Shown: positions 1 to 64,000 of the stretch, piece by piece
Layout: each line of letters begins with the position of its first letter
Numbering within the stretch: position 1 is the stretch's first letter
Virus record (IMG/VR): IMGVR_UViG_3300044797_000394
Coordinates: 64,001 to 128,000 of that record
Strand: one strand, 5' to 3'
Length of the DNA: 64,000 nucleotides
DNA from: a virus
Position numbers and translations under genes: made by a program
The notes under the pieces: generated by a model
Databases searched by the model: none
Told to the model about the DNA's origin: nothing
Seen by the model: only the letters and a program-made list of their open reading frames with translations

Positions 1-1
1 T

Positions 2-1141
2 GCTGAGATTGTAAAAACTCGAGAAGAGCTCAAACCAGAGGCTGGCCACGAGGCTTACAAAGCAGTTCGTGAAAGAATCGAGCAACTCCAAGCTCAAAGG
101 GATGGCCGTGACCCATCCTCCAGGCAGTGGAGCGACAAGGGGGCCGCCATCTCGATACACATGCAGCAGCATGGGTTCGACCGTTTGAAGGACACCGCAC
201 GTCTTCTTTGCCTTGCCATCCTACAACAGATGGTCCTTTCGCCCAAATTGCGAAAGTCCATCGAGGTCGCGTCCAAATTTTGGGCCCGAAACATCCGTCT
301 CCCGAGGGGTAAGACAGTTGAGGACATGTACGTTGAACGCACTGAACTTTATCTGGAGCATCTGGAACTCTTCCGTAAGCACGAAAAGTTATTTATGGAA
401 GCCCTGACTTCGGGGAAGAGCCACTCGGATACGGGGGACGTGGTTACTAGATTCAAGGCTGGACCCTTCGTCGTGGTCAATACGGGTGGGTTTGACACGA
501 AGTTGATGGAAGAGAAGGCTCGTCTGTGTGAGGAAGCCGCCCTCAAAATGGAAGGGATTGGTTTGGGGAAAGTCTGTTATGGCGACGTCCTTATTACGAA
601 CCGCCTGTCTGGGGAGAGGATCGCTGCGTTCTACCTCCCCTCTAAGGATGAGATGTTCGTCCGAGCCGATGCCAAAATGACTACGGACACGGTTCGAGTG
701 GTCTGTCACGAGCTCACGCACCGACTTTGCGAAAAGTTTCTGTCTTCCAAAAAAAGCGAGATCGTCAAGATCTACAATACGATCAGCGTCCACTCCAAAG
801 TCAGTGGCCCGAGCTTCAAAGATTATCCTGAGAGGGGAGACACCCTTCTATACAAGGGCGTAGAACTCAAGGTGACGGACCGAGATTTCAGACGAAAATC
901 CGTGAAGCTTCAGGATCCCACGCCTCGTCCAGACGGGCGTATTAGCGTCTACACGATGCCCGTGACTACGTTCTTTGAGTTAAAAGGGACGCCATTGGCA
1001 TCGACTGGTTTTCTGGACTTCATCACCTCGTACGCCAAGCGGGGCGGCCCTGAGGAGAACTTCGCTGAGATGGTGTCTTTCTACGCCATCGGGAAGCTCC
1101 CCAAGGAACAGATGGATCTCCTTTTACCCGTTCTGGGGTGA
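2..1141 (+). CDS. HExxH zincin-like metalloprotease domain protein (5'-partial)
   Basis: Frame is open from base 2. Has VVCHELTHRL and a distal ITSY..GPEENFAE motif. Confidence 0.6.
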   Translation, partial: AEIVKTREELKPEAGHEAYKAVRERIEQLQAQRDGRDPSSRQWSDKGAAISIHMQQHGFDRLKDTARLLCLAILQQMVLSPKLRKSIEVASKFWARNIRLPRGKTVEDMYVERTELYLEHLELFRKHEKLFMEALTSGKSHSDTGDVVTRFKAGPFVVVNTGGFDTKLMEEKARLCEEAALKMEGIGLGKVCYGDVLITNRLSGERIAAFYLPSKDEMFVRADAKMTTDTVRVVCHELTHRLCEKFLSSKKSEIVKIYNTISVHSKVSGPSFKDYPERGDTLLYKGVELKVTDRDFRRKSVKLQDPTPRPDGRISVYTMPVTTFFELKGTPLASTGFLDFITSYAKRGGPEENFAEMVSFYAIGKLPKEQMDLLLPVLG

Positions 1142-1147
1142 CGATCT

Positions 1148-1154
1148 CGGTGTA
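1148..1154 (+). promoter_or_regulatory. CGGTGTA putative phage promoter element (representative copy)
   Basis: 11 nt before ATG 1166. The same motif and spacing recur at more than 15 starts (see findings). Confidence 0.65.
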
Positions 1155-1165
1155 GGTGGCTTCCG

Positions 1166-2884
1166 ATGGCCGCCAAGAAAATCGACGCCTCCCCGTGGCT
1201 CCAAGAGATGGAGCGCCGTAGGCAATCTCTTCTGAAAATCCGGGCATCTACGGATCTCAAGTTGAAGCCCATCTCGATGTTACGTCAGGAGATCGAGGTC
1301 GACGGGAAGATGGTCCCCTTTACCTTTCGGTACTACCAGTATATCGGCGTCTACCATCTACTTGTGATGGATCGGATGGTCCTTGGTGATGGCACGGGTT
1401 TGGGAAAAACGATCCAGCTCATCGGGGCGCTCGCCTATCTCTGGGAAAAAGAACACGATAACAAGGTCATCGTCGTGACCCCAAAGAGCGCCCTCTGGCA
1501 ATGGGCGACGGAGATCGAAAGGTTCATGGTCGGCGTTCGTCCCATTGTTGCGGCTGGCAAGCCTGAAGATCGCAAAAAGGCGTACGAGGACTTCGCCCAG
1601 GCGCCCACCGGGGCGAACGCTGAAAAGGTCGTCTTGCTCATCAATTATGCCATTCTCATTCGCGATTGGGATGCCGGAGGCTTCCAGCCAGTGGATGAGA
1701 AAGGTAGACCGGACCCGAACAAGCCCGTTGTCCCCGGTCTCCTCGATAGTGTAACGTCCAAGCTCGAGCGGCCCGTCGTAATTTTTGACGAGGCGACCGC
1801 CTTCAAAAATTCCAGGACCAAGACCTGGCAGACGTGTTCTTTCCTCTCGAAGAAGGGCAAGAGGGTCTACGGATTGACCGCGACTCTCTTGAAGAACAAC
1901 CTCATCGAGGGATTTGCCATCTACAAGGTCATTCAACCGAGGCTCTTCACCAACGTATCGCAGTTCATGAAGGACTACTGCGTCACCAAGCTCCAGGCGA
2001 TTCCCGGGTCACGCAGAAAGGTTCCGATCATCGTTGGGTACAAGAACCTAGACCAGTTCCGCGCCACCATCGACCCCTTTTTTCTTGGACGTCCGAAGCA
2101 CGCAGTTTCAAATGAGCTCCCCCAGCTTGTGACGAAAGAGATTGTATGTGAGCTCGGTCCGGGTGAGAACATGAAGTACGAGGAGGCTCTATCCGGTATT
2201 CTCACGCTCGGAGACGGGGAGATCAAAGACTACCAGGAAACGAAGGCCATGGCGTCTCTTATCTATTGCCAAGAGATCGTCAATTCTCTGAGCCTTATCA
2301 AGTACGAGGAGAACATCACGAGCGCCAAAGAGTCGACTCTTCTTGACTTGCTGGCAAATGAGCTCGATGGGGAGAAGGTCATCATCTACTCTCGATTCGA
2401 GAAGTTCATCACCAGGCTATCCGCGCTGCTCAAGGATGCCAAGATCAAGAGCGTCCGAATTACTGGCGCCGAGAACGACGCCGCTAGAAAGCGCTCGAGG
2501 GAGACCTTTCAGGATACGAATAGTGGGACGAATGTCATATTCATATCTGACGCTGGTTCCGAAGCGATCAATCTCCAGGCCGCCTCCTCAATGGTATTCA
2601 TGGACGCCCCGTGGTCTTGGGGCAACTACATTCAACTGTTGGGCCGACCCATTCGAATCGGATCTGTGCACCAGAACGTAGTGGTGTACCATCTTGTTGC
2701 CGTACGTCCCGGTCGAACGGTCAAGCAGAAACGTACGATCGACCACCACGTACTCGAACTGCTTCGTAGTAAGAAAGAGTTCGTGGATTCCGTAATCGGG
2801 GAGACAGCCGTCGGGGCCCTCGACTTTCAGAAGGAGAAATCTTCGATTCGAGACCTGGTTTCTCGCATGAAGCAAGACAAGTAA
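1166..2884 (+). CDS. SNF2/SWI2-family helicase
   Basis: LGDGTGLGKT (motif I), VIFDEA (II), LTAT (III), AGSEAINLQ (V), QLLGRPIRIG (VI). Confidence 0.9.
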   Translation: MAAKKIDASPWLQEMERRRQSLLKIRASTDLKLKPISMLRQEIEVDGKMVPFTFRYYQYIGVYHLLVMDRMVLGDGTGLGKTIQLIGALAYLWEKEHDNKVIVVTPKSALWQWATEIERFMVGVRPIVAAGKPEDRKKAYEDFAQAPTGANAEKVVLLINYAILIRDWDAGGFQPVDEKGRPDPNKPVVPGLLDSVTSKLERPVVIFDEATAFKNSRTKTWQTCSFLSKKGKRVYGLTATLLKNNLIEGFAIYKVIQPRLFTNVSQFMKDYCVTKLQAIPGSRRKVPIIVGYKNLDQFRATIDPFFLGRPKHAVSNELPQLVTKEIVCELGPGENMKYEEALSGILTLGDGEIKDYQETKAMASLIYCQEIVNSLSLIKYEENITSAKESTLLDLLANELDGEKVIIYSRFEKFITRLSALLKDAKIKSVRITGAENDAARKRSRETFQDTNSGTNVIFISDAGSEAINLQAASSMVFMDAPWSWGNYIQLLGRPIRIGSVHQNVVVYHLVAVRPGRTVKQKRTIDHHVLELLRSKKEFVDSVIGETAVGALDFQKEKSSIRDLVSRMKQDK

Positions 2885-2893
2885 GGAGTCCTA

Positions 2894-3799
2894 ATGCCCA
2901 CATTCTTTGAGGACGAGCCCCTTTGCGAGATATGCGGCGGAAAAGGGGTCATCGATATCGATGACCTGCATGTGCAGCTTTGCGTTTGCGGTAAGCGCCG
3001 TATGTTCAGGACTCACCTGGGTCCTGAGATTCTAGCGGCCGAGAATGTGAAGAGCAGCCCATTTTATGTCCTTGGTGCGGTCCGTCGGAGGCCCTCCGTT
3101 GATCTGACCAAGCAGAACATGTTCGTCAAGTCGTCCTGGCGCACTCTTCTGCCACATTTGAAGTGGACCCTATTCTACAAGGGGCTGAACTTCAGGTTCC
3201 GTATCGTCACGGATGAGCGGATTCTCAATGTTCGACTCGGAAAGGAGTCCGCCATACTCAAGTCAAGATCGGAAAGAGAGGACGGGAAGCATCAGTTCTA
3301 CGACTCTCTCTATGACCTGCTTGAGGATCCAGACCTCGTCATTGTTCGTCTTGGGAAGCTCGGCCACAAAAATATCGCGGCGGCCGGCTACTTGAAAGAA
3401 GCTCTCATGATTCGTGAGGTCAACAACAAACCGACCTGGCTCGTTGAGGAACCTGACAACCCGTACACTGCCGTCATGATTGACGGCACGCTTCAGGGAA
3501 ATTACTCCTACAGTGAGGAAACCGCTGGGTACATTCACGATCATTTTGAGGAGTTCGACCTTACTACGGGCGACGATAAAGAGTATGTTTCGTCGCCCGT
3601 GACCGTTATGCAGTCAGGGGAGTCCGATCCGATTACGGGTTCTATTGAAGAGGAGCCCGACATGATGGTCACATCTGATGAGGACGAGGTGGTTTCATCA
3701 GACCTCTCAGTGGAAGAGTCCCTCATGGTGTTGGAGCACAAGCCAAAGAAGACGAAGTACGGCAGGCGAAACAGCCCCAATAAAAAATGGAGGCACTAA
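2894..3799 (+). CDS. DnaC/IstB-like helicase-loader homolog with degenerate ATPase motifs
   Basis: N-terminal CxxCxGxG...CxC. DPDLVIVRLG sits where DLLILDDLG is expected, and there is no Walker A. Lies directly upstream of DnaB. Confidence 0.45.
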   Translation: MPTFFEDEPLCEICGGKGVIDIDDLHVQLCVCGKRRMFRTHLGPEILAAENVKSSPFYVLGAVRRRPSVDLTKQNMFVKSSWRTLLPHLKWTLFYKGLNFRFRIVTDERILNVRLGKESAILKSRSEREDGKHQFYDSLYDLLEDPDLVIVRLGKLGHKNIAAAGYLKEALMIREVNNKPTWLVEEPDNPYTAVMIDGTLQGNYSYSEETAGYIHDHFEEFDLTTGDDKEYVSSPVTVMQSGESDPITGSIEEEPDMMVTSDEDEVVSSDLSVEESLMVLEHKPKKTKYGRRNSPNKKWRH

Positions 3800-5272
3800 A
3801 TGAAGCGCTTACTTCGATCAGTTCTGGATATGGGTTCAGAGGGCGTCACCCAAGAGATGCTCATCCACAACTACACGAGACTTCGGGACTCCAAAATTGA
3901 GTGGACTCAGCCCGAGGACGAGGCGATCTTCAAGTACATTTCGACGTACTTCATTACGCACTTTGAGCTTCCGACCTTAGTGACGGTTCGGGACTATTTT
4001 GGACCCTCCGGTACAAATGACACGGAAGCCTTCGAGCGATTGAAGGACATCGAGTCGGCTAAGCACTACGTTCGTACTGGATTCGCCAGCCTCCTTACTC
4101 ACCTACTCGAGAATCAGAACAGGTTCAAAGCGGAGGCCCTGGTCAAGATCTGTGGGGAGATCATCACCAAGGGCTTGATGATTGAGGAGGGGCGAGAGAA
4201 AGTCAAGAAGCAAGGTGTTCGGGATGGCCTGCTCTACTTCCAAGAGAAGGCTTTGCAGTTGATCCTTCCCGAGCGGAGCGACCGACACGACGGGGACATT
4301 CGAAGAGACGGTCAAGAGGTTTGGAACGAGTACATTACCGCCAAATTGAATAAAGACAAGTCGTGGGGTAAGGCGACCGGCCTCGAAAAGATTGACGTCG
4401 TCTGCCACGGATTGAAGAAGGGGGAACTCCACCTGCATGCGGCGTACGCGGGGGAATTGAAGTCCACTTTTGCCATGAACTGGTGCTACAACCTCGTCAC
4501 AAGGTACCGTACGAACGTTTTCTATGCCTCCTTCGAAATGAAGTACTCCCATATTCGAAGACTTCTCTACACGATCCATTCGGCTCACGCTCGATGGCCC
4601 CTTCTCGGGTTCCCAAAACCTCTCGACTACCGCAAGGTGAGAGACGGGGAGCTTTCTCCAGAGGAGGAGGCTTTTTACCAGCTAGTCATTGAGGATTTCA
4701 CGACGAATCCTGAGTACTGCGAGTTCCATGTCTGGGAGCCAGACGACGACGTTTCGATGGACGACGCACGATTCAAGGCTGAGCTCCTCAACAAGCAGAC
4801 AGAAATCGGCTTCGTTGTTTTGGACCACGGCGGTTTGATGGAACCCCGCAAGAAGAAAAAGAACAACAACTACACGATCGAGCTGAACTCCGTCATTCGA
4901 GATGCCAAACGATTCGCTCTCCACTTCGATCACGGTAACGGAATCCCCGTTCTCATGCTGTTTCAGATCAACCGTCAAGGTAAGATCGAAGCAGAGAAGA
5001 ACGAAGGTATCTACCGCATGAACGCTCTTGCATACGCCAACGAGGCGGAGCGGTCGGCGGACGTTGTCACGGCAACCTACCTTGATGACGCTCTTCGTCG
5101 AGAGGGGCAAACGAAGTTCTGCAATCCCAAAAACCGGGACAATCCTCAGTTCGAACCGTTCAACGCGCAAGTCGAATTTCTGTGCCGTCGTATGAGAAAT
5201 CTCGACACGGATTCCGACTGCGGGATGAACGTACAAGAGGGAGATGAAATTGCCACAATCCTTGGCCCGTGA
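3800..5272 (+). CDS. dnaB: DnaB-like replicative helicase
   Basis: GLKKGEL..AAYAGELKST (variant Walker A), SFEM, VVLDH, FQINR, EAERSADVV. Confidence 0.85.
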   Translation: MKRLLRSVLDMGSEGVTQEMLIHNYTRLRDSKIEWTQPEDEAIFKYISTYFITHFELPTLVTVRDYFGPSGTNDTEAFERLKDIESAKHYVRTGFASLLTHLLENQNRFKAEALVKICGEIITKGLMIEEGREKVKKQGVRDGLLYFQEKALQLILPERSDRHDGDIRRDGQEVWNEYITAKLNKDKSWGKATGLEKIDVVCHGLKKGELHLHAAYAGELKSTFAMNWCYNLVTRYRTNVFYASFEMKYSHIRRLLYTIHSAHARWPLLGFPKPLDYRKVRDGELSPEEEAFYQLVIEDFTTNPEYCEFHVWEPDDDVSMDDARFKAELLNKQTEIGFVVLDHGGLMEPRKKKKNNNYTIELNSVIRDAKRFALHFDHGNGIPVLMLFQINRQGKIEAEKNEGIYRMNALAYANEAERSADVVTATYLDDALRREGQTKFCNPKNRDNPQFEPFNAQVEFLCRRMRNLDTDSDCGMNVQEGDEIATILGP

Positions 5273-5924
5273 GGCGGTACGATTTGAGAGGGAGGTACAG
5301 TCTCGGGAAGCTTGGCGAGTCTGGATCCAAGAGAGGATCGCCGAGATCCATCGCCGAGTCTCGGTCTACGACGTCCTTTCCAAGAACGGGGTAGCTCTTC
5401 GTTATACCGAGGGTGAAGAGCAAATCTCCTGCCCTTTTCACGGTCAAGATCGCCGCCCGTCCGCTCGAGTATACCCACAGGATCCGCAGAGTCCTAGTCA
5501 CGTATGGTGTTTTGCCTGCAATGAGCGGTGGGATTGCATTGGACTCTGGAAGAAATTCGAGGGACAGGAAGACGCCAAGTTCGGGGCTATTCTACGTGGT
5601 ATTGAGGAGCATTTTGGTATCACACCTCCGCCTCGTCCTGCGGACCATTCGAGTCCGAGCGCTGGGGAGGAGACGGTCAATGTTGAACTCGAACAATTTG
5701 AATCCGACTTCAGGTTGTGTGAGAGCCGACTACGAAAGTACCGTGCTGCTTTCGACATGACCGGGTTTTTGAAGTTATGTGTTGTGCTCGATCGACTGCA
5801 CTTTCAAGTCATGAAGAAACTCGTTTCCTACAGCAAAGCCGAGTCGATCCTCCAGCGTATACGTAACAAGATCACGGAGAAAGAAGCAGCTCGCGAGGGG
5901 GACATACCGTGTCCAGACGGTTGA
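5244..5924 (+). CDS. CHC2 zinc-finger (primase ZBD) protein without TOPRIM
   Basis: ISCPFHGQDRRPS...VWCFAC. The C-terminus looks helical with no TOPRIM motifs. Confidence 0.75.
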   Translation: MKLPQSLAREAVRFEREVQSREAWRVWIQERIAEIHRRVSVYDVLSKNGVALRYTEGEEQISCPFHGQDRRPSARVYPQDPQSPSHVWCFACNERWDCIGLWKKFEGQEDAKFGAILRGIEEHFGITPPPRPADHSSPSAGEETVNVELEQFESDFRLCESRLRKYRAAFDMTGFLKLCVVLDRLHFQVMKKLVSYSKAESILQRIRNKITEKEAAREGDIPCPDG

Positions 5925-6349
5925 GGGTCAATACATCGGAGATGGGACCGCTCGAGCTTTTCCTTATCTACGAGCTCGACGGCGTCTGGGAAGAGGAGTG
6001 GCGCCCTTTGCAGGGGTCATCGGTGTGTTCCCTTCTGACGGTCGTGTCCCAAGAGGTCATGGATCATTGCCTCTACGGGTGGTCCAGCCCTCTGTTCAAG
6101 ACACTCGGGTTACCGCCGTGGGGGGCCCTCAAAAAACTGCCAGAAGAGGCCACACGCTGTTACCAACGGAAAAACTGCGTTTTCTTTGACAAAAAGACGT
6201 GTTTTCCTGTCGCGAAGAGGCTCCCCTGGTGTTACGAGCCCGAGATCTCGGAGGATGAGAAAGTTCGCCAGCTTGGCAACGATATTATCAAGCTTTGGCG
6301 GGAGGGGGTGTATGTAATTATCGTTCAAGAGGTGACCGATGCCGGATGA
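5909..6349 (+). CDS. hypothetical Cys-rich protein
   Basis: ORF overlaps both neighbours. C-x4-C-x7-C-x9-C cluster. Confidence 0.6.
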   Translation: MSRRLRVNTSEMGPLELFLIYELDGVWEEEWRPLQGSSVCSLLTVVSQEVMDHCLYGWSSPLFKTLGLPPWGALKKLPEEATRCYQRKNCVFFDKKTCFPVAKRLPWCYEPEISEDEKVRQLGNDIIKLWREGVYVIIVQEVTDAG

Positions 6350-9191
6350 GATTGAAATTGACGACCTGATCTCGTTGGACGACGAGGAAATTCCCCAAGT
6401 CCAGACTGAGACTGTCGCCGCTGCTTCGCCGGCTCCAACCCCCGCGCCGAAGAACGACGTTTCGGTCGTTGAGGTTGACCCTGACGACTATCGTGCCGCG
6501 TTAGAACTAAAGGCTAGCTCTAGCAGTCCGACGAACATTCATCGCCCTTGGATGGATAACCACAAGTTCAACCTCGTTAAAACGATCGAGGAACTTGAAA
6601 GCATTGTCGATAGTGCGATTGCGGCTGGGGAGTGTGCCCTCGACTTGGAAACCGAGGGGCTCGATAACCGCATCTATTACGATGCGAATGACAAACCTTA
6701 CACGAAACATAAGATCGTTGGTTTCTGTCTCACGTACGATGGGTTGACGGGCTACTACGCTCCGATAAGGCACGTCACGGACGGTCGCCCGTGTGAGATC
6801 AATCTACCCGTTGAGAAGGCGGAGGCGGCGATCACACGGCTCTGCAAAGCCTCTCAGCCAGTCCCGAAGACGCCTGACGTGCTTCTGAAGGATCCTCTAT
6901 CCTTCAAGGAAGTGGCAGCGCCTCCGAAGCCTGTCATTTACTTCTGGAATGCGAAGTTCGACCAGGAATTCCTCTTTCCGGTCACGGGCATCGATTGGTG
7001 GCACCCCGACAGCTTCGAGGACGGCAACCTCGCTTTCTACACATACTATTCGGACGACAAGAGGCTCAGTCTCAAGTGGAAGGCTTTCGAACTCCTGCGG
7101 GACGACAAGGGCAACCCCTACGAGATGATTGAGATTCAGGATCTCTTTCCCGTCAAGGGTTCCAAAATCAAGTTCCAAAACGTCTATCCCGATGAGCCCG
7201 GTTGCGTCAAGTACGCCTGTTCGGACGCCATCTGTACGTATCTTCTCTGCCGAAAACCCAGGAAGTCGGACAAGCACGAAGACGTCATGGGGCTTTGCAG
7301 CACGAAGTACAATCGAACGTATCGAGTCGAGAAGCAGTGTTCGAACGCTGTTCGTTGGATGGAGCGACCTAGGGTTCGGGTCAACAAGGACAAGATCCTA
7401 AAGCTTCTGGAGGCGAATACTGCCGAGAAGGACAAGATTCTTGCCAAGATCAAGGAGGTCGCTGCCTCCAAGGGTCTCGTGAGTTTTGATCCATCCAGCT
7501 CTAAGGCTCTTGGCGAATTCCTATTTAGTAAGAGCGGTTTGGATATCACGGTACCGCCCAGTGCGGACTGGCCTGAGGGCAAACCTCCCCGCAACGAAAA
7601 GAGCAATCAGTACAAGACGGATGCGGACACGTTGGAGCGCCTCGTAGCTGAGCACGCCAATCTTCCTGAAATCCTTCTCTGGATCGTTGAGTGGCGCGGA
7701 TACGAGAAGATGGACTCAACCTACCTTCGCAACATGTCGAGGAACATCGACGACAATTCGGAGATGCGGTTTCAGTTCAAGCAGACGGGCGCCGCAACGG
7801 GTCGTTTTAGCGCTCCCGCGGGCGATCCTTCGCAAGGCTTTTCCGGTATACCCATTCACGGCATTCCAGCGACTTCCGCCCTGCGAACCTGCTTTGAGGC
7901 TCGGGAGGGGTACACAATGGTCAAAGCGGACTATGCGGGAGAAGAGCTCCGCATCGCCGCTAACGTGTCCGGAGAGCAGGTTTGGATCAAAGAGTTTTTG
8001 GAGGGAGACGGAGACCTACACACCATTACAGCTAGGGCATTCTTTCCCGACTACGACGAAGCCAATAAAGACCGCAAAAAAGAACTTCGTAAGATGGGCA
8101 AAATTGCCAACTTCGCCCTACTTTACGGGGGCGGTCCTGCATCGATCATGCGTGCAACGGGTTGCGACAAGCTTGAGGCGACACGGAGAAAAGGGGCGTT
8201 CGATAAAGCGGTTCCGACATTCGCCTCTTGGATCAAAGGTCAGCACCAGAAGGTCAAGCGGGACAAGGGCGTCTGGACAGCATTGGGTCGATGGATCGCC
8301 ATTCCTGACATCGACTCGATGGATAAAAAAGTCGTTGCTGGGTGCGAACGAAAGTCGACGAACTTCCCTATTCAGGGAACGGGCGCCGACATCATGAAGA
8401 TCAGCCTCGTTCTCCTCTGTAGGGAATTTTTCAGGTTAGGGTGGTTGAGGCAGAACGGGGATGACTCGGTTCGCCTGCTACTCTCCGTACATGACGAAAT
8501 AGTCTTCGAGATCAAACACTCTAGAGTACAGCAGGCACTCGATGTTATCACTCGTGTGATGGCCTCCCCTAAGATGATGGCAGTTCCGCCGCACTCTCCC
8601 AAGTGGAAGGTGCCCCTCATCGTCGAACCGTTAATCGGAGATAGTTGGGGCGGTGAATATGACTACGGAATGCTCACTCACGGACGCCCTTACAAGGAAG
8701 GGGACAAGATCAAGGGGCTCGAAGTCCTCGTTGGGGAACGGGTATATCATAAGGTTCCCCCTTGGCTCGAGGGACTCTTTCGACCCGGGTACGAGGCGGT
8801 GGAAACAACAGAAAAACAACCTGAAGTTGTTGCGGAAATCATTGCTGCCAGCGTTCCTTCCGCCTCACCAATGTCCGAGACCCCAGCACCTGTCTCAGTC
8901 ACTCCTTCTAGGGCTTCAACACCGCCGCCAGCCTCAACACCGCCGCCAGCCTCAACATCAGGAGACGTATTTCACCAACAGATCGTGTACGCCACACAGA
9001 AAACCTTGGACGATCTACTTGGCATCTGTGGAAAGCTCTACGATGCGGAGGCTCCAGGAAATAAGGTCCTCAGTCTGACTTTGGCTGGTACGGGAGAGGT
9101 TCTTATTCCAGCTAGCTTGAACATTCGGGTCAATCCAGAGCGCTTCGCCCAACACCTTTACGAGCAGAACTTAAGCCCAAAGTGTTTATGA
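6339..9191 (+). CDS. polA: family A DNA polymerase with 3'-5' exonuclease
   Basis: ExoI ALDLETEG, ExoII WNAKFD, ExoIII YACSDA. Motif A ADYAGEELR, motif B RKMGKIANFALLYG, motif C VHDEIVFE. Confidence 0.95.
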   Translation: MPDEIEIDDLISLDDEEIPQVQTETVAAASPAPTPAPKNDVSVVEVDPDDYRAALELKASSSSPTNIHRPWMDNHKFNLVKTIEELESIVDSAIAAGECALDLETEGLDNRIYYDANDKPYTKHKIVGFCLTYDGLTGYYAPIRHVTDGRPCEINLPVEKAEAAITRLCKASQPVPKTPDVLLKDPLSFKEVAAPPKPVIYFWNAKFDQEFLFPVTGIDWWHPDSFEDGNLAFYTYYSDDKRLSLKWKAFELLRDDKGNPYEMIEIQDLFPVKGSKIKFQNVYPDEPGCVKYACSDAICTYLLCRKPRKSDKHEDVMGLCSTKYNRTYRVEKQCSNAVRWMERPRVRVNKDKILKLLEANTAEKDKILAKIKEVAASKGLVSFDPSSSKALGEFLFSKSGLDITVPPSADWPEGKPPRNEKSNQYKTDADTLERLVAEHANLPEILLWIVEWRGYEKMDSTYLRNMSRNIDDNSEMRFQFKQTGAATGRFSAPAGDPSQGFSGIPIHGIPATSALRTCFEAREGYTMVKADYAGEELRIAANVSGEQVWIKEFLEGDGDLHTITARAFFPDYDEANKDRKKELRKMGKIANFALLYGGGPASIMRATGCDKLEATRRKGAFDKAVPTFASWIKGQHQKVKRDKGVWTALGRWIAIPDIDSMDKKVVAGCERKSTNFPIQGTGADIMKISLVLLCREFFRLGWLRQNGDDSVRLLLSVHDEIVFEIKHSRVQQALDVITRVMASPKMMAVPPHSPKWKVPLIVEPLIGDSWGGEYDYGMLTHGRPYKEGDKIKGLEVLVGERVYHKVPPWLEGLFRPGYEAVETTEKQPEVVAEIIAASVPSASPMSETPAPVSVTPSRASTPPPASTPPPASTSGDVFHQQIVYATQKTLDDLLGICGKLYDAEAPGNKVLSLTLAGTGEVLIPASLNIRVNPERFAQHLYEQNLSPKCL
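8915..8957 (+). repeat. 18-nt tandem repeat (ASTPPP x2) in the polymerase linker
   Basis: tcaacaccgccgccagcc occurs twice, followed by a partial copy. Confidence 0.7.
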
Positions 9192-9211
9192 AATTGCTAT
9201 GTTAGGGAACG

Positions 9212-9787
9212 ATGCCCTCGAATAGAAGTGACCTTCTCAAGGTGTGTAATGATCAGAACGTTCCTCTTGACCAGTTCAAGATGACCTTCTGCGATCGATG
9301 CATGCAGACGGAGTGCACGAGGAGTCGAGTTGGTCAAAGCAAGTTCGAAAAGCGTGTTGGTTCCTGGTACGAGAACCTTTTCGCCAATCCACCGAGGCTG
9401 GACCCTAGCGATTCACGCTACGAGACTATTTCGGGGAAGAAGTTCCTCATGATCGATCCTGGTCCGGCGCCCGAGGTTTGGACCTCCTCGTGGGTGGATC
9501 CTCGAGATCTGAACGACAAGGAAGCGGTCAAGCCCGCTTCTATTCAGACTGAAACGAAAGGCGTAGCTGAACCGTTCCCAGTCCCAGCTCATCCACTAAA
9601 GCTCGAACGTTCTCAGCTCATCCGTTTGCCAACGTTGAATACTCCGGATCAGGGACCCCGTATGGTGGGAAATGTTCTCCCCCAGGAAAAGAAGGACGCT
9701 TGGGAGGTAGCTGAACCGGAGAAGACCAACGAAAAGGTCGTGAGTCCTGGATCAAAAGTACGATTCCGCTCGACTCCCGGTGTATAG
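9212..9787 (+). CDS. hypothetical protein
   Basis: 191-aa ORF with an N-terminal Cys cluster (C...CxxCxxxxC). Confidence 0.65.
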   Translation: MPSNRSDLLKVCNDQNVPLDQFKMTFCDRCMQTECTRSRVGQSKFEKRVGSWYENLFANPPRLDPSDSRYETISGKKFLMIDPGPAPEVWTSSWVDPRDLNDKEAVKPASIQTETKGVAEPFPVPAHPLKLERSQLIRLPTLNTPDQGPRMVGNVLPQEKKDAWEVAEPEKTNEKVVSPGSKVRFRSTPGV

Positions 9788-9826
9788 AAAACCTAGAGCG
9801 GCTACGGAACCGATTAGGAGACCCCA

Positions 9827-10009
9827 ATGATTGTCAAAGCTACCATCAAGAAGAAGCCTGCCGGACGAGTCGTCACCGAAGTTGTCGATCGCCAGGAACA
9901 TCTTTGTTCGACGGTGTATACCATCACGAACAGTCTCGGTCGCCAGTTGAGCGACGAGGACACCGGACCGGAGTGCGATCCCCAAACGGAAACCACCTCG
10001 GCTGGCTGA
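9827..10009 (+). CDS. DUF2997-like small protein
   Basis: 60 aa with SD AGGAG. Pattern IK..GRV.TEV......C...T..LG matches DUF2997, and it sits next to DUF1257-like and AAA genes. Confidence 0.55.
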   Translation: MIVKATIKKKPAGRVVTEVVDRQEHLCSTVYTITNSLGRQLSDEDTGPECDPQTETTSAG

Positions 10010-10048
10010 AATACCGAAACCACGTTAGAATCATCGAAAGAGGGAACC

Positions 10049-10372
10049 ATGTCCAAGCGAGTAACCACCGAATCCACCATCACCGATCGTTCGATTGCCG
10101 TACAGGCTTTCGCCTCCTGCGGAGCGCATGTCCGTGAACACTCGAAGACCAAGTACGAGATCACCGTCGGCCGCTCGACCGGTATCCTCGATTTGACCAC
10201 GGGCCAGATCGAAGGCGACGACATGAGCTTCCACGACAGCGACTTCGATACGCTCAAGCAGCACTACGCCGAGAAGTCGTATCTCTGGACGCTTCAGCAA
10301 AAGGGCGCCTCGATCCACAGCCGGAACGTCACGTCCGAGGGCGACATCGAGATCATCTACCAGGTCGGCTAA
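10049..10372 (+). CDS. DUF1257 (Ycf35-like) protein
   Basis: MSKRVTTESTITDRSIAVQAF start, LKQHYA...QQKG, C-terminal GDIEII. Confidence 0.55.
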   Translation: MSKRVTTESTITDRSIAVQAFASCGAHVREHSKTKYEITVGRSTGILDLTTGQIEGDDMSFHDSDFDTLKQHYAEKSYLWTLQQKGASIHSRNVTSEGDIEIIYQVG

Positions 10373-10394
10373 CACCACCTCAATCACCCCTCAA

Positions 10395-10418
10395 TTGGGA
10401 CTGGGGTCCCAGTCCCAA
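10395..10418. repeat. perfect inverted repeat with 11-bp arms
   Basis: TTGGGACTGGG-GT-CCCAGTCCCAA. Confidence 0.8.
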
Positions 10419-10425
10419 GCCGTGA

Positions 10426-10462
10426 GCGGCGCACCTAAATTAGGCTGCGCCGTTTCGCTTTT
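10426..10462 (+). terminator. putative intrinsic terminator
   Basis: GCGGCGCA-CCTAAATTAGGC-TGCGCCGT hairpin followed by TTCGCTTTT. Confidence 0.55.
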
Positions 10463-10480
10463 GTGGTGTATGGGTATCTC

Positions 10481-12085
10481 ATGACGCCCGAATTCGATAA
10501 GCACCTCAAGTCCCTTTCCCGGTTGATCTACTTCGTCACGGACGAGGAGGATCGATTTCTCATGAACCTATCGACGACGGTGAACAAGAAGTGGCTTCCC
10601 CGAACGTGGGTTTACAACTTCACGACGGGTCTCCACCAGATCAGTGACGTCATCGCCGACTGGGAGGCGCACAAGCACACCGTAAATAAGGAGAAGCTCG
10701 AAATCAACTCGGTTCTCGAAGGCATCTACAGAGAAGACCTGCACAACGATCAGAGCTTCTACGTCTTCCTGGACCCCGAGCGGCTCTTCAAGGACGAGCA
10801 CGTTACCCGGCGCATCCTCAACATCGTGCACTGCCTGCACAACGATATCCATACGGTGAAGGTCCTCATCTTCGTCGGTCCCCGCCGGTCGATTCCTGAG
10901 AAGCTTTCTCGGTACATGGAGATCGTTCACGATACGGGACTGACCGACGAGGAGATTCAAACCCTCATCCAGGAGACGTGTGCCAACCTCAACAAGACGA
11001 TGGGGAGCACCAAGGTTCCCGTTCCCGACGACATCTCGATCTTCCGAGGCATGACCTCGTGGGAGATCACAGCCGCCATTTCCCAGTCGGTTGTCACCAC
11101 GAAGAAGGATCCGGACCCGGCCAAACGGTTTCGAATCGAACCGCACATCATTACGACCTATCGCCAGCGTGCGATCAAGCAAACCGGACTCCTTCAGTAC
11201 GTCGACACGAGCAATTTTACATTCGACCAGCTCGGCGGCGTTCAGAGATTCAAGGATTGGGCCGTCAGCACGGCATCCGCGTGGTCTCCGGAGGGGAAAC
11301 AGTTCGGCCTTACCCCGCCAAAGGGAATTCTCAACGTCGGCGTCTGGGGTTGCGGTAAGTCCCTCAGCGTCAAGGCGATGGGCACTGCCTGGGGTCTCCC
11401 CGTTGTCCAACTCGAAACGGGTAAGCTACGCTCGTCTCAACAGGGAGCTTCGGAAGCCAATGTTTACCAGGCTATCCGCATGATCGAGCAGGTTTCCCCG
11501 TGCATCGTCTGGATTGACGAGGCGGAAAAGAGCCTTGCTGGCGGCAAGTCGAGCGATCACACCGATAGCGGTACGACGAGCCGTATGATCGGTATCCTTT
11601 CGACGTGGCTGCAAGAAACGACGGCCCCCATCTGCCTCGCTCTGACGGCGAACTCCCTCGCGTCTTTGCCCATCGAATTTATCAACCGACTGGATGAGCG
11701 ATTCTTCTTCGACCTCCCCTCAAAGAAGGATCGCATCGAAATCCTCAAGATTCACTTGGCGAAGAACAAGCAGGACCCGCGACGATTCGATCTTGACGCT
11801 TTGGCGGAAGCCGCTAACATGATGGTCGGTCGAGAGATCGAACAGGCCATCAAGGCGGCGATGACTGAAAGCTTCAACAAGAAGTTTTCAGCTCTCAGCT
11901 TCGACGTTCTACACTTGACGCTCGAGCGGAAGCCGCGCCTCGCAAATACGATGGTCGACGAGGTCAAAGGACTCATCGAATGGGTCGGTTACGACGACAA
12001 AGCCGACGACGGGATTCGGGCACGCTACGCGGCCCCTCCCACTCGGAAAAACGCACCGCCGCCCGCCGCCCTGAAAATCGTTTGA
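10481..12085 (+). CDS. Ycf46-like AAA+ ATPase
   Basis: N-terminal inactive AAA-like domain (IYFVTDEEDR), then PKGILNVGVWGCGKS, WIDEAEK, LTAN, RLDERFFFDLP. ATG 10481 is 10 nt after TGGTGTA. Confidence 0.85.
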   Translation: MTPEFDKHLKSLSRLIYFVTDEEDRFLMNLSTTVNKKWLPRTWVYNFTTGLHQISDVIADWEAHKHTVNKEKLEINSVLEGIYREDLHNDQSFYVFLDPERLFKDEHVTRRILNIVHCLHNDIHTVKVLIFVGPRRSIPEKLSRYMEIVHDTGLTDEEIQTLIQETCANLNKTMGSTKVPVPDDISIFRGMTSWEITAAISQSVVTTKKDPDPAKRFRIEPHIITTYRQRAIKQTGLLQYVDTSNFTFDQLGGVQRFKDWAVSTASAWSPEGKQFGLTPPKGILNVGVWGCGKSLSVKAMGTAWGLPVVQLETGKLRSSQQGASEANVYQAIRMIEQVSPCIVWIDEAEKSLAGGKSSDHTDSGTTSRMIGILSTWLQETTAPICLALTANSLASLPIEFINRLDERFFFDLPSKKDRIEILKIHLAKNKQDPRRFDLDALAEAANMMVGREIEQAIKAAMTESFNKKFSALSFDVLHLTLERKPRLANTMVDEVKGLIEWVGYDDKADDGIRARYAAPPTRKNAPPPAALKIV

Positions 12086-12100
12086 AACCGGGAGTGTCCT

Positions 12101-13243
12101 ATGGCTGACCTCACCCTACCCAATGTAACGAGTCTGGCCTCTCCCAAGTCCAAACAGTTGCTGGGCGCAAGGTTCGAGGTTCAGCGAAACCGGGCTCTCC
12201 GATCGATCTTCGAAAAGTACGCTGGACAGTCGGGCGAGGAAGCTTCCACTAACCTCGCCCGCGAGCTACTGGAGCCTCTCACAGAGCTTCAGGAGGGCTC
12301 GGTTGAGGATCTCCAGGAGGTAGCACGGTACCTAGCCGACGAATACCTGCAAATCGGAGATAAGGTCCTGCTGATTGATCGAGAGACAGGAAAAGCCATT
12401 GCCACCCTCACGGAAGAGGATATATGGCAGCCGCCTGATGTCCCTCGTGAGAGTGGAAGGATGGTGAAGCCGCTTCCACGGATCAATCCCAAGGTTGAGG
12501 CGCTTGTCATCAGTTGGAAGTTCGAGAAAAAGAGAGAGGAGATTCTGCTCAGGGACTTGTCTTCTCGTCTTGCCCAAACCGATGAGGACAAGGCACTCGG
12601 GGATCGACGCCTACTTGCCACAACCCGCAAGGGGCGGTCGTTCATCGTCGATGAACTCCGAACCGCTCTCCCTAGTCTCATTCCCACATTCGTGAGCGGT
12701 GGTCTACGTCGATTTATAGATCTTCTTTCCTTGGAAGGTGATACCACGGGAATGACGTCGTACTTGAGTTTTCAGTCGTTCGCCAGGGTCAAGTTGGGCC
12801 TTCAAGATGCGAAAGCTCGTAATCTGCTGTTCAACATCGCTGGGTCCCACAGGTCCACGATTGCTGCTCAATGGGCACGAGACATCGCCCTGACCGTCAG
12901 CTCCCTCATGCATGACCTGAAGCCAGCCGTTGCGCAGAGCTCAAGAGACAAGTTGCCCTCTGGTATCTGGGTTGCGTCCCCTGAGGAGTCGATGGTCCTA
13001 CGACGGGGGATGCACACGGGAATCACGACCATTCCCATCGAGGGAGTGCCAGTCACGAGATTCAATGGAGTGGTCGGACGACTTGATGTAAGAAACACCA
13101 GCCTCGCAAGTCGAGAGATTCACGATCGATGGGAGATTGTGGCGCAGTTGGATTATGACCTCCACCTGCGTGCGGATTTGGCCACGCCTACCATTCTTAC
13201 GGATATGCCAACTCCAGTGTTTGCCGCGGAAGTAGTACGATGA
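12101..13243 (+). CDS. hypothetical protein
   Basis: 380-aa ORF with SD GGAG. Confidence 0.7.
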   Translation: MADLTLPNVTSLASPKSKQLLGARFEVQRNRALRSIFEKYAGQSGEEASTNLARELLEPLTELQEGSVEDLQEVARYLADEYLQIGDKVLLIDRETGKAIATLTEEDIWQPPDVPRESGRMVKPLPRINPKVEALVISWKFEKKREEILLRDLSSRLAQTDEDKALGDRRLLATTRKGRSFIVDELRTALPSLIPTFVSGGLRRFIDLLSLEGDTTGMTSYLSFQSFARVKLGLQDAKARNLLFNIAGSHRSTIAAQWARDIALTVSSLMHDLKPAVAQSSRDKLPSGIWVASPEESMVLRRGMHTGITTIPIEGVPVTRFNGVVGRLDVRNTSLASREIHDRWEIVAQLDYDLHLRADLATPTILTDMPTPVFAAEVVR

Positions 13244-13638
13244 AACGGTTCTACAGCTTCGTCGTCTGGTCCCCTGGTGAAGTACCCCTTCCTGAGATGG
13301 GAGAGGTACTTGAGAGAGGACAAACCGCCTTCAACGGATTCGTCGACGACATTGACGCGTTCAAGAACAAGCTCAGTGCCAACGGGGTTAGGCTCATTCG
13401 GTACAACATACTGGACGATCACACCCCGCTTCCAAAGGATTCTCTTTATGGGGGGTTGTTACAGGATGTCCATACGACCGGTGCCCCGCAGCTTCAATCC
13501 GACGTTTTGGTCCCAATTGGCGCTGAGAACCCTGTCGTACTTGAGGGATCGCCACCGACCGGCCCTTTTGGGGGAGATTTCCTTGTGGTTGGGGATGAAT
13601 CTGAAGGAAACGGAAGCGATTCTAACGGACCTCGTTGA
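13240..13638 (+). CDS. hypothetical protein
   Basis: ATGA overlap with the upstream stop. Confidence 0.55.
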   Translation: MKRFYSFVVWSPGEVPLPEMGEVLERGQTAFNGFVDDIDAFKNKLSANGVRLIRYNILDDHTPLPKDSLYGGLLQDVHTTGAPQLQSDVLVPIGAENPVVLEGSPPTGPFGGDFLVVGDESEGNGSDSNGPR

Positions 13639-13795
13639 GAAGCGTCTGATTCGTCCGGCCGAGGGAAAAGAGCTTCCCCCCGATTTTACGGAAGGGTACG
13701 CTTACCTACTGGTGGACGTTCGTGCTATACCCAAAGGTGATTGGGACCTCATCCCATCGAGTATCCTTGGGGACATTCCAGAACGTTTGCGATAG
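13466..13795 (+). CDS. putative winged-helix protein
   Basis: LSYLRD..RPALLGEISLWLGMNLKETEAILTDLVEKRLI looks like a wHTH. Overlaps the previous ORF by about 170 nt. Confidence 0.45.
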   Translation: MSIRPVPRSFNPTFWSQLALRTLSYLRDRHRPALLGEISLWLGMNLKETEAILTDLVEKRLIRPAEGKELPPDFTEGYAYLLVDVRAIPKGDWDLIPSSILGDIPERLR

Positions 13796-13817
13796 ATTCC
13801 CGGTGTAGGAATAGGGT

Positions 13818-14642
13818 GTGAAGCCCCGCAAACGAATGTGGATTGACGTGGATGAGGTACTTAATGAGTACCGAATGGCGATTCTCGATATTGCCCGAAA
13901 GGTTCTCCACAAGGAAATCGACCTTTTCGACCATCCTGGCACGTCTTGGGACGTGTTCGATATCTTCACCCCCGAGGAGAACAAGATTCTCTTTGAAATC
14001 GCGGGGTCTCAAGGCTTTTGCTGGTCCCTACCCATTCGTGCCGGGTCACAGGAGGCCGTCGAGGAGCTACGCAGACACGTCGATCTGTTTGTCGTGACCT
14101 CCCCATTCGATTCGCGGCATTGGGTTTACGAGCGAGACGCGTGGCTCGAGAAGCACTTCGGGTTCAAACGGCATGAGCACGTAGTTCACACGGCGGCCAA
14201 GTATCTCGTGGACGCCGATATCTGCCTAGATGACAAACCGTCGAACGTTTACACTTGGCACGAACATCACCCGCACGGTCTCGCAATGGTGTGGCCGACT
14301 TTTCACACACGAAATATACCGGTTGAGGAGCAGTACCGAGTACGTGACTGGGCTCACGTTATTGAACGGGTCAAAAACTTCTCGGGGACGCGGCACTACG
14401 ACCTCTCGGCGCATCGTCAAATTCAGAACTTGAAAGATGACCTCAAGATGGCGGCCGAACTCCTCACGAAGTGTGGAATCTGTTATCAGCCAGCAACGTA
14501 CGAGAGACCGTACATCAATGTGTGTGACTCATGTCAGGCTATAGCAGAGTCATACCCGGCAGACCCGACCTTGTGCGTTAGGGAACTTCGCCAAGCGGAT
14601 TTCGTTCGGAAGATGATCAAGCACGGTCTCTCAGAGGTGTAG
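13818..14642 (+). CDS. HAD 5'(3')-deoxyribonucleotidase (NT5C-like) with C-terminal extension
   Basis: IDVDEVL, VTSP, WLEKHF, K...D...DDKPSN. Confidence 0.8.
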   Translation: MKPRKRMWIDVDEVLNEYRMAILDIARKVLHKEIDLFDHPGTSWDVFDIFTPEENKILFEIAGSQGFCWSLPIRAGSQEAVEELRRHVDLFVVTSPFDSRHWVYERDAWLEKHFGFKRHEHVVHTAAKYLVDADICLDDKPSNVYTWHEHHPHGLAMVWPTFHTRNIPVEEQYRVRDWAHVIERVKNFSGTRHYDLSAHRQIQNLKDDLKMAAELLTKCGICYQPATYERPYINVCDSCQAIAESYPADPTLCVRELRQADFVRKMIKHGLSEV

Positions 14643-14650
14643 AGGGGGTC

Positions 14651-15607
14651 ATGAAGCAATACCTCGACCTCGTTCGTCACGTTCTGCACGAGGGCACCCG
14701 TAAGGAAAATCGTACGGGCGTAGACACCATATCGACTTTCGGGTACTACTACGAAGTCGACTTGAGGAACGGATTTCCCTTGCTCACTACGAAGGCCGTG
14801 AGCTGGAAGAACATCGTCATTGAGATGTTATGGTTCCTTTCTGGGCAAACAAACATTGACATCCTCAAGCGGCACGGCTGCAAGTTCTGGGATGCGTGGG
14901 CCGACGAGAGCGGGAAAGTTCCAAGCGCGTATGGAAATTTCTGGAGGCATTTTCCCATACACGGAAAAGACGTCACTTTGGCGTCCGAGGGGTCGGAACC
15001 GATTGGAGAGTTCAACGACCAGATCCGCTGGGTGTTGGAAGAACTGAAGCGAAACCCCATGAGCCGTCGCATGGTGGTGTCTGCATGGGCACCCGGCAAT
15101 GCTCAGACGAGCAAGCTCCCTCCGTGTCATTGCCTTTTCATGTTCAACGTGCAGAACGATCCGTGGGTCAAGTTCAACAGTATGAAAAATGGGGACACCG
15201 AATACGGGGACAAGCAGCGGCTCTGTTTGCACCTTACGCAGAGATCATGCGACGTCGCACTTGGGGTGCCATACAACATCGCAAGCTACGCCCTACTTCT
15301 CAGCCTCTTTTCTCAGTTCAGCGGCATTGAGCCTGGAATCTTCGGCCACACTCTCGTTGACGCGCACGTGTACACGATGAAGCCCGACGGTAGCAAAGCC
15401 GAGTTCGATCATATTCCAGGTCTCATGCAACAGATCGCTCGGGAGCCGAAACCGCTTCCCCGTCTCGTTATCGATCCGACCCTTCGAGATCTCCAGGACA
15501 TTGAGGCCCTCATGGATCCGAAGCTCACGACAGACGAGGTCATGAGCCACTTCGTGCTCGAGGGGTATGATCCTTATCCTGCGATTTCGTTTAAGGTGGC
15601 AGTCTAA
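14651..15607 (+). CDS. thyA: thymidylate synthase
   Basis: NRTGVDT, FPLLTTK, LPPCH, QRSCDVALGVPYN, DAHVY. Confidence 0.97.
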   Translation: MKQYLDLVRHVLHEGTRKENRTGVDTISTFGYYYEVDLRNGFPLLTTKAVSWKNIVIEMLWFLSGQTNIDILKRHGCKFWDAWADESGKVPSAYGNFWRHFPIHGKDVTLASEGSEPIGEFNDQIRWVLEELKRNPMSRRMVVSAWAPGNAQTSKLPPCHCLFMFNVQNDPWVKFNSMKNGDTEYGDKQRLCLHLTQRSCDVALGVPYNIASYALLLSLFSQFSGIEPGIFGHTLVDAHVYTMKPDGSKAEFDHIPGLMQQIAREPKPLPRLVIDPTLRDLQDIEALMDPKLTTDEVMSHFVLEGYDPYPAISFKVAV

Positions 15608-15626
15608 CCGGTGTAGGTAGACCATT

Positions 15627-16166
15627 ATGGGTACAATCAGAGTCATCGCTGCGACGGATCCGAATGGTGTGATTGGAGTCGACGGTGATATGCCTTGGCA
15701 CTACAAGGCTGACTTCAAACGGTTCAAAAAGATCACTATGGGCGGCGTTCTGGTCATGGGGCGGCTCACGTGGGAGTCTCTTCCGAAGCCGTTACCGGGG
15801 AGGCGCACGGTCGTCATCACCCGTCAGATCAAACCTCAGTCGAAGCACCCCGCGGGTTCGTGCGAGTACTTCCAGGACTTCGTTAAAGCGATGCGTTCCG
15901 CGATCGTTCCGCTCGAGGGGGAAACCGGAGACGTTTGGATAGCCGGTGGCGGTGAAGTATACCGCATGGCGCTCGAAGATCACAGGGAAGGCATCGACGA
16001 AATTGATTTGACCTTGGTCCCCGAGGTGGCTAAGGAGAATCTTGAAAAGGGGAGTATCGTCACAACTTTCCCGCCTAATCTTCTTGACGGATTTCAGTTG
16101 GTGTCAGAAACAACTAACGAGGAAGACCCTCGACTCATACATCGGAGATACGAGCGTCTTACATGA
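15627..16166 (+). CDS. folA: dihydrofolate reductase
   Basis: GVIG...MPW...DFKRFK, VMGRLTWESLPKPLPGR, IAGGGEVY. Confidence 0.93.
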   Translation: MGTIRVIAATDPNGVIGVDGDMPWHYKADFKRFKKITMGGVLVMGRLTWESLPKPLPGRRTVVITRQIKPQSKHPAGSCEYFQDFVKAMRSAIVPLEGETGDVWIAGGGEVYRMALEDHREGIDEIDLTLVPEVAKENLEKGSIVTTFPPNLLDGFQLVSETTNEEDPRLIHRRYERLT

Positions 16167-16169
16167 GCC

Positions 16170-16553
16170 ATGGAGCCCGAGGTCAATACGTTTTTCGCTG
16201 TCCAATTACGACCAGGTGAGACACCCCATCAACTGGCCGCTCTCGTCCTACATATTGCTGACGAGTTGCGGAGTCGTTTCCGAAGGCTCGATACGCTTGA
16301 CATCATTCAGATCGGTGGCAAATCGTTCGTAAGGTTCCAATCCGACGTCATCAACCCGTTTCCCGTACTTGACCGCCTCCTTAGAGAAGGGCGCTCAAAC
16401 ATCAGCGCAAGTCCTGGAACGTACCTACTTCGAGAGGTGAGCGGAAAGAACGGAAGGGTACCTGGGACGGCAATGCACCAGGTTCCGATGGCGCGGCACC
16501 ACCGCAAGTACCAGGGCCCCCGAACGGAGGGCTGGCAAGCTCAATTCGCGTAG
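16170..16553 (+). CDS. hypothetical protein
   Basis: 127-aa ORF following folA. Confidence 0.55.
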   Translation: MEPEVNTFFAVQLRPGETPHQLAALVLHIADELRSRFRRLDTLDIIQIGGKSFVRFQSDVINPFPVLDRLLREGRSNISASPGTYLLREVSGKNGRVPGTAMHQVPMARHHRKYQGPRTEGWQAQFA

Positions 16554-16566
16554 TTCTTTCTATGGG

Positions 16567-17541
16567 TTGTACCTGGATGTGGAAGTGGAAGTGTCACCCA
16601 ATCGACCTTACGGAGTAGTCTACCTGGTTACCAATACGGTGAACGGGAAGGTTTACATTGGACAGACAGTGTGCACCCTCAAGACTCGTTGGAACCGTCA
16701 CAAAGCGGCTTCGCGTGGGGGGTCTCAAGTACCCTTTCACCGAGCTATTCGTAAGTACGGCCCGGGTGCCTTTACGATCGAAGAGTTAGAACAATGCTCC
16801 GATCAAGAAGCGTTGTGCCTAGGGGAATCTAAGTGGGTGGAGAAGTTGAACAGTACCACTTCTGGCGTTGGGTACAACTGTACAAGCGGCGGTGAGGCCG
16901 GGTATGAACGAACCTCGTCGTACAAAATAAAGATTTCTAAAGCACAAAAGAGGCGGTTGTCCGATCCCAGTGTAAGAGAACACCAATCATTCGTTATGAG
17001 GGAGTACTATCGAAAGAACCCACTAGCAGCGGTTCAGCATGGGGTGCGACATTCGGCAATCATGAGAGAAAAGCATAGGAATGATCAGACACTTCGAACT
17101 CAAATGGGTGTGTTAGGTAAGAAAGGGTCCGCCGTTCGTTGGTACCCCCATTTGGCTAGGCGTGGAGAATGGGCATCCGAGAATGAGCTGCGTCATCTCA
17201 TCCAGGGACTCAAAGTAGATGAGTACGAAGTCAAGAAAAGAGATTGGGGTCTTCAATTTCCAAAGGCTGCGCTGTTTGTAGACCTGTACGGCAAGACATT
17301 CCAGGAGATTCGAGATGGTCACCGCCGTGGAGTGGTCCCCGTAGATGAAGCTACCTTGAGAGATGCTATTCAGCATATGACCCAAATGGAGTACATGAAA
17401 GAGAGAAAAAAGTTAGGTCCTATGTTCCTGGAGGTCGGACGTTTCCAAAAAGTCTATGGTAAAACGTTCAAAGAGATAAGGGATGGCAACAGGGACTCTA
17501 GGTGGGAAAAAAGGTGGGCCTCCAAATGCGTGTCGCCGTAA
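16567..17541 (+). CDS. free-standing GIY-YIG homing endonuclease
   Basis: GVVYLVTNTVNGKVYIGQT...RWNRH...AIRKYG...E...GYN. Two C-terminal YGKTFxEIRDG repeats. The start may be GTG 16579. Confidence 0.85.
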   Translation: MYLDVEVEVSPNRPYGVVYLVTNTVNGKVYIGQTVCTLKTRWNRHKAASRGGSQVPFHRAIRKYGPGAFTIEELEQCSDQEALCLGESKWVEKLNSTTSGVGYNCTSGGEAGYERTSSYKIKISKAQKRRLSDPSVREHQSFVMREYYRKNPLAAVQHGVRHSAIMREKHRNDQTLRTQMGVLGKKGSAVRWYPHLARRGEWASENELRHLIQGLKVDEYEVKKRDWGLQFPKAALFVDLYGKTFQEIRDGHRRGVVPVDEATLRDAIQHMTQMEYMKERKKLGPMFLEVGRFQKVYGKTFKEIRDGNRDSRWEKRWASKCVSP

Positions 17542-18299
17542 TACAATTCAAGCCTACGTTCAAGGATAAGAAGGGCAACATCGAGCGGTTGTCCGCACTG
17601 ATTGTTGAGGCAGCGAGGAACGGGGCAAAAGTAATATGCGCTCCTGAGTTGGCGACTACCGGGTACTCTTTCATGTCAGAGGAGGAGGCTCGCCCGTTCG
17701 CAGAGAGTCCCCAGTGGTTAGACGATTGGAACGGGGTAAGCCCGTGTACAATGATGGGTCGAGCATTGTCAATCTCTCGCAATCTTCAGGTGACCATTAC
17801 TTTCGGCTTCGTTGAGGTCGATTTGGGTACCAACAAGCTCTACAATTCGCAGGTCTTCATTGGTCCGGACGGATACCATGAAAGTTATCGAAAGATTTGC
17901 CCTTTTGGTAACGATTACATTTGGGCCGGTCGGGGCCAAAGCAACCCTCCCGTAATTCGCACGACAATAGATGGGGAACAGTGGAAGATTGGTCTGCTTA
18001 TTTGCCGTGACGTAAGGGACAAAAAAGACGACAAATGGAACAGCTTTTATGAACCTGGGGATGCGGATCTGGTTCTAATGGTTAGTGCCTGGGGTGACGG
18101 GGGTGTGCCTGCCAACGGATGGATGGACTTTGTGGAAGAGAATCAAACGGCACTCGCTGTCTCCAACGTGTGGGGAAAGGAAGCAAACAACGATTTTGGT
18201 GAGGGTGGCGTTTGCGTCATCGAAAAAAGTGGTAAAGTTCATTGTGACGGACTCAAATGGTCCGAAGATTGCATCGTGTACGCGGAGCTGAAGAAGTGA
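17526..18299 (+). CDS. carbon-nitrogen hydrolase (nitrilase superfamily, Nta1-like)
   Basis: E-K-C triad: PELATTGY, YRK, LICRD. Confidence 0.85.
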   Translation: MRVAVIQFKPTFKDKKGNIERLSALIVEAARNGAKVICAPELATTGYSFMSEEEARPFAESPQWLDDWNGVSPCTMMGRALSISRNLQVTITFGFVEVDLGTNKLYNSQVFIGPDGYHESYRKICPFGNDYIWAGRGQSNPPVIRTTIDGEQWKIGLLICRDVRDKKDDKWNSFYEPGDADLVLMVSAWGDGGVPANGWMDFVEENQTALAVSNVWGKEANNDFGEGGVCVIEKSGKVHCDGLKWSEDCIVYAELKK

Positions 18300-18580
18300 G
18301 CATCGCCGATCGAGTTGCAGCCCGAGTTGCCGAGCGGCTCACCATCCTGAGCGGACCCGAGGTTCGCCAGGCGGCGGCGCGTCTCGTTGCCAAACTCCCC
18401 GACGATTCCTTCGAGACCATCATCGCCAAGGCTTACTTTCGGGCCATCATGGATGGAGAAGAGTACAGAGCTAAACACCTAGCTAAGTCAGTGATGGTTT
18501 CGGAGGAGGTTGAGGCTCTGAAAAAGCAGCTCGCGAGCGAGATCAAGAGCAAGGCTCTTGCGGGCGAGGGCATCGAGTGA
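18296..18580 (+). CDS. RVAAR-tag hypothetical protein
   Basis: GTGA overlap. Begins MSIADRVAARV. Confidence 0.6.
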   Translation: MSIADRVAARVAERLTILSGPEVRQAAARLVAKLPDDSFETIIAKAYFRAIMDGEEYRAKHLAKSVMVSEEVEALKKQLASEIKSKALAGEGIE

Positions 18581-18627
18581 GGCGATAGGTCAACGATTGG
18601 TCGTCTTTCCGGTGTAAGTAAGAAGAG

Positions 18628-19914
18628 ATGCCCACCACCGACCAGCATTGTTCTTTCTGCCTCCACGCAAAGAACGAGGTCCCCGACGGACGGCTCATCA
18701 AGGGACAAGAGGAAGGCACCTACATTTGTGCCGATTGTGCTAAGGGGTCCTCGGAGATCTTTTTGAAGGAAATCACGAGGGAAAAGAGGGGCGAGGTTGC
18801 CCTGGGTAAACCTAAGGAAATCAAGGCGTACCTTGATCGGCACATCATCTCCCAGGATCGGCTCAAGACGACCGTCGCAACGGCAGTTTACCACCACTTC
18901 AAGAGGCGCGAAGCATCGAAGATGCTCAAGTCCGGGGGTGTAGCGATCCAAAAATCGAACATGCTCGTTCTCGGACCGACAGGATCCGGCAAGACCGAAA
19001 CGTTTCGCGCCATTAGCCGACTCCTCAAGGTTCCGTTCTACGTCCAGGACTGCTCTCGTTTGACGCAACAGGGGTACGTCGGGGATGACGCCGACGACAT
19101 GCTTCGGGGTCTCATTCAGGACGCGAGCGGAGACGTGGCCCGCGCCGAGTGGGGGATCATTCTTTGTGACGAGGCGGACAAGATAGCTCGCAAGAGCGGG
19201 CGTTCCGCGTCGGGTTATCGAGACATCACGGGCGAGGGCGTCCAGCAGGGGCTCCTACGCATCATTGAGGGGTGCAAGGTGCCCGTCACCCGAGGAATGG
19301 GAAAGAACGCGTCCGTGACGACTGTGGGCGCCGACGGAACAGTTCGCTCCAATGTCGACGTCATCGACACAACGAACATCTTATTCGTCTTTGCTGGGTC
19401 TTTTGCTGGCATCGAGGAAATCGTTGACCGTCGTGTAAACAAGGCGTCCCGACTGGGTTTCGGTTCCCAATCCAACGAAAAAAAGAGGCTCTCCTTAGAC
19501 GAAGCATACCGAACGGTTGTTCCGGACGACGTCCTTGAGTTCGGTTACATCCCAGAGCTTTTAGGGCGTCTGCCGATCCTCACCTCAACGTACGAGCTTA
19601 GCGAGGAGGATATGGTTCGAGTCCTCACGGAACCGGAAAACGCAATCGTGAAGCAATACAAGGCCCTGTTCGCTATGGATGACATTGCGCTCGAGTTCGA
19701 CAACGAAGCGTTGTTGGCGATCGGCCGGGAGGCAAAGAAGCGGCCGACGGGCGCACGGTCGTTGCGATCCATCGTGGAGGAGACCCTCGCACCTTATGCG
19801 TACAACCTTCCCAGCGAAGGGGATGCGACCGGATTGCGGATTACCGCTGAGTCCATTTGCGCGAGGGGGGAAGCCGTCGTCACCCGCACCGAACGTTTGT
19901 TGACTCACGGTTAG
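18628..19914 (+). CDS. clpX: ClpX-like AAA+ unfoldase
   Basis: CSFC..ICADC Zn domain, GPTGSGKT, GYVG pore loop, DEADK, RDITGEGVQQ, LGF loop, TGARSLR. Confidence 0.93.
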   Translation: MPTTDQHCSFCLHAKNEVPDGRLIKGQEEGTYICADCAKGSSEIFLKEITREKRGEVALGKPKEIKAYLDRHIISQDRLKTTVATAVYHHFKRREASKMLKSGGVAIQKSNMLVLGPTGSGKTETFRAISRLLKVPFYVQDCSRLTQQGYVGDDADDMLRGLIQDASGDVARAEWGIILCDEADKIARKSGRSASGYRDITGEGVQQGLLRIIEGCKVPVTRGMGKNASVTTVGADGTVRSNVDVIDTTNILFVFAGSFAGIEEIVDRRVNKASRLGFGSQSNEKKRLSLDEAYRTVVPDDVLEFGYIPELLGRLPILTSTYELSEEDMVRVLTEPENAIVKQYKALFAMDDIALEFDNEALLAIGREAKKRPTGARSLRSIVEETLAPYAYNLPSEGDATGLRITAESICARGEAVVTRTERLLTHG

Positions 19915-19937
19915 CCCTTCTATAGGGTAGCGTTCTT

Positions 19938-20657
19938 GTGGACGTTCTCACGCTCCGAGTCGCTGCCAGGTTTATTCAAGCCCGGCCAATTCCTCTCGAC
20001 CACGGGGCGATTAAGAGAGATTCCGACCGTATAGCCCACTACATCACAAAATACACGGCTCATTTCCCGTCGGAACAGGTTGTCGGTCGCCATGCCAAAA
20101 TCTTCGACAATCAGGAAACCAGCGTCTGGGTAATCGGGGGCGACTTCATCACCATTCCGGTTCTATTCGAAAGCACTCTTAGCAAGTCGACTTCCTTTAC
20201 CGTGGGTGGGATGTACTCGGTTGTCAAACGAGAAATATGGGTGCACATTAACGGCTCGAAAACATTCGGGGACTTTGCGGATCCTGAAAATCAGCCCCTA
20301 GTCTCAGCGGATATTTTCAAGGTGCTCATTCACGAGTTAACCCATGCGGCCGAAGGTCGCTTTCTCCCCCACGAGATTGTGGACCCTAAGGAGAGCCCAG
20401 AAGAGCGCAACGCATACTTCAACCAAGCCCATGAGGTGCGGGCGTACATGCAGCAGATTGTTTCGCAATGCCTCGACATCGCGAACCGCTACCTCCTGCG
20501 AAAGCAGTACAAGGGGAGACCTCACCAATTCGTAGAAGCCGTCGTGGACCTCAGTGAAACTTGGAAGAAGGTTCGGGACTACATGAACCCTCAAAGTAAG
20601 GCCAAGATTTTGAAAGCCGTGTATATGGCTCTGGATGAGGCCGGGTTACTTCTCTAG
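19938..20657 (+). CDS. RVAAR-tag HExxH protein
   Basis: MDVLTLRVAARF. LIHELTHAAE...YFNQAHEVRAY. Confidence 0.65.
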   Translation: MDVLTLRVAARFIQARPIPLDHGAIKRDSDRIAHYITKYTAHFPSEQVVGRHAKIFDNQETSVWVIGGDFITIPVLFESTLSKSTSFTVGGMYSVVKREIWVHINGSKTFGDFADPENQPLVSADIFKVLIHELTHAAEGRFLPHEIVDPKESPEERNAYFNQAHEVRAYMQQIVSQCLDIANRYLLRKQYKGRPHQFVEAVVDLSETWKKVRDYMNPQSKAKILKAVYMALDEAGLLL

Positions 20658-20685
20658 TCCACTTATTGATTGGGTGGTGTAACCC

Positions 20686-21900
20686 ATGGACAAGCTAGCT
20701 CTTCGTGTTGCTCAACGAATCGCCCAAACTCAAGAGGAAGAGGCGTCAATCAGCCGTCCCGGGCCCATGGCGCAAGATCCGCTTCTTGACGAACACCTCG
20801 CGGTAGCCCCTCCTGGGTGGGAGAATACCGTCAAAAAGATGAAAAAACACGATGAGATCGATAACCCGTGGGCACTTGCTTGGTCGATGAAGAACAAGGG
20901 TGACAAGCCGGGCGGAAAAAAGGAAGCCGACCAAGTCCAAAACGAGCTCTTGAAGACGGACGATTTGTCGCCCCCAGCCCCAGAGGCTTCGTCTCGATTC
21001 CCCGATAAGGACCCCGAAGCGGTTGCCGCCGTGCGATTGGCGATGGGACGTGAAGCCTCGTTTACGTCGACGTACTATCGTCTTGTCGGTGACCTTCGCG
21101 AACTTCGGGACGAGCATAGTATGGATCCCGAGCGGATTGCCAAACAAGCCATTGTTACGCTTCAGCTAGAGGATAAGAAAAAAGGGAAAAAGGCAAAGAC
21201 CTGGAACATTAGGACCGGTCCTCAGGCCACGGATACGTTTCGTGATCTCATCATGAGCCTAGAACCCTTCGTCAACGACCTTCCCGCCAAAGAGCAACAT
21301 CGAGCAAAAGAGATCGAGGGGCATGCGCTACGAGGATTCTCACACGCCACCACGCTCGAGGGTGAAGAGGTCAAGGAAGCTCTTCACTCGGTTCGCACCT
21401 ATCTGACCGAGCTCGAGAGGCTTCTTCAGGGTCAGCGCCAGCTTTTCGCTCGGGTCGCCTCTGAGTCTCACGAGGTTACGAACGTTTTCAAGGACATCTT
21501 CGACCTTTGCGATGAGCTACCTGATATCATCAATTTGGACTATATGCGTCAAGTGGGACTGAAGCCAGGACCGAAGGTAGACGCGTATCCCCTGAGGGAG
21601 AAGAAGCCTCGGGTCAAAGCAAAGAAGACCTTCAAGCAGGCTCAGGACGCGATTTTCGCATCACTTAAGGCCAAGGGCTGGAGGGTTACCGATCACCTGA
21701 AAATCCCGTACGCCGTGTCGCCCCACGGAGACTTCCGATTCTGGTTCAAGCCGCAGGCCATTTACTACTCGGCCGGCCCTAAGGTGAACAACTTCGGAGA
21801 GGCCCGTTCCATGTGGTCGTCCGATTACAGGAACATCGACACTGAAGAGTTCGTCAACGACCACCTCATGCATTTCGCTAAAAAGTACACCAAGGTCTGA
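20686..21900 (+). CDS. RVAAR-tag multidomain protein (putative virion-internal)
   Basis: MDKLALRVAQRI. Internal REAS and RVAS linkers. Confidence 0.65.
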   Translation: MDKLALRVAQRIAQTQEEEASISRPGPMAQDPLLDEHLAVAPPGWENTVKKMKKHDEIDNPWALAWSMKNKGDKPGGKKEADQVQNELLKTDDLSPPAPEASSRFPDKDPEAVAAVRLAMGREASFTSTYYRLVGDLRELRDEHSMDPERIAKQAIVTLQLEDKKKGKKAKTWNIRTGPQATDTFRDLIMSLEPFVNDLPAKEQHRAKEIEGHALRGFSHATTLEGEEVKEALHSVRTYLTELERLLQGQRQLFARVASESHEVTNVFKDIFDLCDELPDIINLDYMRQVGLKPGPKVDAYPLREKKPRVKAKKTFKQAQDAIFASLKAKGWRVTDHLKIPYAVSPHGDFRFWFKPQAIYYSAGPKVNNFGEARSMWSSDYRNIDTEEFVNDHLMHFAKKYTKV

Positions 21901-21901
21901 A

Positions 21902-22783
21902 ATGCGTAGGGACGTGTTGAGTCTGCGTGTGGCGGCTCGTTACCAGCTCGCCTTCGAGTTTCCGACTCCAAAGGCGCTGAAGGACTACCTGCACGAACAT
22001 CCCAAGGCGGACCCGAAAAATCATACGGTCAAGAAGCCGGGGGAGATTTCTGAAAAGAAGACGGACGGAGGTCACGGTGTCGAGCACGATGAGCACGAAC
22101 ACGGTGCCGGGCCTAAGTTGACTTGGAAGGACCTGGCAAAGAGTCTGTCCTCGAAGGCCCAGGAGTTCCTCCACAAGACCCCGTCGACCGTCAAAAAATT
22201 CGTTGATGATGAGGATCATCGTCGAGAAACTCTACTCAAGGCGCACAAGTCGATTCTGAGCGCCCCGATGAAATACGTCGAGAGTGCCTACAATGTAGCC
22301 AAACATGAGGTCAAGGAGTTCAAGGAGGCGGGCGAGGGCATCCATGCTTGGATGACCGGCAAGGAAGTCTCCAAGAAGCAAAAGCACGCCATACGGGAAG
22401 TGGCCATCCACTGTACGGTTGCGGCAGTTTCAGGGGCCTTAGGGGCGGGGTTCGGTCTTGGAGCGGGCGCCGTTGCCATCACGAAGGGCGTGATGAGCTC
22501 GTTCGTTAGCTCTACCGCAAAGAAGATCGCGGTCAAAGCGGTCACGAAGCACCTACAGCACCTACCCACTCTACACGAGTTTGGGGAGATCGGTCACCAC
22601 TCGGTCGAGCTGGTCTCAAAGCTCATGGAGCGCCTCGCGTCGAAAGACGACCGGCCCCCCACTCAGGATGAGGTTTTTCAGGCTCTCATCGCCGCCATTT
22701 CGGCGAAAGCACTCAAAGATTTGGATCCGGATACGATTAGGGAAGCCCTCGAAGACGCCGCTGGTGTATCTTCTGAGGGATGA
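21902..22783 (+). CDS. RVAAR-tag protein with a Gly/Ala hydrophobic segment
   Basis: LSLRVAARYQLA. AAVSGALGAGFGLGAGAVAI. Confidence 0.65.
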   Translation: MRRDVLSLRVAARYQLAFEFPTPKALKDYLHEHPKADPKNHTVKKPGEISEKKTDGGHGVEHDEHEHGAGPKLTWKDLAKSLSSKAQEFLHKTPSTVKKFVDDEDHRRETLLKAHKSILSAPMKYVESAYNVAKHEVKEFKEAGEGIHAWMTGKEVSKKQKHAIREVAIHCTVAAVSGALGAGFGLGAGAVAITKGVMSSFVSSTAKKIAVKAVTKHLQHLPTLHEFGEIGHHSVELVSKLMERLASKDDRPPTQDEVFQALIAAISAKALKDLDPDTIREALEDAAGVSSEG

Positions 22784-23613
22784 CCCCGATTCTTCGTTCT
22801 GGTAGAGCTGAGGTTGTACCTTACAGCCTTTCGCGGTGGACCGATGTCCCGGGAGCTAAATGGGATTGGTTTCGGGCGAGTCTGCTCTCTGGGAAAATGC
22901 AAGCATTCGACGTTCGCACGGGCGTTCCCGACTGGTGGTCTTTAGCGCCAGAAGAAACGCACAGCCTGGTTTTTTGGACCAAAGTCCCGAAGAACTTGGT
23001 CGCCGATTACGCTTTACTGTCCGCCTACAAGGTCAAGGTTCACGTGACGATTACGGGTTGGGAGGAAGTGGAACGGGGAGCGCCCAACATCGAAACCGCG
23101 ACGCAGTGGGCTTCGAACCTCTCGGATCTTGTGGGCAGAGAGAACCTTTCATGGCGGTTCTCGCCCGTTCCGATTCTAAGCTCGGTTCGAAGCTTGTACC
23201 AACGTTTCGAGTCCATTGCCTCTCGGATGACAGGGAAGACGAACTCCGTCTATTTGTCCTTTTTACAACCAAACGACATGATTCCAGAGACCCGAAGCGC
23301 CACGGAATGTCTCCAAATCATGCGAGAATTGGCTCAGATTGCGGATGCCTACCGTATAAGGGTTCGCCTCTGCAACGTTTACAAGGACTCCCTGGATGGC
23401 CTGGGGGCCCAGCAAAATCTATCCGCTGGCGTATGTGTTCCCTGCGAGGGTGAGCCAAAACCCCAATCCGAATCATGTGGCTGTGCCATCATGGTCGACC
23501 CGTTCACTTTCAACGAATCGTGCACCCTATCTTGTGGCTACTGTTATGCCTCGGACAAGTCCTTGTCCCCGAAGAAGTCGAACTCCACGAAGGGTCTTGT
23601 GGTGATACCATGA
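22780..23613 (+). CDS. DUF1848-like radical-SAM-related protein
   Basis: SLSRWTDVP, VFWTK, WRFSP, C-terminal CTLSCGYCYA. Confidence 0.7.
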   Translation: MTPILRSGRAEVVPYSLSRWTDVPGAKWDWFRASLLSGKMQAFDVRTGVPDWWSLAPEETHSLVFWTKVPKNLVADYALLSAYKVKVHVTITGWEEVERGAPNIETATQWASNLSDLVGRENLSWRFSPVPILSSVRSLYQRFESIASRMTGKTNSVYLSFLQPNDMIPETRSATECLQIMRELAQIADAYRIRVRLCNVYKDSLDGLGAQQNLSAGVCVPCEGEPKPQSESCGCAIMVDPFTFNESCTLSCGYCYASDKSLSPKKSNSTKGLVVIP

Positions 23614-23825
23614 AGATCGACGAAGCTGTCGCTCGTGCGTGCCGGGAACCGACACTTAGCGATGCCCTTAGTTGGATTGCTGTTTGGGAGTCGGAGAGGG
23701 CCATTCGTCAGGCGATTGAGTACACGAAAAATGGCAATTCTACCGCCTCTCATGGTGGGGGGTGGGACACTTGCTTCAAGTATTGCTTCGACCGGGTATT
23801 GGAAAAATGGCACTCAAACCGCTAG
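23610..23825 (+). CDS. hypothetical protein
   Basis: ATGA overlap, 71 aa. Confidence 0.55.
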   Translation: MKIDEAVARACREPTLSDALSWIAVWESERAIRQAIEYTKNGNSTASHGGGWDTCFKYCFDRVLEKWHSNR

Positions 23826-24064
23826 CGATACCTGATGAGGACTCCGACGATCTTTCGGATGCGGAGATCGCTAAGTCTATTCCTATTGAGGTCTACTCGG
23901 AAGTTATCTCACATATTCCCGAGAAATGCCTCATTTGTGAGTCCTCAATTGCGCATGTGAAGCACACACGGCGTCGCCGTAAACCCGCCCATTTCTCTCG
24001 GGTGACCGTAAAATGCGAGGCTGGACACGAGACCAGTCAGTTGTTCCTTTTGAAAAGTCTGTAG
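23807..24064 (+). CDS. small Zn-ribbon-like protein
   Basis: CxxC...CxxGH. Confidence 0.5.
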   Translation: MALKPLAIPDEDSDDLSDAEIAKSIPIEVYSEVISHIPEKCLICESSIAHVKHTRRRRKPAHFSRVTVKCEAGHETSQLFLLKSL

Positions 24065-24065
24065 C

Positions 24066-24503
24066 ATGGGAAACAGTAACGACCTCACACCTCCGTGCTC
24101 TCGATGTCAGGCTTCCCCGTGTGGGTGCGGTCTACATGGGGAATGCACGAAGTGCGACAGGGATACGAAAAACAACGTTTGGGTCGAACGGGGCCCATTT
24201 CCAGGAGACGACGCACGTCCCGGAATCTGTCTGCTCGATACGATGAGCGCCTACCAGATCATTTATTCTCTGGAGCACGATTGGCGGGCGGCAAAAGATC
24301 TGAAGCGAGTTACATCTGATCCGTACCTCCAGTATCTCGCGTGTAATGTGACCAGACTGCCGACGCAAGAACTCGTGGATATGGAACAGGCCTATCTCAA
24401 TCGGTCTAGGACCAAAGGGTCCTATCCGTTTTACGATACCTTCGCTGGGAACCCACCAACTCCCCAGCCCAAACGGACTGAGGATTGTGTAGACGACGAC
24501 TGA
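24066..24503 (+). CDS. Cys-rich hypothetical protein
   Basis: CxxCxxxxCxC...CxxC. Confidence 0.5.
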   Translation: MGNSNDLTPPCSRCQASPCGCGLHGECTKCDRDTKNNVWVERGPFPGDDARPGICLLDTMSAYQIIYSLEHDWRAAKDLKRVTSDPYLQYLACNVTRLPTQELVDMEQAYLNRSRTKGSYPFYDTFAGNPPTPQPKRTEDCVDDD

Positions 24504-24530
24504 CATTTGCAGTTGAAATGGAGATTACAG

Positions 24531-24923
24531 ATGAGTTTAGGCAGAAAGATGCGACGAGCTCAAGCAAGGGAGCTCGCAAAGACACCCGAGCTCGCAAAGG
24601 CCGTGGGTTCTCTCAAAGGTCTTCGTCCCGCCATCGATGACACGCAAACTGCCGTCGTTCAAGTACTAGAAGAGCTCGACAATCTCGACTACCAGGTTCG
24701 GCGACAACGGGCGGTATTTCTGCGAATGGTGATGGAGATCAAGGGTGCTTACAAGCCCAAGTTCGTTATCAATCACCACACGAAATCCGAACCATCGGAC
24801 CCCCTTGAGGAAGCCCAGGAGCTCGAGAAGCAATACTGCTTCGAATACGATGCTCTTTATGCTATCTCTCGTGGTCTCATGCTGAAAGCACAAGCAGAGG
24901 CTCAATCTAAAGAGGAATCGTGA
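24531..24923 (+). CDS. hypothetical coiled-coil protein
   Basis: SD GGAG. Helical ORF. Confidence 0.6.
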   Translation: MSLGRKMRRAQARELAKTPELAKAVGSLKGLRPAIDDTQTAVVQVLEELDNLDYQVRRQRAVFLRMVMEIKGAYKPKFVINHHTKSEPSDPLEEAQELEKQYCFEYDALYAISRGLMLKAQAEAQSKEES

Positions 24924-25459
24924 GTCATGGTCAACCGCCCTCGTCTGAAGTCCCTTCCCGGCAAAAAATCCACCATTCGAGCGGCCAAAACCCACGACGA
25001 ATGGCAGAGCCTCATGAGGTCGGCAATCGATCTCGCCGAGAAGACGAAGGATCCGAGGTTGTCGGGACTGATGGCGGCGAACGCGGAGGGACGGGTCGAA
25101 CAGTATCTACGAAGACAGGGGATCATCTGTCCGGTGGACCTTCAACGGGAGTTCCCGACCAAGAAGACCTAGCCGAAAACCTATTAGAGTCTTTCAAAAC
25201 AGGAGACGCCACGAGGGTATACAGGGCAGCGGAAGAGCTCATTAGGCACTACCGCGAGGTTCAGCATGAGGCGGCCCAATTCAGGTTTCGGTTGAACTTC
25301 GGGACATCTAGGTGTGAAAATTGCGATGGTTTGAAGGCTGGACCGGGGGTAGAAGCTACTTGTTACCAGGTGAAAGCCTGCAATTTCACGAATATCAAGG
25401 CGGGCAACCTTGATAAAAGGCATCTTCGGGTACTTCAAACTCTGTTGGGCGGTGTATAG
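24920..25459 (+). CDS. hypothetical protein (C-terminal Cys cluster; start uncertain)
   Basis: Only the C-terminal half looks globular. The N-terminal half overlaps 24927..25172. Confidence 0.4.
   Translation: MSHGQPPSSEVPSRQKIHHSSGQNPRRMAEPHEVGNRSRREDEGSEVVGTDGGERGGTGRTVSTKTGDHLSGGPSTGVPDQEDLAENLLESFKTGDATRVYRAAEELIRHYREVQHEAAQFRFRLNFGTSRCENCDGLKAGPGVEATCYQVKACNFTNIKAGNLDKRHLRVLQTLLGGV
24927..25172 (+). CDS. hypothetical protein
   Basis: SD GAGGA 10 nt upstream. Protein-like composition. Confidence 0.5.
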   Translation: MVNRPRLKSLPGKKSTIRAAKTHDEWQSLMRSAIDLAEKTKDPRLSGLMAANAEGRVEQYLRRQGIICPVDLQREFPTKKT

Positions 25460-25494
25460 GTAAGTGTACCCCCAAGTTAAAATGGAGATGTGGT

Positions 25495-26121
25495 ATGTCC
25501 CTAACCCTCAAAATTGAAGAAGAGCTACGGAGCCGTCTCGAAAGAGAATTGCAGGGACATCAGGACAAGCTCTCGGAGATTCAAAAGCAAAAGGATGAGC
25601 TGGACGCCCTATATGCGGATGAGTCAGCCCAACTGGACCATCTTAGATTGAAGATTGAGAAGTTCGATTCGATCTTCGGTACAGAGCCAGAGCCCTCTAG
25701 GCGGCCCGTCGTTAGCGAGGCTGTTCCAACCGCTCGTACAGTCTCGGCCCCCTCCTCAAAGCCTTCCAAGCCCCCGAATAACAATCGAGCCGCCGTTGGT
25801 CGCCGTGAAGTGGCGGACGGAAGGCGTCCGAAGATTCGCGACGCCATGGTTACGGTAATGGGGACGAACATTATGAACGCCCTCAGTATCTACGAGGACC
25901 TGAAGGTTCGAGATTGGCTTCCCAATTCGAGCAATCCGAGAGCGTACATTGCGTATCTGCTTTCCTCATTCAGCGAGACCTTCGAGCGGGTACCGTCCAA
26001 AGGTCGTGGATACTACCGTGTCCGTGCGACCGCCACGGCAGAAGTGCTGCGAAACGGAGTTCCCCAGCTCAACAATACGGACGAGATCCTTCGAGACGCG
26101 GGCGTTCTTCCGGCCAACTGA
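25495..26121 (+). CDS. coiled-coil plus putative wHTH DNA-binding protein
   Basis: N-terminal coiled coil. IRDAMVTVMG...IYEDL..RDWLP...FERV..GRGYYRV. Confidence 0.55.
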   Translation: MSLTLKIEEELRSRLERELQGHQDKLSEIQKQKDELDALYADESAQLDHLRLKIEKFDSIFGTEPEPSRRPVVSEAVPTARTVSAPSSKPSKPPNNNRAAVGRREVADGRRPKIRDAMVTVMGTNIMNALSIYEDLKVRDWLPNSSNPRAYIAYLLSSFSETFERVPSKGRGYYRVRATATAEVLRNGVPQLNNTDEILRDAGVLPAN

Positions 26122-26627
26122 TGAACCGCGGTGACATCGTAACGTGTGATGGGACCTGGTATGTCGTAGTCCAGGTCAACTCGGACGATAGCACTCTCCT
26201 CTTGGACAAGGATGACACTGTGTTGATTGTCCAATCGGATGATCCAAAGTACAAGGTTGAGTTCAACCCGTTTGAACAGTGGCCCTTTATCGTGTTGCCC
26301 CATCGCTCCTATAAGTGGGGTGACCTTACTTCTGTGGCCCATCCTACAAATCTTCTTGAGACACCCGTACCGCTTCGAATCTTTCAGGATTGGCTCCTTG
26401 GTGAACCTGAGAGGAGCGGCGGAACTCTCTACCTGAATCCCAAGCTAAGGTTGCGGCATCTTGACCGAATTGTTCTTACTTACACGAGGGGCAGCACGAG
26501 CGTCATTGTGCCAAAGAACTTCAGGAACGTCTCCATTAGGGCCGCCTCCTCAAGGTTCGGTAGGGTGAAAGTTGCCGAAGTGAAAACGGTATTCGATCAT
26601 TTGCTCAAAGATGACGAGGATACCTGA
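26121..26627 (+). CDS. hypothetical protein with C-terminal HLLxDD tag
   Basis: TGATG overlap. Ends KTVFDHLLKDDEDT. Confidence 0.65.
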   Translation: MNRGDIVTCDGTWYVVVQVNSDDSTLLLDKDDTVLIVQSDDPKYKVEFNPFEQWPFIVLPHRSYKWGDLTSVAHPTNLLETPVPLRIFQDWLLGEPERSGGTLYLNPKLRLRHLDRIVLTYTRGSTSVIVPKNFRNVSIRAASSRFGRVKVAEVKTVFDHLLKDDEDT

Positions 26628-27259
26628 TGTCCCGCAAACTCCCAGTCATTGCTGAGATCAGTCTTTCTCAAGTGTATTCGGCCGAGATTGAGGTAGCATC
26701 CAACTTTGAGGCGTTAGTACGCAACACGGCTCACGACGAGGGCCTCACTGTGTCTTGTCGTTCTGGGTGTTCGAATTGCTGCTACCACCCCGTCCATTTG
26801 ACCGTGGTCGAGGGCATGCTTCTATATAAAAACCTCGTATCCAGGGGACGCTGGACGCCCAGCCTAAAGGCTACCTTTGAGGAACACGCGAGCAAGGTGA
26901 GGGATGCGTCCTACGAAGTTTGGCTGCTCAGTATGATTCCGTGCCCCTTGCTCGATGAGGGGACTAAGAAATGCACGGTTTACAATGCACGGCCTTTTCA
27001 ATGTCGAGTTACGTACTCCACGGGGGATCCCTACAATTGCCATCCCCATCGAATTCTTGAGTCAGAAATCGTCAATAAAAGGGATGTGACCGAGGAGTTT
27101 CACAGTCGAGTGAATCGTGCGATACGCAAGCACGGAATCACGACCATCATCATGCCCCTCAGTGTGGCGGTTCTCGTGGGGGAAAAGATATCCAACGGGG
27201 AATATGACTTGGACGGGGCAGACATGGCCATCTTTAAAGACTACGTTGAAAACACATGA
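26627..27259 (+). CDS. YkgJ/CxxxCxxCC Fe-S or Zn cluster protein
   Basis: CRSGCSNCC...CPLL....CTVYNARPFQCR. Confidence 0.85.
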   Translation: MSRKLPVIAEISLSQVYSAEIEVASNFEALVRNTAHDEGLTVSCRSGCSNCCYHPVHLTVVEGMLLYKNLVSRGRWTPSLKATFEEHASKVRDASYEVWLLSMIPCPLLDEGTKKCTVYNARPFQCRVTYSTGDPYNCHPHRILESEIVNKRDVTEEFHSRVNRAIRKHGITTIIMPLSVAVLVGEKISNGEYDLDGADMAIFKDYVENT

Positions 27260-27540
27260 AGTGCTGCGTTTGCCACCGGGACAAGGAAGCTTTCCAAACC
27301 CTCACTCTTACGTCTGAGGAGAAGTTGCTGGTTGCTTCAGCTACTGGTAAACCTGCGCCCGACACAACGACCTACTGCAAGGCCTGTTGGAAGATCGTTA
27401 CGAGCAAAGTGCAGGGATCTCAGCTCTACAAGGGAATGTTGCAGCTTTACCTACGAGCTGCTGGTGTAAGTCAGGCTGAACGTATCGCCGACGCCGTTCA
27501 AGCGAGGATGGTGTCCAAAGCCGGGGGCAAGCCCTCTTGA
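27256..27540 (+). CDS. small Zn-finger protein
   Basis: CCVC...YCKAC. Confidence 0.55.
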   Translation: MKCCVCHRDKEAFQTLTLTSEEKLLVASATGKPAPDTTTYCKACWKIVTSKVQGSQLYKGMLQLYLRAAGVSQAERIADAVQARMVSKAGGKPS

Positions 27541-27549
27541 GGTTCCAAC

Positions 27550-28296
27550 ATGACCCATCCGATCGTTGATGCAATCATTAACCGATTAAACCCCATTCGA
27601 GAGAAGTTCGGTGAGGAAGCATTCCGTAAAGCCGCCGAGCAGGCCGCAGCGGAGATCCTTCGCATGGCAGGCACGGAGAACCCCGAGCTCGTGGGCGTCG
27701 TGAAGGAGGCACTCAAGGACGTCGTCAACTTTGACGAGCTCGATTCTCCGCAGGCGGCGGTTCCCCCTCAGCCGGTTCCCCCTCAGCCGGTTCCACCTCA
27801 GCCGGTTCCCCCATCACCCCAGGTTTCGGGTATGAACCAGCTCATGTTCCAACAGTTGCGCCAACAGATGCCCGGTCTTCAGACCCAGGCTCAGTTCGAG
27901 GCGTTCATGCTGACATTCGACGCGCTTCGAGCCTACATGAATCATACATTTCTGGGGCAGAAAGAACTCGCTGCCACCTCACGTGACGCCGTTCTTCGAG
28001 GTCTCGATCTCGCGGCTGATGTCACAGTTCTTGTGTCGAAGCTCGAGGAAGTACCCGAATCCGCAACGAGCTCCGAAGCGGAGAAGTACAAGGCTCCACC
28101 CAAAGAGTTCGGAGAGACCGACCTCTTTCAGCAGTTCATGGCAGATCTCGATGCCATGAAGACGCGCGAGGAGCTCCTCCGTTGGTATAGCGTCAACCGG
28201 GCCAAGATTGACTCCATCGTGGACGTGAAGTTGAGAAATGAGCTGTTCGATGGGATTCGGGCAAAGCAGTCCCATTTCATCCCGAGGAGTAACTGA
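27550..28296 (+). CDS. hypothetical protein with PPQPV repeats
   Basis: SD GAGG, 248 aa. Confidence 0.65.
   Translation: MTHPIVDAIINRLNPIREKFGEEAFRKAAEQAAAEILRMAGTENPELVGVVKEALKDVVNFDELDSPQAAVPPQPVPPQPVPPQPVPPSPQVSGMNQLMFQQLRQQMPGLQTQAQFEAFMLTFDALRAYMNHTFLGQKELAATSRDAVLRGLDLAADVTVLVSKLEEVPESATSSEAEKYKAPPKEFGETDLFQQFMADLDAMKTREELLRWYSVNRAKIDSIVDVKLRNELFDGIRAKQSHFIPRSN
27758..27812 (+). repeat. 15-nt tandem repeat (VPPQP, about 3.7 copies)
   Basis: cggttccccctcagc units. Confidence 0.85.
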
Positions 28297-28299
28297 ATC

Positions 28300-28887
28300 A
28301 TGGCATACGATAGTGACTTTTTCAAAGCCTATGCCGAGTACCTGGAAGAGTACTCGGTTCGCGAGAGTCACAGCACGGCTTTCAAGTGGTTCCGCAATCT
28401 ATCCTGGCCGGATAGGCTTGAGGTTGTAGACTTGGGTTGCGGTCTGGGGGAGTTCTGGAAGTATGGGAGCTGGTCAAAGTACGTAGGCATCGACTTGGAG
28501 CCTCGCGGCGCAAACACCATTCAGGGCGATTATCGCAAAATCAACCTGAACACGGACCTCCCATTCAAACCGAACACGTTTATCAGCCTGTTTTCGATTG
28601 AACCGTGCAACTACCCCGAGGAGCGGTACGAGATCTACCGTAACCTGTTTGACAAAAACCCCTCAATTCAGTACGGATTGTCGGCTGGATTCTACTACGC
28701 CGATCGCATAGAGCAAGAGCAGGTTACGGAAAGTGGCGATATCGTCAGCCATCAGAGTATTCAACCGCTCGCATTGTATTCGGCAGGCGGTCTCTTCACG
28801 GAGCAGTGGCTTACACTTCGAACTCCGTCGAAGATGTTCGGGAGTGACGTTGTCGAGGTTTGGAAGGCCTTTCGTCGTCGGGATTGA
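28300..28887 (+). CDS. class I SAM-dependent methyltransferase-like protein
   Basis: VVDLGCGLG, YVGIDL, IQGD. Confidence 0.65.
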   Translation: MAYDSDFFKAYAEYLEEYSVRESHSTAFKWFRNLSWPDRLEVVDLGCGLGEFWKYGSWSKYVGIDLEPRGANTIQGDYRKINLNTDLPFKPNTFISLFSIEPCNYPEERYEIYRNLFDKNPSIQYGLSAGFYYADRIEQEQVTESGDIVSHQSIQPLALYSAGGLFTEQWLTLRTPSKMFGSDVVEVWKAFRRRD

Positions 28888-28912
28888 GGCCAGGTCGGTG
28901 TAGATAGGGGGT

Positions 28913-29914
28913 ATGACCCTAGACCTCAGCGGTATCAAAGTTGTCATCAGTCACGACAACTGTGCAGATGGCAAGGCCTCTGCGATTTTGATCCACGACG
29001 CCATTCCTACGGCAGAGATTCTCTTTCACCAATACGGTAACGACGAGTACCGCAATATGAAAGCGGAACCCGGGATGCTGTTCGTCGACTTTTCTCCTCC
29101 ACCTGAACGGGCACAGGAGTTCGTTGACGCGGGCGCCATCGTGCTCGACCACCACAAGTCGGCAAAGGAGACGGTTGCCAAGTTCGGGAACCGGGGAGTG
29201 TTTGCTGATGAGTTGGAAAACCCAGGAGTGTGTGGGGCAACGCTCGCCTTCCGTGAAGTTTGGAAAGTTTTGAGGGGTTATCGTCGTGATGACCCCTGTA
29301 TTCACGTGGCTTCATTTGATCGGCTGTCCTTGTTCGCCGAACGCTTTGCCATGTTGGCTGGAGTCTACGATACCTGGCAACGGCAATCGCCATTTTGGGA
29401 GGAAGCTCGAGCTCAAAAAGAGGTTCTGTCTTTCATGCCGTGGGAACGTTGGTCGAAGATGTACCTTTCTGACATTAGTGAGAACTGGCGAGCCCAATTT
29501 CAGTGGGTGGGGGAGGTACTCATTGAAAAAGATGACCAATCCACGGAAAAAACGGTGAAAGGGGCCCGTCGCTTTACTACGAGTCGGGGAACTCGCGTCG
29601 CAATCTTCGAGGGGTCCACGAAGTCAAGCAGCGTAGCGGAGTATATCGGTTCGGACGCTGACCTTGCGGCAGGATTTAGCTTCTTCGAGGAGGATACCGA
29701 TCAAGGTCGGGTCACCAAGATGGTTGTTTCTACACGGAGTCGCACAACGTACAATTGTTCGGCGCTCGCCAAGTTATACGGGGGCGGCGGGCATACGAAG
29801 GCGGCCGGCTTCAACATTACCCTGCACCCCAACACGGGTAATCCCTACGCCGTGATTGAGTACCTCATTGAAGAATTCGAGCGGGCACCGTCGGTGTATG
29901 GGAACAACTTATGA
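28913..29914 (+). CDS. DHH/DHHA1 phosphoesterase
   Basis: HDNCADG, FVDFS, LDHH, GGGGHTKAAG. Confidence 0.88.
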   Translation: MTLDLSGIKVVISHDNCADGKASAILIHDAIPTAEILFHQYGNDEYRNMKAEPGMLFVDFSPPPERAQEFVDAGAIVLDHHKSAKETVAKFGNRGVFADELENPGVCGATLAFREVWKVLRGYRRDDPCIHVASFDRLSLFAERFAMLAGVYDTWQRQSPFWEEARAQKEVLSFMPWERWSKMYLSDISENWRAQFQWVGEVLIEKDDQSTEKTVKGARRFTTSRGTRVAIFEGSTKSSSVAEYIGSDADLAAGFSFFEEDTDQGRVTKMVVSTRSRTTYNCSALAKLYGGGGHTKAAGFNITLHPNTGNPYAVIEYLIEEFERAPSVYGNNL

Positions 29915-31512
29915 TCAAAACAGGTGACAACTTACTTCTGTTAGAAGAGTTGGATGCGTTAACTATCCAGTTCATTTATGCGGATCCCCCATTCGGAAAA
30001 GGGAAAAGGCACAACCTCATCGATGATAGCGAAGCCCACGAGAAAGCGTACCAAGACACGTGGTCGTGGTCGGAATCGGATATGAGGGACTACCGCGAAT
30101 TCGAAGAGAAAGTCAACAAGAGCCCGGTTGAAATTCGCTTGTGGAGCTATTACGAACACATACGTCAATGCGCCGATCCGGACTCTTTGGCCTATATCTT
30201 TCGGATGGGGCCTAGATTGATCCAGTGTCATCGCGTGCTCACGTCCACTGGTACGATCGCGGTCCATTGTAGTCCCACGTACTCACATCGTTTGCGCGAG
30301 GTTTTGGATGCTATTTTCGGAGCGGACCATTTCGTTTCTGAGATCGTATGGAAACGGTCGAATGGTCACAGTGACGGACATCGACCTGGGGCAATGCACG
30401 ATACGATCCTTATCTACTCAAAGTCTCATTCCTACACCTATAACCAGTACCTTCCTGAAGGCCTGAAAGCAAGGATCAAGAGGCACTACCGACACAAGGA
30501 TGATAACGGTCGATTGTACTCTTTAGATAACCCTACCGCCAATGGCCTCGATGGAGGTGGGTACTCCTACGAATGGAAGGGAGTTTTTCGGCAATGGAGA
30601 TTCTCTAAAGAGAGAATGGAGGAGCTTGATCGACTTGGTCGACTTCAGGATCCAAAACGACCTAAAGGTGTAGTCAGAATTAAACGGTTCTTGGATGAGC
30701 ACAAGGGGGTGGTGGTACAGGATCTGTGGACTGACATACCGTACGTGTCATATTTCTCGAGGGAGAGGGTCCCCAATTACGTAGGCCAGAAACCTGTGGG
30801 ATTGATATCTCGTTTGATCGAAATGTTTTCCAATCCCGGAGATCTCGTGTTGGACCCCTTTCTGGGAAGTGGCACGACTGCCATTGCGGCACAAAGACTC
30901 CGACGTCAATGGTTAGGCTTCGAACTCACCCACAAATCCGCAAAAGTCGCTTTTGAGAGGATCTACAAAGAGTTCGGCACGTGCTGTGAAAAAAATGTAT
31001 ACCCCTCGGACATCGAGGACGCCCGTTACTTGGCCAAGTCTGACCCGCATGCTCTCGAGCGATGGGTGGTACGCCAAATCAAAGGTCGTCATAGCGGAAA
31101 GAAGAGCGCGGACGGTGGTATCGATGGAACGTTGGAGCTACTCACGTTCGCGGGACCAGTGAGATTTGTGGTTCAGGTCACCGGCGGCGCCAACATTTCC
31201 GATCATTTCGGCAACTTCGTTGCAACCGTTCTGACGAAGCATAAAGCTGGGTTATACTTCGCTTTTCGGGACTCAATTACAGACAGCATGCGTGTCCGAG
31301 CGTTTAATAGTGGTAGTCTTGTACTTGAGTGTAGGGGTGATTCCTACAGTATCCCGAAAATCCAAATCGTCGAAATAGAAACTACCCTCTCACTGGGCAA
31401 CTCCCCTCTGCTTCCAGGTTTGGTTGTGCCCTACAATTATGATCAGACTCATGAAGCCATGGAACGCAGGTCTAAGGAACAGATGGCAATGATGTTACAG
31501 GGTATGCTCTGA
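29911..31512 (+). CDS. beta-class N6A/N4C DNA methyltransferase with a C-terminal Mrr-like domain
   Basis: YADPPF precedes QKP...LDPFLGSGTT. C-terminal ADGGIDG...VVQVT. Confidence 0.85.
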   Translation: MIKTGDNLLLLEELDALTIQFIYADPPFGKGKRHNLIDDSEAHEKAYQDTWSWSESDMRDYREFEEKVNKSPVEIRLWSYYEHIRQCADPDSLAYIFRMGPRLIQCHRVLTSTGTIAVHCSPTYSHRLREVLDAIFGADHFVSEIVWKRSNGHSDGHRPGAMHDTILIYSKSHSYTYNQYLPEGLKARIKRHYRHKDDNGRLYSLDNPTANGLDGGGYSYEWKGVFRQWRFSKERMEELDRLGRLQDPKRPKGVVRIKRFLDEHKGVVVQDLWTDIPYVSYFSRERVPNYVGQKPVGLISRLIEMFSNPGDLVLDPFLGSGTTAIAAQRLRRQWLGFELTHKSAKVAFERIYKEFGTCCEKNVYPSDIEDARYLAKSDPHALERWVVRQIKGRHSGKKSADGGIDGTLELLTFAGPVRFVVQVTGGANISDHFGNFVATVLTKHKAGLYFAFRDSITDSMRVRAFNSGSLVLECRGDSYSIPKIQIVEIETTLSLGNSPLLPGLVVPYNYDQTHEAMERRSKEQMAMMLQGML

Positions 31513-32226
31513 ATGGCTCCCTTAGACCTCTCCGCTGGTGCTTACTTTTTCGTCTACAATTGCGACGAAGACAGTGCGATTCAAGTGCGGAAGGACGGTC
31601 ACCATATTCATGATACTATCCATCTGTTGAAGCCTGGGCCCACGACTGAATGCATTTTGCTTTGTAGGAAGACTCTCACGTCGCCTACGGTCATCGATCA
31701 GGCCATATTGACTGGTACCGGGGCACTTCAAATCGACGCATGTAGGATCAGACACAACGAGCCGGTGAAGATGACGGTGCGTACGTCCGACAAGTTTTCA
31801 GGCATTATGAATGGGGGACAACTTGGTCACTTCCGCACGGAGTCCGAATTTGCTGGACCGTCTCCCCTTGGTAGATGGCCACCAAATATAATCTTTGTTC
31901 ACTCCCCAGAATGCAAGCCGGGTTATACTAGAGTGGACGGTCACAGGGGATACCCGAACGGTCCAGGGGGTAGCTCGTCTCAGTTCTCCCAGAAGGGCAC
32001 TGCAACGACTCGTACGGGTGCCTGGAGGGGGCACGCTGATGCCGATGGGAAGGAAACGATACCATCATGGCAGTGCGAGTCGGGGTGCCCGGTGCGTCTC
32101 TTCGATGAGCAGACAGTTAACGTAGGGAGTATCTCCCGTTTCTTTCCGCAGTTTGCCGATCGAGAAGCTGCCGTTGATTGGCTCATTACCCTTATTCTCC
32201 CCCCTGGAACGGTGCTCTTTCGATAG
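31513..32226 (+). CDS. DNA-methyltransferase central-region homolog lacking catalytic motifs
   Basis: LCRK...GTGALQIDACRI...GRWPPN...SRFF. No DPPY or FxGxG. Paralog of 57166..58065. Confidence 0.55.
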   Translation: MAPLDLSAGAYFFVYNCDEDSAIQVRKDGHHIHDTIHLLKPGPTTECILLCRKTLTSPTVIDQAILTGTGALQIDACRIRHNEPVKMTVRTSDKFSGIMNGGQLGHFRTESEFAGPSPLGRWPPNIIFVHSPECKPGYTRVDGHRGYPNGPGGSSSQFSQKGTATTRTGAWRGHADADGKETIPSWQCESGCPVRLFDEQTVNVGSISRFFPQFADREAAVDWLITLILPPGTVLFR

Positions 32227-32237
32227 GTTGGGTAGGT

Positions 32238-33659
32238 GTGGATCGCATCGAATTTCGAGTTTTGAGCAGGTGGAAGTCAGCGAATGCTATCAAAATTACG
32301 ATAGATCGTGACGCCACGAATAAAGCTCGTCAGCAATTCCCATCGATGACAGATCAAATCGTCGGTACGTTTGAGTCTCCGGTGAAAATGTATCGCATTT
32401 TTGATGGGGAGGAGTTGAGTCGTATTCTGCGAACGGGAAGGATTACGGGCGGGACTTACTCAGCCAAGGCGGAACGAACTCACGGAGCGTCTTGGGGGCA
32501 CAACATCACGGAAGTCATTGAAATAGGGAATAAACTCAGGGGAAAACGGTACGGAGACGATCTCTTCCTCGCTCGTTTGGACGCAATGGGCGTCCGATTT
32601 CACCATTTGAATCCAAAGGTGCCCTTTGACCCGAACGGGCCACCTCATCAATCCGGGGTCATGGAAGACTCCGCTTGCTGTTTTGGACTAGGGTGCTCGA
32701 TGATTGTCGGACTTGAGGATGTCGACCTATTCGTCGTGCACTCAAATCATCAGATGGACCCAATCTCTACGGAAGAGGCTAGAAATTACGTTGAGAAGCG
32801 ACCCAAGAAGGATGTGGACCTGCGAGAAATAAATCCGCAATTATACCAGGGCTCCATTCTGGATCATGATGTGCGGGTTTGGCTGACCGATGGTAAGTGG
32901 CAGGTCATTCTCAATGATGATCGAGTCATAGTCAATGACGCCCCGACGAAGGACGATGCGATCGAAACAGCTAAGATTGGAATTCGCCTGCGGCCAGGGA
33001 AACCCGTGCCCACCTCCTACCAAATCCTACTCCGAAAGAAAAAGTACGAAAAGCATTTTGAGCAGGATGAGGACCCAAACAAGATTCGTGGTGACTTCTC
33101 TCTCAAGCCTAGAGATCGTGTGCTCGTTGAGAAGGGTTCTCGGGGACTAAACATTCCAGCTCACTCGAGCGCTACCGTAGCCGACGTATATCAACGGACA
33201 GGGGATAGGACTGTTACTGTTAAGCTCATCATTGGAGACCGCCCCGTTTCTCTTTATGCCCAACACCCCAACCGTCTTGGGGACCCTGAAATTGCATTGA
33301 TGAATAGTGGTGGTGACCGCATCTTGATCCGAAAGAAAGCCACTATGAGTAAGCTCACCCTCAAAGTTGCTGCCCGCTATGCCGCCGAGCATGGCGGTTT
33401 GGATGTCGGGTACGGTCCCGCTGGTACGGGGCTGACGTACCAGGCCGAGTTTGACCCCACTACGAAGTGCTTCAAATGTGGTAAGGATGCCAGGCTAGCT
33501 ATTACCATCAAGGAGAAGCCGGGCGGGGATGCTGTGTGCCACCTGTACGACAATCATGATGAGGGCAAGTTCTGGCTTCACGATTTGGCAGCCTACGCCA
33601 TTTATCTCTGTCCTGATGTCGATTGTGCTGAAGCCACCACCCTATGGAATCAAGGATGA
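32238..33659 (+). CDS. RVAAR-tag multidomain protein
   Basis: MDRIEFRVLSRW start. Internal MSKLTLKVAARY at 33345, followed by a CxxC/CxxxxC domain. Confidence 0.65.
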   Translation: MDRIEFRVLSRWKSANAIKITIDRDATNKARQQFPSMTDQIVGTFESPVKMYRIFDGEELSRILRTGRITGGTYSAKAERTHGASWGHNITEVIEIGNKLRGKRYGDDLFLARLDAMGVRFHHLNPKVPFDPNGPPHQSGVMEDSACCFGLGCSMIVGLEDVDLFVVHSNHQMDPISTEEARNYVEKRPKKDVDLREINPQLYQGSILDHDVRVWLTDGKWQVILNDDRVIVNDAPTKDDAIETAKIGIRLRPGKPVPTSYQILLRKKKYEKHFEQDEDPNKIRGDFSLKPRDRVLVEKGSRGLNIPAHSSATVADVYQRTGDRTVTVKLIIGDRPVSLYAQHPNRLGDPEIALMNSGGDRILIRKKATMSKLTLKVAARYAAEHGGLDVGYGPAGTGLTYQAEFDPTTKCFKCGKDARLAITIKEKPGGDAVCHLYDNHDEGKFWLHDLAAYAIYLCPDVDCAEATTLWNQG

Positions 33660-35050
33660 ACGATATTGATCCTGAGTGGGGCATCGCCGCCCTCGAGTGG
33701 TGCCGTAGCCAACCCATGAGCGCATGCTCGGGGGAGGACGGTCTTGAGGACGTAATCTACGACGACGTCGCTCCGACCGACGCAATCTCAGCCAGAGTTG
33801 CCGCACGAGTTTTGATCGCCAGGGGGTTCTTCGCCCCCGGGGACGAAATTGTATTCGGGAAGTACAAGAACAAGCACGGCATCATCGAGCGCATTTGGGC
33901 CGATGATCGTGGACACCCGATGATTGAGATTCGTCCAGTCCCACAAGGCCGCAAAAAGAACAAGATCATGGGTCTCTACAAGATCTGGCACGACCCCGAC
34001 CCGCCCGACCCCGAAGAAGAAGAGAAGAAGACGGCTGCCGAACGAGTCGTTGAGCGCTATGCGGCGTCCGTAGTTCTCGAGAAGAAGTTTGGTCGATTCA
34101 AGGTGATTTATCTGAAGCAGCACGAAGAACACGTGGACAAGCTGGGTGCTTTGCTCGAGGAAGCGGAGCGTATGTACGCCGCTGCTGGTGTCCCCATCGT
34201 TCACGATATTTCGTCTGTACTAAGCGGGCGAGGTGCTTCCCATGCCGGCGCACTTTACACAATGGGTAGTGTGCCTCCTACCATTCAGTTTGCACCGAAG
34301 TCCTACGAGGATCCTAAACTTATCCATACGGTCATTCATGAGCTTGGACACTACTGCCACGATAAGGTGGTGCCAGGTGGAATTAATAACTCAGCAATCA
34401 TCAGTAAGCACATGTGGGCTGTTCGTCAGAAGTCGACCGGTAAAAGCAACAAGGTTGACATTCTGAACCGAAAAATGAAGGCTCTGAATGAAGCGTATTC
34501 CCGACTGAGTGAGGAGCAAAACAAGCGAAAGCCATTGCCACGCAAGGGACAGGTATTTGAATACGATACGTGGGTCAATGGTGTGCAGTACCATGTGAAG
34601 GGTCGCATCGTTGGTAAGGCGGATAGTCGCACTGTCAACGTGGAGGTCATTGACGCCCCAGAGGCTTATATCAAGCGTCAGCAAATCTACCGACGAGGCC
34701 CTGGACCCTTAATTGTGCCTGAATCCGTCGATTCCCTTACCTATGCTGGTAAAGACGAAGCCAAAGAGGCGGAACTCAAAAAGGTTGAGGAAGAAAGGCA
34801 TACGGTTTACGTAGAGTTGTCCTCCCTCATAAAGAGTGGCGAAGGACGGAGTGACTACAAAACCCATCTACATGATTGGGTCCCCACGAACTATGCCCGT
34901 AAGAACCACATGGAGTATTTTGCAGAGATGATGACCACCTACATTCTTGGTCATCTAAAACCAGAACCGTCCGAGTGGCTCAAGAGTGTTGTCAAGACGG
35001 GTAAAGCTCCCGAGGCGCCTGAACCCGTACCCACAGAAGAGCCCGAATGA
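33656..35050 (+). CDS. RVAAR-tag HExxH zincin-like multidomain protein
   Basis: ISARVAARV, TAAERVVERY, VIHELGHYCH...NYARKNHMEYFAE. Confidence 0.7.
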   Translation: MNDIDPEWGIAALEWCRSQPMSACSGEDGLEDVIYDDVAPTDAISARVAARVLIARGFFAPGDEIVFGKYKNKHGIIERIWADDRGHPMIEIRPVPQGRKKNKIMGLYKIWHDPDPPDPEEEEKKTAAERVVERYAASVVLEKKFGRFKVIYLKQHEEHVDKLGALLEEAERMYAAAGVPIVHDISSVLSGRGASHAGALYTMGSVPPTIQFAPKSYEDPKLIHTVIHELGHYCHDKVVPGGINNSAIISKHMWAVRQKSTGKSNKVDILNRKMKALNEAYSRLSEEQNKRKPLPRKGQVFEYDTWVNGVQYHVKGRIVGKADSRTVNVEVIDAPEAYIKRQQIYRRGPGPLIVPESVDSLTYAGKDEAKEAELKKVEEERHTVYVELSSLIKSGEGRSDYKTHLHDWVPTNYARKNHMEYFAEMMTTYILGHLKPEPSEWLKSVVKTGKAPEAPEPVPTEEPE

Positions 35051-35781
35051 GGTTCCTTGTTGTTGCCCGCGCCCGGTCGAAAGGGCTTGTCAGTGAGGAG
35101 CGACAGCTTCGGTCTCGCAGTCGACGACTGAGCCGTGTCCGATCCTCCATGGAAGCGCTTCAAGCCAAAGTCAAGCGAGACCTACGCTCGAGCGATCCCA
35201 ATCGTTTTCTCACCGCGTTGGCGGTCGGACTCATGGCTGAGACGAGCGAGGACCCCGTCTTCTCTTGGCGGAAGAAGAACGTCCAGCTCGATGATCGAGA
35301 GGCGTACTTCCGAGCCAAGGGGAAACGCAAGCCCATCACCAACGCATCGATCGTCAGAGCTTTGGCGGATGCCTACGAAGCGGTCGAGGATGTGGACGAC
35401 GAGCTCTTTGCACACGACACGGGTCGCGTGACGGCGGACATGGTGAACGAATACCTGGGCGGATTCAAGCTCAATATGAGTGATATCCGAGGGTTCAACG
35501 CCAATAGAATCATGTCTTCCAAGTTGTCTCAGGTTCGATCTGAGGGTCCCGAACTCCCAAGGCAAAAACGATCAAGAACGAAGCTCCTTCAAGGGGAGTT
35601 CCTCAAGGCACTCGAAGCCACTGCGGAAGAGGTAGGACTCGAGGCCGACATGATCCGATTTAATTGCCTTGATCCGGGAATGGAAGCCGCCTACCTCGAC
35701 AATGGAACCCTGGAGAAAACAGCCTCTTTGGATCCGCTGACCGTGAAGGTTGCGAGTCGGTTTCAGAAACTCCACGGATAG
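35047..35781 (+). CDS. topoisomerase IB-like fold, probably inactive
   Basis: ALAVGLMAET, FRAKG, VNEYL, SDIRGFNAN, AEEVG...IRFNCLDP (Cys at the Tyr position). Confidence 0.55.
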   Translation: MRFLVVARARSKGLVSEERQLRSRSRRLSRVRSSMEALQAKVKRDLRSSDPNRFLTALAVGLMAETSEDPVFSWRKKNVQLDDREAYFRAKGKRKPITNASIVRALADAYEAVEDVDDELFAHDTGRVTADMVNEYLGGFKLNMSDIRGFNANRIMSSKLSQVRSEGPELPRQKRSRTKLLQGEFLKALEATAEEVGLEADMIRFNCLDPGMEAAYLDNGTLEKTASLDPLTVKVASRFQKLHG

Positions 35782-35880
35782 TTCACTTTAGTTTTGAGGG
35801 TACGTAACAGAACCTCGTCTTGATGCGTCGAGAACGGTGTACTCTAAGAACGAACCCCAACCACAACCCAGGAAATCAGG

Positions 35881-36960
35881 ATGCACTACCTCACCCCCAC
35901 CAAGGAAACGGCTCACGTCGTCATCTTCTACCGCGACTTCAAGTCCTACGGTGGAGACTACGAGGATTACAACAGCGAAGGCGGCAAGTGCCATCGCGGT
36001 CTCGGTGTCAACGCCCTTCACACGGCCAAGGTCCTCCGCAAGGCGGGGGTCCGATGCGATATCGCGCCCGTCTGGAACATCGACTCCGTTCGCAAGGCAC
36101 TCCAGAAGTACATGCCAACTCACGCGATCGTCGAGGCCTTCTGGATCAAAGCTCCGGACATGTCCACGCTTCTCACGGAGTTCCCCAGCGTCCACTTCGT
36201 CGTCCGTTGCCACAGTCAGATCGGCTTCCTCCAAGTCGAGCCGGGCGCCATCAAGATTCTCCGGGATATGCTCCTCCTGCAAGAAGTCCAACTCAATCTC
36301 ACCGTCTCGGCAAATACGCTGCGTCTCAAGCAGTTCATCGATCGTACGTACAAGAGCCGATGCTTGCTCTTGCCGAATCTCTACAACGTCGATCGCGAGA
36401 ACCGCAAGCCCGGTGTCAGCCATGATCATCGGAGCCTTCGCATCGGCTGCTTCGGCGCCCATCGTCTGTTGAAGAATCACACGACCTCGGCCGCTGCCGC
36501 TCTCATGATGGCGAATCGACGCGGTTCCGACCTCGAATTTTACGTGAATTCGGGTCGCACGGAGAACCCTCAGAGCAAGAGCATCATGCTTGCGCTAAAC
36601 AACATGTTCAACAATCTTCGCTGGGCGAAGATTGTTCAGGTTCCATGGGAAGAGTGGAGCCAGTTCCGACTGACCGTCTCCCATATGGACCTCGTCGTTC
36701 AAGCCTCATTCACAGAAACTTTTAACATAGTGACGGCCGACGCGGTTTCCGAAGGAGTTCCGGCCGTCGTAGGTCCCGCCATCGAATGGGTTCCCGAATC
36801 ATGGCAGGCAGATCCGGACGATGCCGATGACATCGCTCGAGTCGGCTCGGCTCTCCTCTGGGACACCGGCAGCGCCGCCGAGGGTCTCTGCGCCCTCGAA
36901 AAGTACGTTTCCGAGGGTCTCTGCAAATGGCTGAAATATCTGGACAGTAACCCCACGTAA
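35881..36960 (+). CDS. GT-B (family 4-like) glycosyltransferase
   Basis: FGAHRLLKNH, DLVVQASFTETFNIVTADAVSEGVPAV. Confidence 0.75.
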   Translation: MHYLTPTKETAHVVIFYRDFKSYGGDYEDYNSEGGKCHRGLGVNALHTAKVLRKAGVRCDIAPVWNIDSVRKALQKYMPTHAIVEAFWIKAPDMSTLLTEFPSVHFVVRCHSQIGFLQVEPGAIKILRDMLLLQEVQLNLTVSANTLRLKQFIDRTYKSRCLLLPNLYNVDRENRKPGVSHDHRSLRIGCFGAHRLLKNHTTSAAAALMMANRRGSDLEFYVNSGRTENPQSKSIMLALNNMFNNLRWAKIVQVPWEEWSQFRLTVSHMDLVVQASFTETFNIVTADAVSEGVPAVVGPAIEWVPESWQADPDDADDIARVGSALLWDTGSAAEGLCALEKYVSEGLCKWLKYLDSNPT

Positions 36961-36988
36961 TCTGACGATTACGATTTCGGGTCGGTGT

Positions 36989-37022
36989 AAGGGCTCGTCG
37001 GAACATCCGACGAGCCCTTTTT
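36989..37022 (+). terminator. intrinsic terminator
   Basis: AAGGGCTCGTCGGA-ACA-TCCGACGAGCCCTT hairpin ending in a TTTTT run. Confidence 0.8.
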
Positions 37023-37129
37023 CATTTGGGAGTGTGAAATTCGTCGATGAACCTCTAATCAATACGACAGTTTCATCTACGTACGTGCGCGCTCACGCGC
37101 ACGTGACCAAACCCCAAGACGGAGCGCCA

Positions 37130-38458
37130 ATGTCCTTAGTATGGAGTGAGAGTGATCTTCGTGTTGCCAAACTCATCTTGTCGAAGTACCCCATCTACCA
37201 ATTCAGGGAAGCCCTGAAGGAGATCCAGGACAACGTTGACCACCCGGTCACCCAAGGGGCACTGAGAGCCGCGTTTCAGCGAAACAAGCTGAACGCCCCC
37301 TCCTCCTACTGCAAGGAACTCAGCCCTTCCGAGGAAGAGCTCCTCGATGATAAAGAAGAAAAGAAGGCCTACGAGGGCGATGATGACGAGCCCGACTTCG
37401 ACCCGGTGGAGCGAAGGGAACAGCAAGAAGAAATCTCTCGGGACAAGAGGCAGATCCGACAGCTCGTCGACCAGCTACGTGAGGCCCGCGCTCGACAGTC
37501 GTTCATCGACGTTGTACATAGCTTCAAGGCGCCGCCCCGTATCATGCCTCGAGAGAAGAACTCGGGTGTGAGAGAAATGACAGCCGTAGCCCTATGTTCC
37601 GATTGGCACGTTGAAGAGCCGGTTGAACCGGAGAGCGTTGCCTATCGTAACGAGTATAACCTCGATATCGCCGATCATAGAATTCGCCGCTTGTTTGATG
37701 GAATCATTTGGAACATCGAGCACCATCGTGCGAGCAAGCGACTCACCATCAACGATCTGGTGCTCTGGCTTGGTGGCGATTTAATGACCGGCTACATTCA
37801 CGAGGAACTGGTTGAAACGAATGCCCTCTCGCCCACGGAAACGATTCGATGGCTACTCCCTAGAATTCGTGATGGGATTTGGACCCTTCTGAATCGCCTC
37901 GACTTTGCCCATATCGAGGTTCCGTGTTCTTACGGTAATCACGGAAGGACGACTGCAAAGCCTCGAATCTCCTCTGGATTTGCAAATAGTTTTGAGTGGC
38001 TCATGTACCACTCCCTGGCGGATGAGTTCCGCAATGAGAAACGGATTCACTTCGAAATCACCAACTCCCCACACCAGTACGTTCAGGTCTACGATTGGAC
38101 TCTTCACTTCCACCACGGTGACGATGTGAAGTACATGGGTGGGGTCGGTGGACTCGGCATTCCGTTGCTCAAGTCCCTACCAATGTGGGACCTTGTCAAA
38201 AGGGCCGACGTCCACAACATAGGGCACCATCACTCCCTACTTGACTATGGTAGAGCCGTAGTCAATGGGTCGCTCATTGGGTACGGGCCTTACAGCCAAC
38301 GTATCAGAGCAGCTTTCGAAGTTCCCCAACAAGCCATGTACTACATGGATAAAAAACGCGGGAAATCGATGTTGACCTCTCTCTGGGTCGACGAGGAGGC
38401 TCCCAATCAGCTACACGGTGTTCCACCTCAGCCATTGGAAGATCTTACCGACCGATAA
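37130..38458 (+). CDS. calcineurin-like metallophosphoesterase
   Basis: SDWH, GGDLM, GNHGR, HHGD, GHHH. SD GGAG before ATG 37130. Confidence 0.85.
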   Translation: MSLVWSESDLRVAKLILSKYPIYQFREALKEIQDNVDHPVTQGALRAAFQRNKLNAPSSYCKELSPSEEELLDDKEEKKAYEGDDDEPDFDPVERREQQEEISRDKRQIRQLVDQLREARARQSFIDVVHSFKAPPRIMPREKNSGVREMTAVALCSDWHVEEPVEPESVAYRNEYNLDIADHRIRRLFDGIIWNIEHHRASKRLTINDLVLWLGGDLMTGYIHEELVETNALSPTETIRWLLPRIRDGIWTLLNRLDFAHIEVPCSYGNHGRTTAKPRISSGFANSFEWLMYHSLADEFRNEKRIHFEITNSPHQYVQVYDWTLHFHHGDDVKYMGGVGGLGIPLLKSLPMWDLVKRADVHNIGHHHSLLDYGRAVVNGSLIGYGPYSQRIRAAFEVPQQAMYYMDKKRGKSMLTSLWVDEEAPNQLHGVPPQPLEDLTDR

Positions 38459-38481
38459 CCTTTGGTGCTAAGCTTAGGGAC

Positions 38482-38664
38482 ATGGACCGACGAGAGGTAG
38501 CCGGGCTTTGTGGGGGACTAAACCTAGGGAACGTGGTTGCGATCGGCGTAGCTGTGGCGGCACACGCATCCGAGCACACGCTATCAATAGTGACTTTTAC
38601 CGCCGCGAGCATTTCTCTGCTCTCCGTCATTATCCTGGCCCTACACAACAAGCGAACGTCCTAG
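38482..38664 (+). CDS. small two-TM membrane protein
   Basis: 60 aa with two hydrophobic segments and a basic C-terminus. Confidence 0.5.
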   Translation: MDRREVAGLCGGLNLGNVVAIGVAVAAHASEHTLSIVTFTAASISLLSVIILALHNKRTS

Positions 38665-38672
38665 GGGCCGTC

Positions 38673-39041
38673 ATGAGGGGTCGTCGTATATGGGTGAAGC
38701 TACAGACCCAACGCGGCGAACTCCGGGTTTACGTCGTCAAGTGGGTCCTCAAGGATGATGACGGCAATGTGGCCGACGCTCTCTACGACTCGGACAACAA
38801 TTGCATTGAGGTCACCTGGGGCCCAGACGACAACTTTATGAAGATGAAACTTCTGCACGAGCTACTGCACGTGTGCTTCTCCCCACACTCCGGGGACATA
38901 AAGTATTCGGTACTGGGAGGCAACTTGCTCGAGACTCGATGGTTCCGAGAGGAGATGGTGGTCAGTTTCCTTGAGCCCGTTCTCTATGACCTACTCACCC
39001 GGAATGCTCTGCTCAAGTTTCCGAAACCACCGAAGGTCTAA
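38673..39041 (+). CDS. small HExxH metallopeptidase-like protein
   Basis: LLHELLHVCF...EEMVV. Confidence 0.6.
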   Translation: MRGRRIWVKLQTQRGELRVYVVKWVLKDDDGNVADALYDSDNNCIEVTWGPDDNFMKMKLLHELLHVCFSPHSGDIKYSVLGGNLLETRWFREEMVVSFLEPVLYDLLTRNALLKFPKPPKV

Positions 39042-39249
39042 TCGCTGTTGTCAGTTTGAACTCAACGGTACATAAAGAGCCGTTCACATTGGCAAGAGAC
39101 GTATAGAGTCCGTTCGACTGCCTAGTCGCGTTTCCTATTAGTTGGATGCCGTTGTCGAGGATGGTGCCGTCCACGTCGTACTGAGGCTCGGCTAACAGAA
39201 CCGAGCCATCGCATGAGGCACCAAAAGTGCCCTTCTCTTCGTTACCCAT
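39013..39249 (-). CDS. hypothetical protein
   Basis: ATG directly after the dam stop. Confidence 0.45.
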   Translation of the reverse strand: MGNEEKGTFGASCDGSVLLAEPQYDVDGTILDNGIQLIGNATRQSNGLYTSLANVNGSLCTVEFKLTTAIRPSVVSET

Positions 39250-39250
39250 C

Positions 39251-40108
39251 TTAGATCGTCCCCTCAAAAGTTTCGGATGCCGTTTTCGACAAGACCAGAA
39301 CTTCGTTCACGGGTCCTCGGCCGCTCCCCTTGCTGTTGACCGCTCGACGGGCGAAAATCGTCAAAATGGCGAACTCCTTGTACAAATCTCGGATGACTTC
39401 GGTATCCGAGTTGGACAGCACGACGTGAACGCCTCGGTCTGAGAGCTCCCTGAAGGTGCTGGCGAGCTGCTTCTGATTCTCGATAGTGAACCCGTCCGAG
39501 GTGTACGATGTGAAGTTTGAGGTTGGGTTGAGGGGCACGTACGGAGGATCGAAGTAGACGAGATCTCCGATGCCCGCCCGGTCCAAAATCCTTGTATAGT
39601 CCCCCGAGGTGATTTTGGCCTTTCGTAGAACGCGGGAGCATGCCTCGATGTTGTCCTGATCAAACAAGGTCGGGTTCTCGTGTTTGCCCCACGGGACATT
39701 GAACCCGCCCGACTTGTTTACGCGGTAGAGCCCGTTGAAACCCGTCTTGTTGAGGAAGATGAACCGAGCCGCCCGGTCGAGCGGGAGCATCGTCTTGGGG
39801 TCGTCCTTTCGAACGTCGTAGTAGAAGGTCTTTGGATCCTTCAGGTACATCTCTTTCCACTGGGTGAGCAGGAGGCACAATCGTTCGTGGTCATGTGCGA
39901 CTTGAGTGTACGTGTTGACCAGTTCTTCATTGAGATCGTTCAGGTGTGCCATTACGAACGGGTGTTCTTTGGAGGAAGCCAGAGCGAAGAAGACAGCACC
40001 TCCCCCGAGGAACGGTTCGTAGTAGTTCTCAATGGATTTGGGAAAAACACGGAGCAGCTCGGGCAGGAGCTGTGTCTTCCCACCGACCCACTTGATCAAG
40101 GATTTCAT
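39251..40108 (-). CDS. dam: Dam/D12-class DNA adenine methyltransferase
   Basis: KWVGGK, YYEPFLGGG, FNGLYRVN..G.FNVPWG, YFDPPY, VLSNS. Confidence 0.93.
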   Translation of the reverse strand: MKSLIKWVGGKTQLLPELLRVFPKSIENYYEPFLGGGAVFFALASSKEHPFVMAHLNDLNEELVNTYTQVAHDHERLCLLLTQWKEMYLKDPKTFYYDVRKDDPKTMLPLDRAARFIFLNKTGFNGLYRVNKSGGFNVPWGKHENPTLFDQDNIEACSRVLRKAKITSGDYTRILDRAGIGDLVYFDPPYVPLNPTSNFTSYTSDGFTIENQKQLASTFRELSDRGVHVVLSNSDTEVIRDLYKEFAILTIFARRAVNSKGSGRGPVNEVLVLSKTASETFEGTI

Positions 40109-40815
40109 GACTTTCCCCCTCTCCCTAGATTGGGGAGTTGAGACCAGACGTCTCGTTCTTTCAAGGTCCGGGTGCTCATCCGATGGATCGGACACGGACC
40201 TAGAGCCTTGATCGCCTTGCGGTGCTCGAGTGTGTCGTATCCGACAGATTCCTCAAAACCGTACCCCGGGTACTTTTTGGCCGCGACGTTGATCATCCAT
40301 GTGTCACGGGCGCACTTGGCAAGGACGGCGGCCATGGACACCACGGGGCACACAAGATCGGCTTTCGGGATGCTGACCGCATTCGGAATGTTGAGATTGC
40401 CGTCGACGATAGCTAGAGTGGTGAAAGGCTCCGTTTCGAGATACGTGCTCCGGATGTACTCCACCCCGGACTGAAGAAGTCCCTTACGGACCTTTCCGAG
40501 TCCGTCTCTGTCGATCTCTTCGGAGTCGCCCCAGAAAAGGGCGTACTTGATCCCAATCCCCCGTGAGAGGACCTCGTCGTAGAACGCCCCCGCCAAGGTT
40601 ATTATTTGCCTTCTGGAGAGGTTTTTGGAGTCAGTAAGGCCCGTGGGTGGCGTCCAATCGACGGGCACGCCCACGGCGCCGATTACGACCGGCCCTGCGA
40701 TTGGTCCGTAGCCGACCTCATCCACGCCGATCAGGTAATCCGGGGACCGTTCACGGATGAGCTCTTCGGCTCGAGCCTTATATTCCGCGACCTTCCGTGG
40801 GTCAAGATCCGCCAT
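40105..40815 (-). CDS. rnhB: ribonuclease HII
   Basis: GVDEVGYGPIAGP, DSK, IVDG, KAD, AAVLAK..RD, GY.T..H. Confidence 0.92.
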   Translation of the reverse strand: MADLDPRKVAEYKARAEELIRERSPDYLIGVDEVGYGPIAGPVVIGAVGVPVDWTPPTGLTDSKNLSRRQIITLAGAFYDEVLSRGIGIKYALFWGDSEEIDRDGLGKVRKGLLQSGVEYIRSTYLETEPFTTLAIVDGNLNIPNAVSIPKADLVCPVVSMAAVLAKCARDTWMINVAAKKYPGYGFEESVGYDTLEHRKAIKALGPCPIHRMSTRTLKERDVWSQLPNLGRGGKS

Positions 40816-40840
40816 AGTCCTCTTGTTACACCGCCTCCTC

Positions 40841-41173
40841 GTGGGAGCTTGGGAGAAGAGGCGAGCGGCGCACAAACGCCGGACTGATTTACGGGCGATG
40901 GCGGTAGCCCACCTTGGCGGTCGGTGTAGGATATGTACCTATGATGGGACGCCCGCCGCGTTTGACTTTCACCATGTGAATCCGCTCGAGAAAGACTTCA
41001 CGATTTCGGACCGAATGACTTCCTGGGAACGTATCCGCCCCGAGCTCGAAAAGTGCGTGCTTTTATGCTGCCGCTGCCACCGAGAAGTTCATGAGGGGAT
41101 GCACGGCGGTTTTCTTGTTGACGAGTCCGACGAGCGTGGTTCGGACGACCTACTCCTTGACGAGGCGGTATGA
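40841..41173 (+). CDS. HNH endonuclease-like protein
   Basis: GGRCRIC..AFDFHH...ELEKCVLLCCRCHREVH. Start uncertain. Confidence 0.7.
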   Translation: MGAWEKRRAAHKRRTDLRAMAVAHLGGRCRICTYDGTPAAFDFHHVNPLEKDFTISDRMTSWERIRPELEKCVLLCCRCHREVHEGMHGGFLVDESDERGSDDLLLDEAV

Positions 41174-42438
41174 CGTACAGCTATGATCGCCGAGTGGCGA
41201 AGGACATCACGTTGGACCTCGAGTGGATTGAGAACCTGCGTAAGGACTTTCTCACACTCATGAAGAACATTCCTCGCATCAAAAGCTACAAGGATGCGGA
41301 CAAGGTTCGGGACGGTGTCAAAGCCTTTCGTAAGAACTTCGACCATATCGTTTTCGAGACCTTTCTCAATCACGACTTCAAGTATGATGACAAGGTCTCT
41401 GAATCGGACCGTAAGTGGTACGGTGACAAGCTTCGGAAGACCGGGTGGGATTTTTCAATTGAACTCAATCTCCCTCTTGGGTACCCGGATAGCAAGTACA
41501 ATCCTCAGTCTCAGGAGTCGTTGTTTGCCAGCTTCGAAATGGAGAAGGACAAGTGGGCAGCCAAGGTAAAGGAGAAGGCACGGCTCTTTTGGAAAGAGAT
41601 GAAGGAGTTCGTGGAATACCGAGAACGAGTCACGGGCACCCCTAACTACACGGTGAAAACCCGGGACACTGAGAAAGTCGAGATGGAGGGCTTTCATGTT
41701 TCAGTCGTCGGGTATGAGAATGACGAAGACGGCTTCTTGGAACGTTTCAAGGAAGGACTTAGGGTTTTTCGACGCCGTGCAAAACAGGTATTTCCCTGGC
41801 TTCTACAGCATATGCTGCCCATTCGACTGAATGCATATGTTACCATGGGCGAGGGCGGTAGGTATGAGGGGGATCATATTGAAATCGCTATGGGCGGGTT
41901 CTTTGATCACAAGAATCCAAATATCGTGGCTCACGTTATTGCCCATGAAATGGGGCACCACATCTACAAGGTGTACCTGAGCGAGGCGGACCGCACGTTC
42001 TGGTCAAAAGCAATTAGCGACGATGCCGAACCTCTTGACGTTGACAAGCTTTTGAAGGTCTGGCCAGAAGGCGCTTGGGCTCATGAACTCGTAGAAAAAC
42101 TCGTGGACGTGGACCCACTCTTAGCCCTTCAAGTTGACGTCATAGCTCACGGGCAAGCGCGATCGGGCGGAGTTGAATTCAATACGAGGGAAGACTTCGA
42201 GAAGCTTCTTGCTGATGGGGTCAAGTTCGTTACCGTCAAGCATCCCATCACGGGTTACGGTGGAAAGAACGTTGAAGAATCATTCTGCGAGGTGATGGGT
42301 TTGCTGGTCGGGTACGGTCCAGCTACAGTGCAGCCCATCGTCAAACACTGGCTGAATCTCATCATGCCTGACGTCAAAGTCGCGTCCGATCGTACCGCCA
42401 GGGAAGCCGTTCGGGCCGTTCTCCGCCGCTCGGTGTAA
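41170..42438 (+). CDS. HExxH zincin-like protein
   Basis: IAHEMGHHIY...ITGYGGKNVEESFCE. MTYSYDRRVA start and KVAS near the end. Confidence 0.7.
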   Translation: MTYSYDRRVAKDITLDLEWIENLRKDFLTLMKNIPRIKSYKDADKVRDGVKAFRKNFDHIVFETFLNHDFKYDDKVSESDRKWYGDKLRKTGWDFSIELNLPLGYPDSKYNPQSQESLFASFEMEKDKWAAKVKEKARLFWKEMKEFVEYRERVTGTPNYTVKTRDTEKVEMEGFHVSVVGYENDEDGFLERFKEGLRVFRRRAKQVFPWLLQHMLPIRLNAYVTMGEGGRYEGDHIEIAMGGFFDHKNPNIVAHVIAHEMGHHIYKVYLSEADRTFWSKAISDDAEPLDVDKLLKVWPEGAWAHELVEKLVDVDPLLALQVDVIAHGQARSGGVEFNTREDFEKLLADGVKFVTVKHPITGYGGKNVEESFCEVMGLLVGYGPATVQPIVKHWLNLIMPDVKVASDRTAREAVRAVLRRSV

Positions 42439-42447
42439 CCTTTGGGT

Positions 42448-42810
42448 ATGCCCAGCGAGCCACGTTTCAGGGTACCCGAGGAGCCGAAGATCGTTCTCGA
42501 CGTGACCCCGGCACTGGTGACGGTGAACTTGAGGGTCACCGTCGACCCGACGCCCGAGGACGTCGACAAATTCGGCAAATCCGTGGGGCAGTTTGGCGAG
42601 GTCGAAAAGCTTCGGGAACTTTGCTTTGCGGCTCAGGTTTACGTCAATTCATTGTCCGGATTCGAGAAGATTCACATGAGTTCCGAGTTCGTCGCACCCC
42701 TTCGTTCTGCTCTTGAGACCATCGAAGCTCACATGAAGAAGCTCGTTGACGAGCATATGGACAAGCTGGCGTCTCAGGTTTTTGCCGAGGAGAACGACGA
42801 TGCTGGTTGA
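42448..42810 (+). CDS. hypothetical protein
   Basis: ATG 10 nt after CGGTGTA. Confidence 0.6.
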   Translation: MPSEPRFRVPEEPKIVLDVTPALVTVNLRVTVDPTPEDVDKFGKSVGQFGEVEKLRELCFAAQVYVNSLSGFEKIHMSSEFVAPLRSALETIEAHMKKLVDEHMDKLASQVFAEENDDAG

Positions 42811-43435
42811 GGAGCTTGAAAAGCGGTGGATGACCCTCACAAAGTCTTTGGGGGCGAAGACGCTACCTTCGGAAAAGGCCTTTTTGGAAGAGCTTGTGCC
42901 GTCGTATGACGCGTCGTCACGTATGTACCATTCTCTCTCGCACATCAAAGCGTGTCTCGAGGTTTCGGACAAGCACGTGCCCTCAGAGGTAAAGCCCTGG
43001 GTCGATATGGCAATCTTCTGGCATGACCTCGTCTACGTTCCCGGTCGAACGGACAACGAGGTGAAGAGCGCCCTTGAATTTCAACGTTGGGGTCGGCGAA
43101 TGGACCTCAAAGAGCGGTTTATCGCTGATGTAATGGATATGATCCCGTACACGAGGCATTCCGCGGAGCTTGGGGGAATGCACGAACGATATCTCTTCCT
43201 GGTTGACGTCGATCTTTCGATCTTGGGGGAGAATGAAGCCATTTTTGATGAATATGAAAAGGGAGTTCGATACGAGTATTCGTTCGTCCCAGAGAACGTG
43301 TTCCGAGCAGGTCGTGCCAAGGTACTCATCGACTTTCTGAAGAGGCCCTACATCTACGAGACGGACGTATTTCGGGCAAACTACGAATCGATGGCTCAGG
43401 CGAACATCACTCGATCTCTCAATAAGCTCACTTGA
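42800..43435 (+). CDS. HD-superfamily phosphohydrolase (COG4339-like)
   Basis: YHSLSHI, AIFWHDLVY..GRTDNE, DVDLSILG, VRYEY. Confidence 0.85.
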   Translation: MLVEELEKRWMTLTKSLGAKTLPSEKAFLEELVPSYDASSRMYHSLSHIKACLEVSDKHVPSEVKPWVDMAIFWHDLVYVPGRTDNEVKSALEFQRWGRRMDLKERFIADVMDMIPYTRHSAELGGMHERYLFLVDVDLSILGENEAIFDEYEKGVRYEYSFVPENVFRAGRAKVLIDFLKRPYIYETDVFRANYESMAQANITRSLNKLT

Positions 43436-43685
43436 GTTTTAGGGGCGGCGGACGAGATGAGTAGAGGCTGTCCACCATGATTCGGTAGCGCTGTTCGGAG
43501 CGGTACGACGCTAGATAGACGAGGACGAGGACGGCGAACGAGATGCCTCCCGTCCAGACGAGGTACATCACGATGTCCTCATCCAGGGAACTGCCATCTC
43601 GGAGCTGATATGCACGGTATCCAGCTCCGATGCAAACGGACGTCACGGCAGCGATCAAAAACTTGAGGATCGGTAAAAATCGCAT
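43428..43685 (-). CDS. small membrane protein
   Basis: Two hydrophobic helices. Confidence 0.55.
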   Translation of the reverse strand: MRFLPILKFLIAAVTSVCIGAGYRAYQLRDGSSLDEDIVMYLVWTGGISFAVLVLVYLASYRSEQRYRIMVDSLYSSRPPPLKLK

Positions 43686-43740
43686 GATCTCAAGTAGTGT
43701 TTTCCAATCGGATAAAATTTAATCGGTGTAGGGCGCCGCC

Positions 43741-43968
43741 ATGAGTGCGGAGTCCACACGAGTACGTGAATTAGAACAAGAGCTCATGAGGCGAGAAGAA
43801 GAGCTAGTTCGCGCAAGAAGTTCGTATAGTCAGAGTACGCTCACTTTGCAGGGGCGAGCAAACGATGCTGAGGCTCGAGCTGATGCAGCAGAACGTCGGG
43901 TCCGCGAGTTGGAAGCCGAAGTCAAAGAGCTTAGGTCTGAGATCAAAACACTTAGGAAAGGTGCCTAA
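43741..43968 (+). CDS. coiled-coil protein
   Basis: Heptad-rich. CGGTGTA 10 nt upstream. Confidence 0.6.
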   Translation: MSAESTRVRELEQELMRREEELVRARSSYSQSTLTLQGRANDAEARADAAERRVRELEAEVKELRSEIKTLRKGA

Positions 43969-43979
43969 AGGAGCGTAAC

Positions 43980-44777
43980 ATGCGAGAACTATATGGAATT
44001 TCAGGTAAAAAATACCACGGAAAAGATACTTTCGCTCGATTCGTGCGGGAGGCGAACCCGAACTTTCAGATCGCCCACTTCGCGGGTGCCCTGAAGAAGA
44101 TTGCCGCCGACGTGTTCGGACTCACTCACGACGAGATGTACGATCCCGCCGTCAAGGAAGCCCCCTTCACCGACGGGCGCGTGATCGTTATGGACGACTA
44201 CCTCGACGGAATGCGAGAGGCAACCGGTCTCGACCTCAAGCCCGCGGGAATGATCGCCCACTCTCCCAGAGAGCTCATGCAGTTCATCGGCACCGAGTAC
44301 GTTCGCAAGGCCCAGTCCGACTATTGGGTCCGACGACTCTTCAAAGACACTGCCGATTTCGAACACGTCCTCGTTCCCGATACGCGGTTTCCCAACGAGG
44401 GCGACGCCATTCGAGCGGAGGGCGGTTGGGTCATCAAGACCGTTCGCATCGACATGCCGGAGGCCAAGGACGCTCATCTTTCTGAGACGGAAATCGACAA
44501 GATCGAACCGGACCTCCTCATCGGCACGAGGACGGGAGACCTGTCCCTGCCCAAGAAGGTCGCGGAGCTCATCGCCCAGGGGAACTTCGAGGGTGCCCAG
44601 ATGTTCGACCTTCGCGGCGCTCTGGTGGCCATCGACGAATGCGCCCGAGGAATGCGACCCTGGGATGCGGCCGCAGTCCTACACGGTAAGGGAGACAAGG
44701 TAGCCACCGTGTACACACTTCTCGAATACTACACATCTCCGGCCAAGACCGAGGAGTCCAAGCGTTTCAATCAATGA
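43980..44777 (+). CDS. deoxynucleoside monophosphate kinase (T4 gp1-like)
   Basis: GISGKKYHGKDT, FAGALK, PRELMQFIGTE, DTRFPNE. Confidence 0.88.
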   Translation: MRELYGISGKKYHGKDTFARFVREANPNFQIAHFAGALKKIAADVFGLTHDEMYDPAVKEAPFTDGRVIVMDDYLDGMREATGLDLKPAGMIAHSPRELMQFIGTEYVRKAQSDYWVRRLFKDTADFEHVLVPDTRFPNEGDAIRAEGGWVIKTVRIDMPEAKDAHLSETEIDKIEPDLLIGTRTGDLSLPKKVAELIAQGNFEGAQMFDLRGALVAIDECARGMRPWDAAAVLHGKGDKVATVYTLLEYYTSPAKTEESKRFNQ

Positions 44778-44846
44778 CGCAGAGAGTCACGACAAAGCGT
44801 TGAAGTGTGTCTTGATTGTTTCTAGTTCGTGACGTAGTAAAGGGGC

Positions 44847-45011
44847 ATGGTCATTGATGCCGACGACATTTCTATGGCGATACGCACCAATATCGAGCGC
44901 CTCGCCAAATTCGTTGGCGTGGACTTATCGAAGCCTGCCTACAGGAACAAGGAAACGTTGGCTCGTGCTGTCGCTCGGCGTCTGAACCGGATCAAGTGTC
45001 AGGGAAAATGA
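44847..45011 (+). CDS. small hypothetical protein (54 aa)
   Basis: MVIDADDIS...LARAVARRLNRIKCQGK. Fills an intergenic gap. Confidence 0.4.
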   Translation: MVIDADDISMAIRTNIERLAKFVGVDLSKPAYRNKETLARAVARRLNRIKCQGK

Positions 45012-46788
45012 TCTCGCAGGTGACGAGCATATCGTCACCTTTCGAGGACATGCTCACGGAGGAGCGGAAAGCTTCGTCCCGAACTTCGTGATTAATGCTT
45101 TCCTTCAGGACTCCATCGAGAGACGACTTGAGTTTTCGGAATGCGGTCGTGTCGCCTTCGGCGCCCTTGACCGTGACGTATACGATGGGGCCCTCGCCCG
45201 CCTCTGCGGAGATTTCATAGCCCTCGACTGAGACCTTCGCTTGGAGCTCCTTGGCGAGCTTGCTCATCCATCCGTGCAGCCAGCCTTTTTGATTCGCCAT
45301 AACAACGCGTTCCTTCCATCGGACCACCACGCGGGCGGCCATCATGATGTTGTCTCGAGCACTAGCCTTCTTCGACTTCTTCCACTCCTCATAGTAGCGC
45401 TTCTGGTGCTCCCAGGGAAGGTTCCGAATCTTACGACTGCGGGGATTTGACGGAGATTCTTTGTGGGTGGAATTGAAGTTCGGGTTGGGAACCTCTTTTT
45501 CGCCCATGGAATCGAGGAAGGTGGACTTCGTTTTGCTATCGTTGTCTTTTTCAGACTTATCGTGATCCTTCTTTTCCTCTGGTTTCTTCGAACCACCGCC
45601 GGCTCGAGCCTCGGCGTCCTCGTTCATCGCCTTGACAGCCTCTGCGATGTTCTTTTCGGGCTTCTTGGGGAGCCCCTTGAGGGTACGTCCGTAGCTCGTT
45701 TCCTTCTGGAGCTTGTACTGTGCGGCGCCGTACAGAATCTCGTTGATCTTGGTCTTTGCCTCCCCCTTTTCTTGCTCGCTCATTGTGGAGAGCTTGTTCA
45801 TGAGGTCTCGAGCCTGCTTACGACGGGCTTCGGCTTCCTCGGGAGTGTGCGCGGGGGGGCCCTTGCGGTAATGCAGGAAGTTGTCCGGATCAGCTTCCTG
45901 AATCGACTTCAGAGCCTTTTCGTTCTTCTTGTACCAGTTGTCGATGTCCGATTGATCCACCATTCTCTTGCCCATGACTTTGCCACGGCTGAGGTTGGAT
46001 AGTTCGGTGTCGGCCTTCTCGGGGTGTAGGAAGATGACGCTGACCTGGTACCCCGCCGCCTTGGCGTGTTCGACCTGGCCCTTGAAGTCCATCGTGTCGA
46101 TGTCCTCGCCCGCCGAGTCGACAATCAGCATGTGGGAGGCGTCATCGTGCTCCGCCATACGACGAACCTTATCGTCGAAACGATGTCTGGCCTCATCCTT
46201 GTAGCGCTCCTTAGGTTTGCCAGTTTCCTCGTTTTTCTCGTCGACGTCGTTGTGCCAACCTCGCATAGAGACGTAGAAGTCCGTGTTGTACTTCTTCAGA
46301 AACGCCTTGTGCCCTTCGATTGGGTCGTCGGTTTTGGGGAAATCCTCATATTTGGCGTACTTTGAGAGATCCTGACGTTCCCCGTCCTTCGTCTTGTACC
46401 AGATGTCAGCCAGCGCCTTGTCGAAGGATTCCTTGCCTTCCTTGTGGGCTGTGACGAGGTCCTCATAGTGACCTTTGGACTCTTCGAATTGGATGGCTCG
46501 AAGGTGATTGTCACTCTCATCTTGGTCCGGAATGGCAGGAATGTCCTCATCCGTAAAGAGTCCGGTCGTACTCTTTGGGAGTCGATACCCGAAGGTTGTT
46601 TCTCGCTCCTCGCCTTTTTCGGTTTTGTACTTCTTGGTCTGACCGCCCTTGTCCTTTTCGGGCTCTCCGAGGAAGTAACCTTTTCCAGCGGCGGGCGGAC
46701 CGATCATTACGACCATTTTCTTAGCCCGTTTGGGCTCAGAGTCGGCCAGGACACGTCGTAAGACTCGAAGGGCTATGGGACTCGGCAC
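44992..46788 (-). CDS. RVAAR-type-tag P-loop kinase (zeta/AAA_33-like) multidomain protein
   Basis: SD AAGGAG. SPIALRVLRRV, MIGPPAAGKG, IVDSAG...AAGYQVSVIFL...N..R. Confidence 0.65.
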   Translation of the reverse strand: MPSPIALRVLRRVLADSEPKRAKKMVVMIGPPAAGKGYFLGEPEKDKGGQTKKYKTEKGEERETTFGYRLPKSTTGLFTDEDIPAIPDQDESDNHLRAIQFEESKGHYEDLVTAHKEGKESFDKALADIWYKTKDGERQDLSKYAKYEDFPKTDDPIEGHKAFLKKYNTDFYVSMRGWHNDVDEKNEETGKPKERYKDEARHRFDDKVRRMAEHDDASHMLIVDSAGEDIDTMDFKGQVEHAKAAGYQVSVIFLHPEKADTELSNLSRGKVMGKRMVDQSDIDNWYKKNEKALKSIQEADPDNFLHYRKGPPAHTPEEAEARRKQARDLMNKLSTMSEQEKGEAKTKINEILYGAAQYKLQKETSYGRTLKGLPKKPEKNIAEAVKAMNEDAEARAGGGSKKPEEKKDHDKSEKDNDSKTKSTFLDSMGEKEVPNPNFNSTHKESPSNPRSRKIRNLPWEHQKRYYEEWKKSKKASARDNIMMAARVVVRWKERVVMANQKGWLHGWMSKLAKELQAKVSVEGYEISAEAGEGPIVYVTVKGAEGDTTAFRKLKSSLDGVLKESINHEVRDEAFRSSVSMSSKGDDMLVTCEIIFPDT

Positions 46789-46847
46789 CTTGAAAGACCT
46801 CTCCTTGGGGATTGTAAGCAATAGACTATGGATTGACCCATTTAGGT

Positions 46848-47495
46848 ATGGACCTGCAAGTTGTTGCCGCCCCCTCGGGTGCGAAAGGTGTTGACACCGT
46901 TACGCCGTTCACCGCTGCCATTGCGGCGAAATTCAAGGCCGCAGGGTATGAATTCGTGGTCCGGTATCTAGGAGCCGTTCACCCAGAGGAGCTACAAGCG
47001 ATTCTCGGTGCTGGACTTGCCTTGCTTATGGTGGGTTATTCGAGGCGTCCCGGATGGCAGCCGACCGCCGCTCTTGGAGTCGAGGACGGTGACAATGCGG
47101 TTCTACATGCTCAACAGGCGGGTCTCCCCAAGGGGATGACCCTTTACTGCGATCTCGAAGGTCCTGCCTCCAGCACAACCGCTGCCGACTGCATCGCCTA
47201 CGTCAACGCGTGGGCGGACGCGGTCTCCGCCGCTGGGTACATTGCAGGACTCTACGTTGGGTACGGAGTTCCGCTGACCCCACAGCAGCTCTACCAAGAC
47301 CTGCACGTTACGGCTTACTGGCACAGTTGCTCGAAAGTTCAAAATGTCGCGGTTCGAGGATACCAGATGATCCAGCAAGCCCCGGGTAATCAAATGTGCC
47401 TCGGAGTGCTCGTCGATTTTGACGTCATTCAAACCGACGCGAACGGGGACACGCCTCACTGGCTCGTTTCGTCAGATTCTTCGCTCGTCTCCTGA
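46848..47495 (+). CDS. DUF1906 (GH25-like/Rv2525c-like) putative peptidoglycan hydrolase
   Basis: GVDT...AGYEFVVRYL, G..DG..AV..A...G.P....YCDLE, GY.AGLY. Confidence 0.75.
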   Translation: MDLQVVAAPSGAKGVDTVTPFTAAIAAKFKAAGYEFVVRYLGAVHPEELQAILGAGLALLMVGYSRRPGWQPTAALGVEDGDNAVLHAQQAGLPKGMTLYCDLEGPASSTTAADCIAYVNAWADAVSAAGYIAGLYVGYGVPLTPQQLYQDLHVTAYWHSCSKVQNVAVRGYQMIQQAPGNQMCLGVLVDFDVIQTDANGDTPHWLVSSDSSLVS

Positions 47496-47824
47496 GCGGG
47501 CGTTTCGCTCATCGTGTCGGGCGCGAGAGCATCGTCAACGAGCTTCTCGAGTTCTTCGACGGCGTTCGGCGGTGGAGCAAGAGATTCTTCCTCTTCCTCC
47601 TTGGCTTGCTCTTCCTCTTCGGGAGAGGGGTCGTCGCCCAGGCTTGCCTCGAGCTCCGCAATCATCCCGAGTAGAGCGAGTGCGTTTGGCACGGTGCTCG
47701 AGGGAGCGGTCGCCCCTTCGTTCACGAGTTGCGCTGCGATTTCGTCTGATTTGGCGATGTCATAGCCGAAATGGTAGGCGGCGATGCAGCGCTTCTTCAG
47801 GGCCAGGAGTTCTTGCTCGGTCAT
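47456..47824 (-). CDS. acidic hypothetical protein
   Basis: MTEQELL start, acidic tail. Confidence 0.55.
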   Translation of the reverse strand: MTEQELLALKKRCIAAYHFGYDIAKSDEIAAQLVNEGATAPSSTVPNALALLGMIAELEASLGDDPSPEEEEQAKEEEEESLAPPPNAVEELEKLVDDALAPDTMSETPAQETSEESDETSQ

Positions 47825-47917
47825 ATACTTGCGGACTGATAAGAGAATTCGTTCGTTGGTCCGACGGTAGAGCTTCCAAAACCCCCAATAAGTACAATCC
47901 TCGGTGTAGAGATTTTC

Positions 47918-48382
47918 GTGACCATTCGGAGTCTTTACCTCGCTCATGCGTCCCTCTACGGGGAGCCTCCCCAACCAGTGCACACGCGGTTGTATGACGG
48001 GTTCCCGGTCGTAAAGGGGGTATCCAGTCAGGCTCTTGACCCGGAGGTCTTTGCGGCCACTCTCATTATGGCCATCGTGCAGACGTACCCACGGGGACAG
48101 CAACCTGATCCGTACAAGTGCCTCTTTTTCGTACGTGGACAGGCGCACCATTGGGCGCTCGAGCAATTGGGCCTACTTGCAAAGAAGATGTTTGGCGTCC
48201 AAAAGGAGCGGAAAAGAGCGGATATCGCTAGACATCTTGGGGCGTTTCTCCGCGCGATTTCAATGGGGAGCCGTGTACTCCAGTTCAAAGAGGCTCCCGA
48301 CCGTTGGGTTGCTTTTGGCTTCAATGAATCGGATCAGGTTCCAGCGTGGATGCAATCAGCTCTGATTGAGGGGGAACCGTGA
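47918..48382 (+). CDS. hypothetical protein
   Basis: GTG 9 nt after CGGTGTA. Confidence 0.6.
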   Translation: MTIRSLYLAHASLYGEPPQPVHTRLYDGFPVVKGVSSQALDPEVFAATLIMAIVQTYPRGQQPDPYKCLFFVRGQAHHWALEQLGLLAKKMFGVQKERKRADIARHLGAFLRAISMGSRVLQFKEAPDRWVAFGFNESDQVPAWMQSALIEGEP

Positions 48383-49182
48383 ATTTCTCCGACATGCTCC
48401 AGTGGGTCAAAAACTTCTCGGATCCGAGCCGATCCGCTCTCATCGTAGTTCCCAGGTCGGCGGAAGAGTCAACGTGGCATATGTTCGGACACGGGCATAC
48501 ACTCTCGCACGAGTCCTGGCGACTGAACGGGGTGGTCGACACAGCAACGATGAGGGTTCGTCGAGCCTCCCCGTGGAGCAAGAAGGGGTTGCCCGTTTGG
48601 TTTCCGCCTGAGCCTCGCGAATGGGAGCTTCTGTGGGGGCTGGCCTCTGTTACCGACTTCGTAATTGACGAGCCTCTACGAACCCTTGTAGACCAGGGAT
48701 CGTTTCTTGCTTACGAATTCTACCGATTGATTTGGGAGGCAAGGTTTCTGACGACGGAGAACCTGAACCTACACTCGGCGCAGGACGTGGTCCATTCGGT
48801 CACGGAGTGGCTGTCCGGGTCTGGGCCGACGGGGGACAAGCAGGGCTGGTTTCGGGCGATGGGCCTTCGGGGGACGACACCGTCGATGGCCCAAAGGTGT
48901 GATCTTCTGTGCATGCTTTTGACTTTGGCGGCACAGAATGACCTCATCTCCGACTTCTGCTTTTCGTTCTCAAGCCTAGAAAAGGCCGTCGTTACGGATG
49001 CGACGCTCCTTAAGGACTTAGAGATTCTCATCTCTACCACAGAACGTTGGATCAAAATGGGATCCCCGATCGGTGTAATCCTAGGATTTGATGCAACGGA
49101 CGAGACGTTAGCAGCTCTACAGGAAAAGAATCCGAAGCTTGCGGCTCGTGTGGAAGCTAGTCTGAAGGAAAGACGAAAATGA
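48379..49182 (+). CDS. hypothetical protein
   Basis: GTGA overlap, 267 aa. Confidence 0.6.
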   Translation: MNFSDMLQWVKNFSDPSRSALIVVPRSAEESTWHMFGHGHTLSHESWRLNGVVDTATMRVRRASPWSKKGLPVWFPPEPREWELLWGLASVTDFVIDEPLRTLVDQGSFLAYEFYRLIWEARFLTTENLNLHSAQDVVHSVTEWLSGSGPTGDKQGWFRAMGLRGTTPSMAQRCDLLCMLLTLAAQNDLISDFCFSFSSLEKAVVTDATLLKDLEILISTTERWIKMGSPIGVILGFDATDETLAALQEKNPKLAARVEASLKERRK

Positions 49183-49622
49183 TACACATCGACCTCTCAA
49201 ACGACGCCCCGATGATCGAAACGAACGAAGGCCCACCCGTTTCCACGGAAGCTCTTCTGTGCATTACTACAGTAACCAAGGGCGGTGACGCAGACCGAGT
49301 CCTTTGGACGCCAGTTGGAGAAAGCAAACCCCAGGAGGTAGCCGTTGCCGCCTCGGTTCGGTCCACGAACAAAATGGGCAAGAACGTCATCGAGTACAGC
49401 GTTCGTGAGCGGTTCCTTCCGTCCTACGGAAGTTACGAAATTCAGTGTTGGACTCGACGCGGTCAGGAGCGTAGTTTCCACCTGACCTTTGCACCCATTG
49501 ACGGTGACGATTCCCACTACACGATGACCATCGGCCCGACGAGTACGCCGACGTCTTGGGTCACGGAAGAAGAAGTCTACCCGGTCAAAGGCACCTCGTT
49601 CGATATTACATTGAGCCTGTAG
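49179..49622 (+). CDS. hypothetical protein
   Basis: ATGA overlap. Confidence 0.55.
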   Translation: MIHIDLSNDAPMIETNEGPPVSTEALLCITTVTKGGDADRVLWTPVGESKPQEVAVAASVRSTNKMGKNVIEYSVRERFLPSYGSYEIQCWTRRGQERSFHLTFAPIDGDDSHYTMTIGPTSTPTSWVTEEEVYPVKGTSFDITLSL

Positions 49623-49635
49623 CATTGGATTTCCG

Positions 49636-49911
49636 ATGGACTACGACGACTTGGAATTTCCTCCTTCTCATTTGATGAAACCCACGCATCGTGCTTCGGT
49701 TGTGGCCGAAGATTTCAAGTGCCCCAAATGCAAGGCACCTATGGTTGAGAAAATAGGGAAGTTCGGACCATTCTTCGGTTGTGTGCGGTTCCCTTCCTGC
49801 AAGGGCTCCCTCGACGTCACCAAGTCCAAGTCCAAGTCCAAGTTTAAGTCGGTCAGCAAACCGTCCGCCCCAGCAAGGAAGACAGTTTGGGACCACTTGG
49901 TCGGGGACTAA
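49636..49911 (+). CDS. stand-alone topoisomerase C4 zinc-ribbon protein with C-terminal tag
   Basis: CPKCKAPMVEKIGKFGPFFGCVRFPSCK. Ends KTVWDHLVGD. Confidence 0.8.
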   Translation: MDYDDLEFPPSHLMKPTHRASVVAEDFKCPKCKAPMVEKIGKFGPFFGCVRFPSCKGSLDVTKSKSKSKFKSVSKPSAPARKTVWDHLVGD

Positions 49912-50375
49912 TTGAGAAACTTCTTCGGGACTTCCATCGGCTCCGCTTTGACCTCTTCTTCTCGGTTGTGCCGATTTCGGTAGGCGATGCCACGGGCGAA
50001 TTCAATGAGCTCATGCCAGAGGAGTTGAAGCTGACTCATTGCCATTTCAGCGCTGAATGAGTCACGCGGGTCCTCGGACTTCTGGGCTTTCTCCCGAGCC
50101 GCTTCGACCTTGAGATCCTGTTCACCAACGCGGGCTAGTAGCTGCTCGACGTGAGTGATGAATACGAGGCGGACCTCATAGTCGCTACGCCGCCTTGCTA
50201 TAGCCTCCCAGAATTCCTTTGCGGCTTCGTCTGGGGTGTAGTCCTCTCCGTACGAAAGGTCGCCGTTGGGTTGAATTCGTACAAGCACGCGACCCGAGGA
50301 AGTTCCGATCACCAGTTCGTTTGGGTTTCGGGGAATCTTTGAATCGTCTCTATCATCCATTTTCATAATCCTCAT
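49908..50375 (-). CDS. hypothetical protein
   Basis: Contains a G.DYTPDEAAKEFWEAI segment. Start uncertain. Confidence 0.55.
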   Translation of the reverse strand: MRIMKMDDRDDSKIPRNPNELVIGTSSGRVLVRIQPNGDLSYGEDYTPDEAAKEFWEAIARRRSDYEVRLVFITHVEQLLARVGEQDLKVEAAREKAQKSEDPRDSFSAEMAMSQLQLLWHELIEFARGIAYRNRHNREEEVKAEPMEVPKKFLN

Positions 50376-50406
50376 GCCCAAGAGAGCCGATAAGTCGACT
50401 TTTACC

Positions 50407-50955
50407 CTACTCCTCATCCAGAATGTGTTCGTGCCAGGACTTTTTGGGGGTGGGCGGAACAGGAGCCTTAGACTCTTCGGGAGGCGGAGAGGGTGAAACT
50501 GTCTGAACCTGAACCGGACGTTGGATCCCAGGAACTCTGGTAAAGAGCTCGCGAGAGATACGAACTGGGGTGGGAGCCAGGTTATCCACTACCCGGTTAA
50601 TCTCCTCTAGGCTCCGTTCAATCTGATCGTTCAATCCGCTAAGAGAATCGTTGACCGAATTGAACAGACTTTGACCCGACGTCAAAGGCGGTAGGGGAGG
50701 GAGTGGGGGGATTGGCGGTAAAGGTGGAATCGATGGTACAGTCCTTGTCCTTTCAAGACTTTGCCTCAGTCGTTCAGTTCTTAATCGTAGCGACCGGACC
50801 CGTTCTTGTCGGGCTGTTTCGGGGGAGTTTAACAGTAACCCTTGAATTTGTTGACGATGCCGGCGGCCGCCCAGCCAAATGAGTGTGGCCCAAATGGTAA
50901 GTAGGACCGCAGAAAGGCCGTACTCCGCGATAGCCACATAGTTTATCTCATCCAT
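50407..50955 (-). CDS. N-terminally anchored Pro-rich membrane protein with C-terminal tag
   Basis: TM helix, PPIPPLPP repeats, ends KKSWHEHILDEE. ATG 11 nt after CGGTGTA. Confidence 0.65.
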   Translation of the reverse strand: MDEINYVAIAEYGLSAVLLTIWATLIWLGGRRHRQQIQGLLLNSPETARQERVRSLRLRTERLRQSLERTRTVPSIPPLPPIPPLPPLPPLTSGQSLFNSVNDSLSGLNDQIERSLEEINRVVDNLAPTPVRISRELFTRVPGIQRPVQVQTVSPSPPPEESKAPVPPTPKKSWHEHILDEE

Positions 50956-51020
50956 CCACTCTAGTTTACACCGTCCCCGTAAAATACGGGGTGCCACTTC
51001 TTCTTGTGTAGTGGTAAGGT

Positions 51021-52040
51021 GTGGCGTTCGTTGGATTAAAGGTTCCTGTTGAGCTAGGAAGCCTGTTCAGTCAGGTTGAGGTTCCCGGTCGTAGGGAATC
51101 CAAGGACAAGTACCACGTAACCATTCTAAATATGGGAAAAGACGTACCAATCGAGCAGATTGGCAAAGCCTCAGTCGTTGCCTTCAAAGTCTGCGAACAG
51201 ACCCCGCCCTTCATGGTTACTACGAAAAAGGTGTCTCAGTTCCCAAAGGGTTCCGATGGGGTTCCCATCATCGCCCTCATCGAATCCCCCGCCCTGCACA
51301 ATCTTCAGGCCAACCTCAAGAAGGCCTTCGATAAAGAGGGGGTCAGCTACTCCAAGAAGTTTCCCGAATTTAAACCGCACGTCACCCTCGCATATAGTGA
51401 CACAGGTATGCCCGAGCAGGCCATTGTCCCGATCAGTTGGACGGTCAGTGACATCAACCTCTGGGGCGGGGATTCTGGAGAGGAGCGGATCGTTACCAGG
51501 TTCCCCCTTAGCATGGACGCGCATAGCTCTCGGATGGCGTCGGTTAGAAACGATCGGGTGTCGGCTCTTCGGGTAGCCGCTCGATATCAGATTGCTTGTG
51601 AGGGAGGAGTTTGCACTTGCGGCGGTACCTGTTCTTGCGGTAAGTCCTCTGCGAAACGTCAAAATCCTACGGATGCGACGTTGGGAAAAGTGTGGGAGGA
51701 AGGTGGAAAAGCAAAGTTCGTCACCTGGGCAAACCGTAAATTTCTACCAGAATTCAAGAAAGCTCTAGGCTCTTCGGACAGTGTTGCAGCAGACTTATTC
51801 GGAGAGGGCGTTTTCGACAATTTCCTTCGGACGGTTCAAGAACTACCGAACATATCTAAGACCTTCGGGTACCCTCTTGCAGGGACTCGTGATGACTCAC
51901 TAATGGGTATGTGGGGACAAATCATAAGCACCTTGCGATACCGTCACCCGGACTTTCGTAAGGTGGAAACTCCGTACCGTCTATATGAAAATGATTACGT
52001 CACCTTGAAGGGGATTGTCGACACTTTAGGTCGTCGATGA
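51021..52040 (+). CDS. 2H phosphoesterase (LigT/Acb1-like fold) fused via an RVAAR linker to an unknown domain
   Basis: YHVTI and FKPHVTL motifs, followed by ALRVAARY. Confidence 0.75.
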   Translation: MAFVGLKVPVELGSLFSQVEVPGRRESKDKYHVTILNMGKDVPIEQIGKASVVAFKVCEQTPPFMVTTKKVSQFPKGSDGVPIIALIESPALHNLQANLKKAFDKEGVSYSKKFPEFKPHVTLAYSDTGMPEQAIVPISWTVSDINLWGGDSGEERIVTRFPLSMDAHSSRMASVRNDRVSALRVAARYQIACEGGVCTCGGTCSCGKSSAKRQNPTDATLGKVWEEGGKAKFVTWANRKFLPEFKKALGSSDSVAADLFGEGVFDNFLRTVQELPNISKTFGYPLAGTRDDSLMGMWGQIISTLRYRHPDFRKVETPYRLYENDYVTLKGIVDTLGRR

Positions 52041-52885
52041 GCATCGCGCTCCGAGTTGCCGCGAGGTTCATGATAGCCTCTCTCCTTGAGGAACTTCGGC
52101 ACAAGATGGATGATCTCCTCAAGGACAGCCCGCTCGACGCGGCTAAGGGAGAAGCCTTAGCTAAGTGGCTCGAGGATAACTTCTACATTCTGTCCCCGAA
52201 GACGCCCAAGGGTCAAAAGGCGGTCAAGGCCATCGCTGAAAAACTGCATTGGTGGCTCAAGTCAGGCATCCGAATGCATCAGGACCCGGAAGCGCCCAAA
52301 CGGACGATCGAAGAGACTTGGAAGGAGCTCGAATCACACTTGAGCGACTTCGTCAAGTACTTTTCGGCTGAGGGCGGCAACGTTGTGCCCAAGGAAATCA
52401 AGCTCGACGGGAACACTTTCACCAACGGGGCGGGGCTGAACGAGAAAAAGTTGAACGAGTACGCCTCGCGCCTTTCGGACGTCTTCAAGGATCTCAAGGG
52501 ATGGCGTAGGGGAGCCCTGGAGGGGGGCGTCAGGGTCTACTTTGCCAGCCCTAAGGACTTCGGCGGAGGGACTGCGGGCGGCAAGTACAAGTCCGACCAG
52601 GACGTCTTGTACGTTCGCGCCACGCCCGACGTTCTCAAGCGAGAGGGTAAGTCTTACGCTGGGTTTGAGTACATCATTGTGCATGAGCTCGGTCATCGGT
52701 ACGAACGCAAGCATCATGTGCCCACGGACTTCGACCGTCCCGAGTGGCATACGACTCCATATTCCAAGAAAGAGGGGGAGGGGTTTGCGGAGCTTTTTGC
52801 CCTGACGAACTTCGGGATCACCAACGCCCATACGAACTGGGGATCAGAATTGAACGAGCGTTTCGAAAAATTAATGGGTGGCTAA
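52037..52885 (+). CDS. RVAAR-tag HExxH zincin-like protein
   Basis: MSIALRVAARF. IVHELGHRYE...TTPYSKKEGEGFAE. Confidence 0.7.
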   Translation: MSIALRVAARFMIASLLEELRHKMDDLLKDSPLDAAKGEALAKWLEDNFYILSPKTPKGQKAVKAIAEKLHWWLKSGIRMHQDPEAPKRTIEETWKELESHLSDFVKYFSAEGGNVVPKEIKLDGNTFTNGAGLNEKKLNEYASRLSDVFKDLKGWRRGALEGGVRVYFASPKDFGGGTAGGKYKSDQDVLYVRATPDVLKREGKSYAGFEYIIVHELGHRYERKHHVPTDFDRPEWHTTPYSKKEGEGFAELFALTNFGITNAHTNWGSELNERFEKLMGG

Positions 52886-53331
52886 TGGGAATCGTTGAGA
52901 GGGTCGTGCTCCGGCACATGACGGCTGCCAGGTGGGACAATTCCGTGAACGGGTCGTACTTCTCACTCCGCTGGAATAAGACCAAGTGGAGCCTTGAGGA
53001 AATGTTGGACGGGTCACGTATTCCCGCAACGTCTAACTTTGGGGAAGGCCATGCGGGTCTTGTGACTTACGAGATGCCTCAACTGGGCGCCCTTCTGTCA
53101 AAGTACGACACACCCATCAACGCCCACTCGGACAGTATCCGAGTGGGCGCCAAGCTCCAGGGTGAGGATACTGGCCCCGTTGCTCGTCAGAAGCTCATTA
53201 CAGCGAGCAATGAGCACATGAAGCTCGCTATTGATAGCTTAAGAGAGGATGGTTCACCGGACCTGAACAAGGTCATCCACTTGGCGAAGGAGTTCGAGAA
53301 GAAGCTCGTTTGGAAGAAGATCAAGGCGTAG
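52885..53331 (+). CDS. RVAAR-type-tag hypothetical protein
   Basis: TAATG overlap. MGIVERVVLRHMTAA. Confidence 0.6.
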   Translation: MGIVERVVLRHMTAARWDNSVNGSYFSLRWNKTKWSLEEMLDGSRIPATSNFGEGHAGLVTYEMPQLGALLSKYDTPINAHSDSIRVGAKLQGEDTGPVARQKLITASNEHMKLAIDSLREDGSPDLNKVIHLAKEFEKKLVWKKIKA

Positions 53332-53611
53332 GCTCGTCGACATCTTCTTTCGGGGCTCGGATACTGGTTGCCACCCAGGTGACCTTCGAATCACGGAAAA
53401 AGGACATGGCTAGACCTTTCTCCTCGAGCCATGCTACGCAGTGACCCAATAGCATTGGATTGAGATTCCTGGCGTCCGCCCACGGACGGATCTCGGACCA
53501 ATCCCTCGGTTGGGAGAGGAACTCAAGGACCGGGGCTGACATTTCAATCCAGATGGGGTCCGCGACGTTTGGGATACGCTCTTCCTCATCGTCCGTGTCA
53601 ATTTCGATCAT
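53321..53611 (-). CDS. hypothetical (wHTH-like) protein
   Basis: VLEFLSQPRDWSEI...VAWLEEKGL. Confidence 0.5.
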   Translation of the reverse strand: MIEIDTDDEEERIPNVADPIWIEMSAPVLEFLSQPRDWSEIRPWADARNLNPMLLGHCVAWLEEKGLAMSFFRDSKVTWVATSIRAPKEDVDEPTP

Positions 53612-53620
53612 GGTATTCCT

Positions 53621-54043
53621 TCAGAGGTGGACTAGATCCCCATTACACAAAAGGTTCGCCCCTTCACCGATTCTTGGTTCTTTACCGTGAGAAAGGTACG
53701 CTTTTCCGCATTCTTTGCAGATGTTGGATCCAGAGGATCTTCTGACCTGATGCCATAGAAACGCCATGGGTCCCTCTTCCGTCTCGTACACTTTTTGAAC
53801 AGCTAGAACCGTTCCCTCGTCCGCCCGACCCATAATCGTGCGGCATACGTCTCTCAAGACAACGTGATAACGAACGTCCGGGGACATCACTCGTTCTGGC
53901 CAGTAGTTGTACAGAACCTTAGGAATAGCGATGACGGCCAGAACGAGGTTCTGACTTCTTCGCACCTTGGGATCGGGCACTTGAGAAACGACGAATTCCC
54001 CCATCCTTTGGTTGCCAACGATGACGGTTCTCGTAGGATGCAT
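53621..54043 (-). CDS. hypothetical protein with a C-terminal CxxC/H/C cluster
   Basis: ATG 13 nt after CGGTGTA on the minus strand. Confidence 0.55.
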   Translation of the reverse strand: MHPTRTVIVGNQRMGEFVVSQVPDPKVRRSQNLVLAVIAIPKVLYNYWPERVMSPDVRYHVVLRDVCRTIMGRADEGTVLAVQKVYETEEGPMAFLWHQVRRSSGSNICKECGKAYLSHGKEPRIGEGANLLCNGDLVHL

Positions 54044-54104
54044 GGGCTTTCATGGATACACCGGCGAAAATGCTTATCATATTACTTTATTGGAGATCTT
54101 TCCG

Positions 54105-55097
54105 ATGCCTACCCCTATCGATTGGTGCTCAAGGTGTGCTGCTCAGGTCTACGACGTAGACGGAGTTGACGGCGCCTGCGGGTGCCCTGAGGGACAGCTC
54201 AAGCAACTGCTAGCGAGCGTCACATCCAAAAAAACCATCCCAACTGGCAAGATAGAGGGCTGCTTCGGACCCGTGCCCAAAGTGACGGTTCCGTCCACAG
54301 TAGAGATGCCGAAGATCGGTCACATCCACTATCGGACCTCGTGCACGGGATGTGGAAGTGTCGAAACATGCCGTTGTATAGGATCTAGGGTGGACGTGAC
54401 TGTCGCCTCTTGTTATCGCTGCCAAATAAAGCAAGCAGCTAGTCCGAAGACGGACGACGACTTTCTAAGCGACCTTTTCGCTCGAGAGGGTTCCGTGGCT
54501 CCGACCACGGCGGACGAGGCGCTTCAGGGTCTTTGGAGCACGGAACCGACGATGGACGAGGATGTTGGGGTCACGGCATCCGTAGAGCAGACGGGTCTCG
54601 AAGGGCTCTGGATGGGGCGCGTGGCGTCCGAAACAGGGCGACACGTGCAATCGGGTGCGGAATTGGAGTCCCTGTGGATGCAGGAACTTTCGACGCCGAC
54701 GGGAACGACGGCTCGAGTGGAATCAGACGATATCACGTTCGATAACGACATGGACATGGACACCGAACTGTCTCAATACCGTACGACTCCTGATCGCCGC
54801 AATGCCTTTCGCGTGGACAGACCTCCTCGTCCTACGCAAATCGGGCAGTCCGGTCGATTTCCTGTCGTGAGGGAGGCTCAAGACCTCAATGAGATCCTGA
54901 GACCTCGTCCTGTGTCACCACGCCCCTCGTCTAGCGCTAGGAGTAGCATCACAGAAGTGCGTCAGATGGCGGCTTCAATGCGACCGCCGCCGCCCCAGCC
55001 CGTACGACAGCAAGAGACTCGGTCGGCTGTACAACGGGCGGCCGAATACTCAAAGCGGACGACCGTCTTTGAAAGATTGATGAGTGACGACGATTGA
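54105..55097 (+). CDS. Cys-rich N-terminal, low-complexity protein with C-terminal tag
   Basis: Multiple CxxC, repeated LxxLW segments, ends RTTVFERLMSDDD. Confidence 0.6.
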   Translation: MPTPIDWCSRCAAQVYDVDGVDGACGCPEGQLKQLLASVTSKKTIPTGKIEGCFGPVPKVTVPSTVEMPKIGHIHYRTSCTGCGSVETCRCIGSRVDVTVASCYRCQIKQAASPKTDDDFLSDLFAREGSVAPTTADEALQGLWSTEPTMDEDVGVTASVEQTGLEGLWMGRVASETGRHVQSGAELESLWMQELSTPTGTTARVESDDITFDNDMDMDTELSQYRTTPDRRNAFRVDRPPRPTQIGQSGRFPVVREAQDLNEILRPRPVSPRPSSSARSSITEVRQMAASMRPPPPQPVRQQETRSAVQRAAEYSKRTTVFERLMSDDD

Positions 55098-55114
55098 CCG
55101 GTGTATGGGCGAGC

Positions 55115-55534
55115 ATGAACATCACACGAGACGATTTGCTCATCCTGAATGTGTTTCGAGACTATGTCGCCGCGAACGCCGTCTCCAAGGGGTTCCGCGC
55201 CCAAATGTTCGAGAGTTTGACTCGAGAACAGATCGAGGGGCCAATCGGCAAATTGGTCCAGGCGTCGGTGTACGTCGCCAATGAACACGGAGAAGTCAGC
55301 GAGTTCTGGGAGGCGTTCCGAAAGGGAACCCTCCACGAGCCCTGTGACAAGGCCCCCAAGATGGTCGCATTGGGACTTCCCGCCCTTTCTTGCGTCGAAG
55401 AGGAGGTAGCGGACATCATCATTCGAGCCCTCGATACGGCTCAAGCTTACGGGGTCGATGTGGCCAAAGCCCTTGCCGTCAAGCACGCATACAATACGAC
55501 TCGTCCGACCCTCCACGGCGGGAAAAAGGCCTAG
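55115..55534 (+). CDS. MazG-like nucleotide pyrophosphohydrolase
   Basis: HGEVSEFWEA...EEEVADIIIRALD...K..YN..RP..HGGK. Confidence 0.8.
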   Translation: MNITRDDLLILNVFRDYVAANAVSKGFRAQMFESLTREQIEGPIGKLVQASVYVANEHGEVSEFWEAFRKGTLHEPCDKAPKMVALGLPALSCVEEEVADIIIRALDTAQAYGVDVAKALAVKHAYNTTRPTLHGGKKA

Positions 55535-55539
55535 ACCCC

Positions 55540-55992
55540 ATGCCGGCGGCGATAACGAATAGCACTCTTCTTTCGGCTATCGCGGACGCTACGGAAGGCA
55601 AGGGTGTCCTATTCCTCGTTGACCAGGTGGCATCCACTCAGAGACTGATCGAACGGTCAATCGATCTGACCATCGACGGTCTTCGTAACTACGGGGGATT
55701 GACGAAAGAGCAAGCCGAAGGTTACGTAACCGTTGGTAACGTTTCCTGGCGTCTCAACTTAGGTTCCGGGGGTTGGCTCTTTTTCTTCCCCGTCATGAAC
55801 CTGAAACCGCACGAGGACGTGGGCAACCCCACTTATGTCTACGGTCGAAACAACAAGGGCGTGTACGAGCGTACGTCTTACAAATTGTGGAAGGCCAAGT
55901 TTCCCACACCTTCAGAACCGGACGAGGATTCTGATGAGTTCGAGAAGCCCCCGTTGAAAAGCGTCTGGTCTCACTTACTGGAGGATGATTGA
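55540..55992 (+). CDS. hypothetical protein with C-terminal HLLxDD tag
   Basis: Ends KSVWSHLLEDD. Confidence 0.6.
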   Translation: MPAAITNSTLLSAIADATEGKGVLFLVDQVASTQRLIERSIDLTIDGLRNYGGLTKEQAEGYVTVGNVSWRLNLGSGGWLFFFPVMNLKPHEDVGNPTYVYGRNNKGVYERTSYKLWKAKFPTPSEPDEDSDEFEKPPLKSVWSHLLEDD

Positions 55993-56323
55993 GATGGTTG
56001 GAAACGAACTATCCACCGAGTATCAGGAGCTCATGGGGTTGTCGTCCTCAAATGCACCTGTCATGACCAAGGCCTCGGGTAAGAGGTCGAAGAAGGTCTT
56101 GGCCCAGGGCGTTGTTGAAAAGGCTCAGGTATCCGTTGACACGAATTTGAGGCCATCCACCAAACTCATGAAGATCGTCAGCATCACAAGGACCGCTACG
56201 GATCGAATTGCCAAAATCGAAATGCGAGTCAAAGACGGGACCCTGTTTGAGATCGACATCGATGAACCGACGGCTCAAGCTTTAGTCAATGTCTTCCTTC
56301 ATGACCCAATCATGCCAACTTAG
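55985..56323 (+). CDS. hypothetical protein
   Basis: Overlaps the upstream stop. Confidence 0.5.
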   Translation: MIEMVGNELSTEYQELMGLSSSNAPVMTKASGKRSKKVLAQGVVEKAQVSVDTNLRPSTKLMKIVSITRTATDRIAKIEMRVKDGTLFEIDIDEPTAQALVNVFLHDPIMPT

Positions 56324-56515
56324 GGGGATTGGGGGCGGTCCGATAGGACGAAACCTTTCTCGGAACTCTCGGATGGTCATGTTAGTGTGCCAGTTCGTGC
56401 GCCACTCTTTGATAGTAATCCAGGGCTCTCCCCTCGAAATGAACAGCTCCCTGACCTCGTAGTAGACCCCGTTAGTCGACTTAGCCCAAGCTCCAATCTC
56501 AATCTCGTCACTCAA
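56282..56515 (-). CDS. small SH3-like protein with a variant C-terminal tag
   Basis: IEIGAW.KS.NG..YEV. Ends LSWHDWVMKEDID. Confidence 0.5.
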   Translation of the reverse strand: MSDEIEIGAWAKSTNGVYYEVRELFISRGEPWITIKEWRTNWHTNMTIREFRERFRPIGPPPIPLSWHDWVMKEDID

Positions 56516-57215
56516 GGGACGTGGCTTTCAAGAGAGATTCGAGATGCTCGGATCTCCTCTTGTAGACTTTGAGAAGTACTGAGTTCTTGTTGTTCATAGT
56601 CGACTGAAAGTAGTGGAATCCTCGGCTTTGTTCGATCATAGTTGAAGTTCTGCCATACCACTCTGTCCGCCCTGCGAGCTCGAGAATAGCTAGGTACAAC
56701 CCTGACTTTGACGGGGCATTGCACAAGGAGAAGGAGATGGAAGCGCAGTTCATAGCCAGGGAGTGAAACTTGTCGGCATTCTCTCCTATGGCTTTTGATT
56801 CGGCATCAATTGCCTCATCTGAAGCGCGGTCGCACCATTCGGTTAGGAGATTCTCCGTAACCGAGCTATGGTTCACAACAAAACAGGCGCCCCCGGCCGT
56901 TAGAAACGGTCCCTGCTCTAGGACTTTGGCGGAGATGACGTCATTGACGGCGTCATCTAGAAATGGGAAGTGCGACCTGAGGAGCCAAACCTCAGCGCTT
57001 TTGAATAAGGGTTCTGGCGGTATGATGCACAAACCTTGTTTTTGAAGGGCCTCAACGTCCCCTTCCAGGTCCTCCACCTCAACGTTATCACCCGAGTACC
57101 CGATGACTTTGAACAAGGCGCCTGCCTTGTCTTGAATGATCGGTTTGGCTCTGATAAGTGGGGAGCTACCCGCCCACTCGAAGGGGGCTCCCACAATTGT
57201 CCAATTCGAGTCCAT
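56508..57215 (-). CDS. hypothetical protein (start uncertain)
   Basis: Long open frame between neighbours. Confidence 0.45.
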   Translation of the reverse strand: MDSNWTIVGAPFEWAGSSPLIRAKPIIQDKAGALFKVIGYSGDNVEVEDLEGDVEALQKQGLCIIPPEPLFKSAEVWLLRSHFPFLDDAVNDVISAKVLEQGPFLTAGGACFVVNHSSVTENLLTEWCDRASDEAIDAESKAIGENADKFHSLAMNCASISFSLCNAPSKSGLYLAILELAGRTEWYGRTSTMIEQSRGFHYFQSTMNNKNSVLLKVYKRRSEHLESLLKATSLE

Positions 57216-58065
57216 CAAAGATATTACCACCAGTTCTGGCCACGAGAGTGCAAATCCAACTGATGAGCTCAACCCGATTGCGGAACTGGGGATAAAAGCG
57301 AGACGCCCCACCCATATCCGCATAGACTTTGGATGCTTTGGCATCTCCCCCACTGAACCAGGAGTCTGTTTTTGCCGACGACGGGTGCTCGTGGTTTGAT
57401 TTGGGGTCCGCCCGTCCCGTCAGGGTCGACGCACGGTTACCGCTTTGAAGATCTAGTTCATGTACGAAACACCCCTGTTCGCATTCGTACGTGGGTATAG
57501 TTTCTTTGCCCCCCTCTTCGGCGTAGGTCATGTCGTCCATCGGGGGTTTTTCGATGTTACCCCCGAACGTTTTACCTCCGCTTTTCGTGCGATGGGCAAC
57601 GCCTGTCGTAACGCTTCTCGTCCCAACGAGGCGGCATCCGTCGCTATGAACGAAGGCCATATTTGTTGGCCAGCGACCGCCCTTGTTAGGCGGATTCGCC
57701 TTGTCACCCCCATACCCATCCCCCATTCCAAAGCCGCGAGCATGGCCCATCCCAGAGCGCGGTTTGCCCGTTGCCGAAAAGAATTCGCTGAGATCCGCTT
57801 TGATACGACTCCCGTTGATGTTCATCGGGCCCGTACCGTACTTGATGACCGAATCAATGACTGTCCCCTCGATGGGTGCTCGGTAGAGTAGAGCGTAGGA
57901 CGTTGATAACCCGGGTCCGAAGATGGCGAGAGTGTCTTTTAGGGAGAAGCCCGCAACTCGAGCTCGAACCGAAGCGTCAAAGTCTTCCGTTAGGAGAACG
58001 ACGTACCCACCGGGAAAGACGTCCACGGAAGTCCAATCACGTAGGATCGCTGCATCGAAGGTCAT
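57166..58065 (-). CDS. DNA-methyltransferase central-region homolog lacking catalytic motifs
   Basis: AGF..KD...LYRAPIEGTV...YGTGPMNINGSRI...GRWPTN...GGASRFY. No DPPY or FxGxG. Confidence 0.6.
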   Translation of the reverse strand: MTFDAAILRDWTSVDVFPGGYVVLLTEDFDASVRARVAGFSLKDTLAIFGPGLSTSYALLYRAPIEGTVIDSVIKYGTGPMNINGSRIKADLSEFFSATGKPRSGMGHARGFGMGDGYGGDKANPPNKGGRWPTNMAFVHSDGCRLVGTRSVTTGVAHRTKSGGKTFGGNIEKPPMDDMTYAEEGGKETIPTYECEQGCFVHELDLQSGNRASTLTGRADPKSNHEHPSSAKTDSWFSGGDAKASKVYADMGGASRFYPQFRNRVELISWICTLVARTGGNIFDGLELDNCGSPLRVGG

Positions 58066-58307
58066 GTGTATGGCTTGAATAGAATGAATCTAGGTCTCTC
58101 GACACCGTCGGGCCACGGTACGACTTCGTTCCACTGCTCGATTCTGCGAGAATGGTACGTCCCGTTTGTCAAGGACTTGTAGCTCACGCGGAACCCGCCC
58201 GTGTCAGCGTCTCGCTCGACGCGCTTGGACTCGTAGAGGCCGCCCTTAAAGTGCTTCCACAACCCGTGGGTCATCTCGGGGTACTCATCCGTATCGTGGG
58301 ATGCCAT
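58062..58307 (-). CDS. DUF1653-like protein
   Basis: GLWKHFKGGLYE...VSYKSL..G..HSR...W...V...RF. Confidence 0.7.
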   Translation of the reverse strand: MASHDTDEYPEMTHGLWKHFKGGLYESKRVERDADTGGFRVSYKSLTNGTYHSRRIEQWNEVVPWPDGVERPRFILFKPYT

Positions 58308-58326
58308 GCCCACTCTTTACACCGTT

Positions 58327-64000: not shown

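What the first reader, a model, noticed from the sequence alone, without database searches (positions are those of the whole stretch)
18296..53331. 'LRVAAR[FY]' tag on about 11 unrelated proteins: putative capsid-targeting or maturation signal for a virion cargo set
Seen at N-termini or between domains: SIADRVAARV (18296), LTLRVAARF (19938), LALRVAQRI (20686), LSLRVAARY (21902), IEFRVLSRW (32238) plus LTLKVAARY (33345), ISARVAARV plus AAERVVERY (33656 ORF), LTVKVASRF (end of 35047 ORF), IALRVLRRV plus MAARVVVRW (46788, minus), SALRVAARY (51021 ORF), IALRVAARF (52037), IVERVVLRH (52885). [KR]xAS or xAA often flanks it (KTAS, RMAS, KKAS, KVAS). The cargo is diverse: zincins, a 2H phosphoesterase, a P-loop kinase and a TopIB-like fold. 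Known: T4 internal proteins use a short N-terminal capsid-targeting sequence that the prohead protease removes. Inference: an analogous packaging and cleavage code, with internal copies marking polyprotein cut points.
Basis: partly seen in the sequence, partly recalled or inferred. Interest (0 to 1): 0.82.

Follow-up and report, generated by a model that had tools for sequence, protein, structure and literature searches.

The report
Shared address tag on phage proteins

Summary
RVAAR occurs 7 times in the 156-kb record against 0.05 expected. Thirteen proteins carry the tag; 11 lie among about 44 genes at 18-53 kb. Codons differ at every position, so selection acts on the peptide. The tag is old: it is kept on orthologues in more than 15 related 350-530-kb phages (phage G lineage) and is nearly invariant in one zincin family.

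Five of six internal copies follow a [KR]-x-A-[STA] site within 16 residues (background 3%). That site is conserved at three aligned positions in the scaffold of 13 relatives, next to a head maturation protease. Tags also occur on head-operon proteins.

Against a pure capsid reading: tagged genes from many families flank a phage ClpX gene with an intact zinc finger in every relative examined. The tag is enriched only in ClpX-carrying genomes. Its core LRVA matches known ClpX-docking peptides. Tagged genes lie in non-structural operons.

This scan noted the same tag earlier on other genomes of the clade. It is a new variant of known kinds (T4 capsid-targeting sequence, ClpX docking tags).

The parts
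18296..18580 (+). 94-aa helical protein with an N-terminal tag (M-SIAD-RVAARV; core at 18311-18328). It is the last gene before clpX.
   Evidence: The G001 orthologue is 72% identical and has the variant AERVLNRI.
18610..19914 (+). CGGTGTA promoter-like motif (18610-18616) and the phage ClpX gene (18628-19914). ClpX has a CxxC..CxxC zinc finger, a GYVG pore loop and an LGF loop; the RKH loop is replaced.
19938..20657 (+). HELTH zincin, 239 aa, with an N-terminal tag MDVLTL-RVAARF (core 19956-19973).
   Evidence: The G001 orthologue starts MTLTL-RVAARY.
20686..21900 (+). 404-aa orphan with an N-terminal tag MDKLAL-RVAQRI (core 20704-20721), followed by an acidic, Pro/Gly-containing stretch that looks unstructured.
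   Evidence: No Pfam or PHROG match.
21902..22783 (+). 293-aa protein with an N-terminal tag MRRDVLSL-RVAARY (core 21926-21943). The family is found next to clpX in several relatives.
32238..33659 (+). Two-module protein. It has an N-terminal weak tag (RVLSRW, 32256-32273) and an internal KKAT + MSKLTL-KVAARY (site about 33333-33344, core 33363-33380) before a Cys-rich C-terminal module.
33644..35050 (+). HELGH zincin, 468 aa, with tags at residue 51 (RVAARV, 33794-33811) and residue 134 (KKTAA-E-RVVERY, 34043-34060).
   Evidence: The G001 counterpart is a zincin-zincin fusion with a decayed tag.
35047..35781 (+). 244-aa protein with a C-terminal cassette KTAS-LDPLTV-KVASRF-QKLHG-stop (site 35716-35727, core 35746-35763).
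44992..46788 (-). Zeta-toxin-type P-loop kinase. It has an N-terminal tag (MPSPIAL-RVLRRV, core 46767-46750) and an internal KKAS + ARDNIMMAA-RVVVRW (core 45333-45316) before a C-terminal module.
51021..52040 (+). 2H phosphoesterase (LigT/Acb1-like) + RMAS-VRNDRVSAL-RVAARY (site 51531-51542, core 51570-51587) + a Cys-rich module.
52037..52885 (+). HELGH zincin, 282 aa, with an N-terminal tag MSIAL-RVAARF (core 52052-52069). In G001 it is fused behind the 2H domain, with the tag as the linker.
52885..53331 (+). 148-aa protein with an N-terminal weak tag MGIVE-RVVLRH (core 52900-52917). Proteins with a similar N-terminal region lie next to clpX in G003 and G025.
2..1141 (+). 3' part of a 437-aa HELTH zincin. 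Its start (172 nt before the window) carries a double tag MDVSL-RVAERY-QLAI-RVAERT. It lies next to the SNF2 helicase gene.

Best explanation
The peptide [LIV]-x-[LAE]-[RK]-V-A-A-R-[FY] is an exposed, probably helical address tag. It leads self-contained protein modules.

In this phage it labels a fast-changing set of effector-type enzymes: four HExxH zincins, a 2H phosphoesterase, a zeta-type kinase and several orphans. In relatives it also labels several head-operon proteins.

Proposed sequence of events:
1. The tag brings the module into the assembling procapsid, by binding a head component or a loading factor.
2. The head maturation protease cuts multi-module carriers at [KR]-x-A|S sites, which lie 1-12 residues before internal tags.
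3. Each released piece again starts with a tag.
4. The pieces travel with the DNA into the next cell.

What is shown:
- The tag exists, is under peptide-level selection and is conserved across a clade.
- [KR]xAS is conserved in scaffolds, next to a head protease gene.
- [KR]xA[STA] is coupled to internal tags.

What is inferred:
- Cleavage happens at these sites.
- The carriers reside in the procapsid.
- The tag is the loading signal.

The reader of the tag is not identified. The scaffold or portal is one candidate. The phage's own ClpX, through its zinc-finger domain, is the other.
For: - Enrichment and protein-level selection of the tag.
- Orthologues in G001 and more distant relatives keep the tag.
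- R6, A8 and R10 are invariant or nearly so in 32 aligned zincin homologues from metagenomes.
- The AlphaFold2 model puts the tag at the free, low-confidence end of helix 1: pLDDT 54 for residues 1-10, against 90 overall.
- Five of six internal tags have [KR]xA[STA] within 16 residues upstream, against a 3% background.
- The scaffold-like protein of 13 genomes keeps three aligned sites: EKTAS, PKTAS and VRTAS. A head maturation protease gene lies beside it.
- K[TS]AS occurs 10 times against 3.3 expected in the complete genome G002, and 5 of the 10 are in the head module.
- Tags occur on head-operon proteins. The small basic protein before TerL has LxL-RVAARF in 11 genomes. The giant protein after the portal has KTAS-TLA-RVVARV. 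h210 has KKT-IAE-RVASRF. The G002 h667 has KKAS..RRVARF.
- Fusion and fission occur at the tag: 2H + zincin, and zincin + zincin.
- T4 is a precedent for diverse defence proteins that share only a capsid-targeting sequence (PMC3012670).
Against: - N-terminal tags are not followed by a cut site, so they would stay on the protein, unlike the T4 signal.
- All tagged genes of this record lie in operons with the CGGTGTA promoter-like motif, among replication and nucleotide-metabolism genes. That motif is missing from the tail and head blocks of G001.
- Tagged genes from at least 12 families flank clpX in every relative examined. Strict tags are 3.8-fold enriched within 5 kb of clpX.
- LR745208 has the same capsid protein (82% identical) and the same scaffold sites, but no ClpX and no tag enrichment.
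- Several internal tags in relatives lack the [KR]xAS site.
- K[TS]AS sites in the portal and h667 of G002 are not conserved in G001.
- There are no virion protein data for any member of the clade.
Confidence: 0.42

Rival explanations
1. The tag is a docking peptide or degron for the phage-encoded ClpX and has nothing to do with packaging. It would bind the ClpX zinc-finger N-domain as the SspB tail does. That would tether the carriers for unfolding, timed degradation through ClpP, or use as adaptors or proteolytic partners. Cleavage at the upstream site could expose a latent N-terminal signal.
For: - A ClpX gene with an intact zinc finger, GYVG loop and LGF loop heads an operon with three tagged genes.
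- N-terminally tagged genes from at least 12 unrelated families directly flank clpX in G001-G003, G005, G006, G010, G012, G014, G015, G017 and G025. G014 has five around clpX.
- Sixteen strict tags lie within 5 kb of clpX against 4.2 expected, and 10 of 14 genomes have at least one against 3.7 expected.
- Among contigs holding the zincin, 15 of 20 have this ClpX, including 5 of 5 that are at least 90% complete. Tag pattern counts are 119 against 27 for the control in ClpX-positive contigs. Four of five ClpX-negative fragments have 0-1 tags.
- LR745208 and Tunturi_5 have no ClpX and no tag enrichment.
- The core L-R-V-A matches the SspB tail peptide RGGRPALRVVK (PMC8808172) and the ZBD-binding consensus LKxh (PMC7226468).
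- The tag occurs at N-termini, C-termini and linkers, as docking motifs do.
Against: - It does not explain why internal tags follow head-protease-type sites, nor why head-operon proteins carry the best-conserved copies.
- The residue before R is L only in part of the clade; elsewhere it is D, E or N.
- No ClpP gene is present in this record, G001 or G003.
- Co-occurrence and synteny are confounded by shared ancestry.
- One 49%-complete fragment has 10 tags and no ClpX.
- Phage G has ClpXP but no tag.
Confidence: 0.3
2. The tag docks on some other common partner, or is a self-associating helix. Candidates are the portal or terminase, a host factor, or a phage compartment. Neither ClpX nor the scaffold would read it.
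For: - The best-conserved copy is on the small protein directly upstream of TerL. That is the usual place of a small terminase subunit, which is not packaged.
- The tag is an amphipathic helical extension.
- A second, C-terminal acidic tag marks a separate protein set in the same genome, which suggests several addressing systems.
Against: - No candidate partner was identified.
- It does not account for the clpX neighbourhoods or for the coupling to [KR]xAS.
Confidence: 0.13
3. There is no function. The motif is a chance recurrence, a nucleotide-level repeat or translation-start signal, or simply the inherited first helix of one paralogous family.
For: - Four carriers have the HExxH zincin motif.
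- In the 52037 family the tag is in fixed register with helix 1.
Against: - The excess over shuffles is about 140-fold.
- Codons differ at every position.
- Copies are also internal and C-terminal.
- At least 12 carrier families show no similarity once the tag is removed.
- The tag is conserved on orthologues at about 50% identity.
Confidence: 0.01

Closest known systems
Capsid-targeting sequence (CTS) of phage T4 internal proteins (IPI-III, Alt), and the N-terminal packaging signal of P1 DarB
   Same: A short N-terminal peptide is the only thing shared by diverse anti-defence proteins, and a head protease acts on the carriers (PMC3012670).
   Different: - There is no sequence likeness.
- The T4 tag is cut off at an LxE site after the tag. 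Here the cut site lies before internal tags and is missing after N-terminal ones.
- The genes lie in non-structural operons.
- Copies also occur at C-termini and linkers.
- Packaging has not been shown.
ClpX zinc-binding-domain docking peptides: the SspB XB tail (ALRVVK-COOH), the UmuD tether and the RssB LKxh sites
   Same: The core is L-[RK]-x-small hydrophobic, in an exposed terminal or linker position. A ClpX with an intact zinc finger is encoded among the tagged genes.
   Different: - The tag is longer (RVAAR + aromatic) and is mostly N-terminal.
- It is carried by about a quarter of the genes in a 35-kb region.
- The leucine is not conserved across the clade.
- Binding is untested.
Assemblin-type head protease sites (herpesvirus (V/L/I)-x-A|S; own knowledge) and scaffold processing in HK97/T4-like phages
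   Same: The basic-x-Ala-Ser motif is conserved at several scaffold positions beside a head maturation protease gene.
   Different: - The P3 residue is Lys or Arg.
- The fold and catalytic type of the protease were not tested.
- The same site is coupled to a second motif in enzymes outside the head module.
Polyvalent proteins of phages and conjugative elements (Iyer et al. 2017, cited in PMC7824862)
   Same: Zincin peptidases are shuffled and fused with other conflict enzymes, with candidate processing into modules. One giant carrier lies right after the portal gene.
   Different: Most modules here are separate genes, each with its own tag. No MuF or portal-binding domain was detected.

Membership tests
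T4-type capsid-targeting sequence system | One short terminal peptide shared by otherwise unrelated proteins | tested here: met
   There are 13 carriers. At least 12 families show no similarity outside the tag.
T4-type capsid-targeting sequence system | The tag is removed by the prohead protease at a site directly after it | tested here: not met
   No [KR]xAS follows the N-terminal tags, and the sites precede internal tags. Only the C-terminal cassette of the 35047 ORF would be cut off.
T4-type capsid-targeting sequence system | Carriers are present in procapsids or virions, and the tag is sufficient to package a foreign protein | not testable with these tools
   No isolate of the tag-bearing clade exists, and no proteome. 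The Tunturi_5 paper has no mass spectrometry, and that phage lacks the tag.
ClpX N-domain docking peptides (SspB XB / LKxh) | Core L-[KR]-x-small hydrophobic | tested here: inconclusive
   LRVA or LKVA is present in most copies of this record, in G001 and in the pre-TerL protein of 9 genomes. The leucine is replaced by D, E or N in many relatives. Reference motifs come from PMC8808172 and PMC7226468.
ClpX N-domain docking peptides (SspB XB / LKxh) | A cognate ClpX with an intact zinc-binding domain in the same system | tested here: met
   zf-C4_ClpX + AAA_2 + ClpB_D2-small domains are present, and the four Cys are invariant in the six aligned homologues. The intein-bearing long forms of relatives also start with the first CxxC motif.
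ClpX N-domain docking peptides (SspB XB / LKxh) | Physical binding of the peptide to the zinc-binding domain | not testable with these tools
   This needs a binding assay with purified N-domain and tag peptides.
Head maturation protease cleavage sites | The motif is conserved at aligned positions of the scaffold, next to a head protease gene | tested here: met
   Three aligned [KR]xAS sites occur in 13 scaffolds. The protease was identified by homology to Tunturi_5 gp331 and to phrog_18299.
Head maturation protease cleavage sites | Demonstrated cleavage at the motif | not testable with these tools
   This needs N-terminomics or an in vitro assay.
Polyvalent proteins | A MuF/portal-associated anchor domain fused to an effector array that includes a zincin | tested here: not met
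   The 1347-aa post-portal protein of G001 has no Pfam or PHROG match. Effector shuffling and zincins are present.

The most novel reading that the evidence does not exclude
The two lines of evidence describe one machine. The phage ClpX reads the tag with its zinc finger. It then acts as a cargo-selection or loading unfoldase for the procapsid, feeding or handing tagged enzymes to the head, where the protease cuts them at [KR]xA|S. That would be a protein-packaging role for a Clp unfoldase. It has been speculated for jumbo-phage AAA+ proteins (PMC7824862) but never shown.
Probability: 0.12. Interest if true: 0.9.

Novelty: new variant of a known kind. Interest (0 to 1): 0.62.

Why it matters
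- If the tag is a loading signal, it gives a sequence-readable list of the proteins that a whole clade of 350-530-kb uncultured phages injects into its hosts. It would also give a portable handle for putting foreign proteins into large capsids.
- If ClpX reads it, these phages run a private, tag-directed unfolding or degradation network over about 10% of their non-structural genes.
- Either way, the tag and the [KR]xA|S site together turn dozens of orphan genes into a defined functional class.
- Both readings are directly testable with peptides and recombinant proteins.

Tried and rejected
- Complex prediction of the ClpX N-domain dimer with the first 40 residues of the 21902 protein gave no verdict. 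It counts neither for nor against binding.
- Megablast of the region, and tblastn of the zincin, against GenBank phages found nothing.
- Pfam and PHROG scans of the giant proteins upstream of the window gave no annotation. Whether that block is structural rests only on synteny with G001.
- A loose-pattern hit at the C-terminus of the G001 RtcB is the native end of the RtcB domain, not a tag. A 916-aa ORF at G001 337089 is a spurious reverse-frame ORF.
- I suspected that the 775-791-aa ClpX forms had swapped the zinc finger for another domain. They keep it; the extra length is an intein in the Walker-A loop.
- K[TS]AS sites in the portal and h667 of G002 are not conserved in G001. I therefore relied on the scaffold sites instead.
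- The AlphaFold2 model of the small pre-TerL protein is unreliable (pLDDT 41). Whether it is a small terminase or an internal basic protein stays open.
- No ClpP or S78 protease family match was found in this record or in G001.
- The DNA-repeat explanation was rejected on codon diversity.
- The TopIB-like fold claimed for the 35047 ORF was not tested.
Full report
**What the window is.** The window is bases 64001-128000 of a 156-kb IMG/VR virus record, rated 33% complete. One of its proteins also sits on a 463,523-base contig. The capsid protein of its closest relative is 82% identical to that of uncultured phage LR745208, 47% to Tunturiibacter phage Tunturi_5 and 38% to Bacillus phage G. This is therefore a huge phage of the phage G lineage. 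Positions 1-18 kb of the window encode an SNF2 helicase, DnaB, a family A polymerase, an AAA+ protein, a nucleotidase, thymidylate synthase and a GIY-YIG endonuclease. Further genes are a nitrilase-family hydrolase, DUF1848, a DHH phosphoesterase and a DNA methylase.

**The observation.**
- RVAAR occurs 7 times in about 49,500 residues, against 0.05 in shuffles. The wider pattern occurs 10 times against 0.04.
- Thirteen proteins carry the tag, and 11 of them lie among roughly 44 genes at 18-53 kb.
- Eight copies begin 5-9 residues after the start codon. This uses the GTG starts at 18296, 32238 and 46788.
- The rest are internal or, in one case, 5 residues from the C-terminus.
- Codons vary at every position, so the conserved object is the peptide.
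- Four carriers have HExxH. The AlphaFold2 model of the 52037 protein is confident (mean pLDDT 90). Its best structural matches, all weak, are collagenase, anthrax lethal factor and PPEP-1 peptidase domains.
- The tag forms the free end of helix 1, with pLDDT 54.
- The other carriers are a 2H phosphoesterase, a zeta-toxin-type kinase and orphans.

**Conservation.**
- The nearest relative, G001 (363 kb, fetched whole), has 8 exact RVAAR[FY] copies against 0 for the control pattern, again mostly N-terminal.
- Orthologues keep the tag.
- Modules are fused or split exactly at the tag. In G001, 2H-LSLRVAARS-zincin is one protein; here it is two genes.
- The 52037 zincin family has more than 200 metagenomic homologues. 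In 32 of them aligned, R6, A8 and R10 of the tag are invariant or nearly so.
- None of these homologues is in GenBank phages.

- Five of six true internal tags have [KR]xA[STA] within 16 residues upstream. The background is 3%.
- In G001 and G002 I located the head module. It comprises TerL, portal, a giant Lys/Glu/Pro-rich protein, a head maturation protease (homologous to Tunturi_5 gp331), a Gln-rich scaffold-like protein, a decoration-like protein and the capsid protein.
- The scaffold of 13 genomes keeps three aligned sites: EKTAS, PKTAS and VRTAS. I take [KR]xA|S to be the protease site by analogy with assemblin-type x-x-A|S sites (own knowledge).
- Several head-operon proteins carry tags:
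  - the small basic protein just before TerL, with LxL-RVAARF in 11 genomes;
  - the post-portal giant protein, with KTAS-TLA-RVVARV;
  - a 210-aa protein;
  - h667 of G002.

So tagged multi-module enzymes look like substrates of the head protease. That places them in the procapsid.

**Evidence pointing elsewhere.**
- Position 18628-19914 is a full ClpX. It has the zinc finger, GYVG and an LGF loop; the RKH loop is replaced.
- A CGGTGTA motif 11 nt before its ATG starts a unit that continues into three tagged genes. A fourth tagged gene ends just upstream.
- In every relative examined, clpX is flanked by N-terminally tagged genes, and these belong to at least 12 unrelated families.
- Strict tags are 3.8-fold enriched within 5 kb of clpX.
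- Of 20 IMG/VR contigs with the zincin, 15 have this ClpX, including all 5 near-complete ones. Tag counts are 119 against 27 for the control pattern in those contigs. Four of the five ClpX-negative fragments have 0-1 tags.
- LR745208 shares the capsid protein and the scaffold sites but has no ClpX and no tag enrichment.
- The core LRVA resembles the SspB tail RGGRPALRVVK (PMC8808172) and the ZBD consensus LKxh (PMC7226468).
- The tagged genes sit in CGGTGTA-type operons. That motif is absent from the tail and head blocks of G001.
- N-terminal tags have no cut site behind them.

**Weighing.**
- The cleavage-site coupling and the head-operon copies favour packaging.
- The gene neighbourhoods, the phyletic pattern and the motif likeness favour ClpX.
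- Shared ancestry weakens the co-occurrence argument. The absence of any virion data weakens the packaging argument.
- I put about 0.42 on cargo address with head-protease processing and an open reader. I put 0.30 on a ClpX docking tag or degron without packaging, 0.13 on another hub, and about 0.12 on a combined model in which ClpX selects or loads cargo.

**Earlier notes.** Earlier notes of this scan described the same two motifs on other genomes of the clade, with a capsid-loading reading (e1-5707544 and others). I re-derived the scaffold sites independently. The short summary of that note that I could see does not mention ClpX, so the ClpX association may be new here.

Noticed in passing
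window 25914-26627, 54012-55097, 55390-55992, 59893-61353 (-), 63620-64102: A second tag, C-terminal and acidic (..T-[VA]-[FWY]-x-H-L-L-x-D-D at the very end), sits on a different set of proteins. No protein carries both tags.
   Followed up: partly
window 18610, 15609, 28896, 29892, 35835 and about 30 more; G001 1-110 kb and 258-360 kb: A CGGTGTA motif lies 9-14 nt before start codons of non-structural genes (very short or no leader). It is absent from the tail and head blocks of G001 (110-236 kb).
   Followed up: partly
L134:5072-7447(-), L135:2736-5078(+), L136:3062-5389(+): The ClpX genes of three relatives carry an intein with a LAGLIDADG endonuclease inserted in the Walker-A loop (GPSG|C ... 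THN|TGKT).
   Followed up: partly
G001 214134-215015 (L033:14134-15015, -) versus G002 215185-216063: The major capsid protein is 91% identical between two phages whose other proteins are mostly 50-60% identical. That is an unusually strong constraint, or a recent exchange.
   Followed up: no
window 17502-18299 and the same position in relatives (L004, L007, L008, L135, L136, L138, L142): In most relatives examined, a nitrilase-family (CN_hydrolase) gene lies a gene or two upstream of clpX. Eukaryotic N-terminal amidases belong to this superfamily (own knowledge), so a link to N-terminal processing is conceivable.
   Followed up: no
window 16567-17541; G001 213056-214018: Homing endonuclease genes (GIY-YIG here; LAGLIDADG/HNH-like next to the capsid gene in G001) are inserted among conserved genes.
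   Followed up: no
L075 (Bacillus phage G 186949-191145): Phage G has a canonical clpP-clpX operon of bacterial type and no RVAARF tag enrichment. Its ClpX is 42% identical to this one and has a canonical bacterial-type zinc finger, so it may be a separate acquisition (not tested).
   Followed up: partly
window 62457-63782: Earlier notes of this scan describe amber-suppressor tRNAs and a stop-gated RGPP leader here. I did not re-examine them.
   Followed up: no
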